From: Botryllus schlosseri
Taxonomy: Eukaryota
Assembly (NCBI GenBank): GCA_051294905.1
Contig: CM119378.1
Location: 1,984,001 to 2,048,000 of the forward strand
Reading direction: 5' to 3'
DNA length: 64,000 nt
A program made the position numbers and the translations under genes. Under the pieces are notes generated by a model. That model saw nothing but the letters and a program-made list of their open reading frames with translations, did no database searches and was not told where the DNA came from. This document shows positions 1 to 64,000 of this stretch, one piece after another (position 1 is the first letter of the stretch; each line of letters starts with the position of its first letter).

Positions 1-100
1 TAATTGCAAAGTATACATTGCTTCTTTCCTCCATACTTTGTTTTCCATTCGCTTGGTCATATCTCATTGTAGTTCACACAATAAAACTTGCATTAATAGT

Positions 101-133
101 GAGTCGGGAACTGAAAAAGGTTGGGAAGCACTA
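101..133. mobile_element. Right end of a Buster-type MITE (left end not identified)
   Basis: AAAAAGGTTGGGAAGCACTA resembles the reverse complement of the CAGTGGTTCCCAACC TIR. It is followed by TACTAAAG (nnnTAnnn). Confidence 0.35.
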
Positions 134-195
134 TACTAAAGTTGTCCGAAGAAGAAGTATTCCGTTACTGAACATCTCTGGGTGAAAGTGCAATT

Positions 196-200
196 TTATC
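196..200 (-). CDS. Candidate terminal coding exon (R-stop) of the vWA/sushi gene
   Basis: Strong acceptor ctttctttcgcgtacag|GA TAA after a 74-nt intron. The phase-1 junction gives CGA then stop. Confidence 0.45.
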
Positions 201-3200
201 CTGTACGCGAAAGAAAGTGCAGCTCGGGAAGAACATAAAATGAGATAATTTCACAAAATATCGGCCACACTCACGTAAGCATTTGGGAGTTGGCTTGTTC
301 CACGCCGGAGTCTTTCTCAATCTCAGGCATGTCGCTTTGATACTTCCCACGAGCTTGAAACCTTGATTGCACTTGAATGTGCAAACAGATCGTAGCTTAC
401 TACCCCTTGTACAAGTGACTCGGCCGTTTCTTGGTTCATCCGGTTCGGAGGCGCACCTCACTGGTAATAGATACATAATTACGTTCTGGCGTTTGGCTGC
501 ATATTACACCGGGAAATCCAGATTAACAATAAACACTACCGTCATTTTACCTACACTACGTATTGGCTTTTATTTACATATTACGTAATAAAATATATCG
601 AACCGTTACAATATCTGTGTCGTGGTGCATCATTGTGTACTCAAAGGTTACGGGGGCAATCAGGGCAACGATTAAAATCGCGCGGCTCGCGCTTGAATGA
701 CTTTGCGCCATTTGTTATTGCCGATACATCTGCAGCTTTTAAGCAAAACCGGCATCGGTCTGTATTGATTTTGACGGTGTTCCACACTGAGATGGTTGAC
801 AAGGTTTTGTAAAGCCTACACATCTCGATGATGTCATCCAACACATGTGCCAAGTTTCGAGGTCGTAACTCAATGATTAGCGGGTCCACAAAGCATAAAG
901 GGCAATAAACTTCATAACTGTGTGTCAAGCAAGACAATAATGACAATATTATTATTAATAATAATAACTGCTATTGTCCGGACGTATTTCATGAATAATC
1001 CGACTGTTTCATGAATAATCCGTTGCGTGTTATATGCCGAGGTATTGTAAAAGTTTATTCAGCGGACAGGTATAGTTAACCTGGTTTAATAAATTAAATT
1101 ACTCACCAACACATGTAGGTTTTGCTTCACCCCAAGATGACTTCCCATTGATGGACCTGCAGGTCGTCCACAAGTCCCCGTCTAATTGATACCCCGCGTT
1201 GCACCGGAACGTACATGCAGAACCTACTTGGTTTCTATCAGTACAAGCCAAGCCTCCGTTTCGTGGAGATTTGGGAGTGAGGGGAAAGCACGGTGCTGTT
1301 CGTAATACAAATCGTTTTAAAAGTCTCCGATTCGTTACCGTGTCAAATACACTGCCCTACCGACACACTCTGGAGATTCCTTACTCCATTTCGGTTCGTC
1401 CCCATCGTCCAGGCATACAGTTCGTCGGTTACCGGCGAGAGATAGCCCGTTGTCGCATTGGAATGTACAAACAGAGCCAGCCTTATTCGAGTCAGAACAC
1501 ATCACTCTTGCATTACGAGGCACGATCGTGGATACACGTGAGCAGTCACCTTGATGGCGAAAGAATAAAACTGTTTTACAGGCGGCGGGCGTACTGTATA
1601 GCTCACTTCAAATAATCGTATTCATGTGAATTCATATTGATTGGAAGAGACACTTGGATTTACACAACTTCAGTATACAATTGAATATCATATTCATATA
1701 TTCCAATAGACTCGAATATTTTCGGCTGACGCTCGTCAGGGGTAATGGTCAGCAACTATAGTATAGAGAATTCAAAATATTGTATATCAACAATCGTATC
1801 AACGACGTCACTACCAAGCTCCATATTGAGTTTCTTACCCGATCAGATCATCAGTACTCTATATTCTGTATGCACGAGGGTCGGGGGTGCCTATATGGGG
1901 TTAATGTTTCTGCGTCTAAGACTAAATGAAATCCAACTTATACAAGGTATAGGCCTGCGAATACTGGTTTCCAGAATACAGTTTGTTTCAAATTTGTTGG
2001 TACCTTGCTCTTCGACCAAAACACCCAAAAATGACAAATTGACAAATGACAAATGACTTATTATTACATGTTTTAAATTGTGATTGATTTCCATATAAGT
2101 TGATCTTTAAGACACTCACCGATACATCTCGGGGTCGGCTCATCCCAAAATGCTTTTATCCCTTGTCGCACACATCTCGTTTTTCTGCTTCCAGATATAG
2201 AATATGTGGGATCGCATGTATACGTGCAGATAGAACCAATTTCGTTTTCTTTGTTACAGCTGATCGAACCATGCCTTGGCGCTTGCGGAACAGCGGGATC
2301 GCATTTTCCTAAAATAGTATTCCCGAGTCATATATGCATAAAAAAGAAATTATTTGGGTTAATGTACTGATCTCAGATGATATAAAAGGTCACACCTTTG
2401 GAATTGTGCTTAGGTCAAGTGATTTTCACCTTTACTGAACTGGCGAACCCTTTCGCTAATCTGAACCACGTATTTCTCCGAGTCACAAAAACAGTAATAT
2501 GCCACGTTACAAATCCAATACATTACCATGCAACTGCATGGCGCACAAAATAAACTGTGCATCAACGAAAACTTTAAAAAGCGACATAACAAAAGGATGA
2601 AAGCATAGCAGAAACAAAAACAAATTATTATAATGAATAATTGCTACAATTCAGAGGGACTTATGCAATACGAGTTCCTTCAGCCAACCCCGATTAAGAA
2701 TCATTGACTTATAGGTACTTACGAACACAGCTTGGCGGTTTGACGTCCCACGACGCCTCTCTACTTCTTTCTATGCACCTCATCCTGTTACTTCCAACGA
2801 GCGTATATTCCTGGCCGCACGTGAATAAACAAATGGATCCAACCGCACTTCCTTTCGAGCACGTAATGTTGCCGCCATTCGGTGGGTTCGTGGGTTCATC
2901 TCCACATGTTGCTGAGAATCATCAAGCATAATTTTACCAGAGGGAGAGTATTTCAATATACAATTTAATAATGTATTCATATTTATATGACAGCATGACG
3001 GCATGGGTAATCGTCAGCAAGTTTGGTTGTATCATGATGATAAATTTAAACTAGACTTTTAACTCATATTGAGTTGACACAGCAGCCACTATTAATATGG
3101 AAAGTCATGCGTGACGGCATCAATCGTCATCGTACAAAACTAAACTAGAGAGGTATCAGCCCTAACTCACACCTATGCACGTTGGAGTCTTTTTATCCCA

Positions 3201-6200
3201 CGTAGCACCAATGAAGTTCTCAGTGCATGTAGTGGTACTACTGCCGAACATTGTAAAACCAGGCTTGCATCGAAAGGTGCACACGGAGTCGACCTCGTTT
3301 TTCTTGTTGCATACCACGACGCCATTCGTTGGAGGAGGGGGTGTCATTGGCCTACAGCGTGCTGTAAATAGATTTGCAGAGTGCAGTTCGATGGTACAAT
3401 GTAAAATTTAGGCAGGAGCTGATAAACCGGTCATCGGTTAGCGGAAAATGACTAACGACGCTACAAATACAGTCCCCTCAGCTTAATTCTCCACTGCAAC
3501 TACTGCAACACAAACCTTCACACGAAGGAGGCGGATTGCTCCAACTTGCTCCATCCTCTTGTTCGACACACCTTGCTGTTCCCTCGCCCGTTAGAACATA
3601 GACGCGGTCGCAAGTAAATGAACACCAAGATCCTATTTCGTTCTCCCGCGTGCAAGATATCTGTCCTCTCGTGAGCGATGTTAGCGGTGGACAACGTGCT
3701 GAACAGAATGATAGTGAGATTAAAAAAAAAAAACATTGCCTTGACCAACAAACTGCACTCAAATGACTCGGTGTCATAAACATAAACGATATGAGAAAAC
3801 TAGCAATTCCATTGCGGTAAGCATTTTGGACAATACAACCATGCCAAATCGATATTAAAGACGATTCATAATCTCACTCTACTAACCTATGCATTTGGGT
3901 AGTGGATAGTTCCATCGCGCTTTGAAATTCTCTTCAACGCACTCTATTTCCGATTCTCCCTCCACCGCAAATCCATCATCACATTCGAACGTACATACCG
4001 ATCCAAGCTCCTTGCCATTTGTGCACGACACCTGTCCTCTTCGCACGAACCGGGGATGTCTCGCGCATCGCGCTGAACAATTAAGTCACATTAATTCATT
4101 CATGCTTTGATTGATGATCGGGAAATATATAACTGACTCGTATTAAAATATGCTTTTAGCAAAGACAAACAAAGTGCAAACATATAATTGGTATACATGC
4201 GATGTAGTATCGCTTTTATGAGATATTGCTAGGCATTTTGAGAATGCTGTAAATGAGAGGTTCCCAAGCTGAGGGCCATCAGCCGTTTTCAGGTCGCAAG
4301 GAAAAATTATCAAGTTTTTAGGTCTATAGTACTATGCATCAAAAGAAATAGAAAAAAAAACAATAAAATTGCTAGAACAGCAATAAGTTACTTTTGGATC
4401 TTGAGTTTACTTCCCTCCATAAGCCACCAAACCAGAAATTAAGACATTTTGGAAACAACCATCACATTAACTCAATATGTAATAACTAATCAATGTACTG
4501 TTATGTTTACAGTGTGTGTATACTTCAACTACGTACCCTTTACTGTATAAACAATTTTTTAAATTTAAATACCGTATCTTCATTTTTTCTAACAGTTGAA
4601 AATAGTAGGGGGCCAATGTTTTATTTTTGGAATTTCTTGAAAGGCCGACGGTGTAAACAAGGTTTGGAACGCTTGCTTTAAATGGTATAGCCTTTCGACC
4701 TATGTGTGATAATGCGACTGAAATTCTATCCAGTGACTTACGATTGCATCTTGGTTTCTCTGTACTCCACGCTGCACCAATAACCTGTTCGGCACACCTC
4801 GCCGTATCTGACCCAGCCAGCGTGTATTCCGGATCACATCCAAAAGAGCAAAGGGACCCAATTTCGTTGCCGTCCGTGCACGAAACGGTGCCATTGTTCA
4901 CTAGCAGTGTTTCAGTCTTGGTGCATCTCGCTGAAATACGGAATTTAAGTAATGAACATTTTGAGCGATTCAGAGGTTAATTAGGTAATAAATTACAATA
5001 AATTAAATTAATAAAATACACCACGTGGCTTTGTGAATTATGTGCTTCAGAGTACGTGAGCACATGTAGAGGTATATCCAGACGTGATCAAAGTAGTCCA
5101 CGTTGCTACTCAAGTAGAAGTAGATTTAACGCCCTAAATTTCTACCCATTTGCGAGTATAGAAGTAACGATTTCGTAGATGTACCAAAACTGCTGCAAGT
5201 GGAAGTAGATTATGAAAGCGCTGAAAAGTATACGAACAAGTAGTTTTGTAAAGTAGATCTGGTCGAGGTGGCGTATACGTCTGTCAGTTAATCGGTGGTC
5301 GCTAATTTTAAGCTCGAGATATTTTTATCGCCTCCCTAATAGCTGGAGGTCATCATGGATGAGGTAATTCTACGTTTCCACGACACCCAAGTAGCTTTAT
5401 CTACTTGTGTCACTTACTCAAGTAGGCGTTATCTACTTGTATCACTTACTCCAGTGGTTTTGTTAGTGTGCTACTTCTATATATTTGCACTATATGTACT
5501 TGTTCTTGTGCGACTTCCAGATTTACTACATATAAACTTTGAATTACATAGTTCTATCTACTTGTTTCATTTAATCAGGTGGATTAGCGACTTGTTTGAA
5601 GTATTCAAGAAGTTTTCCCTGTATAATACGTCTACTTTACCGGATTGTAGTACTGAAACACCAATTTTTGGCCTACTTAATACTGCCAGGGGAAAAGCAG
5701 TCTTGGGATTCACTTCACTTCAACGACGCGTTGTTAACAAATTACGAGAGTTCATAAATAAGTTCAATCTGCGTATAGTGTGAAGCAGTTTCCCACGAAT
5801 GACAGTACAGTAGGAAGAAAATTATTTAATTCAGTCTCACCGATGCAAGCAGGGGGTGACGAAGTCCAAGATGCTCCGGCCCCTCGTTGCTCGCAAACCA
5901 CGGTCTCGTCGCCGACTAAATCGTAACGGTGCTCACACGAAAAGGAGCAGGTTGATCTCAAGTTATTTTCGTCCGTGCATTCTAGGTTTCCGTTCGCCGG
6001 AGCCTGCAGTTTGGAAGGTTGACATGTCGCTGGAAATGGAAAAAAAGCCAAGAGTTCAGTTATGAGCGGTACTGGGCACGGTAATCCGAGTAATCGAATC
6101 TACATTATCAATCGTAATGATTCCAATCGAGTAGCGAAACCCGATATTTTGAGTACCGAAATTATACGCCCCTATTTCCACCAAGAGGTATATTATCACG

Positions 6201-9200
6201 AGAATTATAGTTTCGATCAACGAATCAATCAACAAACACAACGATACGCCAGTGAGGTCTATTAGGAGCAGTTCCCAAACGCCCGTACAACGAGCATAAA
6301 GTTCCAGTGTTCAAAGCACCACAAAGAAGCGCGATAGATCTGGAACAGAAATTGCAGTAGCCTACATTTCATTCCTTGATTGTGTCTGTCATGCAAATTC
6401 TACATGGTTGATATTGACAGAACGTTTATCGTGCTGTCATTCAATTAGATCAACATAAAAGTCCACAAGTAACCACATGCAATAAACAAACAACAGGCCA
6501 GGGAGTTTGAGACGACTGATACATGGTTCGTTGCCCACGGGGATGTATGATAAGCAAAATAATTTGGTCAACATACTGCTACAGATTGAGAACAGATTAG
6601 TAATAACTTATATCCTTCACATCGAAAAAAACATACGTGCGCAAACTGGCGACTCCGAGCTCCAGGCAGCTCCTACGCCCCTATCCACGCATGTGGTTAT
6701 TTCGTCTCCGACAAGTCTGAAGTTCGATTCGCACTGGAATTTACAAACTGAACCCTTTTCGTTTCCGTTGCTGCACAGCAGATCTCCGTTTTCAGGACGA
6801 GCCGGCACCGCCGGGTTACATCTCGCTGTATAAGATTATTACAATTCAATAAGCGCACATGACATATGTGTAATATATAGCCTAAAATACTCATATATAA
6901 CATACATCACATATGTGCGTTATTACAGTGATTCTTGGAAAACTAGATAATTCCTATAGTATAAAAAGACCAATTAGAACGAAATGCCGTTGATCTAGTT
7001 ATGATCTAAGTTGTGTGCTCACAATTTAATTGGAATCTGATTTTTGTTATCCTGAAAATTCTACAGGAGAACTGTATAGCGCGAAACGAACCAATCTTAG
7101 TATGCAGACATTTGTCATTCTCGGGGTTACGAAAATGAACTCGTATTTGATATGAACTTCATTTTCGTTGTATTCCTTTCTAATTCGAAATTTCATTCAA
7201 TGTCCAAGTTTTTGAGAAATCAGTCATCCAAATCAGAATCTAATTCGGAACAAACGTTGTAGCTATAATTTTGATTCTAATCTATTTTGGAAAGATTGAA
7301 AATTTCCTAGATTTTCAGCTCTGATCACAGTGTGTAATTATAGGCTTATAACACCTACCGTTGCATACAGGAGGTGCCGATGTCCACTGAGCCCCATTCC
7401 CTCTCCTTATGCATTCCATTCGGCTCTTTCCGACCAGCGTATGGCCTTTGTCGCAGTTGAAGGAGCAAACAGAACCCAATCGTCCTCTACGGGTGCAATT
7501 TACTCTCCCGTGTCTCGGCGCTTCGGGCAATGAATTGCCGCATGTTGCTGTGTAGATGAAATAGTGGTAAATGATGTAAATGTAAGTAAATAAGTTAGTA
7601 TTCCAGCCCTTCGCTTTACTCATAGATTACTAACCTATGTATATATGCGCAACTCGAGCCGTCACACTTGAATACCCAGAGAATTGTACTGCTGACCCGG
7701 CTAAAAGCAGCATGACTGGCAGTCTTATAGCTGGCGACCCGAGCCCTCAAATGTAATAACACAGGCCTTAATCGAAAGCTAGTGTCACACTGATCCCGAA
7801 AACACTAATTTACATCTGGTCAGGGCAGGGCAATGTAGCGATTGTGAAATAGCCGCCAAAGCCGATTGTTCCAAACAATAGGAGCGCCGCAACATAATGA
7901 CCATAACGATGGCCAAATGTGTCGAGCGATTGTTCGAAACAATGCCGATTTTACGACTTTGAGGGTTATTTCGGGGTGATTCCATTGCCTTGGCCAGATT
8001 TTAGTTTGCATTTTAGGAATCAGTGCGGCGCTAGCTTATTACGACCAAATTTGAGCGCCCGGGTCGCCAGCTATATAGGACTACCGAAAATACAGCTTTT
8101 AGCCGGTTCGGCAGTGTACCTCTGGGTATTCAACCGTAACGACTGAGTCGGAAAATGCGCGTATATCCGTTATTGTTCTATTCTATTCTTTACTCGAGTC
8201 AAAACTGTAAATGTAAGATTGACTTGTGACTCAAAACCTTGTGACCTGTTTACAACCCTGGGCTAAAGTCATCGATACTCACGTATGCAAGTGGGCTGTT
8301 CGCTGGACCAAAGTGCTCCCCGTCGATTTTTTACGCATACCGACGTCCCTTCGCCGTCCATTATGTGTCCCTGGAAGCATGTATAGGTACACACAGACCC
8401 GAGCTCATTGCTGTTAGTGCAGAACACCGATCCTTTGGCCGGTGCGGTAGGCGGTGAATCTCCACATTTAGCTGGCAAGTATCGTAATTGAAGTTAATAT
8501 TTTCAAGATATTGATAATATGGAGCTGTGCTCAATGATTAAAGTAGGCTACTCGGATCGGAATCGAGTATTTATTCTCGTGAATAGGGTCAGGTAGTGGG
8601 AGATGATTCATACTGCCGTAACGTTATAACGAATGATACTCGTATATATCGACAATCATGATTGACTCACCAACACAAAACGGTGTCTGTCTACTCCACG
8701 AAGCGCCTTGCGACTTTTGCAAGCATACAGTAGATCCGAATCCAACCAAATTATACCCGGTATCGCACTCGAAGGTACACACCGAGCCCAATTCATTGCC
8801 GTCTGTACAGCCAACTTTACCGTATCGGGGCGCCGCCGGCGTTGTAGGACTACACAATGCTGTACAATACATAAGAGTTATATAGGAAAATCTCACGTAT
8901 ATTTAAACACTGAAATACTCACCTCGACAAACGGGCAGTCGTGCGTTCCAGGACGCAAAGCCCGCAGATGCCACGCACTCGATCGTGCTCGCGCCAACTA
9001 ATTCATATCCAGTCTGGCAAATTGCGAAACAAGACGAACCAACACGGCTGCCTTCAGAACAGCTCAAATACCCGTTTGAAAATGTCGCGTCCAACGGCGA
9101 ACAATCCGCTGCGGACAATAAGAAATTTTGAAGTGTCCATCGTAACGAATGGAAACTCTAGTACTATATTATTTATTCGCGGTAAATCTGGTAAATACGC

Positions 9201-12200
9201 ATACGATCCGTAGAGCAACCTTGACCTATGGAAAATAATTGATGTAAATTTATAAAATCTCAGCAATAAAGTCAAATTGTCGGAGAGGTCAGACTACAGA
9301 ATTGCGGTAAATGAAGAATTGGCGAGGTTTCAAGAGATAGACTTGATTGAAAATGAAGAACTCAAATTACAGAAAATATGCTGAAATATGCTGATTTTTT
9401 TATTCCAAGTATAATTCAGTTATATTATTAGATTAAATTCATTAAATATTAAATTATTACTAAATTCGTTGTTGTTGTTATTATTATTATTAAAATGTAG
9501 AGGAAAATATAGTGACACTTCTCGCATTAAAGAATTTCGCGTCACCGCAACGTATACGCACTCTAACCTGCACATTATTATTTACAGAACATTACACGCG
9601 GAACGACAAAAAATACACCGTCTTAATGTTACAAAACTAGTTTTACCGATTAGAGTTAGCTACAGACTCCTCAGTTTGAGTATTCATATTCATTTGCATT
9701 GTCAAATAACGCGCCGCGTTTCCTTGACGTATTCGATGACATCCTCCATCGTGTAGGCTATTTACTTGTCAGCAGTTCCGTTACACTAAAACCAGTATCG
9801 TTTCGTATAGAGCGCTTGATCTTAACATGTTGCCTTATAATCAAGCAACCTATAGGATAGAATGTCTTTTTGTTCGAACTGCGCGATCGTGGTAATTGAA
9901 GATCATAAATCATAATAATCAGATGAAACTTACCAATGCAAGTAGGTGTTACCGAATTCCAGAACACTCTATCTCCGCGCTCGACACATGAAACTTGTTC
10001 GTCGCCCACCAAAGTGTGGTCTTCGTAGCATGAAAATAAGCATTCTGACCCCAGCTGATTTCCGTGGCTGCAGCTAATCTCGCCATTTTCTGGACGGGAC
10101 AGCGATGTGGCGCATTCAGCTGCACAAATGAATATATGCGTGTCAAAAGCAAATTATTCAACATCCAATTATATATAGATTCACAGAGACTCGAGCAATC
10201 TCCCTGCAGATTGTTATCATGAATTAATAATGACTGAGCGGCACTGCCCTCTAAATATGGTGTGGTTTCAACTAGATGTTGTAACTGTGAAAAAATATTA
10301 CCAGCATTCTTTATTCTTAGAAAGTCACCGTATTCGAACTGCAGCTAAAATATGTTCAGGAGGTATACCATTCACTCAATCTCTGTGGTATAGAGATCAG
10401 ACTTATAGAAACTGCTGGATCTTCAAAATGCGTAACTAGAACTAGGACTAAACGACCTTCGAAAATCCGCAACTTCACAAACTAAAACACAACTAACTAT
10501 CGATTCAATTCCAAAGAAAGTCACTAATTTTTATTTTATCGGAATCGCATCGGCTAAAATGGGAAGAATTTTGATCAACAAATCTCGCCCCTGGCTAAGT
10601 CACTGTTAGTAGCGATCACTGTGAGCTAACAATGACTGCAATAACACCGCACAACAGATCACCGGTATCAGGATTCAGGCCCAACGACGACACGTGTTCT
10701 CTCTTTGTTCGGCAATAATTCTCGTTAGAAATCGCACGTAGAATTAGAACTATGCTCACTTTTCAAAATCCGCCACTGGACTATAACTAGAAGTGCTTTG
10801 AAAACAGTAGTTATATAGATGACCGTCAACTATCTCGATTGGTAGTTTGTAAAAGTCTGTCCTCACCTGTTGGCTTAATTTCAACAACAATCACTTACGG
10901 ACGCAAATTGGCATCTCCGAGCTCCACACCGGTCCTTCTCCTCTATCTATGCAAGCGATGGTGCCCGATCCTTTCAGGGATAATCCGTCTTCGCAGCTGA
11001 CATGACACACCGAGCCCATTTCGCTGTCTCTCGAACATGACACTACTCCCTTGTAAGGTGGGAACAGGGCCGGCCTGCATGTTTCTATTCAAAATTGAAC
11101 GGAATGCGTTATTTCAATGCAGATGCAGCTCGTCAAAAGAACTAGTAGGCCTGGAGAATCGTTTAGCATAGCATTTAGTGACATTTTTTTCGGACCGCAT
11201 ACTCCTATTTGCAGAGTTAGTCAGCAACTAAATATTTCTACATTTTTGAAGTTGGTTTTCTCTTGTACTACTTACTTGTGCGGCTTGGTTTTAGGCAAAT
11301 CTATTTGTACGAAATTGCGAAATTTACAAATACACAGTGTTAATTCTGCCTTTACTCGAGTAGGAACACTCACTGCTTTGACCAATGCCAGCCCACGACT
11401 AGATCTACATTTGTAACTACTCCCAAGCGTATAGCCTACATGAGGACTTTTCAGGCCGTGACATTAAAACTCCATTAGAAGTAGTTTTAACATAAAGTGG
11501 GAATCGCTGATTGAACTTGTAGCGTGGTAGGAATGTATACTGCGTTCATTCTACTTCTTCATGAGTACGGATACTGGGTACTCATCTCTGCTCATACCTT
11601 GACATATCGGAGTCTCCGAGCTCCAGATCGCTCCAGTACCCCGCGAAACGCATTCTGTATTTTCCTGCCCGGATAGGATGAAGCCGTCTTCGCACCTGTA
11701 CGTGCACATCGATCCTATTTCGTTCCCGTCCGTGCATGTCGCGAATCCGTTTACGGGCGATACAGGCAATGTAGGATAGCATGTTGCTGGAATAAAATGA
11801 ATGAATCCAGTATAAGCGTCGATGGACCCGGGGTTGTAATGACTCGAGTCGCAATTTGTCGTTTACTAGACATGACTCGATTCAATTTATAAAACTTGAT
11901 TCAAGTATCGTGTAGCAGGGCCGATACATGAACAATAAACCCAGAAACTGCCTTCGATATATTCGAATAAAAATGTTTAGAGTGAGAAAAATGAGTATAA
12001 TACGAATGCGAGGCCTTAGATATCACCCTAGAGTTTCACAGAAGTGATTTGAACCTGACTTGAACTCGATAAAGAACAGTGGACGCAATGACTTGGACTC
12101 GGACTCGAGTCTTAACAAAATGACTTAGATTCGACCCACTGATCCGTGACTCGACTCGGTGCGAATTGAAAATGACTCGACTCGAGTCAAAACTAAAAAC

Positions 12201-15200
12201 GTAAAATTGACTCGTGACTTGGTTACGCTACTGGCTTGGACATCGCCAAAAGTCTCCGATTTTTCTGGAAGTAAATTCTGTCTTTGGTATTCGGTGATGA
12301 GATACTTCTACTTTTTCGGAGTAGACAAGTAGACAACTATACTTGCACCACATACTCTAGTAGTTATGAGTTTAGACTACTTACACTTCTACTTGGTAGT
12401 TCTGTTTTGAGGCTACTTGTATTTCTACTTGAGTAGCGACGATGACTGTACTTTGACCGCATCTTGTACTAAACGTAGAGTTGGTCGGTAACGAAGAGCT
12501 TCTTGGAGGCACATAACTTCACTATACATTTGAATAGTATATTCAGCATTATATTTCTTGGAGGCGTTACATACCAGAGCATGTCGGCGGCTCCGCACTC
12601 CATCTGGCCCCAGTTCTCGCTCTTCTGCATTCGATTCTGGCCGTTCCGTGCATAGTGTAGCCGAAATCACACATAAACGTACACACAGCTCCGACTCTGT
12701 TGGAGCCAGAGCATATTTTGTAGCCGTGATCCGGATCGACGGGTGTATCGGGCGGACATCGTACTGTGAAATGAAATGATTTCAATTTCGTGGTCTCTTT
12801 CTCGCCATAGAAAGCGCTGCATCAACCGCATAGAAATATGCACAGGCGTACAGCGTTGCACGCTAATCATTGCCACAAAATAAGAATGAATCGTATGAGA
12901 CAGTGACCTGGAACCGGCGTCTCGTTTTAAAATATGCACGGACTGCACCGTTACGAAAAGATATACAAGGGTGCAGTACAGACGTGTCAAGCTCAGCCAT
13001 GGGTTTTTAAACTACGGTCTGTCGAGTAGTCTTAAGGGGTTTCACGAAAGGCCGAAACAATATCAGGGTCGAGACAAAAAAGCCAACAGTACCGACCTAT
13101 TTCGCCGAAACATAGGTAAACGAAGACGGAACTGCTTGACAGCTTTCTAGGCTGTTAATCTACTACACGGAGCTAAGACATGCACTTCAAAGCACATTAA
13201 AGGCAACTGCACTACGACCAGACTGAAATGAGCGAAATAAACTATTTAAAGTAATCGGACATGTGTCTTGAGCAATCACTATACACCAAGTATCGTGGAT
13301 TTACTGCCAATCCGGGGATTTATCAATCCAGCGATTGGGGAGAAGATGGATGTAGGATTTCCCATAGTAATCAGCATATTTTGGTATCCGCGAATAGGAT
13401 CCCTGATATATGGATTTAGCGCAATGACTCGGCATTTTCCTGCTGTCACCGACATGATTCTGCCAGTTTCAGTCCCTTTCCTTAACGCGTATTAGTAACA
13501 TCGATACATTTTCCATGATATATTGGAAATTGAAGCCATTCATTATTACGTAGTGAAGGCTGGGAGCTAACAGTGTTGGGAACACTTTTGAATTGTTATG
13601 ATGATGGGTAGTATGGTGATCTGTTAGTATGTGTGCAATTTTGGTACGTGCCGTATCAGTAAACATGGTCCAGAGGAGCATGAGTTCCTCACAACACATG
13701 TGTACCAAGCCAAAAAAGGATGAATATCACGGGTAGGCAATTGGCCACCACTGCAGCGTGACGTCTTCGAGAAAGGTTCATCTTACAAACGCATGTCGGA
13801 GTCTTTTCATGGCTCCAAATTGCTCCCACTCTCATTTCGCGGCATTCCGTGGTGGTCGGTCCGTCGATGTAATAACCGTCGTCGCAATAGAACGTACATT
13901 CCGACCCGATTTCGTTTCCGCTACTGCAGATGACCCCTCCGTCATTGGGAGCTTGGGGTAATTCTGGGGCACACCGAGCTGTGATTCATAAAATTTGTAT
14001 TTAATGATGGTGAAACTATATTCAGCGTTGCTAGTCAAGGATTATCCTCGGTCCGCAGGCTTTTTTGCGAATCCAAAATTCGCAAGTGTAACAACGTCGC
14101 TTCTACCGGCTGGAGGTGAGCAAAAATTGTTAAGCATCGTCTTTTTAGACAACATAACAATTTCATGGGTTGACAGTGAAATTTGAAGAAGAAATTTTTT
14201 GTTTTAATAAATTCAAAATTTTGAAACACATCTACCAGTTGGAATCGAGCCAAATCTGATGTGTAGCGTCTTTTCAGTCAACCTATCAATTTAAGCAGTG
14301 AATCCCCGGAATCCGAAAAAAGTTATTTTTGAACAACCCTACTGTTCACCACCTCTCGTATATATGGTAAGATTACTAAGATCCGTATCGAAGACCAGGA
14401 AGGTTTCAGAATTTTGATCCGTTATGACGATACAATTAATTATATGGTTGGCGATCGAACGCGATATAATCGCTTCAAAGCCAAACGCTCACACGCCATC
14501 AGCGATATCTCCCGTCGAATGCAGCCGTTGCGATTGTTTAGATTTGATATTCGCATACTTTAATGACGTCGACGATAAAATCTTATAATTTCCTAAATTT
14601 TTCTTCTCGAAAAATTACTGTCGAATTTCGCAACCTCGATCGTTTAATGGTGGAAGTCCGCACGTTTCGGAGAAGATATTATAATTTCATCACGAATAAA
14701 GAAAAAAATAATTTATCCACGCGCCAGTTTGTTACATAAGCACTCGAAATCGCATCAAAATCGACGGCGCAGAAACGTTTCTATGAATTTGGTGCCGTAG
14801 ACAAAAACACTCTGCCAGTCGAATTCAAAAATTTACGTGATCATATTATGACAAAACGAATTGAATAGTATATGTATATTGAAGTAAATCCGTATATTTC
14901 CGTCTGACACATTATTCGGGTTTGCTTCAACACGAGAATATTATTCAATTGCAGGGCGCAGTGGTGAGCGACGGCGCCATTTACGCAGGCGGCTCGGATT
15001 CAAGTCCCACCATAGGCGGTTATTGATTATTGATTCTTGACATTCTGCTCCTTCAAGAAGCTCTTCAAATACTCATAATATCGTAATGATGATATCGAAC
15101 TCGTTTCCACGCGCGTTTTATAATATATTGCGAATGCTGTATAGCGTATTAGTCGCGTATAACTTGTGTTGTGTCCAAATTGAACAATTTCTTTCCTGTA

Positions 15201-18200
15201 TTACTTGTTGTCTGGTATGCCTATGTATTTATATTCATTGTAATGAGTCGCCGGTACCGGTCGTACCGGTGCGACAAATAAAAGTAATCTATCTATCTAA
15301 ATTAGGATAGTCTATACATAGTATAGAATATAATTGGCAGCATTGAAATGACATGGTGCAAAAAACCATTCGCAGTTACACGCACCATTTCCAATTGTAC
15401 GTACACAAATACCTGATTTTAACTATAGTGGGACAAGTAGAATGTATCCATCTATATCTCTGCATGTGTCCAGTTTTTATCATTGACTTGACGGGAAGTT
15501 GGTATATATTTTACTCGAATTGCATCTGTTTGAACCGGAAATTCTCGTTTCAAGTATGCGCCTATGGTATTTTCTTACTGAGATACTATCAGAGATTGTG
15601 CTCACGAAACGGAAATTTTAACGAGATATAAAAATGCGCCAGGTCGATATTTCATTCGGCTCTGCAGGGAACAATTGTTTTCGCGTCGTTCAAATAAATT
15701 GACATACTGGAAGTGATTAACCGGAAGTTTCGTATCCCAAAATAGACAAGTGACCAATTTACAAACATCAATTTCTCATTGTTCATACTGTCAGACAGTT
15801 GAAAAATTACAGTCGCAAATTGTAATATATTAATCATATAGCATACGCGCTGATTGATACACTCTGCTTAGCGTGTCGGAACGCAAGCTATAGCACTATA
15901 TTTATAGAGATATCGGCGATATCATGGAATTTTTGGTATAAAATCTTTTTGCAATCAAGTTTTGTCTATGTCCCCGTGGGTTATATGACAAGTTTTTGGT
16001 ATCACGTTGTATAACTCCCAGAGTTACATGAAACCTGCGTATTGGTTCAGTTGTGGCTGAAGACGTTTATTAGATATTGACGATATCATGGAATTTTTGG
16101 TATAAAAATTTATTGCATCCAGGTTTTCGCTATGTTTCCGTGGACTTTACGAATAGTTTTTGGTATCACGTTGTATAACTCCCAGAGTTACATCAAAAGC
16201 GCGTATTAGGTTAATTGTGGTTAAAGCCGTTTAAGAGATATTTGCGTTATTACGGAATTTTCGGTACACAAATATTTTGCGACCAAATTACCTCTATTTC
16301 CCCGTGGGTTAGATGAAAAGTTTCATCAAACACGCGATAGTTCAGTTGTGGTTAAAGTCATGTAACACGAAAGCCCTGCCGATTATAATCGGTTCGCCGA
16401 TACTATCGAATCGATATTACACTTTTTGGAAGAAATACAGTTATCGGCCATTAGAGGTAAAAGAAATCGGTAATTATCGTGACGTCACAACATGATAGAA
16501 GAGAGTCAGAGAGAACTATAATCTGCCACTGCTATACTGGGAATACTGATCTATTTCCTATACAGATGCAATCTTCTATTTTATTTTATGTCCAGGCATA
16601 TCGATGGCTGTGAATCTGTTCCAGTAAATGCTGCGAAGCTTTGAAAATGCGCCTTAAGCTTGATATGCCATATCTTTTGAATATCGGTTAAATATTAAAT
16701 CGGGGTTATCGGTGAAGGTGCAAGTTATCGGCTTAAACGGTTTCGCCTCAGATATCCCATATAATTAACACTACTGGTCAGAGCTCGACATTACGGGACT
16801 ATGATCTGACATGTGTATTTCATCTATCAACACATGCATTTTGATTTACTTACATCGCTAGTCGTTTTGTTATCTCATGTTACTATCCATTGAGTGTGCA
16901 TGCCTCACATCTACGTTCTAAGGCAAAGTCGATGTTTAATTGAAAGGACACTCCAATTCGTTCAAACACATTCCTATATCTTCTCATTTTATCGCAATCT
17001 TGTGTTGTTTTGCATTGGTGAAATTAATAATAAACTCAACCGAGCATCCTGTATATATGATGCAAATATTAATCAATTAGTTTCGTTGATACTGTATGAT
17101 AAACCGAGCGAACAAGAATTATTATGCCTAACATTGCGCTCGCGCAAACACAACCCAAAAGAGCAAACTCATCCTCACGTATGCATCGAGGCGGCTGGAA
17201 GCTCCACTGCAATCCATTGCCGGTTCTTATGCAAGCTGTCGTGTCCGAGCCTTCCAGAAAGTATCCTTCGTCGCAATGAAATATACACTCGGATCCAAGC
17301 TCTCCTTGTTCCGAGCAGGTTATCCCTCCGTGAGTTGGAGTGATATCTTTGGTAGCGGTGCATCTCTCTAAAGAAGAAAAAGCGATCAATCATTTCACAA
17401 CATTCTCGATATCAGCGCTTGTAGTAAAGGAATGCAGAACGTGGCCCACGACGGATAAGATATCGCATTCCAGCATAAATAGAGCTAGAAAGATAAAATT
17501 AACTGGCACGCAGAGATGGTCGTTGTGTCTCACGCAGACGTGGAAATAAAAGTAGCAAGTTTCAAATGACTCAAGAAGAAAAGTATTATAAGTCTAGTTT
17601 TGCCTAGAAAACTGAACACTAGGGCTGTTCAAAATTCACTTTTCATTTTAAATGTTACTGACTATTTTGGAAAATTGTTAGGCTACCTAAAAAATGCTAT
17701 CCAGTAGAAGCATTGCTGTATAATAAATAGGTTCGGATTTCTTTAATAAAAATTTACATAAAAATTTTTCACATTGTACTGACTACCCAATGAAATCTTT
17801 AGGTGGTCTGAAAAAACGATGCACAAAGAATTTAGCTTAATCCCGTCCAGTATGAGCGAAGTGATTGGAGTACAAAATTTTGGATTTGAAATAGATAGTA
17901 TTTACGGTGGGAAATGCTTTCATTATATATTTCAGATCAACCCACCGTAAATACTATGATTTGAAACCTGAAATTTTTAGCATAAATAACTTAGCTTCCA
18001 CTGATTGAAATTGAGACAAATTTATTGTGCATCGTTTTTTTCAGACAACCCAACAATTTCCTGTGGTTTCCAGTAAAATTTGAAAACTATTTATGATTTT
18101 CATTAAATAAATATAAACTTATTTCTTATATAGCACTGCTTCTACAGGTTGGAATTGAGCCATATTTGTTGTACATCGGTTTTTAGGCAGCCTAACAATT

Positions 18201-21200
18201 TTATCAAGTATCCGATAACTTCTGAAAGAATAAATTTTGAACAGCCCTACTGAACAGTGTTAAATGGAGTGGAAGTATTCTAAATCGTAACCATGAAGTG
18301 GTACAAGTAGCTAAAATCTACTCGAACTAGTAGTAGAACCACCTCCACCGATTACGCTGATTAAAAATTATGGTATCTGGTTTAACTTGCATTTTCAGAG
18401 CAGAGCATTGCGTCTCGACGTTTGCAAGCAGTGGTGCTGGTAACGAAGCATTTTCACTTTGGCAGAGTATACTTGAGTACTAAGTACTTACATGGTTGTG
18501 ATTTTTGGCTACTTCTACTTCTACTTGATAGTTTCAGTTCTTTTGAGCAAAACTACTCCTGGATATACTTTTTACTTACTTGAAATCGCTATACTTCTAC
18601 TTTTATTTGAGTAGGAAATTACGATTCTAATTGAGTACCAACGATGATCGAACCGATAATATAATCGGTCAGGCTCTAGTCAAAATGAAAAAAGAGCTGA
18701 ACTACTTGAAGATTGTCGGATTTTCCAAATAAAATTATAGCTACACAGTATTTTTGAACTTCGATTGTAATTAGAATTACCGAATTCAAAAAACTTAAAA
18801 ATTGAGTTAAGTTCAGGATTAAAAATATATACACCAAAACCCAGTTCAGTTCATATCAAATGAGAGATCATTCTCATAAGCACGAGAATGGCAATTGTAT
18901 GACATGTGCACCAAGCTTGACTCGTTTTGCACGATACATATCTCCTGTCGCATTTTCAGGAAAACCAGAAATTAGCAGCGACCAAAAACATTCCACAAAT
19001 CAGAAAAAAGTTGGATTACGGGCATTTTATTCTGATCTGTCTAAATTAAATAAATATAATGATCCAGTCAAGATGCTTAAATCTGCTTCATACCAACGCA
19101 TGAAGCCGACGCCATCGTCCATCGCGCTGCTTTTCCTGTTTTCAGGCAGGATGTGAAGGGATCTCCTTCCTGAATGAATCCGTCTTGGCAGATGAACGTG
19201 CAGACGGAGCCGATCTCGTTGGCGTTTGTGCAGAAAACGCTTCCGTTACGCGGAGGGAAAGGTTGCGGCGGTGAGCAGCTTTCGGGAAAAGTTCGCTTCA
19301 ACAGCTCCAAGTCCGATTCGCGATCTGTAATGAAGCGTACGCGGTTCATGGATTTCTGTATCATCGTATGTAGCAGGGATACTCAACTATTTACAGCAAT
19401 GGCTCTCAAACTTTTTTAGACACGCCCTCTTTATGATAGTGAAAATTTACGCGCGCCCCCCTTATCGTCATATCAGAATGCTAGCAATCCCAAAGGATGG
19501 AAGGTTTATGAGTGCTGATGACAGAATTCTCAAACAAGAAAGTCGGTATATAGACAAACCAAAAACCACCAGTTGAAGGTAATTAGCGCGGATGGCGAAA
19601 AAATATTCAGTTGACCGCGGCTACGCACCCCCTTCAGATGCTTTCACGCCCCAAGGGGGGGGGTGAGAACCACTGATTTACAGGAAGGTGTCAGTTACAA
19701 AAATTTAAAAAAATTAGTTCCGATATAACTCTCGTGAATACAGAACTGAATAGTTTATTCATATTGAAATAAATCCGAATATTTTCAGCAGACTAGCGTC
19801 AGACGCATGTACTGATACTCAAACATAACGGGATACATCTTGCTTTTTACTGGTTATAGACATTTTTAGATTCTTTCTGTGAAGTGTACATACAATTTGA
19901 GTAGCGCCAAAATAATGGATTGTACCCAAGCAGAAATCGTACTACGTCCAGTATTACTACGCGTATATATTTTCCTCGCAAACTTCTTCAGGTGTATGTA
20001 TCAGGGATGGTGTGAAACTCTGAAAGGTTCAGGTTCGTGTGTACGCGAACGTGAACCTCATGACGTCACGAGACGTCATATTGCCAATTCCAAACATACA
20101 TTTCAGTGAAGTGACAGTCTATATTAATGCGCAAGATACCAAGCAGCGACTCGGGCCACATAATGCCACTATGTTGAAGTACATATAGACGTTTTAACCG
20201 TCGCCAAATGTATCAATTGGGGCAATCAAATTAAAGTAATAATCCCGTAAAATCAATACATTCCGTCACTTTGCTAACTATTTCGACGAGGACTTGCAAG
20301 GGGATATATATGCGAACACGTTAACGGTCTATGCCAAACCGGACAATGTATTCCGCTGCTGAGTATGGCTGCGTTGACATTGAGCAGACTGTAAAACGGG
20401 TTTCTACTTGCTACCGATATTACCCCAATAAAAAGTTATACAACAGTAGCCAACACCCCAATCCCACGGATTTGGTTTTTATGATACAATAAACATATGA
20501 TATAAAGAATGACCCCGCCTGCTAGATTATTTTTACATCAGACAACAATATCAATTTCATTGGTTGAAAGCATCATTCGGCGACTACCTAGATGTAGTGT
20601 ATTTCGCTCTTGATGTTGTGTGGTTGATAGTCAAGCTCACAGCAGAGAGTTACTAAATATTCCAGCTTTTGTAGCAAAGCAAGTAAAATTTTTGAGATTG
20701 TCAAAGTTGCTTGCTGCTTTAGTGTTGATTCTCTATGCTGCCAGCGCCATGCATATAGTGGCCGCAGTTTACATGCAATAAATTTCAACCAAAGATGTTA
20801 TAATGAAGTGAAAATTGAAATATATGAAAAAGGTTCACGGTAAAGAACCTACCAAGGTTCGTTTGTGAGCGTGAGCCTCTAAATTTCCGCGGTTCACACA
20901 CAGATCGCGAACGTGAACCTCACGTTCACACCATTCCTAGTATGTATCAATGTACAAGATGACTGAAGAGCTATTATATCACGACATATATATTATGAAG
21001 AGCTTCTTGGAGGTACAGAACTTGCCTATACAATTGAATAGTATATTCATATAGAAATGAACCCGAATATTTTCGGCTGACACTCGCCAGGGGTAATCGT
21101 CAGAAACTACTAGACCAGTGGTTCTCAAAGTATGGGTCGCGACCCAAACATGGGTCGCGGAGGGTCAGAAAATGGGTCGCGACATAGTGATTCAAATCTG

Positions 21201-24200
21201 TCAAAATTCAATTTTCTTAGTGGATTATTGCTTCATCATACGCATTTCATTTAGCTTCTTAGTGGATTATTGCATCATAAGTGGTTTTCTAAGAGTTTCA
21301 ATGGCAGCGCAGCTACACTAGGCGTAACTACTTAGCCCAGTAGCTGCTAAAAAGACTAAGTTAAGGAATGGAATGCATTTTGATCGCGAATCTAAGCCTG
21401 CGCCAGGCCACTGTTATTCACATGATGCAATCGCACAAGCTCGAGCAGTAATTAGTCTTTACCATCTCCACACACCAAAAATACTACACCATCTTGGCAG
21501 ACAGTAAAAATCATATTGATTTAAAACAAAATTAATCCAGATTGTTTGTATCAAACGGCAACAGACTATAATTCATTTGCGTGTCTTCACTGTTCGAGTG
21601 TTCGTCTTTGAGCGCAAAATGGAGAGATCTTCCACTGTGCTGTAATATGATCTGCGCGCACTTTCGTGATTACATCCTAGCTTTGGTAATTAAGGTCAAG
21701 ATACCTCGCTGTCATCGAAATTTGTTTGCTACTTCCATCTGATCTGATACATTGTGATTTGCGAGGTGATCATCGATTATCTGCTGCGTTGCGTCATGAT
21801 TCGAGCGCGCTTAGCATTAGCATTAAAGGATGAGTAAGTATTCCTACAAGCAAGAATTTTTAGACTTGGGATTCACTTGTATCAATGATCATGGTGCTGC
21901 AAAGCCACAATGTGTGCTGTGTCATAAAGTGTTGTCAAACGAATCTCTGAAGAAGAACAAACTTAAGAGACATTTGGGAACAAAGCACCCGCAACATGCG
22001 AAAAAGAATCGTATTTATTTTCAGCACCGAGAAGCGGTACTGAAACGAAGCCGATTTTGTTCAGCAACGAATCCAGCGCTTTTAGCCTCCAAGCAAGCCA
22101 CGCTGGCATCGTATGTAGTCTCGCTACGAATAGGTAAAACGATGAAACCGCATACGATTGGAGAACAGCTTGTTAAGCCTGCAGCCATTGACATGGCCAG
22201 ACTCGTATGCGGCGACGACGTGGCCTCGAAATTGCAGTCCGTCTCACTATCGAACGACACAGTCAAAAGGCGCATCGAAGACCTTTCACTGAATATAAAA
22301 AAACCAAGTGGTTGCCCGAATGAAGAAGGCGGGAAAGTGGAGCTATCAATTGGATGAGTCAACCGACACTGGAAAGCACGCGCAGCTAATGGTTTATGTG
22401 AGGTACGAGGGTGATATGGACCTCGAAGAAGAATTTCTGTTTTGCACACCACTAGCAACAACAGCAACGGGCAAGGACATCTTCAACGTCGTGGACAACT
22501 TCCAACAAAAAGAAGGCATTAACTGGGAAAACTGTGTCAGCTTGTGCACTGACGGCGCTCCCGCAATGCTTGGTGCTCGACAGGGCTTTACTGCACGAGT
22601 CAAGCAAGTCAATCCTAATGTCCAAGTCGTCCACTGTCTTCTGCACCGTGAAAATCTTGCTGCGAAACATTTGTCTCCGGATCTTTCGGCAGTGATGCAG
22701 GAGGTTGTTGATGTAGTCAACTTCATCAAATCCAGTGCTGTTAACTCTCGTCTGTTCGAGCAGATGTGTGTCGACCATGGGTCTCAATTCCAACATCTCC
22801 TATTCTACTCCAGTGTGAGATGGCTTTCTCGCGGTAAGGTCTTGCGCCGTCTGGTAGATCTACGAACGGAACTGAAGGTATTTCTCAATGAAAAAGTACA
22901 TCGTCATGCCATTCGGTTCGAAGATAAAGAGTGGATGCTAAAAGTATGTTACTTAAACGACATCTTCACCGCACTCAACGATCTTAACACATCAATGCAA
23001 GGCAGAAATCAAAACATTATCAGTCTCTCCGAGAAGCTGTCTGCTTTCAAAGAAAAGCTGCAGATCTGGAAGAAGAAACTGGAGCGTGGACGAACAGCAG
23101 CGTTTCCATCCATGAACGAGTATCTGGAGGAATGGAATCAGATTGCTATTAGCAGATTGGGTATCATCAAACCCATTCTAATGGACCATTTGGAAAACCT
23201 GATCACGGAGTTCGATCGCTACATCCCAGACAGAAATGAGGCATCTCAGTGGTGGGTCACAAATCCGTTTTTGGCAAGGGTTGACAATTTACCAGAGGAT
23301 GTTGCAGGACTACAGGAAGAGTTTATCGACCTGCATCATGACCAATTCCATCGACTTCTTTTTTCCTCTGCGTCACTTGGAGAGTTCTGGACTTCGGTTA
23401 AAAAGGAACAGCCAATAATCGGTAACGAAGCAATGGCTTTTCTGCTCCCATTTGCGACCACTTATCTGTGTGAGCAAGGATTTTCCGCACTGACGGTTGT
23501 TAAAACCAAGGCTCGCAATCGCCTCGATCCTGGAGACGATTTGCGCATTGCGCTCAGTAAGATAGAGCCGTGCATTGAAAATATTATGAAAGAGAACTTT
23601 CAGTTTCATCAATCACACTGAATGAATGATCTGTCTCTAATAAATTGTTCTTTCATAGTACTGTGTACTATAACTGGTTGTCTGTGTCTTATCTGAAAAA
23701 TTAGCAGAGTGGTAACACAAAAAATACATTTTTTTATGTTTGAGATTTGGGTCGTGAGGTGATCATGAAACTCAGATTTGGGTCGCGCTCAAAAAAGTTT
23801 AAGAACCACTGTACTAGACGATTGGAAAGAACCTTGTTCATCAACATTCGTGTCACAAAATATGACCTCACCAGCATGCAATTCCGAATAGGACAGCCTC
23901 TAATGTACTATTTTTAGATGGTACACAAACTCTATTTGTTGAAACAGCCTTGGATGATGTATTTTGATAAAAGTCGACCCCAAGGCACACAAATGAAAGT
24001 GTGAACGGCCCCTTCCAGCGACGCGAAATCTGTCGTCTTGATAAATTTCCGCACACGCGGGATTATCCAACAGATGCTTGCCAATGGCAGAATTTATGTC
24101 CTTAGATTGCTGCGCATCAAGCTTGGGGGGATTAGTCAAGGGTGAGCTTTCCACCGGGTGTGAAGCCCGTGTTCTAAATAAATATAGGGATATGCTGATT

Positions 24201-27200
24201 TATGCGTTAAATTCTGCCATTGGCAAGCATCTGTCGGATAGTATATCTGGTGACGTCATATTTTGAGATATGATTGTTGATATATAATGTTCTTTCCAAT
24301 TCTTTAGTAGTTGCTGACGACTACCCCTGATGAAGTCAGTCGAAAATATTCTGGTTTATCTCAATATGACTATACTATGTTACTATCCAATTATATATAT
24401 ATATATATTGTGATGTAATAATGATACGTGTTTGCAGTTTGTTTCATTTAATATAACTTTCCAATCTACGTCTATCAATGCTTAAATATTCGACACAGAA
24501 TATACAGAAGTGTATTTGTATACGCATGTTTTAAGATGTTCGTGTTAAGTAATTGCGTATTTTCATGTGGTTCCATATACGCACCATGCAGATTGAAATG
24601 CGGCCCCGACTCTGACAAAGGTTAGGCACCAATGATCAAAACTATAACACTCCTTGATAAAATACATCGCAGTAGCTAGGGTCGTTTACGCACTCGACAG
24701 AAATCGTCTGTCACCATCGCCATACACGACTCGAATTTTTACAATCAATAATTGATTCGGATTTGAGTATTCGAATTATTTTTCCTAAGAAATACAAAGG
24801 AAGAGAAATTATGCCCGGAAAGGGCTTTGAAAGCCAGTGTTTATGAGGCTAACTCGTAGCTGACGGAACAGGTGGTAAGCATTGCATGGCAGGTCTTCAC
24901 GATGACGCCATTACATAAAATGACATCGCATTAGCTGTACCGCAGTAATTCAATATATCATTTATCAGTTCTGATCAGCTGCTATGTTGTTATAGAATAG
25001 GATTTGTTTGATGATTTACCTCAATGGATTTGTTCTCCATGTTAACTATAACTGCCTAAGCCTTAGATAACTGTATCAGTTCACAAAGTGTCCTTGTAAA
25101 CGTTTGTGTGATGTGCTAGTGTTGTGTGTTATCATTATGCCCAATGTTCAGCCATTTATTGTTGACAGTTCATTTACGATTTTACGAGAATTGAATAACT
25201 CATTGATTACACACCGACGCATTTTGGAGGGGGAGGGTTCCAGGCTGATCCCACTGGCAGCTCCAAGCAGTTGGTGTCCGGTTCCCCGGTCAGAAAGTAG
25301 CCCGACTCGCATTCAAACGTACACATCGATCCCACGTCATTACCAGAGCTGCACACGACATTTCCGTTCTCCGTGAACAATTCTTGACATCGTGCTATGT
25401 AAAAACAGGTACAGAGATGTGATGACGACGGCGAAATACGTGTAAATATCGACGGTCAGATTGTAGAGATTAACAGTGTCTTTTCTTTGCGCTAATGCGA
25501 TGTATATGTATACCGCAATGGCTCAAACCAACGAAACTACCATCGATAACAGCGTCGTAAAATGCAATTCCCATTCTTAATCTCCCCGCTAATGCGACCA
25601 AAATATGCGAACGAATATAGAAGTCGTTGTCGCATGACATATCAGCAAATGATTGCGTTCATGCCTGAACTTGCGTGACGCGCTATTTCTCAAAAAACAA
25701 GACAAGCATCTGGCGCCTGTGCATCGGGATTATTTATTTGATTTCAGGAAATAGTTCTCATTTTAGAAAACGTGAAATATATACGCCCGAGGACTCTACC
25801 CTTAGGGAAGCTCAATTGAGTAATACATGTCTAGCTGCCTTGTCGCAAAACAGGTGAACATGAAATGAGTGTGACATCCAAGATGTCGTACAGGCTTCAG
25901 CACGTATCGCAACAGAACGCATCTCTTTATATCAAGTAAGACGGACCACAACTTTTGTATACAATCCTACAGCCGTAGAGCAATGTAACATTGTCCAAGT
26001 TCACGACGAAATACGAGCAGATTCTGCTGAATACGAGTATGAGATTTAGATTACCAGACCACGATCTGGCATATCGATTTCACCTATACCAAAACAAGCT
26101 ATTTTCATCGGTTGTCCTTACCATGTTATTTTCAGTTGCTTCTAATTCCGTGTATAATGTACTGTACAATGTACAGTGTACATATCTCTTATTTACATAT
26201 TTTAGCCTAAAGTTGGTGTATGCTATCGACCCCTCCTATCTTTTCATTTTACCGCAATGTTGCGATGTTTCGAAATGACGAAATTGCTGATAAACCAAAC
26301 TGAGCAGCCCACAACATGTTAGCAATAAACAAAGTGAGAGACCAAATCGTGCAGTTTAAACTGTAGAGTTCATGTCATATACCCTCTTAGCGAGAAATCC
26401 CGTTTGATAAGGACTGGTTCACTTGGATGACGTATTTTACCGGTGTCATAATCAAATGGTATTGGCACCATAAGTCTTGGACAACTAAAGTATTTTCAGC
26501 TGTTCCGAATTAGACTAAAATTAGATTTATAGCTACACAGTTTTCTTCAAGATTTGATTAAACTTAGAATTACTAAATTCCCGATATTCAATGTAGTTTA
26601 GTTCGTATCAAATCATAAATCATTCTCATGAGCATGAGAACGGCAAATGTCAGTACAGGGAACTTGGCTTGTTTCGCAATATACAGTTCTCCTGTAGCAT
26701 TTTCAGAAAAAAACCATAAATTATATTAAAATAAAATCAAACCATAAAATCATTTCACAAATTAGATCGCCGGCTTGATTCAGTCTAATTAGGCGACTAT
26801 TATTAGCTAGCTGTCAACTTCTGGTTTTTATACGGGACTGATTCATTCATATGAAGTAATTTGCGGGCGTCATAATCAAAATGCACTGGCACGTTGTAAC
26901 CATGCGAATACCTATCCACGTTACAGCCAAAGGTCGCGACAGGTCATGTCGCGCGAGGCCGATACGTTCTGCGAAGGTCTACGTAAAGTCCGGCGCGCAC
27001 TATCACGAGGAAATGGTATTTCCGCGAAATCAGGCTAGGACGCACAATGCCAGGGAATGGTTTTGCAATACTCACGTGCGCACACCGGAAACTCCACGTT
27101 CCATTCGTTGGTAGTCTTTTTAGCTTCGCAACTGACCGAACTCTCGCCAATGACGATAAAGCCTTCGTCGCATTGAAACGTGCACGTCGATCCTACCTTG

Positions 27201-30200
27201 TTGTAATTCGTGCACGATACGGTGCCGTTCATGGGAGCGAGAGAAGTCGACACTCTGCACCGCGTCACTGTCACAAAAGATAATCGTGTGCTGATATCAT
27301 GAACTGCAGTTAGTCTGTTACTTCGACAGTGGAAGTCGAATCAAAATATCAACAAATAAACGTAGCGTTGACGAGAACAAAAGCATGGTTTCGTCATACT
27401 GCATGCATTGTGTAGTTCGTGATACTATACAGGTCTTGTGGTTCTCATTATAATAACTAGAGCCCGACCGATTATCGGCTCGCCGATAATATCGAGTCGA
27501 TATCACACTTGGAAAGAAATATCGGTATCGGCCACTGGAGGTAAAAAAATATCGGCCATTTTCGTGACGTCACAACATGGTCGTAAGGAGTCAGAGAAGA
27601 CGCAAAGTCTTCACTGAATGTCAGTAAATTATAAAGATAAATGGCCAAGGTGCAATGCACACAGGCCCGTAGCCCTACGTGAAAAATATAATTTCACCGT
27701 TATGCCCCAGTGACTTCAGTGGGAATCCCCCTGCGGTGATCGAACACCAGAGACAGAGAGCAGACATCGAGTGAATAGAAAGTTATATGCAGAAGATTTC
27801 AATCGATTCATTTGAGAAATGAAAACTTCATTCAAGCTGGACTGACCGTCGTGATGACAGAGAAAAAGGTCGCGTGTAAAGCGAAAAATACCAGTAATGT
27901 ATGGAGTATTGGAGTCATCTGACTGACAGGCATCCGTGATAAGGAATATGCGGGCATAGAGTGCAAGAAAATCAAGCAAAAAGAGCCAATAATTCATACG
28001 AATATTTTTGATTCCATAATGACATGGGCCAATTCTGACAGTGTGTAAAAGATTGATCAGCTGATTGTTGAAATGCTGGTCATAGTCAAGGGGATGGGTG
28101 GAGCTGACGTGAACAATTTGAGTTGTTTTGCACATTCTCTTCAGCTGTTAATGATGTTCTGAAGGCTCCAGGTGCACTGCCAGAAGAATATCAATATTTG
28201 GTGGAACCAATGAAGAAAAGATCCCCCGCTGTCGTGGAATCAAAATAAACAAAGATTCCCAGTTCTTGCTGCGCTACCAACTACGGTACCAAGGGAAAGA
28301 CTGTTCACTGTGTTTAGTACCGTATAGCCTTCATCATTTATGAATACCATACAAGTTCACTCCCTGGAGAAAACGCAGAGAAATTATGCTTCGTGAATTG
28401 TAATCTGCAACTGCTAGACTGGTGCTACTGATATATTTTTATTGCCCCCCAGATCATTCATTTCATGTTAAGTATAGCAATGGCTGTAAACATGTTCAAT
28501 TAAATACTCTTGAGGTGTTGAATATGCGCCTTGAGCTAGATTCCATATCTTTTGAATATCGGCTGAATATATCGGGGTTATCGGTGAAGGTACTGGATAT
28601 CGGTTTTATCGGTATCGGCTCAAAAATCCAATATCGGTCGGGCTCTAATAATAACCCCTTCACGATACCCCTGAAGAAATATAATTTCAATATACAATTG
28701 AATACTATATACATAGTGAAATGAACCCGAATATTTTCGGTTGACACTCGTCAGGGGTGGCTTATCGTCGGCAACTAGTAGAGAATCGGAAAGAACTTTG
28801 TATATCAACAGTCGTAACACGAAATATCACACCACCAGCATGGCAATTCAAATCATCAATGCGAACAGAATGGCTTAAGCTCAATTCACTGTTTTAGATT
28901 ATACATGAACTCCTCTGGGCTCCTCCTCGCCGTAGCATCCGTGTAAGCGGTGCATTATAAAAACCTAGAAGTGGGCCGTGCGACAATTCAGCAGCTACGG
29001 AATAACAATGAGGAACATTGGCCTGGTGTAAATGACCTGACCATAGCAGTCGACATACACCATGCAGATTACAAACAAACAATACATGAACTCCTTCTGT
29101 CGACACAAACTCCTTTGCGGATTTCGATAAAAGGTTATTTCGATTTCAATATATTATTCAATAGTTTATTGAAATAAAAGGATAACGATATCGCAAAGGT
29201 TTGAAAATCTTTAAATTGTTTCGAGCGATAGTACAATGTTACAGTACTGTGATACTTGATACTGATAGTATTCAAATCGGTACCCCCTCCAATTTGCTAG
29301 GATATATATGTCAGACTATTTGTAATGAATATATTTCACGTATTGTAATAGGCAATCGAGTATTTGATCATCGATATTAACCCGATCGAAACGGCACACT
29401 CATTAATGATTACTGAGCGTATTTTCACGAACACGCTTTACTTAATCCAAAATTTCCTGGGTTGTTCTGGTCGTAGACAATTACAACTATTACAGATGGA
29501 TAGCTATTATCAATACGCATACGTCGAGCCATAAATAACATCTTATACTATCGAATAGCCTGTTCAAAATGCAGATTGAATACATAAAAACGTTTTGCGC
29601 AAAATACAATTCGCCACGACGTTCGCGTGAATGTGCGCGCGTGAGATAAACCAGCGCCCGTGACCTAAATCAGCGCATCTCCGAGACATCAAATTCATTT
29701 GCAGATCTTTTCTCCTAACATGTGCTGGTTATGCCCATTGCCCATCTATTGGAATACTTATAATCAAAAATTAGTCGCACAGAAGATTCTTCGAACTGGA
29801 AGTAAAATTATGTTACGAAATAACATGCGCGGGTTTTAGCAATGTATTTTCTGTTGCTGTTGAAGATTACGCATATTGAATATTTTTGCTATTCATACTA
29901 ATACACCAATACTGCCATGATGTTCTTCAGCGAGCTACAAGATCTCCGCTATTGATATGACAGCAAATTTATGTCCGTAAATGGCTTCACTTCTGGTGGA
30001 AATGTTTCACGTCTTTCCCGTAGTAGCGAATAAAAAGAAATGCACCGGCACATCAATGCTCCGGTCGCGATTCTGGTATTGAAAAGTATTTTCGTGTCTG
30101 CTCGAGATTTCCGTCCACAACGCGCAGGTCATTTATGAAAATTTGACGACCAGCAAAGCCAGGCATCAAATCCCGGTTCCATCTAATCAATGCACTTTCT

Positions 30201-33200
30201 TGATTCAAAGTATTTTATTCGTCCATGATTCACGAGAGAGGCAAGAAAATTCGGCGTAACTCTGTCAAAGCAGTTGACCTATTATCATTGCAGTGTGGGC
30301 AACGAATATAATTGCAATAACTTCAGTTGCCAATGCTATAATGGTTTCTTACGTTTTTCCATGTGTTGGTGCTAGATGTGCTGGTTTGTTATTATTTCGA
30401 TTTGCTATTGCATTACACACGTGGTGCATTATTTCATGATATATTGCGCCATGCAATAAATTCTTTTACAAAAATATGGTTGAATGTCGATTTTCAATTT
30501 AGCGGATCGAGGTATGTAGAGTCTGCGGTCACGAACGCACTTCGAAACTGATTGCTGCGATGCGCGTGTTGTACAACAGCAATGTTAGTTTCAACACATG
30601 GCACTAACTCGTACAAAGGATAGACAAGCGATTACATATACCGACGTAGTGAAATGAATCATTTGAACGTCCGCGATACTATGTTATTACCCAAACAATA
30701 ACACGCGGTAATATATTTGCTGTTGTGATTAGCGCAGATTCGCTGTTACAGATTACGCATATCGATTGCTGCTTTTTATACTAATACAGCATTACCAGCA
30801 TGATATGTGCAACGAGCTACAAGATCTCCAACGCGCAATCGATATGACAGCAAAGTTATGTCCGTAAATGGCTTCACTTCTGGTGAAAATGTTTCAGATC
30901 TGGCCCATGGTAGAGAACAAAAGCAAAATATGGCTGAATGTCCAATGTCCATTGTCAAATTAGCGAATAAAATAGGTGTGTAGAGTCAGCGGTCGAGTTG
31001 TGCACTTCGAAGCTGATTGCTGCGGTGCGCATGTCGTGAACACTGGGTTTTCAAAATGCCTATTTGTTCAATAGACAGCCCTTGTCTCAAAGCGATTGTG
31101 TACATCACGATTATCGATAAAAGGCTTGCATAATATGACCTAATCTTTTTTCAAATGCCCAGTAAAATATCAGTGAAACACTGTATTTTATATTGCATGT
31201 ATGACTACCTGTCAATCCAACCACTATATATTCAGTTCTAGTTGTTGTACAAGAGCAAGGTGTGTTTCGACAAAGCACTATCTAGTACTTAGTAACTCGT
31301 ACAAAGCTAATATATACACCGGCGCGGTGAAATGAATCATTGAACGTCGTCGATACTAGAATAACTCACGGCGCGTGTATGTGCGCCGAATGCGAGACGC
31401 CTGGCATCAATCGCGCTATATCCAACTGTAGCCATCGCTATATCAGCGGTCGTTACTCTCGATTGTATTATCGTAAGAACCTCACTCAGGTCATTTTAGA
31501 ATCCTGATATCCTTGCGAAATCAGTCAGGCGATGATTCTATCCCGAGCAGGTCTTTGTATGACGTAGTCGCAAATTCAAAAATCAAATTCTCTTTTATTT
31601 TCTAAAAGTTGAGAACACTTCTTGGTATAGGGGCATCACCTGTTTCTCTCTCGCTTTGAGAGTAGCTCAGTTGGTTAGGCGGCTGTTTCACGATTACAGC
31701 GATATATTGGGTGTCGGTTCAACTCCCGTGGTTCAGATTTTATGAACATTTTACTAAATGCATTGAAATTTGGACTTGAGGCCGGCCGTTTCGATCGGGT
31801 TAAACAAATGGCAATTGATAACAGGAACGGATTCGATTTAACAGAGAGGCCTTCGTAAATTGGAGCTTTCAACGGATACATATATTTAAAACTGATGATC
31901 GGTGTTAATTCGCTCTCGCAAAGGTCGTGGTAGGCGTCTGATTCGGTTTAGATAAACCAAAACCACTTCGGCCACTGTCATAATAAATAGTTCGGTACGC
32001 GCGCGTCGCTAAATTCAAGCGCTACGCATTTTTGTAAGACGCGCCATTCTTTGAAGTCACGAGAATGATTCGCATCTTCAGAAATCGCGCGTAATCATCA
32101 CGATGGACGTTATCGCTATTTAGGCGTAGGGTGCTGACGAAATCCATGACTACTAAAGGTTCGTTGTTGTTGTTCATCATCACCTTCACAAACCACATTT
32201 ATACTCCAAGTTTGCGCAATAAAATTGACCATTGTACGGCGAAAGAACTCGGATACATTCTTGACTGATAGCGATATTTTACAACATGTAATCGATTTTG
32301 TAGCTGCATCAAGACGTCGTATATAATTAATGACAATTAACTCTATATTGCGAATGTGTTGTAGTCCTTATCTAAAGCAATCAAGTAGCGTGTGTTGTTG
32401 ATGAATTTAATTATTTTGTGGTACAAAAGACCTTCGTTGCCATAAACACCCCAACTTGAATTTATTAATTAATAACAATTATAATGATATTAATATCAAT
32501 CGGTGCGTCAGAAACACGTTTATGTATGTCTAATATAGGCAAAATATCTGATGATTCCATCACAATTATCTTCCTCGTAAAAGTTTGATATTATATGCAT
32601 TTTGCGATGTATGCATACGAAGTGGAATTACGATACGTTTTGAATGGTCCGTGGTAATATGAGCAATTGAGCATACGGTAAAACTAACATGCGACACTTC
32701 AGCAGGCGAATAAAGTTAGGGTAAGTGTTAAACCTGTAATCTTATTGGACTGATTTTAGAACAGAATGCCAATAATCTAATTCTAATGTAATTTCGAAAA
32801 TCTTTCTATGCTCTACTTTTAATTCCAATCTAATTTCTGATATTCCTGAAAATGCTACAGGAGAACTGTATAGTGCGAAACGAGCCAAGCTTGGCGTGCA
32901 AACAATTAACACTCTAGTTCTTACGAGAATGAACTCTAATTAGATACGAACCGAACTTGAAGTTTGTTGTAGTTCCTTAAAATACGGACTTTTATTCAAT
33001 TGCCAAGTTCTCAGTAATTCAGTTAATATAATCCGGCAAAGTTTTCCTACTCTGGTTGAGGTTACTCGTGGGTTAGGGTTGTTGCTATTATAGGGCTAGT
33101 TGTTTTTGTTATACAGTCACACGATCAAATGTCGCATGCCCAACTGTCGTTTTCATTCTGTCGCATAATCAAATATCGTGAACCCGTTTCCAATCTCCCA

Positions 33201-36200
33201 ATACCTGATTCAACGCAGTACGCCTTGCCCAGTTGATCAGCCAGCTCGTAAATGGCCGTTTTTCCAGGCTCTTTGTCGGTTATGTGAACGCGCGACGGAT
33301 CTCCTTGCGCGATCTTCAGGAGACGCTCTTCGATTATCTCCAGGTTATTCCGAGGATGGAATCCCACAGCGTACGTCTAAAAGAGAACGAAACAAATGGC
33401 GCGAAAAGCTAATATGAACGGCAGACTTGGACTGCTACATAATTCTAGTTGTTTAATTACACTGAATAATAGGTAATCTTACTCCAATCTAATTTATGCA
33501 ATGGAACTTCTGATTTTCCTGAAAACGCTACGGGAGAACTTTATAACGTAATAATGAAATTCTGGTTGTCCGTCCAACTCTCATTACGACACGCTGACGT
33601 TCATGCCATCAAGTTAAATAACGACCTCTATTGTGTAGTTAGTGTCTAATCACGGAACTCTAGATAAGCAGTGTTTTTGTTTCGGACTAAGCCACCAGTA
33701 GCCCGTCCAGACATCACACGGGTCGTTAATATGTATATCATAACTATGCCACGCCGTAAATAGCTCTATAACGAGTATGGAGAACAAAACTATGGAGTTA
33801 AAATCGCCAAACAAAGTATATCCAATAACAAAAACCACGTTGCTGTTATATATCGAGATGCTTAATTTTCGTTCCGTAATGTTTTCTAAATATACGTTCT
33901 CTCAGACACACAACATGGTAGTTGAGAGAAGGCAGAGAACTATACAATCAACGATTGCTAGACTGTGAATATCGATAAATTCCTTATAGCTTCAACGTTG
34001 TAGATACAGCCTTTCTGGATTTTCCACGTCCAAGTATATGGCAAGGGTTGTAACGCTGTTCGAATATATGCTTTTGAAGTTTGGTAAATGCACCTTAAGC
34101 TAGATGTTATATCTTTTGAGTATCGGCGGAATAGATCGGGGTTATCGGTGAAGGTACTAGTTATCGGCTTTATCGGTATCGTCTCAAAATCAAATTTCAG
34201 CCTGGCTTTAATCGAAACCAATATTGCGTTTCTTCAACTACAAAGCTGTACTTTGGATCGAATGTCGTAAGGTCGGGACCTAATATTATTTACGTAGCAT
34301 TTCTACTGGGAAGCTACAGTCTAATCGAAATTGGTTATTTCCTGAATTATTTTGACAGCCCGGGCGTATTTATTTATAACATACATTATATCGTCACGTT
34401 AGTCGGCGATAACTTATGATATAGTAGACAGCACAGACCGGCACTATCTGGATTTCTCCCGGCATTCTTTAATCTCGCGTGCAATGTTCTTTTGAATTCT
34501 ATACTAGTTACTGACGATTACCCCTGACGAGTGTCCGCCGAAAATATTCGGGTTTATTTCAATATTATTATATTATATTATATATGTGTGTATTGAAGTT
34601 ATTCACATTTAATGGTAACTTGAAATCTATTCGATCATTTGACTCACCGTAACTCCAGATCCCCAAAGAGAGTTGAGATGATTGTCAATGTCGTCTCTGC
34701 CCCTCCCGTCCGACATTACAATCACCACGTCCGGTGCGTCATCACGATTTCCGTTTTCCGTAGCCAAGATAACTTCGTTCACATAATTCAACGCTTTTCC
34801 AGTATGCGACCCTGTCGTAGATAAGTTTTGACATTATGATTTATATCATCTTTTGCTTTCTATGGAGCAAAAATGATTATTCATCCTGTACCATTTTTGA
34901 ATCGCAAATAACTCACACCCGTGATCAGGTCTGGACACGTTGATTGAATTACCCGAATACAAATCGAGTATTGATTGTGATGATTCGGGTTTAGTAGTGA
35001 AAAAGGATTTTTTCGACTACTGAAATTAAACCAGTACTAACATTTTCATTATCAACGTGAATTATATAGTTTCGATACTTTCCTCCCGCCACCGATTGGT
35101 CGTAACACAGCAAGACTTCTAATACTTGATGATTACTTATTCCAGCTGTCTAATTAGACTGATTATAACCAAATGCCGGAAATATAATTCTAATCTAATT
35201 TATGTCTTTCCATAAAATGCTACGGGAGAACTGTTTAGGGCGAAAGGAGCCAATAATGGCGTAGATACATTCGCCATTATCATGGTGTTGCGGATTAACT
35301 ATGATTTGATATGAAATGAACTTGTTTTTTGTTGTATTTCATTGGAATTCGGTATTTTATTCAACTTTCAAGTTTTGCGAATCCGTAATTTAAATATGGC
35401 AAAATCTGTAATTCTGTAAAATCTGTAATAACTGTAATTCTAATTTTAAAAGGCTGAAACTTTCCTATAGTTTCCCAGCTCCGATAACAGCTTCTAAAAC
35501 ATGTAAGATATAGCTCTTTAGATAGAAAAGGAGTATCTGCGAAGTCGCGATCAACCTTCAGCATTCTCAAAAAGTACAATGGAATAGGTGTGGTCACGAA
35601 TTACCAAATTACCATCAATGCGTTGTGTAACATACATATTTAAACTTTCCACATCATCCATGTGGCGTTATAATAAGTGATAATTGAATCTTAGACTCGA
35701 TTAGTACTCGATTCGGACTCAAATCCATCATGTACCTTATTACGCGCAGCATCAGTGGTTCACAGATTCATTGCATAGTCATATCATTGGAATTCAGTTT
35801 TAGCAGCGAGTTGCATTTCAACCAAACGCGCTCAGAGTCTCGAATCAATACGTATTGGAATCAAATCCAAGCGGAAGTACTCTACGTACTAACAAACAAG
35901 AATGCAACAATCGAGTATCTTTGCATTCAAATTCGATGATGGCGGTTAATTCCCGGGGAAACGTGGCTTACTTCCAACACAATCTACAACAAACCTTCCA
36001 TCGGCCGTCCTAGTTTTCTGAGAGATTTCAACAGCGCGTCTTTGTCGTCAGTGTAGTTGTTTAGGTGAACGACCTTATCTTCCGTCACTTCTCGGTTGTA
36101 CGGCACTGCCGCCACGTTGATTCCGTCCTCTGATATGTTGAGACCCCTGAAGTAAATAAACGCCTAAGAGACTTTCCGGCTACAAAAATATATATACAAT

Positions 36201-38345
36201 TGAAAAATATATACATATCGAAAAAAACACGGTTATTTTCAGCAGAGATTTGTTACGGGTAATCTTCAGCGACTAATAGGGATTTGGAAACATCGTATGT
36301 CAACCATCGGTGGTAACATGTGATACGGTTGTTGATATACAATGTTCCTTTCGATTCTCTCTAGTTCCCGACGACTACCCCTGACGAGTGTCAGCCGAAA
36401 ATATTCGTGTTCTTGTCAATATGAATATATTAATAAATTGAATGTCACTAGAGTGGTTATGTATTTAGACTACTCTCACGTCCAACATATTTCAGTTTTT
36501 TGGGGAAAAATAGACTAAAATCTTTCTATTTATATACGTACTTTATATTTACTTGTAAATTCTTTCTTATACTTATACTTGGATTGAAATTTAATACGTT
36601 AATTATACTTCAACTTGATCCCCGATGGCGACTACGTTGACCACATTTGGCTACTTCGATAAATGTCGTTGTAAACTAATTTAGGGAGAGACCCATCATA
36701 TATTCCCAAAATTTTTAATATCCAGAATTATACTGATGCATTAAGTGTTTTCGCCATCGCGATAATGCATCTTTCGGATAACGAAAATACAATTTCGTTT
36801 TATTATAGATGAAATATAGAAATATCGACTGTATAGAAATATCGAAAATTCAATTTCGTAACACTATTTAAGTAATATGAATTTTCGATATTGTTAATTT
36901 TCGATATCACAATATGGTCGTATAGTTTTGGTTAGAAGAATCTATCTGAAAAGCACGCACGGAATCCAGCTGTGATAATGGTCGCATGTATACATCCGAC
37001 CTGGCAACCGACGTTATAATAATGATTGTTATCGATGTATCGAAGGGGATATTTAATCCTTTGAAGTTGAAAAACGCTTAAAAATAATACTTGACGAATT
37101 TCTGTAGCAGCATTCTCATCATTTTCCTTCCTCTGCCCTTCGTAGAAGTTGAGAAGTCAAGAACGAAAACGACATCCGCTTTTGGTGGACATTTCTCTGT
37201 ACAAAATAGGATGAATATTTATTTTAGCAGAAGAACTGCCAAGAATGATGAATTGAACTAGTTGTTCGTCTCCATATAACAGTTTTGGTTTTGGAAAGAG
37301 TTTTTAAACTTACTTAAGCATATATTGAACGCAGCGCCGAATACCAAGCTATAGAATAATATATCAAGGATTTGTAGTAATGATCATAGCATCAGATATC
37401 CAACTGAAGTCAATCCGGCACGCTTTATATCTATTACGAATTACGATATCACGATTACTGTCACACTACTCCCTTATCGTGGTTTGTTGTTACGCATTCT
37501 CAATCCTGAGTGAAGGAGGAATTATATATGCTCTTCCCTAATTATTCAGCGTTTATCAGATATATGATAGGTCTCGTAAACATAAATGTTATCAATCGGT
37601 TCTAGTACAAACTACATCTTTATGCTCGCAAGTAAAACTTTGCTTCCAACATTCAGTCATGGGTATATGAGGAACTATGACTGAATATATAAATACAAAG
37701 CTCTGTTTGAATTCTTTTTACCTACCCATAAGGAAAGCATAATAATTCTTAGAGCTCATAATCATGTTACCTATACATTTGGGGAAAAGTTTGTCCCAAT
37801 TCCCGTCCTCTCTACACGCAATGTAGTCTTGTTGCTTGTTGGAATTGGATAGCCGATAACCAACATCGCATTCCACAGTACAGTTGCTTCCCCGTTGGTT
37901 TTCATCTTCGCAAATTACCTTTCCATATTGAATCGACGGAGGATCGGGGCAAGTACCTGCAGAAAATGAAAATTTTATTTGCAGAACGCTCTGCTTTCAA
38001 TCAGGTTTATTTAAGAATACCTAGACCCAAAGAATATGAATGCAATGATCAGCATATTAAAATCGTTATTCTCTATAGTCTGATGAAGATAAATTTGCAG
38101 CATCCTGAAATATACTCTAATTTGACAATACACATTTATTTTTCTTATTTGTAAGCCTAATTATAAATTTGATAGATTTGCTGTTGTCACGATGTAGCAA
38201 AAACTAATGTGATATTTATTGCGACCCACATCCTACCCAATTCAAGTGCCACTGTGAATGTGGATACGTAGAAATAACTACGCAAAAGCTTACAAGACCG
38301 CGTCAAACAGCAGGATATGCTCCCGATTTTTACTACGAGCCGCAT
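196..38345 (-). CDS. Multi-exon gene: vWA domain + 22 tandem sushi/CCP domains (complement-control/selectin-like extracellular protein, ~1,600 aa)
   Basis: 22 open sushi exons (C-..-G..C..G..GS.C.F.C..GY.L.G....C.......W....P.C), all phase 1-1 with AG/GT ends. They follow 4 frame-compatible vWA exons with MIDAS residues. Linking the vWA block to the sushi block across the 27268-33204 intron is inferred from compatible phases. Confidence 0.8.
275..460 (-). CDS. Sushi exon 22
   Basis: RCASEPDEPRNGRVTCTRGSKLRSVCTFKCNQGFKLVG..CLRLRKTPAWNKPTPKCL; AG/GT; 186 nt. Confidence 0.92.
1107..1295 (-). CDS. Sushi exon 21
   Basis: PCFPLTPKSPRNGGLACTDRNQVGSACTFRCNAGYQLDG..CRSINGKSSWGEAKPTCV; 189 nt. Confidence 0.92.
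1361..1549 (-). CDS. Sushi exon 20
   Basis: DCSRVSTIVPRNARVMCSDSNKAGSVCTFQCDNGLSLAG..CLDDGDEPKWSKESPECV; 189 nt; 65-nt intron to exon 21. Confidence 0.92.
1670..1820 (-). mobile_element. Penelope-type pLTR repeat copy with minimal hammerhead motif at 1710-1743
   Basis: Minus strand reads ACCC CTGACGA GCGTCAGCC GAAA ATATTC GAGT. Core intact, one helix I mismatch. Flanks match the other copies. Confidence 0.75.
2723..2911 (-). CDS. Sushi exon 19
   Basis: TCGDEPTNPPNGGNITCSKGSAVGSICLFTCGQEYTLVG..CIERSREASWDVKPPSCV; 189 nt. Confidence 0.92.
3173..3361 (-). CDS. Sushi exon 18
   Basis: RCRPMTPPPPTNGVVVCNKKNEVDSVCTFRCKPGFTMFG..CTENFIGATWDKKTPTCI; 189 nt. Confidence 0.92.
3516..3698 (-). CDS. Sushi exon 17
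   Basis: RCPPLTSLTRGQISCTRENEIGSWCSFTCDRVYVLTG..CVEQEDGASWSNPPPSCE; 183 nt. Confidence 0.92.
3887..4072 (-). CDS. Sushi exon 16
   Basis: RCARHPRFVRRGQVSCTNGKELGSVCTFECDDGFAVEG..CVEENFKARWNYPLPKCI; 186 nt. Confidence 0.92.
4742..4930 (-). CDS. Sushi exon 15
   Basis: ..NNGTVSCTDGNEIGSLCSFGCDPEYTLAG..CAEQVIGAAWSTEKPRCN; 189 nt. Confidence 0.92.
5085..5700. repeat. Dispersed repeat rich in AGTAGAAGTAG/CTACTTCTACT motifs (related pieces ~12290-12440, ~18260-18640, 63865-64000)
   Basis: Shared TAGTCCAC.TTGCTACTCAA and AGTAGAAGTAG motifs, facing inward in inverted orientation. Probably a non-autonomous DNA transposon; ends not resolved. Confidence 0.5.
5841..6029 (-). CDS. Sushi exon 14
   Basis: TCQPSKLQAPANGNLECTDENNLRSTCSFSCEHRYDLVG..CEQRGAGASWTSSPPACI; 189 nt. 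Confidence 0.92.
6637..6825 (-). CDS. Sushi exon 13
   Basis: RCNPAVPARPENGDLLCSNGNEKGSVCKFQCESNFRLVG..CVDRGVGAAWSSESPVCA; 189 nt. Confidence 0.92.
6910..7320. repeat. Dispersed intronic repeat family (copies ~18690-19075 rc, ~26470-26870 rc, ~32700-33050, ~33420-33620, ~35100-35370)
   Basis: Shared core CCTGAAAAT.CTACAGGAGAACTGTATAG.GCGAAACGA.CCAA plus CTAATTCTAAT-rich flanks. Confidence 0.65.
7359..7547 (-). CDS. Sushi exon 12
   Basis: TCGNSLPEAPRHGRVNCTRRGRLGSVCSFNCDKGHTLVG..CIRRGNGAQWTSAPPVCN; 189 nt. Confidence 0.92.
7690..8115. mobile_element. Palindromic MITE-like element (second copy ~44440-44870)
   Basis: Inverted arms CCGGCTAAAAGCAGC..TAGCTGGCGACCCG / CGGGTCGCCAGCTA..GCTTTTAGCCGG. 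The same motifs recur at 44.4-44.9 kb. Confidence 0.55.
8283..8471 (-). CDS. Sushi exon 11
   Basis: KCGDSPPTAPAKGSVFCTNSNELGSVCTYTCFQGHIMDG..CVKNRRGALWSSEQPTCI; 189 nt. Confidence 0.92.
8671..8859 (-). CDS. Sushi exon 10
   Basis: LCSPTTPAAPRYGKVGCTDGNELGSVCTFECDTGYNLVG..CLQKSQGASWSRQTPFCV; 189 nt. Confidence 0.92.
8923..9108 (-). CDS. Sushi exon 9
   Basis: DCSPLDATFSNGYLSCSEGSRVGSSCFAICQTGYELVG..CVASAGFASWNARLPVCR; 186 nt; 63-nt intron to exon 10. Confidence 0.92.
9934..10119 (-). CDS. Sushi exon 8
   Basis: ECATSLSRPENGEISCSHGNQLGSECLFSCYEDHTLVG..CVERGDRVFWNSVTPTCI; 186 nt. Confidence 0.92.
10899..11084 (-). CDS. Sushi exon 7
   Basis: TCRPALFPPYKGVVSCSRDSEMGSVCHVSCEDGLSLKG..CIDRGEGPVWSSEMPICV; 186 nt (absent from the ORF track). 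Confidence 0.9.
11598..11786 (-). CDS. Sushi exon 6
   Basis: TCYPTLPVSPVNGFATCTDGNEIGSMCTYRCEDGFILSG..CVSRGTGAIWSSETPICQ; 189 nt. Confidence 0.92.
11830..12235. mobile_element. Degenerate MITE with GACTCGAGTC subterminal repeats (resembles 46979-47920)
   Basis: Clusters of GACTCGA/GACTTGA repeats at both ends. TIR and TSD not clean. Confidence 0.5.
12575..12763 (-). CDS. Sushi exon 5
   Basis: RCPPDTPVDPDHGYKICSGSNRVGAVCTFMCDFGYTMHG..CRRARTGARWSAEPPTCS; 189 nt. Confidence 0.92.
14951..15020 (+). mobile_element. tRNA-derived SINE head or tRNA pseudogene fragment
   Basis: A-box-like GGCGCAGTGG (14955) and B-box-like GGATTCAAGTCC (14996) at tRNA spacing. Confidence 0.45.
15900..16365. repeat. 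Tandem repeat, 164-bp unit, ~2.8 copies
   Basis: GATATCATGGAATTTTTGGTATAAAA at 15918 and 16082, and a diverged third copy at 16246. Confidence 0.8.
16372..16745 (+). mobile_element. Internally deleted copy of the 27458-28647 hAT element
   Basis: Matches both the left (CCGATTAT..TATCGAATCGATATTACAC) and right (GCGCCTTAAGCT..ATCGGGGTTATCGGTGAAGGT) subterminal regions. Another right-end copy lies at ~34070-34210. Confidence 0.65.
17179..17367 (-). CDS. Sushi exon 4
   Basis: RCTATKDITPTHGGITCSEQGELGSECIFHCDEGYFLEG..CIRTGNGLQWSFQPPRCI; 189 nt. Confidence 0.92.
17620..18249. mobile_element. Foldback hAT-type MITE (630 bp)
   Basis: TIR TAGGGCTGTTCAAAATT / AATTTTGAACAGCCCTA; 8-bp TSD CTGAACAC/CTGAACAG; long imperfect inverted arms. 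Confidence 0.85.
19094..19324 (-). CDS. Sushi exon 3 (with ~14-aa N-terminal linker)
   Basis: RESDLELLKRTFPESCSPPQPFPPRNGSVFCTNANEIGSVCTFICQDGFIQEG..CLKTGKAARWTMASASCV. The only phase-1 acceptor found (cattacag) gives a 231-nt exon. Confidence 0.85.
19397..19675. mobile_element. Buster-type hAT MITE (279 bp)
   Basis: Ends CAATGGCTCTCAAAC / TGAGAACCACTG; perfect TSD ATTTACAG (nnnTAnnn); a fragment recurs at ~43600-43645. Confidence 0.85.
20002..20939. mobile_element. Non-autonomous hAT element (938 bp)
   Basis: TIR CAGGGATGGTGTGAA / TTCACACCATTCCTA; perfect TSD GTATGTAT; CGCGAACGTGAACCTC subterminal repeats. Confidence 0.85.
21116..23811 (+). mobile_element. hAT/Buster (Charlie-like) DNA transposon, 2,696 bp, near-intact
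   Basis: TIR CAGTGGTTCTCAAA / TTTAAGAACCACTG; perfect TSD TACTAGAC (21108-21115, 23812-23819); GGGTCGCG subterminal repeats; internal transposase. Confidence 0.95.
21830..23621 (+). pseudogene. Buster-family transposase, ~596 aa if one extra A in the A7 run at 22297-22303 is removed
   Basis: BED finger (CVLC..HLGTKH), QLDESTD, CTDGAPAM, HCLLH, RWLSRG and LCEQGFS (DDE). ORFs 21830-22357 and 22308-23621 differ by a +1 frame at this single site. Confidence 0.92.
23900..24096 (-). pseudogene. GIY-YIG endonuclease C-terminal remnant (Penelope-like)
   Basis: SAIGKHLLDNPACAEIYQDDRFRVAGRGRSHFHLCALGSTFIKIHHPRLFQQIEFVYHLKIV* resembles PLE GIY-YIG tails (S.I..HL...F.IL......L..LE..FIK...P.L). Confidence 0.7.
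25215..25394 (-). CDS. Sushi exon 2
   Basis: RCQELFTENGNVVCSSGNDVGSMCTFECESGYFLTG..CLELPVGSAWNPPPPKCV; 180 nt (absent from the ORF track). Confidence 0.9.
27076..27267 (-). CDS. Sushi exon 1 after vWA
   Basis: TRCRVSTSLAPMNGTVSCTNYNKVGSTCTFQCDEGFIVIG..CEAKKTTNEWNVEFPVCA; 192 nt. Confidence 0.92.
27458..28647. mobile_element. Non-autonomous hAT element (1,190 bp), possibly with a decayed transposase C-terminal piece
   Basis: TIR TAGAGCCCGACCGAT / ATCGGTCGGGCTCTA; perfect TSD ATAATAAC. Minus-strand NYWL..LALYARIFL only weakly resembles the hAT dimerisation domain. Confidence 0.88.
28680..28900 (-). mobile_element. Penelope-type pLTR repeat copy
   Basis: Colinear with 21020-21115 + 23820-23930 (the PLE 3' end). 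Confidence 0.8.
28725..28758 (-). ncRNA. Minimal type I hammerhead ribozyme motif (intact consensus)
   Basis: ACCC CUGACGA GUGUCAACC GAAA AUAUUC GGGU: 4-bp helix I, G-C helix II closure, palindromic AAUAUU helix III, UUC cleavage triplet. Activity is untested. Confidence 0.8.
28915..28990 (+). mobile_element. 3' fragment of the tRNA-derived SINE at 45705
   Basis: CTCCTCCTCGCC..ATCCG..CCTAGAAGTGGGCCGTGC matches the SINE tail. Confidence 0.6.
29500..31100 (-). pseudogene. Decayed cyclic-nucleotide-gated-channel-like fragments with local tandem duplications
   Basis: Hand translation gives S6/C-linker-like ETIIALATEVIAIIFVAHTAMIIGQLL*QSYAEF and CNBD-start-like VKPFTDITLLSYRLRVGDLVAR. 29865-30012 is duplicated at 30752-30900. 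Confidence 0.25.
31658..31735 (+). pseudogene. tRNA-like pseudogene or SINE head
   Basis: TAGCTCAGTTGG A box, GCTGT/ACAGC stem with a 9-nt loop, GGTTCAACTCC B box; acceptor stem poor. Confidence 0.45.
33205..33376 (-). CDS. vWA exon 4
   Basis: TYAVGFHPRNNLEIIEERLLKIAQGDPSRVHITD..LADQLGKAYCVES; phase 0 in, phase 1 out; 172 nt. Confidence 0.88.
34470..34610 (+). mobile_element. Penelope-type pLTR repeat copy
   Basis: CTAGTTACTGACGATTACCCCTGACGAG..ATATTCGGGTTTATTTCAATAT. Confidence 0.8.
34520..34553 (+). ncRNA. Minimal type I hammerhead ribozyme motif (intact consensus)
   Basis: ACCC CUGACGA GUGUCCGCC GAAA AUAUUC GGGU; predicted cleavage 3' of C34549. Confidence 0.8.
34648..34811 (-). CDS. 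vWA exon 3
   Basis: SHTGKALNYVNEVILATENGNRDDAPDVVIVMSDGRGRDD..GSGVT (MIDAS T and D); 164 nt. Confidence 0.92.
35995..36146 (-). CDS. vWA exon 2
   Basis: GLNISEDGINVAAVPYNREVTEDKVVHLNNYTDDKDALLKSLRKLGRPME; 152 nt. Confidence 0.9.
36190..36445. mobile_element. Foldback pair of pLTR copies; hammerhead motif at 36377-36410 (+)
   Basis: Degenerate minus copy 36190-36310 faces plus copy 36325-36445. The latter reads ACCC CTGACGA GTGTCAGCC GAAA ATATTC GTGT. Confidence 0.75.
37091..37196 (-). CDS. vWA exon 1
   Basis: KCPPKADVVFVLDFSTSTKGRGRKMMRMLLQKFV (DxSxS MIDAS); donor AA|GTATTA is frame-compatible with the next exon; 106 nt. Confidence 0.88.
37771..37956 (-). pseudogene. Disrupted sushi exon upstream of vWA
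   Basis: TCPDPPSIQYG..GSNCTVECDVGYRLS..CREDGNWDKLFPKCI with an in-frame TGA at 37903-37901. This is best explained by compensating +1/-1 indels. Confidence 0.8.
38294..38345 (-). CDS. Candidate first (signal-peptide-like) exon
   Basis: MRLVVKIGSISCCLTRS followed by a phase-1 donor T|GTAAGC. Hydrophobicity is only moderate. Confidence 0.3.
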
Positions 38346-38419
38346 TTTATTTCATTTGTGTGTTCTCGAGTCACAAATGATTACAATCAGTCAACCTATT
38401 CTATGTCAGCAAAAGTAAT

Positions 38420-41400
38420 GCGTTTATCATTTACAATTCTCTCATTGACTTGTACCATTCATATAATTGATGATCGCATTTGTTGTTTTATTTATCAAGT
38501 TTTATTTTGAAACTGCGTATTATAGCTAACGGTATTCCTGCGAAAGTGTCAGCTAGATAAACTGCGGTGATTCATAAACAATATCAATGCATTGTTCGAG
38601 TATATTGTAAAAGACGGTTAAAATCTCACAAATATGCGATTGTTCAAGAGTCATCTCAATTGCAAGGCAGTTTTCAGTAGGCCTACTTGTCATCCGAAAC
38701 GGCGTCTTTCATCATTACCGCTTATTAGCAGAAACTTATGGTTTACTGCTGATAATTCCAGGACCGCAAACATTGTGTTTCTTTCCGCTATAGATCCAGA
38801 CGCAGATGCATGGACAGTAGACAATGGTAATCATCACACTACAAGTCTAATAATAACCAGCAATGATTTGCATATACGTGGTGTCGGTCCCTAATTGCAT
38901 ATGTGTGTAGATACTTTATAAACAGAATTATTATGATTTGTGAATGAAGTATTGACTCTGAAGGAATCTAAACTGCCATTGCACGTATTCTCGTATGCAT
39001 GAAACAAAATCGTGTTGTGATCATATTTCAGAATAGCTTTATTAATTTCTGATAATGTGCCACAAATTGAACTACATAGACAATAAGAGGTCGAATACTT
39101 GCCAGAGTGTGTATAGATTGTTTGTAAATTTTGTACACAGCGCACAAATCGGACACGATGGAATGTTTGTTAGCAGTGGAATAACTATTTTTATCGCAAG
39201 GACGTGACTTTTCAATGAATCATTGTTTCAGTTATTCATCCCGACGCGTCTGATGGTGCTTTGCAATATCACGATAACGCCCCTATCGCCACCATTTTAG
39301 TTCCAGTGTGATCAAGATATGCCGTGGGCCGCCTTATTTGCGATATTGGGTGACACTGATTGTGTTACCTTCCGATGTTATCACACAGTAGTGAGCCAAA
39401 ATCAGATATTTTTACGCATTTTATGCCTTCGAGCGCAACGTCAAATTGAACAAGTCTACAGTTTGATATCATTTCCCGATTGCGATCGTGATGTCTAGAA
39501 ATTCTATTTCAGCAGAATATACCAGCTTTCCCGTTACTGGATTTCCACGTCTCGCGGCATTGAAGCCATGTCAAATTCTTTTACACCTCTCTTACCACAG
39601 CTGATGGTAATTATATAGTATAACATGTAGAGTGAGAGTCCGAAGTTAATCTCCGCACTCATTGTTGACTTCGAATACATATCATCTTGGAGTATTTGGC
39701 TGTATTAAGTATCAATATCAGATACGACTGAGTGCGCTCGGCTTTTTGTCTGGCAAATTAAGACAACTGTAAAGTAATAGACTGCAATGTGACATGTCAT
39801 TCATCATCGCTGCAAATAGCTGAGCTAATCAATCTGCAGCAAGTTTTTTGCAACCAATCGATGCATGTTATAGTATTCACGTTTGACGACGGGAAGGGAC
39901 AGATTGGTTTTATTTGCATTTATTGGATATTCATCGACTTAGGCCGGTGGTATTTTATTGGTAGTGGTAAAATTTTCGATTTATTATCAACAACTAGAAG
40001 AGAGTTTAAAATAACAGTGTAAACTATATCAGCAATCACATTTCAATATGAACTCATTATTCGATGTCTTATATGCGTTCTACGACTCCTTCACAAGGCA
40101 GAGACGTTGACCTTTCTAACATTTAATGAACTTTGTAACCATTGAGATAAATGATTACGGTAAGGTTTAACCTTCGACCGAACGTTATTTTTCTCATTTA
40201 TAACGGCTTGAAAATGCACTTGAAGAATTTTTTTTAAGTCGGATGCTCGTAAGACATGGAAGAAAGTCGATCGTGTGTCTGTGACTGAAACGTGCATGGT
40301 TGCGGGATTTCGTCATCAAGTAATAATGTTTACGACATCTCTTTGTGGCGAGCATATCGACGTGTGTCATGGCACGTATATAGTTAATTCTACAAGTTAA
40401 AATGTCGTCGTGAGCTATTATATGTGGGGTTAAAAGTTGCGTTACAAAATCATAACCATGACAGCCTTATCTCAGAGTTAAAAATATTATTACTCTAACT
40501 TATAAACTCTTTAACGTTAATTTTCCTTCAAATATTTTGTATTTGCCTCTTAATTGACGTACATTCGACTTGCATTTAGCTAAATGTGTTATTATATTAA
40601 CATATGATAACGAAAAAACACAGTCACGGAATTCTTAGACGAACTCAAACACTCGTCAGCAACAAACAACGGATTTTTTCCGACTGGTGCCAAAGAAACA
40701 CGCATGACACTTATAATTAAAAATACTGTTAACTGTGTTGTATATCCTTCATCCGATCGACGCCTAAAATATTCAGTGTACATAATTCAGCTGACTGTTA
40801 GGCATCTTAGTTGCCTATTGCATCAGGTAAAACAACTTCAACAACTTCGTGATGTATAACGAACTTACCATGCACTCCTGCAAATATTCCATAGCCGAAT
40901 ACTAGCAATATAACACGGACGTTCATTGCCCTGATCCGACGTATGTGAATTATTCTAGGACTCTATGATACGCTAATTATGCGAAGAAGACCTTGAAATA
41001 AATAAAACAAAAATTGCTCATACAGTGTACTGTTCAATCGAATTCAATGTGCTGTCAAACTGTTCTATGGAATATATACTCCTTTCCCTCTGAGAATGAT
41101 TGCGATGACGAGAAGTCCGAGGCTTGAATCATTGCCCTTCTCTATGAGCTTTCACTTTCCATCATCTACCCTTCGTTTAGGAAGCTGTAGCCCGCTAATG
41201 ACGACGTGTGTATTTCTGAATCTCTTGATAATTAAGTAGCCTATATACTATCATTTTCCAATATGATCAAAGCATTTTCGTTAATCAGAAGACGAAATGC
41301 AAAAATTCGTACGTTCCTTGCAAATCCGTTGGCAGATATGAATATAATACCCACATTCGTAGATGCCTTTATGGTCAAGATTAAAAATGATACGCTCAAT

Positions 41401-43360
41401 GTTCTATTCTCACCTCTATTCTCCTTTTCTGTCAGAAAAATCTAGTTAGATAGCCTTTAGTGGAAGAAAATATCTTCATCGGTGACAATTGATTAAGGCG
41501 ATGACTTATTACTAAAGTTTTAGGACATACACCGACAGTGACGACTCAATGTCGTAACTACGAATGGTTCCAGTGACTTATTATAATGCTTGACTACGGT
41601 GCAAACTATTTTGGGTGCATGCTTATTCTTAACAACCTCTATAATTCTATCTTGATAGGCTCTGGATGAAATTATGCAATAATGATTTGCACTGAATAAT
41701 AATTCGGCGTAACTTTCATCCTGCGGCGATTGATGCCGAGAAAATAATAAACAGCAACAAGAATGATCAGAAATATTTCCGATAGGTAATCATGTTTAAT
41801 CCGTTGCGCGAAAATCGACTTTTGTACCGTTTGATATTCTGTGCTTTTCGTTAATTATAATTCCATTCCAGTTTGGTTTTACTGAACTAGTTTTAAACAC
41901 AGGCGTTGTTTCCTTCAGGCGTGTAAATAATAATTTAATCGGTCACGTATCCTTGGTTATAGCCCCACAAAATATAGCAAGCCGACAGAACAGATGCATT
42001 GGTTACTGGATGTCAATCACTATGCAATCGAAGATAAAGCCATTTGTAGACGGTTTTCTTTCCGAACATGATATCGTAGGTACTGGCTACCAACATATCT
42101 GTCCTACAGCTATAAGTGGTGAAGTGGTGATGATTGAATAGTATATTCATATCGAAATAAACCCGAATAGGGGTAGGCTAATCAGGGGTTATCGTCAGCA
42201 ACTAGTAGGCTACACCTGACGAGTATAAGCCGAAAATATTCGGGTTCGTTTCAATATGAATATATTATTCAATTATATATTGAAGTTCTGTACCTCCAAG
42301 AAGCCCTTCAAATTCTGATGACGGATATATTTTTAACCTGAAGATTTGGTGTTAGTTTTAAACCAACTTTATCACCGCTATTCTGCAAGTATTCTCTCAG
42401 TATTCAATGGCTTCGATTTACGAATGCTTTAAAACATAACCTGAAATCCCGCAATACATAAAACAGACACACAATGTTCCGTAGAGCACTGAGCTAAAGA
42501 TTGTTGTGGGAAATATGGTAACGTTATTACCACCGACGCCAAATTATTATTAACTCAATCGCCTTTTCTTCATTCGAACGCAGTCGCATCTTCGTTACAA
42601 TATTGCCGAAAAAATGGTACCTTTTTCTATCAACATTTCTCTTCATACTGCGTTTTGACGGATGACGTTATCGCATTGTTGTTATCGTGGTCTAGGATGG
42701 GCTGCACATAGTTATGATATTACGAAATTATAGGCTATCTGCAATCAAAACATAGTAGGTTTATGATTGTGAAGACACGGCGCACTTAGATATCCGAAAT
42801 ATTCCAAGTATCGCCTTCTGACTTGCTTAGAATCATTAATTAACTAGGATAAATTTGCATTTATCATTGTAAATCATCTAACGTTAGGTTTCTTCGAGAA
42901 TATTTCGGAGGTTTCTCTTGCTTGAAGTTGAAGGTAATTCAATCAGTCTTGACACGGTTTGGGTACACAAACTATACATAATCTGGATTTTGATATTTTC
43001 AATCAAAGGAATTTTGGTCTTCATGTCATTGATGTTAAAATAATATCTTGGTGGTTCGCACGTTCATTAGTACCCACACAATTCGATCTGCAGATCACGT
43101 AAGTATCGTAATTACCCCACAAACATTTTTACACTGGTACACCGACTAGTTAACAAGGTAATAGGATTTCGGCGATACAATTTCGGTAATATTATCATCG
43201 ATTACAATCGCGTGTACCTGGTTTGACTTGAAGCGCTGTGTGTGAGTGTAGTTTTCGCAAATTTTTATATGTTGAGATTTACCACAACAGAGTGAGCAAC
43301 AACAGTTTGGACGTTTGTATGTATAGCTGATCATCGTTTCACAATGCTAAGTTATTCCTG
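38420..43360 (-). pseudogene. Heavily decayed, apparently intronless multi-repeat cyclic-nucleotide-binding-domain channel (CNGK/tetraKCNG-like)
   Basis: Hand translation across many stops gives recurring TM, C-linker-like (SSRAYQDRIIEV..KHAP) and CNBD-like (ISCGKRGVKEF..ISDFGSLL) pieces, in channel order and with a ~1.7-1.9 kb period. Confidence 0.35.
42133..42310. mobile_element. Foldback pair of pLTR copies; hammerhead motif at 42212-42245 (+)
   Basis: A disrupted minus copy 42133-42210 abuts the plus copy ACAC CTGACGA GTATAAGCC GAAA ATATTC GGGT. Confidence 0.75.
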
Positions 43361-44028
43361 AGTGATATTGAGGTGGGATAATATTATGTTTGATTGTTCG
43401 TGTGGAGAATTGTTAATCGCACAGAGACTTGCACATTGCGAATGAAAAATGTTTAAGTTATCACTGCGGTTATTGCATCAGTAAAGAACTGTAGCGCAAC
43501 GATACGATTTGTGATGTGATACAATCTATCATTGTAGAATGATCATGATCATCGGCATATTCACCTTCACGAGTCGAGCTCAGAATTCATTTTAACGCAT
43601 TGGTTCTCAAACTGGAGGGCGTGAAAGCATATGAAGGGGCGCGAAGTCGCCTGAGAGAAATAAAGATTATGGATTCGTATTGAGTTTAACTGGCGATGGA
43701 AGTTACACGTTTCAATAACGGCAATAATCCTAATTATAGTGCGATTTTAAATGTCATGGGAGCGTCGTACTATCCATACGCCGATGCTATAGATTGTGAC
43801 CAATACCGGACCTTGCGCCGATCAGAAGATGTCTGAATTAGGATTAACTGTGGCGAATTCGTGTAGTGTATGTGTTAGCTGATACTTTTATGTTAGGCAT
43901 ATGTCTGTCAAGCATCTGTGCAGAGTTCTTAGAAAGACACGAAATTATGGAGTAATAATTTAGTCCGACATCGCATTAAAGATAATTTAATGTTTTTGTC
44001 GGCTATACATATTACGTCGCATTCAGTG

Positions 44029-45642
44029 CAGAGTTGGATCAATTGTAATTTGTAATTGTAATTGAATGTAATTAATTACATTTTTCAATGTAATTGTAAT
44101 GTAATTGTAATTGAAGCATTTTTATTTTGTGTAATTGTAATTGTAATTGTAATTTGACAAAAATTTTGCTCAATTACAATTTCAATTACATTAAATTGCT
44201 ATTATGACCTGACAAGCACAACATAAAACAATTGAATTACAATGCATCCTCTTTAAATGTCGAGAAGGAATTTGGTGGATCCATTCGCGGAAGCCCTTGA
44301 CTGCGCCCTTGCGGGCGAAGTTTTTTTTAATTTTTACCGCTATGCTGGCCTCGGCTGCCATTGTATACAATTTTTAGATTACTAACCAACGGATGGATTC
44401 GCAACACGTGACTCACGATTGAATACGCCGAGAAGCGAACTGCTGAGCCGGCTAAAAGCAGCAGAATTGATATTCCCATAGCTGGCGATCCAAGCGTCGA
44501 AATTTGATATGTATGGTCCTAATCGAAAGCTAGTGTCGCACTGATTCCGCAATAAAAGTATATTTCCAGGCAATGGTACCATCCCAATATAGTCGTGAAA
44601 GTCTGGGAATCGGCATTGTTCTGAACAATCGCTGGTCGTAATTGGTAATTGTTGTGGTCATGCTGCTGCAGCGCTCTCACTTTTCAGAACAGTCGGCCTT
44701 AAACGGCTATTTTGGGGCAGATACATTGCCCTGACGAGATTTCATTTTGTATTTTCGGAATTAGTACATCAATAGCTTACGATAAATACCAGATGCATCA
44801 AATTTGGACGCATGGATCGCCAGCTCTAGGACTACAAAGTTTGCTGCTTTTAGCCGGCTCTGCAGTATGTTTGTAGTTGCATTCATCCGTGACTCACATC
44901 TTGCGCATCTATCAGTGGGTTGGCAATCTACCATACGATTTCAGATCACGATGCTGCATCGTTATTTCGTCTGGCTAACTAACCAGACCACTGGATATTA
45001 TATAACGTCTTATCTGACAAAGCACGGTTTTGTTTTCACTCCTCATCCTAATTCCTACGTCCCTCGATAAAAATAATATTATTACTTTAATTATATACTA
45101 TAGACGCAAATCCAACACGTGCATATATTATAATACTTTTTCAACGACATACTGCACCCTATCCTTAATCCTAACCCATAGGAGATTAGGTAAATAACAT
45201 TTTACATTTCCAATTACGTGAGCCATAATTACCGAGCATTCAAAACACGCTTATATTACGCCACAATGACATCTCACATAGCATACTATGTACTTGTACG
45301 CACATGAACGCATTTATTACTACACAATCTGAACTAGACTTGAATTGTTGTTAAATACGACGCTACGGTTGTCAAGGAGCACGGTTGAATTTATGATTAT
45401 TAAATTATATGTTCAACAGCAGCAATTGTAATTGTAATTGCAATGTAATTGAAGCATGCAAGGAGTAATTGTAATTGTAATTGTAATGTAATTGAAGCAT
45501 GCAAGGAGTAATTGTAATTGTAATTGTAATTTGATATTTTTAGCTTGGAGTAATTGTAATTGTAATGTAATTGAAACATTCATGAAAGTAATTGTAATTG
45601 TAATGTAATTGAACTGAAAATAATGTAATTGATCCAACTCTG
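44029..45642. mobile_element. Non-autonomous hAT-type element (1,614 bp) with (GTAATT)n subterminal arrays
   Basis: TIR CAGAGTTGGATCAATT / AATTGATCCAACTCTG; perfect TSD ATTCAGTG. Confidence 0.88.
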
Positions 45643-45704
45643 ATTCAGTGACAATGCCGTGGGTAGATCATGCCTTAACAAATATTCGCTTCCCCTAACG
45701 GCAT

Positions 45705-45886
45705 GGCAAGATGGCGTAGTGGTATGGTCCACAGCTGCAACACCAACGGGTTGCGGGTTCGAGTCCGACCGGGGTCGACTCCAGAATCCCTGTGTTGGAG
45801 GTTTATCGATAGTCTCCTCCTCGCCACGTGATCCGCGTTAACCGGTGTCTTGTAAAAAGGAGCCTAGAAGTGCATGGGTCATGCTA
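45705..45886 (+). mobile_element. tRNA-derived SINE
   Basis: A box TGGCGTAGTGG (45712) and B box GGTTCGAGTCC (45756). The body is shared with 49283-49460 (rc) and 28915-28990. Confidence 0.8.
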
Positions 45887-46978
45887 CAACTCAGAAAATA
45901 CGGAATAAACAATAAAGAGTATCGGTTTGGTGTAAAATGATCAATGTGGTCGGAACACCATCAATATCAAACAAATAATTTCCCCTAAAGCGGGTATAGC
46001 TTTGTACTGCGTGTTTCGCATGCTGCGATACTACCAATCGAGCTTCCACAGCATCAACAGTGAAAAGCAGTACCGAAACCACAATTCTCGTTTTTAAATT
46101 ACCTTTCAGCAGGCCTATTGGAAAAGATCTCTCACCTTTCGACTCAAATCAATCATTAGAATTACTGCTCAATAGAGGTTAGAGTACCCGAATCATTGTG
46201 CCAAGCCTTAGTCATAGTAAGCCATAGGTTATGTATATATTATTTCATTTTCAGGACATCAAAACTTTACAAAATTGGCCGATACGCCGACAATAGACTT
46301 CGAACCAAACAGTTGCAGACACCAGACATGCGACTGAGCAATATTCAGTGTCACTCCTGTCAAATTTTAGAGTGTAAGGTAAGAGGCATCGGGTGTAAGT
46401 GTCTCATCAATCTTGAACCTTAGCGTCATTGAGTTTAAGAAAAATAAACGAGTTAAAGCGTTAACGAGTTAGCGCGTCTAATACGTAAAAGTTAAGAAAA
46501 CATTAGGTCGTAAAAGCGCGAAAACTCAATACCTCGCAGTACCCTTGAACGTTGCAATTTGCACTCAGATTCCGGACCATTATCATATTCCAGAGGTTCC
46601 CAAATTATAGGTGCCGCCCATTCTCCGAGGTCGCAGAGACGAAAATTAAATACCAATGACTGGGCCTATTACATGAATGCCAATTAAGCGGATGCTAACG
46701 GCGGCTCATTCTGAATAACTTGATTCGTTTTTTCAAAATAGAAAAAAACACGACCTCTGAGGAATGCGAACCTGGCAAACAATTGTTAAGGTACCGAATC
46801 AGTCGAAGCGTCATTTTAAAGCGCCACGAACTATAGCTTCAGGTTGGTTTCTGGCCATCACCATGAAAAATAAAGTGTCGGGTGCATAATAAACATCTAT
46901 AAGATCGTAATCTGTCCATCCAGGAAAACTACAAGTGACTAGTAGTGCCATGTGTTAACAGTATAATACCCTACACAG

Positions 46979-47920
46979 CAGTGTTGGGATGACTCGAGTC
47001 ATGACTTGACTCGAGTCAGACTCGAGTCACCTTTTTCGAATGACTTGACTTGACTCGAGTCACTTTGCTAAAATGACTTGACTTGACTTGACTCGGCGTA
47101 TCAGAAATATGGATTGACTCGTGACTCGGAGCAAAATTCACGAGTCAATTTCCATTCATCAAGTAATCGGTGTCGATAAAAATCAATGAATCTTGCATAT
47201 GTTCGGATTGTTCGCGAAACGCTGGTGTAACCCGTGAGAGCGAACAATCATTTAATGATCGCGCGTTTTACTGAGCCTCCATTGTTCGCTCACAAATAAA
47301 TTGACCGCAAACGAAGTGATCGAAGCTTACAGCTTACGTTGTCGTAAACTAGTATAGTAAAGTAATTATTCTCTATTTTTACCTAAACCAAACCTCTTGT
47401 TTTATTGAAATTGAATTCGAATATAGTTTATATAGTCCTCAACCATTGGCGCAGGCTCGAATTGTATCATATCGATTTGTAAATGGGTTATGTATTGCAT
47501 CCTATCAATTCGTATCTCTTCTCTATTTTGGCTGCATGGCAACTATAAACTGTGGTTTGGCAGTTCTACGTATATGTGAACGACACAGCGCCTTCTTGCG
47601 TGTATATTCAACTCTATATTCGTTTATCGGTTCAAAATCAATGACCACTCAATCTGCATTTCAGACAGCTAGCAAAATGCAATGACGTTGTCATGCCCCA
47701 TACTTCGAAAACGCAACTTGACTTGAATTGTGACTTGACTCGTGACTTGACTTGACTTGACTCGACTCGACTTGACGCGGGTCACCTCCAAAAATCGAGA
47801 GACTTGACTTGACTCGAGTCACCTTTGAAAACCGAGTGACTTGACTTGACTCGAGAGTCAAAATGGGCAATGACTCGAAATGACTCGTGTTTCTAAGGTA
47901 GTGACTTGATCCCAACACTG
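46979..47920. mobile_element. Non-autonomous hAT element (942 bp) with GACTCGAGTC/GACTT repeats
   Basis: TIR CAGTGTTGGGAT / ATCCCAACACTG; perfect TSD CTACACAG. Confidence 0.9.
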
Positions 47921-48923
47921 CTACACAGTACACGCACGCTCGGCGAGGACGAATAACTTATAGATCGTTATCTGCATTTCACGTCGCAGCATACTTGACT
48001 ATATTTCGATGGTATATAGATAGAAATCGTTCCAAAAAGACCTACATACGTTACTATAGTCTTGATCGAGTTTCGTAATCTAAGAACGGAGGTTGACGAG
48101 TTCATAATTGCTATTACTGCGCACAATAGTCGCAAGCTTCACGCATAGGCCATGAGTTGGTTTGGGCGAATGCGGTGGCCATTATTTAGTAACCAGCACG
48201 CCAAATTGAGAGGTGGGGTTACGCAACATTTTTGAATCGAAATTTGGGGTCGCGACCATAAAAAGTTTGGGATCCCCTGTCTTAGACTATACTTGCGCCC
48301 TTTCACTATAGCAATGGAGTGCCATATAGTAAGCAAAATATATAATAACATCGCAGAAATTATACATTGCACTTGAAAAAAACACAGGGCCAACATGGGA
48401 TAAAAAAATCACCCCAGGAAATATGAATGTCATATATTTATGGAGCCATGGTGCATTACATAAACAAATGAAGCTTATACAAAGAAACTTTACAGATATC
48501 TCAGCATACTTCACAATTTTGTCGTTCAAAGTGGCAATAAAATGGTCATTTTACAAACCCTTTTATCGTGTCTGAACATCATGCAGTTCTCAATAATCCA
48601 AATTCTTATCTTCGTCCGAGGTTTTATGACAAATATTGTATTTTCTGCGAAAACAAATCGACCATAAGAAGCAAAGGGGACATATATTTGTTTGTTCCCG
48701 ATGGGTCAATTTTCTAATCGATCAAATTTAACTTGCTTTTAACCTCTCTAGCGTCACCTAACCAATGTTGTTTTAATCGTCAGAGGTCAGCGAATGGATT
48801 TTCAATAATTCAACTAGACGTGGAATGACATGACGTTTCAAAATCTTACCTAAATCAGTACTACACATAGCCGAGGGCGATCTGCTGAAATCGGCATCGT
48901 TCAGGCAGTTTCATTGAGCTATC

Positions 48924-51900
48924 ATGAAGGTAATTGTTGCGGGTTACCCTAAAACTGGAACAAAAAGCACGGCCTCTGCTTTGGCCCATTTAGGATACAG
49001 CGTGTATGATTCGCTGGAAAATGTTATAATTCTTCGGAAAGAATACACGAAAGTGATAAATGAAGGGTGGAAGATCGACGATTTTCGCAAAATGTACGGC
49101 AATGTTGACGCAGTCATCGACATGCCAGCGTGTTTCTTCTGGGAAGAGATATTACAAGCCTTTCCAGACGCTAAGGTATGAATCCAATCAGTTCATGGTG
49201 TTTGTGGTATTTATGGTGCTTTTCGACTATAGTTGTCATTTACACCAAGTCGATTTTCTTCATGTTGATCCCGCATCTGGCGGCATGTAGCACGGCCCAG
49301 TTCTAGGCATTTTGACACACCGTTTGCGCGGATCAGGGGGCGAGGAGGAGCCGAGATAAACCTCCAACACTTATATTGGAATTCCGGATTCGACCTCGGT
49401 CGGACTCGAACCCGCAAGCCGTTGGTGTTGCAGCTGTGGATTATACCACTCAACGCTATTTAGGCACCCCAATCAGTTCAGTTAAAAGTTTGATCATTCA
49501 TCATTTTAAAACACCGCAAGATCTCGATAGCATTAAAAGATAGGAAAGAGTCGAAACAACTTGAAAAAGGAGCACAAGAAGGACAAGAGACGAAAATGAA
49601 ATGGCATATGTCGGTAGTCGACGTCTGAGACCCAGTAATCTCGATCACAGACTATAGTATTTATTCAAGGGTACCTGCTTGTATTTTGACATGAATGTTG
49701 ACGTGCTCGACGACTGTCTGGTTTCTGGCGAAATGGTGTGGCGCAGTGATGATAGCCTATACCAGTGGTTCTCAACCTTTTTGGCTTCGCGGACCCCTTT
49801 TGACCGTCACGGACCCTCGCGGACCCCCTCGAATTTTAGTTAAATTTTAGCTCTATTATGGTGCAACCTTCATCTGTCTTGTGCAAATATGAACTGTAGG
49901 CTTGTGATACACAGCAAAATAATGATTTTTCTTGAAGATAACATCATACTATTTATGTAGAAATTGGTAGACTTTTATTATTTCAAAGCTAATTTTGCTG
50001 CTGTATTTCTTGAAGTAAGTGGTCGTGTCTTGAAAATCCGGGTCTTCGTTTTGATATGAACGAGGAGTGCCGAAAACCATTTCCGCAAAGATAGATGGAG
50101 GCTAATGCAATATTAACGCATAACGCTTCCGACGATACTTTTGGTGTGATCGCAACATTTATGGCACCAAAATGAAGAAACACATATTTTCTGAACATTA
50201 GACGTCCAGCATCTAGCGCAGGGACGGGCAACACACGGACAGCGGGCCGGATTCGGCCCGCAACGGCATTTTGATCGGCCCGCAAAGAGTCTCTACCGTC
50301 AAAGTGAAATCCTAATCTAAAAGTATAGACTAATTTTATGCTCCAAAGAATGGATCCAAGTTTTCTAACCAGAAAAAGACTGGCATGAAACGACTTGTTC
50401 TGTTCGGGTTTACATATAAATTTACGAGCAAAGATTTTCGACCATGATCAATTGAACATTAACAATACAAGGCTGCATACCAATATAACTGCTGGTTATA
50501 TTGATTTCAGGGTTGGAGCGTAATGCTTTGATAGCAACGAAACACTCCTTTTTCATCAAAAAATCAGCTTTGTCGATAGGGCATCCGCAATTAGAATGCG
50601 CCGAATCTGATAGCCAAGCTTTAAGAGCAGGTATATCTTTATCCGATTTATGACGAGTGTTACCCGAAAATATTCGGGTTCATTTTAATATAATTATATT
50701 ATTCAATTGCATATTAAAGTTCTGTGCGTCCAAGAAGCTGTTCCCTGCATTGGGACAAATTATGGAAATACTTCGGATTTTTTTTTATTTCAAACGACTG
50801 TTCACTTATTTGATGAGACTGACAACTTAAAATCGAGAAGGTTTCACAGACATTACGAAGTCACCCTGATTGACGTTACTATCTTCATATATATATTTTT
50901 TTAAATAACCCATCAAACGTCTCTAAACAGCAATATGTTTGTATCAGCTGGTTATCCGAAAATTGGCAATGAAAATGAGTTTCCACTCTGCCATATTCCA
51001 TGTCAGACGATTATTATGCTGATATGAGTCATGAGGTTTTAGCAGTTGTGGTGCGAAACAGACTCATGCTTTCTCAAATTAAAAAATAAAATAAAAATTA
51101 GGTTATCAAACATTTTAAAAATTTAGAGGTCTCGCGGACCACCTGAAATTGCTTCGCGGACCCCTAGGGGTCCGCGGACCCCCGGTTGAGAACCGCTGGC
51201 CTATACCCTATAGAGAGATGCGTTCTCTTGTAATTCGCGCCGAGCATAACATATGGTAAGGTAGCTGGAAGGCCAGTACGGAGTGAGTTGTTTTGATGTG
51301 CTTTGGATTCCGAAGTGAAGAGTGGTTGAATTTATCGGGCGGCGACCGCAGTGAAACTGATACATTCGTAATTTCCAGATTCCTAATATGCTGTATGTTT
51401 AGAACACCAAATCTATTGAGCAGTCGATTGTTGGTCAGAAAACAGGCATTTATACGGAGAATCACGGCAATATTTTTGGCGACACTGTACGAGTCCCGAT
51501 CGCAGAATTTCGAAATTAATATCCTATATGCTTCCGTAAACTTGCATTAATGTCGTACTGCAGGTGATCCTAACCATCCGAAATAGCGAAGATGAATGGT
51601 GCCGAAGCTTGGTTTCACTGTTCAAAGGAATGCATCGTCTCGAAAATCGATTCATAGAAATTTTTTCTCCGACTGCCCGGTATTTTTGCAAATACATAAA
51701 CAAGTCAACCCGTGAGTTTTTTATGCTTCTCTTGAAACACCGATACATACAACACAGGCCAGCATGGAATTCTCAAAATGATATGTTTGGTATTAGACGG
51801 TCGTAGGATATAAGTCCAAGTTTGACCTGTGCGACTGCATTGCACTGTCTGCATTCTAATATACGACTAACTGGTACTATATTTGGGAATAGGCAACTAT

Positions 51901-54227
51901 ATCCTAATGGTGTTGGTAAATAAATAACCATACGGTCTGATATTTGCCAAAAAATGTACGCTCGTCAAGACATAGGCCTACGCACGTTGTTGTTTGTGGT
52001 ATTCATGGTACATTTGTCGACTACAATGGTCATTCACACTGGATCCATATTCCGGGTTATGATTCCGTATATGCCGACTTGCAGCACGACCCACTTTTGA
52101 GATTTTCTAGGTCACCGCTTACGCGGATCAGATGGGTGATGTGGAGCCTAGCCCCTATATATAAACCTCCAACACTAGGTAAGGAATTCTGGCGTCGAGC
52201 TCGGGAGGATGCGAACCCACAATCTATTAGTGTTACAACTGTGTATTGTATCGCTACGTTATCTCGACACTTACATTTATGTACATTGTACAGATCCTCT
52301 GATCCATGGCAACCGCCGCCCAGACCCGTGGGCTCTGTCTGCTCCAATCAACAAACAACTAGCAAAGAAAATGTATAAGAATCACAATGCATATGTAAAG
52401 CAGGTATATGCGAATGGATAACGGTTTTAATGCATTGTATGAGCAATATGATGGTGTTTCTCAACCTTTTCGTCTTCGCGGACACTTTTTGGTCCGTCAA
52501 GGGCGCCCCGGATCACCCTAAGCTTTGGTTCAAATCTAACACAACCTGCAAGCACCATGGTCGAAAATTAACTGTGTGATAGAACAAATGAATGCAGAAA
52601 GGCTCAAGTTGAAAATATCACCATACTGTGCGTAATTTATGAAAACCTTTATTGCTTCAAAGCGAATTCGGAGTATTTCGGTTGCATTTAAAACAGAAAT
52701 AATTTTAAAATAAACACGCCAAACCATATGTCCCTTGCATAAAACATGTATTCTTTTTTGTCTCTTAGCCATGATTTTAGCATCAGGCAAGTAACAATGA
52801 TATATTCTTCAAGGAATGGCGATCGAATGACAGTATTACGTTAGAAATTTAGCAATTGGTTTAATGTGTGTGTGACAATTTGTGCGAGAGTTGGGTAGAA
52901 GTCAATTACAAATTATTATTATTATTATTATTATCAATAAGTATAACATATTTCGTGGGAAATTTACACAACTATATTTTTGCTATGATGAATACTTTTA
53001 CGAAATAACGACGCGGGCCACAGGAACAAGTCGAGCGGGTCAAATTTGGCCCGAGTGCCGCAGGACCGCCTCTCCTGCGCAAAATGATCTTCGATTGCGC
53101 TGCTCAGTAACAAGGGGGAATGCACTCTAAAAATTATGTGGTCTCAAATTGAAGGACAGATCGAAAAAAATAGGCCGCAGCCGTTTTCTTCAGAAGGCCA
53201 CCGTAATGGAGCTGCAATTTATTGAAATTTCCACAGCAATTTCACGATCCAGCAGTCACGCAGAGAGCGAACTTTATATAGTTTTCAGCCGATGTTATGA
53301 AGCAAATATGTCGAACACGTCCTATGTCCTAAAGAAAAGGAATACACTAGGCCCGATTGACATAAATCTCCTGACTGAACATCTTCCGTTAAACGCGGTA
53401 TCTAAACCACCTCGGCGTGTACGACGTATTTCCTTCATAACATCGGCTGTCAACTATATAAAGTTCGATCTCTGCGTAACTGCTGGAGGGTGAAGTTGCA
53501 GTGGAAATTTTAATAAATTCCAGCTCCGTTACGGTGGCGTTCTGAAGAAAATAGCTGCGGCCAAAATTTGTTATTTTTTCGTTTTGCCCTTCAATTTGAT
53601 ACCACATCATTTTTAGACTGCAGTGCCCCTTTTACTGATGAATGCATGATTGTGAATAATACTTGATTCCCATCGTTACATGACCAATGACTATGGCCGT
53701 TGGACATGTGAGCAATGATCATGCGACACTACTATAAAGCATGTGAGACACGTAGATGCTGGTTAAAGTTGCAGGAGGTTAGAGTTTTCGCTACGTTTAG
53801 GTTCGAGTTCGGGCTCGGGTCTGGATTAATTTTACCGATTGTTTCGAGGTTAATCTTAATTGTCTAAAAGTGACGCATTTTAAATTGTCACTTGGTCAAC
53901 TGTCGTTTTACATTGTTTCACATGATAATATTACACGGTATCATTTAATTTGGCCTATATGTTTACTTCGAGGTGGTTCCAAGAGATCAACTCCTCGTCT
54001 ACAATGTCTCAGAAGGATGGGAACCTCTCTGTAAGTTTCTCGGTCATCCTAGTCCGGTTATCCCCTTTCCACATCGCAATGTGAAAGGCGCAATCGTGCA
54101 CGGAAACGACACGCATCCGCTAATGAAACAACTAAGAAGAGAAGCGTGGATTTCATTTATTGCTCTGTCTTTCGCATCCATTTCCGTTGGATACGTGTGT
54201 TATAAGTATGGGCGTACGGCCCTCTAA
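48924..54227 (+). CDS. Sulfotransferase, Sulfotransfer_4-type, paralogue A (254 aa; exons 48924-49175, 51564-51711, 52294-52403, 53973-54227)
   Basis: PSB loop GYPKTGTKS, D.P..FFWEE, ILTIR.SEDEW, GWEPLCKFLG.P.P..PFPH.N and a C-terminal hydrophobic tail. GT/AG junctions give one open frame of 765 nt. Confidence 0.88.
49283..49460 (-). mobile_element. tRNA-derived SINE copy in intron 1 of sulfotransferase A
   Basis: Reverse complement matches 45705-45886, including the B box GGTTCGAGTCC. Confidence 0.8.
49763..51198. mobile_element. Buster-type non-autonomous element (1,436 bp) with nested repeats
   Basis: TIR CAGTGGTTCTCAACC / GGTTGAGAACCGCTG; perfect TSD GCCTATAC; CGCGGACC subterminal repeats; a left-end fragment recurs at ~52455-52510. 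Confidence 0.92.
50651..50740 (+). mobile_element. 5'-truncated pLTR copy (hammerhead core missing C3 and the 5' strand of helix I)
   Basis: TGACGA GTGTTACCC GAAA ATATTC GGGT followed by the usual pLTR tail. Confidence 0.7.
53112..53631. mobile_element. Foldback MITE with ~200-bp inverted arms
   Basis: AAGGGGGAATGCACTCTAAAAATTATGTGG vs the reverse complement of CCACATCATTTTTAGACTGCAGTGCCCCTT. Arm similarity extends to CATAACATCGGCTG. Confidence 0.75.
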
Positions 54228-55039
54228 ATGTTGCCAAGTTGATATTTACCGTGGCGAATGACATAGTCGATTATTTTATTCATAGCACTATGAACTTACA
54301 TATTCTATCGCAGTCGTATCGAAGAGCTCATTTTAAAACTGAACCGTACCATATACTTATAAAATCTGCAATGAAGATAGCAAGTTGATATCATCCATCC
54401 ACTATTCGCTAGAGTATCCTGGAAACCGCGTTGAGTATGGGGGCGAGGGTTTAGGCCTACGCCACCAACGGTTTCGAACGAAACAAACAAACATGCTGCT
54501 GTCGCTCTGTTTCGCCGTAACAGAAGTCGTGGTGTCGCAATGGGAAGGCAAACAAAGGCACACATTCTACACAGTGATCGTCAAATCCAAGTCCAGCTCA
54601 TTGTCTGAAAAGCACAAATCCATCATTCCAATCCAGAATGGCTAAAAGCCGTTCAAAATCCACCTGAGCATTGAAAAATATTAAATCTATGTTCAAATCC
54701 AGCTACGTAAAAGACCGGTATCCGAGTCCAGCCGAAATCTTCATATTTCCTTTTCATTTTAAACTCCAAATTCATGTTCATTGCTCAGATATGTTTGGTA
54801 CCTTCCAGAGAGGAATGTAACCGAATGAAGACGGTTATAACTTATAAATACCCCGACGTTGTCAGCGACTTGACTGCCGAGTCGAGCCCTCTCGGACTGT
54901 GTTCAGAAGAATGTTTACAGTTCAGTGAGCATTCGAGCAAGCAAGCTCAAAATGTTTGCTCAGATGAGTAGGCATTGTTAGGCCGGACGACGTTTTATTC
55001 CAGTTCTGGCTTAGGTGCGTATGCCAGTAAAACAGCAAA

Positions 55040-57932
55040 ATGAAGGTAATCGTAGCCGGATACCCGAAGACCGGGACAAAGTCCATGGCCGCGGCGTTAA
55101 CTCGATTAGGTTACAGCGTATACGATGTGTTGGAAAACGTGGTTTATCTACAAGACGAGTATATAACGATAATCGGAGATGGATGGACCACGGACGATTT
55201 TCGTAGAATGTACGCAACCGTTGATGCCGTGTGTGATATGCCCGCATGCTTTTTTTGGGACGAGATTCACAAACCTTTCCCGACGCAAAGGTAATGCACA
55301 AATATATAGTGGAGTGTTTCTTTATATATATTTAGATAACTGACCTATGGATAGATGCTGGACAGGCCAAGACTTTGACATTACTTCACGGTTGGACACT
55401 GGACAGCCAGTTCACGTTAGAAATCAGCATTCTTGCACACTGCAGAACGCCGCAATAGGCCATTGATTCGGTCATTGCAATACGGTGCTCCGATTGTTTA
55501 AAACAATGGCAATTTTCGCCTTTTAGCGGAATTTTGGTGTCTTGCAGTGCGTTTGCTAGGATATAATTAGGGCTGGGCAAAATCGAGTCTGAGTGATTCG
55601 ATACTGAATCACGTAATATGCTTCGAGTCGAGTCGAGTATTCAAGTATCATTCATTATGACGTCATAACAGAATGCACTATGTCAGTCAAAGTTCATATA
55701 TGTATCTTTTATGGCGCAACAAAGGATATAATGCATGTTATCAGTCACATTAAAGATACTTCTGTATTTTTTCGGCCATGCTGATTTCATTGCACTTTGT
55801 AACAATGTTATCGGATGAATATGACTTCAGAAATGTGTTATTTCCAGTAACATTCGTAGCTTTGTACTATATTTCGTATCCTTCGATGCGGCAAGTCATG
55901 GTTTCAAGCCTTACACAATGGAAAATAGTATCAAAACTACAATTCTCGTTTATAAATTAACTTTCAGTGGCGATAAGCGTGAAATTTCAGTACTTGAAAA
56001 AAACCGTCTTTTACTACTCGACTTGAATCATTAAAACGAATACTCGAATCATTGTGCCCAGCCCTAATTATAATAGGCCTATATATTATTGGATTCAGTG
56101 CGACAGTAGCTCTTGTTCAAAACCAATGTTACTTAACTTATTGCTCGGGGGTCGCAAACTATTACATTACCACATCTGTTTACGAAACCCGCCAGAATTA
56201 CTAGAACTGTCCGGCTGCCCAACCATATGCAAAAATGCATCCATCCATAGGCTAGCTATCTATATGGTTTGTCAAACTGGGCGGCTTGGGCGGGAAATAT
56301 CAAAGGGTCCATATTGGAGTATAAGGAGATGCACCTAGCTGGAGTATGGTTCCTACACGGCATATGCGCACCATCACCACCGTCATTTTAGGCCCTTTTT
56401 CACTTTAGGATCGAGTACATGTGTGTATCCTTCGAGATATCAATAATAAAATAATTATCGCAATGTTTCAACAGTGTACAGAGTGTTGTAAAGGTATTGC
56501 CAAAGAACTATATATGAATTCACGATATCAACATTACTACTGTTAAGAGATATCGTTACGAACTACATAGCCTTATTTAGGTATTTATTGGACTCTCTCA
56601 ATCTCATGAGAGCTGCGATACATCGTTTCGGAGATATGCTACTGTACCCGTATCATCAACCCAAAGCGATCTAAGCATTTTTTTCACACGCAGATCATCC
56701 TCACATTAAGAGATGATGAAGATGTGTGGTGGAAAAGTGTGATGAACCAAATAAAAGCATCAGATGGATTTCTTCCGAGAATGATCGAGATACTGTGTCC
56801 AACTTCCAGAAGGGCCGCTGATAGTATTATGGGTCCTATGAGTGAGTAAATAACTCCCATATTCATGCAAGCTTGCTAAGCAAGGTACCCACTTGCTTAC
56901 GTAAGTTGGACAGTGTTGGGGAAGGTGGAAGCCATCCAAACTAAATAATCACATTGAAGCCTGACAGAAATTATTGCACCATGCCCGTCGTCGAGTCCAG
57001 GAAGATATGAAGCCGAAGAAAGTGAAATGACAGAGCGCGGGAGATCATTCAAGCATGACAGACTAACACCATTAATAGTTTAGCAACCCGTGGGCTTGTG
57101 AACTATGGCGGCTCTTTTGCCAACATTGATTACATTTCCAGCAAGGGTGATGTTCGGCGGTCAGTATCGAAATCCATGGTCGTTAAAACCAACAACTCTA
57201 AACGAACAACTAGCGAAAAAGTGCTACCGATCGCACAATGCTTATGTTATGGAGGTGAGATTGTATGTATTTATTTGCCTTCTCCGTACTTACACGTAGG
57301 CCTACTCCCATACACATATTCCCACAGCACTGAAACAAAGTGCAATGAAATATGTATTTGGTTCTTGCGGTCGCATAAGATGTGCAGTGCATACCGAAAC
57401 TCTCCGTGTCGCCTATGTTTTTGAGTGAAATGATGGTGGGATACTCTAATACTTGATTTTTCCCAGCCGTGGCTTTACAGTTTGGGCTAATTTTGATTTT
57501 TGAAGATACACCGGTTCGCAAAATATTTTGTTGAAGAACCACTAACTGACGCTACTCATTTCTGTCTCGCTGTTCCACTTCACGATCATTACACTCATAC
57601 CACTTACTCACCTCCAGACTGCTCCTAAAGACAAACTCCTCGTCTACAAGTGTTCCCAAGGATGGGACCCGCTATGTCAGTTTCTGGGCGTACCAGTACC
57701 CGACGAACCGTTTCCCAGGAAGAACGTGCGTGGCAACGTCGTGAATGAATTTCAGGAAACTCCCATTTTCAAGCAGCTGCAGAAGGAGATGATGGTGTCT
57801 GTTTTAAAGTTAACTGTTGTCTCGGGTCTGATCACGTATTGCGTAGTAAAATACGGCCCTGTCAAAATTGCCGAGACTGTCTACGATCAAGCGAAAAGCA
57901 CGTTGCAAAAACTTCCGTTTTGGAAACTTTGA
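55040..57932 (+). pseudogene. Sulfotransferase paralogue B (exons 55040-55290, 56694-56841, 57142-57254, 57618-57932); 1-nt deletion in exon 1
   Basis: Exon 1 is 251 nt vs 252 nt in A and C (AAA-CCTTTCCC vs AAAGCCTTTCCC at ~55273). The other exons are open. 275 aa if repaired. Could be an assembly error. Confidence 0.8.
55568..56066. mobile_element. hAT-type MITE (~500 bp), copy 1
   Basis: TIR TAGGGCTGGGCA / TGCCCAGCCCTA; partial TSD GATATAAT/ATTATAAT; colinear with 60101-60599. Confidence 0.85.
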
Positions 57933-57939
57933 ATTGAGG

Positions 57940-58046
57940 AGACTCTTTGGAGGCACAGAACTTCAATATACAATTGAATAATTATTATTATAATATAGTC
58001 ATATTTAAATAAACCCGAATATCTCTTGTTGACATTAGTCAGGTTT
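57940..58046 (-). mobile_element. Degenerate pLTR copy (hammerhead core decayed)
   Basis: CTTTGGAGGCACAGAACTTCAATATACAATTGAATA..AAACCCGAATAT matches the pLTR tail. Confidence 0.65.
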
Positions 58047-58358
58047 ACAGGTAGATACGGTCCGGTCGAAATTGACGAGAACGTCTACGACCAAGCGAGA
58101 AGTGCGCTGCAAAAAATCCCGTCTGGTAACGTTGAATTTTTAAAAGAATATATTTTGAAGAACGTGATTATGTGGAAGACGTCCTAATATCGCCCACGAC
58201 AATAGTTTTCAGAGCGCTTTATTTTTCACGTCAGCACGGCACCCAGTTCAGACAAGGAGGAAAATGACTTGTCACCTGTCCACCAAGTGTCCTTTTCACG
58301 TACACGGATCTAGACACTTGGTGGCCCTAGGAGCAATAACAATACTACCAGCCAGCTG

Positions 58359-59869
58359 TAGGGTTGGGACTTCGGGATCAAATTTCAAATCCCTGGATCG
58401 GGATTTTCCGGGATTTTCGCTCCTCAATCCCGGGATCCTCAATCCCGGGATTTCCCGGGATTGACAAAGTAGCAAAATGCACATACAAGCTACACAAACA
58501 ACATTTATCCCTTGTAATATTGACGCAAAAACATGCTGTCGTGAATACGAATGAAACCCAGCGATCGAAAGCCACCCGGATAATGAGCGTTTATATTCAT
58601 GTAGCCTACCGCCTGTTTCGTGTAGGAGTTGATTTGTCCAACGTGATCGAAAACGTCCATCATTCCGTTACAGTGCCATAAGCTTTTCTTACACACACTT
58701 TTTTTTCTGTGCTCGATCACGAAGTCCCGAACCCGTTTGTGACATCTTGGCAAGTCATAGCCGTCAGCCTTGAAGGCCTGACGAATTCGCTCACTTTGGA
58801 GCACTTTGTTTAAATTCTAGCACGTCCACAGCAGTTAACTGGCTAGGAAGCTCATCGAAACGAGGATTATGGGATTTATAAAATGAATCGATCTTCCTCG
58901 GATTCATTTTTGACTGATCTATCTTTGACGTGCCCGATTGAGTCATGGTTGATTTAATTACTATCATGTGTACGGACCAAAAATGCGTTACCAGTCCCTT
59001 TGTGCTATACCAGTGGTTCCCAACCTTTTCGACTCATCGCCCCCTTATCGAGCTCGACACAAATTTTCGTCCCCCATCCCCTATCGCCCCATATTTACGG
59101 ATCCGAAAAGAGGACATATAAACGGGTAATTTATTCACCTAACTTAGATCGCCAAAGAATTTAGTAAATAAAAAGGTAATTTTTCCGAGTAGGTGCTCCG
59201 AAAACCGGTTTCCGCCGTTAAGTTGACCATTTTTTAGTCAACCTTGGCGTCGTATGCAGAATTAGCCGTGTTCACGTGCATTTTTTGGCCGTGTTGAATA
59301 CATATATCTCACTGAACGTCCTAACATTTTCGCCCCCCAATCGCCCCCTTGCTTTTCAAAATCGCCTACTGTGGGGCGATATCACCCACGTTGGAAACCG
59401 CTGTGCTAGACCCTGAAGTTTTCAAGACGTCCTGACACAAGTTGCATTTGGCTTTTTCTGTAGATTTACAAAACAAAAAGTTTTGCCACACAACTGATTT
59501 TTTCGTCGCACTGACATCTTCGAAATTCGCTATTATCCCGGCCTGTATTTCACCTCCACAGCACCATCTTTGCAACGCCCCAATACTGAGTTACACTGCT
59601 ACGATCCGTAGACTACGAAGGGAGTGATTGTGCACTGTGCAGTTCAATGTTATGCCATAGTTGGGTTTATTATCATATAATTGTGATTGTTTTAGATAAT
59701 CAGCCGAGTTTGTAACACTGCTTTATTACAAAAATAAGAGACATGACGCTACGTAAGCCTTGTAGATGCGTTTTACAAATCCCAGGATTACATTGCGATT
59801 AATCCCGGGATCGGGATTGCTTCAAATCCCGGGATCCCGGGATCGGGATTTCCCGGGGTCCCAACGCTA
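58359..59869 (-). mobile_element. Internally deleted hAT element with transposase remnants (BED finger; YMNINAH region)
   Basis: TIR TAGGGTTGGGAC / GTCCCAACGCTA; perfect TSD GCCAGCTG; ATCCCGGGAT repeats; minus-strand VWQNF..KAKCNLCQDVLKTSGSST|KGLVTHF..H. Confidence 0.88.
59011..59403. mobile_element. Buster-type MITE (393 bp) nested in the hAT BED finger
   Basis: Ends CAGTGGTTCCCAAC / GTTGGAAACCGCTG; TSD TGCTATAC/TGCTAGAC; ATCGCCCC repeats. Confidence 0.88.
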
Positions 59870-60100
59870 GCCAGCTGGTAAGTGTATTCGAAGGCACGAT
59901 GGTACCACAATAGGAATTAACAATTATTAGAAATACACCTGTAATTGGTGGGCTGTCACACTTAGAATGTATTTGGGCAGCTCCACAGTACAGAGTGGAA
60001 TAAGGGCATCGAAAACACAATAACAGTGACGTCAGATCAGACGACGTGTTAGGTTATACTCTATTATACCTTATACACTATCATAGGCCTACCTTATTAG

Positions 60101-60599
60101 AAGGGCTGGGCAAAATCGAGTACCTGAGTGATTCGATTCTGAATCACGTATTACGCTTCGAGTATTCGAGTATCACTCATTATGACGTCACAGCAGAATG
60201 CATTATGTCAAAGTAGAAATATGTACCTTTTATGCGATCACAAATAACATAATGCATGTTATCCGTCACATCAAAGATACTTTGGTATTTTTTCGACCAC
60301 TCTGATTTCATTGCACTTCATGACATTGTCGTGGGATGATCATGACTTCGAACATGTGTTGTTTCCAGTAACGTTAGTAGCTTTGTACTATATCTCGTAT
60401 GACGGCAAATTAAGGTTTCTAGGCTACCTCAGTGGGAAAATTGTATGAAAACTATAATTCTCATTACTAAATTAACTTTCAGTTGCGAGTAGCATATAAC
60501 TTCAGTACTCGAAAAAATCGTCTATTACTACTCGAATCAAATCATTAAAATAAATACTCGATTCAGATTCGAGTACTCGAATCATTGTGCCCAGCCCTA
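60101..60599. mobile_element. hAT-type MITE (~500 bp), copy 2
   Basis: AAGGGCTGGGCA / TGCCCAGCCCTA; TSD CTTATTAG/CTTATGAG. Confidence 0.85.
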
Positions 60600-61739
60600 C
60601 TTATGAGATGTGGGCTCCCGTAATATCGGCAAAAATCATGTTACGAATTTTGACTGTTGGCTACTACTGAAATACTATATTATTATGCAGACAAGGATAT
60701 TGCATTGCCCATATCATCATCGTCGTAGCATCATTCGACCAAGAGATATGAAGACCAGCTCGATAGGCAAGGCATCTGCAGTAGCATTGAGTTAATGATT
60801 GGATACTTTTCCGCAATTCAAACGATATGGAAGTTGTCGACGCAGTGCTTTTGCGTCACTCTCTTCAGATATACAGCAGCGCGCAGTCGGAGTTCAGTAT
60901 CAGCTGTATTAGGAAATTCATCATTTGAAAACACCACATGCTGACTGCGATACAATGAAAAGGTGGGAAGGTGTCGAAACATCTTGGAGTAGTCTTTGTC
61001 ATCAGACACGCACCTGGGCGTAGGCGCTGTGAAGAGGATGCATGCATGCTGAATGAAAAGTAAAAGAAGCTAGTCCATAAGGACAAGCGACAAATTGAGC
61101 CGGCATGCGATGGAAGGCGAGATCGATGTCAGGGCGTGGTCCTGTAAACTTGATGGTTGATTAGTATTCATTCGGAGAAATTGCTTGTATTTCTACTCGA
61201 ATGTGGACATGCCTGACGCATATAGGATAGCCGGCGAGACTCCGTTTGACAATTCAGATCCGGCATATTTGATAGAGCGATGGTCTTTCCTGTCGAAGCC
61301 AAATCCTGTTAAGATTATAATCCAAATCCAGCATTGACTACAATGCGTTCGAAATCCACATAATCAATGAAATTTTATTACATAGGCCTATATATGTCCA
61401 AATTCAGTTTCCGAGAAGTCTTCACCAAAATCAGATCTAATCTTTTATCCGATCTCATCTAAGCTCTTTGCTCGTGTCTGCTTATGCCACCCTTCAACGA
61501 GAAGTGAAACCAAATGAGCACGGTTATTCATAGTTGGACATTGTCGGCATCGGCACGAGTATCCATGCAATGTTAATGTTATATATTCAGCGAAGGAATC
61601 TATCTAAATATGGACTACGTAGGCTACTAACCCTAAAGTGAGCAAACAAGCGCAAAATGTTTGTTCTCGTGAGTATGCCTCCAATCCTGACGTTTCACAC
61701 GAGTTCTGTCTTGGATGCGTATGCTAGTAAAAGAGCGAG

Positions 61740-63732
61740 ATGAAGGTTATCGTAGCCGGCTACCCAAAGACTGGGACCAAGTCCATGAACGCGGCGTTAA
61801 CTCAATTGGGTTTCAACGTATACGATGCGTTGGAAAACTTGGTTTATCTGCAAGACGAGTACATAAAAATACTCGAAAATGGATGGACTACAGAGGACTT
61901 TCGCAGAATGTATGAAACAGTTGATGCCGTGTGCGATACGCCCGCATGCTTTTTTTGGGACGAGATTCACAAAGCCTTTCCCGATGCCAAGGTAATGATA
62001 TACAATACCATATCATAGTACACCGCGTATCCCAGGGGCTGACAACATACCACCCACGGCCCAGCCCGCGACGAGATTTTGAGCGGCCCGTAGACAGTTT
62101 CCGGTGATACATGATAATGCGTCCCGTAGCCTCAGTCTGCCGCATAACATAGATGGTCATGAAACAGTATGTACTATTCGGTTCCTCATACATTTGCTAG
62201 CAAATATTCTCGCCGACGCCGACGTGCAGCCATAGTTCAAAGAGCTTGGTGACAACTTTGAATTTGATTGACCACAGAAGTCTGATTGGAGTTAAATGGG
62301 CACTGCGCGCTAAATATCATCTGGTGTCAAATTAAAAATGAATTGGGCAGCAGCCATTTTCTTCTGAGATCCACCGTATAATGAACTGCAGCTAAAAGAA
62401 ATCTCATTGAGTACGAAGTTTAGAACCGAAGGCATGTGTATGCTATCGCCCATAACATCAATGTTAGAAAGAAAATAACAATGTGTGCTAAGTGTTGTGG
62501 CAACATTGCATAACAACTAGGCTATATATGACAAGGCAGTGGATAATAAATGTAGCGCTATCAGCCTGAATTCACGACATATCAACTGTTCTACACATAT
62601 AGCTAGGATGGCCATTAACACGTAGCCTATGTCATTGTCTACCGGGTGAACGATCGCGGCAGTTAGGCGTCTGGATCACATGCTCATTAAAAAAGGCAGT
62701 AGTGGATAAACTAAACTCAGTGCATAAACTCAAGTAATATCATGGAGATGGTCACTTCACTGATTAATTATGCGGACGATACTGGTCATGTTATAATATA
62801 ACTTACATTGTCTATTGTCCGTTTGGATTGCTTTTAACTGTGTAGTTGGTGAGCAATGTAAGTTTTAAACAGAGACTGTTAAAATTGGGAACAAGTCCGC
62901 TATCGGGGAGCATAGTCAATGTCCGTTTCTGAGATAGGCTTCAAGTTCATCATGATCATAGGTGTCTAAATATATCAATTGATGACAACTCGGCAGCCGT
63001 TCTGATCATTTCTTACGTGCAGATCATCCTCACATTGAGAGATGATGAAGATGTCTGGTGGAAAAGTCTGCTGAGCCAATTGAAAGCATCAGATAAATTT
63101 CTTCTAAAGATGATGGAGATGCTGTGTCCAACTTCCACCAGAGCCTGCATCAGAATTCTGAATCCTATCTGTGAGTAATCGGCCCCCTCACTGGATAAAT
63201 GCTTATGCCGAGCTTTCTAAAGAAGGTATAGGCTCCACACACGAACCTTAGTTAATGGAAATGTGAAGATTGACGAAGCCACCCACGCTATTTACACGTC
63301 ATATATCGGTTATGATTTATTCCTTCCAGGTTTTGGTTTAATTTTGTTAGCTTACGAATCACACCCTTTTTGCACATAACAGCTAGTCATGGGGGCTAAT
63401 CGAATTCCTGATTCTAAATCAATTTCTACGTTATGAAATTACTCTGCGAACACGCCCACATCGACTACCCGATCAGACCACCGCTTTGGTGTTGTTGCAT
63501 ATCTTGCTCACCCAACTTCAGTAACCAACCATTTTGGTATACGTAATCCTATCAGCCCGCACCCGATGTCTCATAGGCTATGATGACTATCTCACTAATG
63601 TTGATTACTCTCCCAGCGACAGTGATGTTCGGAGGTCCATATCGAAATCCCTGGTCGTTAAAACCCTGGACTCTGAATAACGAACAACTAGCGAAGAAAT
63701 GCTACCGAACCCACAATGCTTATGTTATGGAG
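61740..63732 (+). CDS. Sulfotransferase paralogue C, exons 1-3 (61740-61991, 63023-63170, 63617-63732); exon 4 beyond the window
   Basis: MKVIVAGYPKTGTKSM..; IILTLRDDEDVWWKS..; ..NEQLAKKCYRTHNAYVME; same intron phases (0, 1, 0) as A and B. Confidence 0.88.
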
Positions 63733-64000
63733 GTAAGATCCCCTGAATGCGCAGTGTTGAGCGCATTCTCTTTATGCTTACAATTATATACTACCATAGT
63801 GCCATCACTCAATCAACGAATATCGTTAGAACCATTCGAAAGTGAAGCTTACTATGCGGAATACAGTGCTGGCCGAAATAGTCCACATTGCTACTCAATT
63901 AAAAGTATAATAGCGTAAATACCTACTCCATTACAAGTAGAAGTAGCAGTCCCCAGTTGTGCCAAAATTACTCCAAGTAGAAGTAGAAAATGATAGGAGT

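Follow-up and report, generated by a model that had tools for sequence, protein, structure and literature searches.

Family A, a dispersed repeat in the 64-kb window (the whole stretch of DNA analyzed), is best explained, with moderate confidence, as a set of short relics of Penelope-like elements (PLEs) that were spread by PLE-type target-primed reverse transcription and whose founder carried a type I minimal hammerhead with a pseudoknotted helix II. We found 17 copies or fragments totaling 1788 nt, or 2.8% of the window (nhmmer, E < 1e-3), with a mean pairwise identity of 0.76. All nine repeat positions named in an earlier sequence-only reading were family A copies. The length of ~150 bp given there was too short: the unit measured about 175–190 nt and would be either a non-autonomous unit of that size or the 3′-terminal part of a PLE.

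The majority sequence of family A contained a complete type I hammerhead core, ACCC-CUGACGA-G-N7-C-GAAA-AUAUU-C/GGGU (the slash marks the predicted cleavage site), with C3-U4-G5-A6-N7-G8-A9, G12-A13-A14 and U16.1-H17 in type I order. The string CUGACGA/GAAA/AAUAUUC was exact in five copies, at 1739(−), 28754(−), 34524(+), 36381(+) and 42216(+), and the loop-2 variants listed by the sequence-only reading were all present. Helix I (ACCC/GGGU) was 4/4 in four copies, 20993–21121(−), 28659–28837(−), 34479–34627(+) and the degenerate 42133–42209(−). It was combined with an intact core only at 28725–28758(−) and 34520–34553(+); at 21061–21094(−), ACCC/GGGU was present and A6 was changed to G. The type I order, the 4-bp helix I and the palindrome AAUAUU in place of helix III, all claimed previously, were borne out, and together they are the Penelope-type minimal, dimer-acting design (PMC4209133). 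The founder would have had a 4-bp helix I (ACCC/GGGU), a core CUGACGA...GAAA...U-C that would be cleaved after C17, and a helix III consisting of the palindrome AAUAUU only, so that two motifs would have to pair to build it; such a double-hammerhead mechanism has been described for PLE ribozymes (PMC4209133). An alternative register with the upstream CUGACGA as the core was rejected, because helix I was mismatched and no 10.1-11.1 pair was formed. No second hammerhead family was found in the window.

The pattern CTGANGAG-N7-CGAAA, with at most one mismatch, had 8 matches in the window (0.28 expected), seven of them inside family A; the match at 60849 was unrelated. A minimal-hammerhead descriptor was matched twice in the window, compared with 0.05 expected per shuffled window. 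Two metagenome scans gave 0 matches with the strict motif pattern and 34 with a loose pattern (the 18-base core string). These 34 matches, which served as a negative control, were all chance or coding matches with a helix I of 2 bp or less (longer in 0/34).

The G10.1-C11.1 pair was present in family A, with no helix II hairpin. The sequence-only reading described a 1-bp helix II with a variable loop, and thereby overlooked that six loop-2 bases, GUCAGC, are complementary to a box, GCUGAC, located upstream, 8 nt from the core and 4 nt from helix I. This pairing was a perfect 6-bp Watson-Crick match in the majority sequence and in the copy at 1739(−). Such complementarity suggests that helix II is probably G10.1-C11.1 extended by a 6-bp pseudoknot, in which the loop directly 5′ of C11.1 would pair with the upstream box and one nucleotide (U) would cross the deep groove; covariation comes from one relative. 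In the copy at 1739(−), the box-loop stem was part of both the MFE and the centroid folds (−7.0 kcal/mol, compared with −5.4 for the rival core hairpin). Monomer folding also gave the competing hairpins CCGAA/UUCGG and CUGAC/GUCAG, and the predicted folds were not clearly more stable than those of shuffles. The box U at 28770 was restored in about 88% of family A RNA reads.

The box match could instead be incidental, the motif then being a minimal hammerhead of PLE type in which helix II is a single base pair and the 7-nt loop stays unpaired. In family A the box sits within a second CUGACGA, and the complementarity may therefore be a by-product of a local duplication. No compensatory box/loop change was found among the nine window copies holding both box and loop, and 6-bp loop/upstream matches occurred in ~10% of chance controls when G-U pairs were allowed. 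We consider this reading unlikely: hammerheads with a bare 1-bp stem II and no pseudoknot are not known to be active (PMC3088659), the box-loop stem, in the copy that keeps it intact, was favored in folding, and an independent relative has the same arrangement in other letters.

This relative, a distant one in a contig of another organism (L001, positions 637–690, with a partner in L044; ENA ERZ22157276), aligned with the family A tail in its 3′ region. The layout was that of family A: box UGACGC and loop GCGUCA were fully complementary over 6 bp in the equivalent place of the structure, with a 1-nt spacer and no nucleotide before 11.1. Neither the core duplication nor the core hairpin of family A was present. 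Helix I was GCCA/UGGC (two compensated pairs relative to family A), the helix III palindrome was AAGCUU (one compensated pair), and the core bases were all identical. Cross-family support for the pseudoknot comes from this one independent relative, in which 4/6 pairs (UGAC/GUCA) may be inherited.

The copies in the window are dead, decayed relics under neutrality. Conservation was 0.87 in the core and 0.84–0.86 in the flanks, so that the better conservation of the core expected by the sequence-only reading was not seen among the window copies. This comparison is not a valid test here, because dead transposon copies decay neutrally. The loop-2 variation likewise reflects neutral decay rather than tolerance, the core being no better kept than the flanks. 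Core, helix I, pseudoknot and G10.1-C11.1 were all intact in 0/17 copies, and little or no cleavage is thus expected today. The copies with an intact core included the following. The full-length copy with tail at 1639–1813(−) (hammerhead 1710–1753) had a 6/6 pairing of box GCUGAC with loop GUCAGC and 3/4 of helix I (GAGU). The full-length copy with tail at 28659–28837(−) (hammerhead 28725–28772; predicted cleavage between 28729 and 28728) had an intact helix I, 4/6 of the pseudoknot and a 4-nt linker insertion. The 5′-truncated copy with tail at 34479–34627(+) (hammerhead 34510–34553; predicted cleavage between 34549 and 34550) had an intact helix I and 4/6 of the pseudoknot, and the copy at 36314–36446(+) (hammerhead 36367–36410) had 3/4 of helix I and 4/6 of the pseudoknot. 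The copy at 24247–24387(+), with a full 5′ end, no tail and a (TA)n run after it, carried a hammerhead (24313–24355) with G10.1 changed to A, the spacer deleted and a pseudoknot of 6/6 pairs, including one G-U.

Four RNA-seq runs, with libraries that were not end-specific and reads mostly from dead copies, showed no pile of read ends at 28729/28728 or 34549/34550, and the RNA reads held no back-joints at the cleavage site. The covariance-model search suggested by the sequence-only reading was also without result: the Rfam hammerhead models had no match at the gathering score, and neither relaxing the threshold to E ≤ 10 for the whole window nor searching an 81-nt piece by itself gave one. These observations would agree with a motif that is not a working ribozyme, that is, a chance or ex-ribozyme string in a 3′ region that really serves a structural purpose, such as forming hairpins that the reverse transcriptase recognizes close to where it starts. 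GAAA and the cleavage site are tied up in the stable alternative hairpins, PLE hammerhead mutants had no effect on insertion in vitro (PMC11167929), and in Anolis 0 reads ended at the cleavage site (PMC11167929). We nevertheless regard this explanation as distinctly improbable, given that a complete minimal hammerhead is expected only ~1e-4 times per repeat consensus by chance (derived from the shuffled-window descriptor control) and that family A and the L001 relative share every invariant core base but differ, by compensated changes, in the pseudoknot and in helices I and III. For the founder hammerhead that we prefer, catalysis, dimerization and a role in processing element transcripts are inferred.

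Family A showed PLE-style insertion hallmarks. The 5′ ends were spread over profile columns 2 to 117, a high and variable 5′ truncation. The fragment at 12491–12545(−) retained only the 3′ region with the tail; the copy at 19735–19802(−) began at a mutated core (CUGACGC) and lacked the tail; the copy at 50651–50748(+) was truncated within the core (first base U4) and had a tail; and the 5′-truncated copy with tail at 57932–58044(−) had a mutated core and GAAA. A degenerate fragment at 2939–3020(−) retained the box, with core and loop deleted or mutated. Three inverted pairs were arranged head-to-head, their 5′ ends abutting within 0–4 nt: 14858–14910(−) with 14913–14961(+), both 5′-truncated and without tail; 36191–36309(−) with 36314–36446(+), both without tail; and 42133–42209(−), without tail, with 42209–42313(+), which had a tail and an intact core, was truncated 6 nt before the core and lacked the box. 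The 3′ ends were bimodal, ~33 nt apart, with 7 copies ending at columns 133–145 and 8 at columns 171–174. PLEs have an optional 30–40-bp tail and two RT start sites (PMC8557442, PMC11167929), and the 3′ ends of family A match both.

Neither a Pfam search of 28 open frames ≥100 aa nor tblastn with the RT-EN protein of the L002 PLE revealed an RT/GIY-YIG ORF in the window, no tandem array of the unit was found there (TRF), and none of the 17 copies had a neighbor in direct orientation, as in pLTR partial tandems. The claim of a PLE-derived, solo-pLTR, retrozyme-like family is thus only partly supported: the PLE derivation agrees with the insertion hallmarks, whereas, with no tandem array, family A is not retrozyme-like in the window. 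The lack of a PLE ORF in the window would also suit a LINE-mobilized SINE, or a DNA element of the foldback/MITE type unrelated to PLEs, and the inverted pairs could suggest a foldback element. Such an origin is very unlikely, however. Most copies were solo, with a common 3′ part and variable 5′ truncation; terminal inverted repeats were absent; the inverted partners duplicated the same 3′ region, unlike L1 twin priming; the 3′ ends were bimodal, like those of PLEs; and the motif is itself characteristic of PLEs (PMC4209133).

Animal genomes are already known to harbor abundant minimal hammerheads within PLE remnants, and family A as such is therefore ordinary. Like family A, the published PLE minimal hammerheads (Cervera & de la Peña 2014, PMC4209133) have type I order, a helix I of 4–5 bp, a conserved G10.1-C11.1 and a palindromic helix III that requires a dimer, and are dispersed in very large copy number, for the most part as single, truncated motifs, and lie near the 3′ end of the element. 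In their consensus, helix II is a long hairpin of 6–8 bp and an additional base separates A9 from 10.1, whereas in family A the hairpin is absent and helix II is apparently built with an upstream strand. A canonical hammerhead of the published type lay 106 nt after the PLE RT-GIY-YIG ORF of L002, with the palindrome ACGU at the helix III position. The possible new point is structural, namely a helix II made with a strand from upstream.

A precedent for this arrangement is a metagenome-derived ribozyme, probably bacterial or phage, reported in 2011 (PMC3088659, Fig. 4). It also has a single-pair stem II and a 6-bp pseudoknot between the stem II side and sequence distal to stem I; the pseudoknot was essential and compensatory rescue was shown. 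That ribozyme is type II and has an ordinary stem III, and loop I is the pairing partner of its 10.x-side tail; family A is type I, eukaryotic and would need a dimer, its 11.x side is the continuous strand and the other strand would be supplied by sequence flanking helix I on the 5′ side. The non-circularly permuted SGC, CSG and GCS hammerheads (Eckert et al. 2023, PMC10085705) also keep the core, have helices pseudoknotted by a rearranged strand order and escape standard models. Family A, in contrast, retains the C-G-S (type I) block order; all that has moved, to a position upstream of stem I, is the stem II 5′ strand past 10.1. Like family A, the non-LTR retrozymes of animals (PMC7229834; 10.64898/2026.07.22.740005) are non-coding, measure ~170–400 nt, carry a type I hammerhead and have PLE pLTRs as their presumed source; they are defined by tandem arrays and circular RNAs, whereas family A had neither tandem copies nor back-joints at the cleavage site.

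Naiad PLEs carry an 'HHR_core' (CUGANGA-N7-17-GAAA) near their 3′ ends that fits no stem/loop descriptor (Craig et al. 2021, PMC8557442). The CUGACGA-GAAA spacing of family A (9 nt) is within this range; that paper proposes no structure, and the link, compared by description, is only a lead. We tentatively raise the possibility, held to be less likely than not, that a helix II completed by a pseudoknot marks out a hidden class of Penelope-type hammerheads whose stem II 5′ strand comes from upstream of stem I. Such motifs would escape the Rfam models and RNAmotif descriptors used so far and could explain PLE lineages with an 'HHR core' only (Naiads), and in family A the box-loop stem and the core-sequestering hairpin could act as an on/off switch. 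If the pseudoknot is real, current search models would undercount PLE ribozymes, PLE clades said to lack hammerheads may carry some, and host-gene introns in this genome would contain many sites that were once self-cleaving and perhaps a few that still are.

Family A copies were absent from the hAT-homologue loci of Clavelina lepadiformis and of three ENA/JGI assemblies. The segment at 20997–24408 was considered as a truncated PLE with inverted pLTRs; this was rejected, as the segment is a DNA transposon of hAT/Buster-like type that lies within a single repeat copy. The 3′ half of the split copy, with tail, was at 20993–21121(−) (hammerhead 21061–21104; pseudoknot 5/6), and the 5′ half, covering profile columns 2–58, was at 23812–23874(−).

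The pattern CTGANGAG-N7-CGAAA (at most one mismatch) was found eight times in the window, compared with 0.28 matches expected from shuffles. Seven of the eight matches fell in a single repeat (family A), and the match at 60849 was unrelated to it. The family A unit is approximately 175-190 nt long (BLAST and nhmmer profile), and 17 copies or fragments with a combined length of 1788 nt make up 2.8% of the window (nhmmer, E < 1e-3). A reading made from the sequence alone had placed hammerhead copies at nine positions. Every one proved to be a family A copy in BLAST and nhmmer, all of the loop-2 variants it listed were found among the copies, and the repeat itself was confirmed by pattern enrichment, the copy census and the chance controls. 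The string CUGACGA-G-N7-C-GAAA-AUAUUC was unaltered in five copies. A minimal-hammerhead descriptor, which accepts only an exact core with a short spacer, a short helix III and no fewer than 4 bp in helix I, gave two matches in the window versus 0.05 expected per shuffled window; rescaled to a repeat of ~176 nt on both strands, the expectation was ~1e-4 per repeat consensus. All 34 metagenome matches to an 18-base core string were chance or coding matches, with helix I no longer than 2 bp. The copies lie between pieces of host genes, presumably in introns and intergenic DNA; these pieces are Sushi/SCR-repeat exons on the minus strand (168-503, 3481-3873, 4470-4976 and 9761-10153) and, on the plus strand, one exon with a sulfotransferase domain (Sulfotransfer_4; 57546-57929).

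The family A motif is in type I order, with the helix I 5′ strand ACCC, C3-A9 (CUGACGA), G10.1, seven loop bases and C11.1, followed by G12-A14, A15.1-AUAU-U16.1, C17 and the helix I 3′ strand GGGU. Helix III consists of the palindrome AAUAUU alone, so that two units are needed to form it, as in the published motifs of Penelope-like elements (PLEs) and of the newt type, in which two units must pair (PMC4209133). In contrast to the published PLE consensus, in which helix II is a 6-8-bp hairpin, family A has no helix II hairpin. When hammerhead covariance models were applied, as the sequence-only reading had proposed, none of the Rfam models matched family A.

The six loop bases that immediately precede C11.1 (GUCAGC) form a perfect complement to a box, GCUGAC, located 4 nt upstream of helix I. 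Pairing of box and loop would stack on G10.1-C11.1 to give a 7-bp helix II, whose 5′ strand beyond 10.1 would come from upstream of helix I. We infer a deep-groove pseudoknot geometry for this helix, in which the single U after G10.1 would cross the deep groove like loop 1 of classical H-type pseudoknots. In copy 1639-1813(-), in which box and loop are intact, the box-loop stem was present in both the MFE and the centroid folds, at -7.0 kcal/mol versus -5.4 kcal/mol for a rival hairpin between CUGAC of the core and GUCAG of the loop (duplex energies, -8.1 and -4.7 kcal/mol, respectively). Approximately 88% of the family RNA reads carried U at the box position where copy 28659-28837(-) has C. 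Because family A keeps the C-G-S order, it does not belong to the block permutations described by Eckert et al. (PMC10085705).

Homologues of the transposase of a hAT transposon nested in family A were followed, and ~230 kb of eukaryotic contigs were collected; no family A copies were found in these contigs, including three Clavelina lepadiformis loci. An element of ENA assembly ERZ22157276 (L001:637-690) has a 3′ region that aligns with the family A tail, and its inverted partner in contig L044 is 98% identical. The hammerhead of this relative comprises the box UGACGC, a 6-nt linker, helix I GCCA, CUGAUGA, G and A, followed by GCGUCA, U (C in the partner copy), GAAA, AGCUU, A, the predicted cleavage site and UGGC. 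Compared with family A, the invariant core bases are all identical, two helix I pairs are altered on both sides, and in the helix III palindrome the inner pair is G-C instead of U-A. The relative also has a perfect 6-bp box-loop helix at the position equivalent to that in family A; one nucleotide separates it from 10.1 and none separates it from 11.1. When the two helices are compared in structural register, both bases are changed in five of the six pairs; viewed as sequence, the two elements have a UGAC/GUCA core in common, to which GC/GC is added at opposite ends. Neither a second CUGACGA nor a core-sequestering hairpin is present in the relative; in family A they are thus probably incidental, and the box-loop pairing is the feature retained. 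A match of this kind within the 30-40 nt upstream would arise by chance with a probability of ~0.6-1% if the two are independent, and of ~10% if inheritance of the 4-bp core is assumed. On balance, helix II is probably pseudoknotted and not reduced to a single pair.

Two further hammerhead types were found in ERZ22157276. Contig L002 holds a standard PLE with RT and the GIY-YIG motif VYKIPC..C..YIGETGR..R..EH (ORF at 14277-15761); 106 nt after the ORF lies a canonical minimal hammerhead (15867-15913), in which helix I is ACUC/GAGU, A9 is followed by an additional A, helix II is a hairpin of 7 bp and the palindrome is ACGU. The other type is a canonical type I family of four copies (L044:18722, 18867 and 19931; L002:9308), in which helix I has 7 bp, helix II has 4 bp (GACC/GGUC) and helix III is closed and 4 bp long. 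The spacing of three copies, which lie within 1.2 kb, suggests that this family is retrozyme-like.

Family A copies have the 3′ part in common and many start points, with 5′ ends at profile columns 2-117; one copy begins within the core, and one begins 6 nt upstream of it. Three pairs of 5′-truncated copies are arranged head to head and abut within 0-4 nt (14858-14910/14913-14961, 36191-36309/36314-36446 and 42133-42209/42209-42313), with both arms of each pair covering the same portion of the unit. The 3′ ends cluster in two classes separated by ~33 nt, one at columns 133-145 (seven copies) and the other at columns 171-174 (eight copies). These three features match the published hallmarks of PLE insertion: copies are strongly truncated on the 5′ side, an inverted truncated copy is joined there, and a tail of 30-40 bp may or may not be present, a difference attributed to a pair of neighbouring internal RT start sites (PMC8557442, PMC11167929). 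A discrete 5′ end, CTGGTGACGTCAT..., is common to four copies. It starts full-length copies at 24249-24260, 1800-1811 and 23861-23872 and contains a perfect CRE-like palindrome, TGACGTCA, a possible promoter element for the repeat unit. Two copies with full 5′ ends (23812-23874 and 24247-24309) face each other over a 372-nt spacer that includes a 33-nt inverted repeat (24064-24096/24208-24240); a comparable facing pair of the relative in L044 has a 304-nt spacer.

A PLE with inverted pLTRs at 20997-24408 was considered and rejected, the interval being a hAT/Buster-like DNA transposon inside one repeat copy. The terminal inverted repeats of the transposon (21116-23811, 2696 bp) are CAGTGGTTCT.AAA, and its target duplication is TACTAGAC (8 bp). 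It contains a zf-BED ORF at 21830-22357 and a FAM200/ZBED5-like transposase frame (22308-23621, 437 aa), and it splits one minus-strand family A copy into 23812-23874 and 20993-21121. The most similar proteins share 91% identity and group with transposases from Clavelina lepadiformis.

No direct tandem or array of the unit was found in the window, and family A there consequently falls outside the definition of a retrozyme. No RT or GIY-YIG ORF was found either: the 28 open frames of at least 100 aa gave only Sushi, sulfotransferase and zf-BED/hAT domains, and tblastn of the window with the bona fide PLE RT-EN protein from L002 gave no match. The earlier proposal of a solo-pLTR, retrozyme-like family holds in part: family A is a Penelope-type minimal, dimer-type hammerhead family, and its copies in the window are decayed solo and inverted-pair insertions.

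The mean pairwise identity of the copies was 0.76. Identity to the family majority was 0.87 in the core, 0.84-0.86 in the flanks and 0.77 in the loop strand; the core is thus without protection in the window copies; the sequence-only reading had set better conservation of the core genome-wide as a check. Neutral decay of dead insertions would be expected to leave core and flanks equally conserved, which makes this comparison uninformative at the level of the window. An intact core, four of four helix I pairs, six of six box-loop pairs and the 10.1-11.1 pair occurred together in none of the window copies; copy 1639-1813(-) is missing one helix I pair, and copies 28659-28837(-) and 34479-34627(+) have only four of the six box-loop pairs.

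Four raw-read RNA-seq runs from the same species were aligned to window positions 28640-34639 at 80% likeness (coverage, 6-13% of the reads of each run). Depth on two copies was ~60-420x in the three deeper runs (both directions summed) and ~16-26x in X10, with reads on both copies in both directions. Between 93% and 96% of the reads continued into unlike sequence and therefore originated from other copies of the family. With molecule ends called at five or more molecules and at least a fifth of the neighbouring depth, no starts or ends reached the threshold in the region in any of the four runs, including the predicted sites 28729/28728 and 34549/34550, where ends at the UUC site had been anticipated; no back-joints were found at these sites. 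The RNA-seq data give no support for cleavage in vivo and are weak evidence against it, weak because the libraries lack end specificity and dead copies account for most reads. For an active PLE in Anolis, the same negative result on cleavage-site ends has been published (PMC11167929). The window shows no sign of present family A activity.

Low-likeness RNA reads also heaped up at 32640-33039 and 28840-29039 (up to ~170x), which are probably other high-copy repeats. An AT-rich, GTAATT-type satellite with long hairpins was observed at 44051-44201 and 45424-45611; its matches to Rfam miRNA models were all weak and nonsignificant. Two repeats unrelated to the hammerhead family were also present: a dispersed repeat of ~180 nt, 79-80% alike (16616-16750, 28470-28649 and 34033-34213), and a tandem repeat at 15901-16323 (164-nt unit, 2.6 copies, 77% matches).
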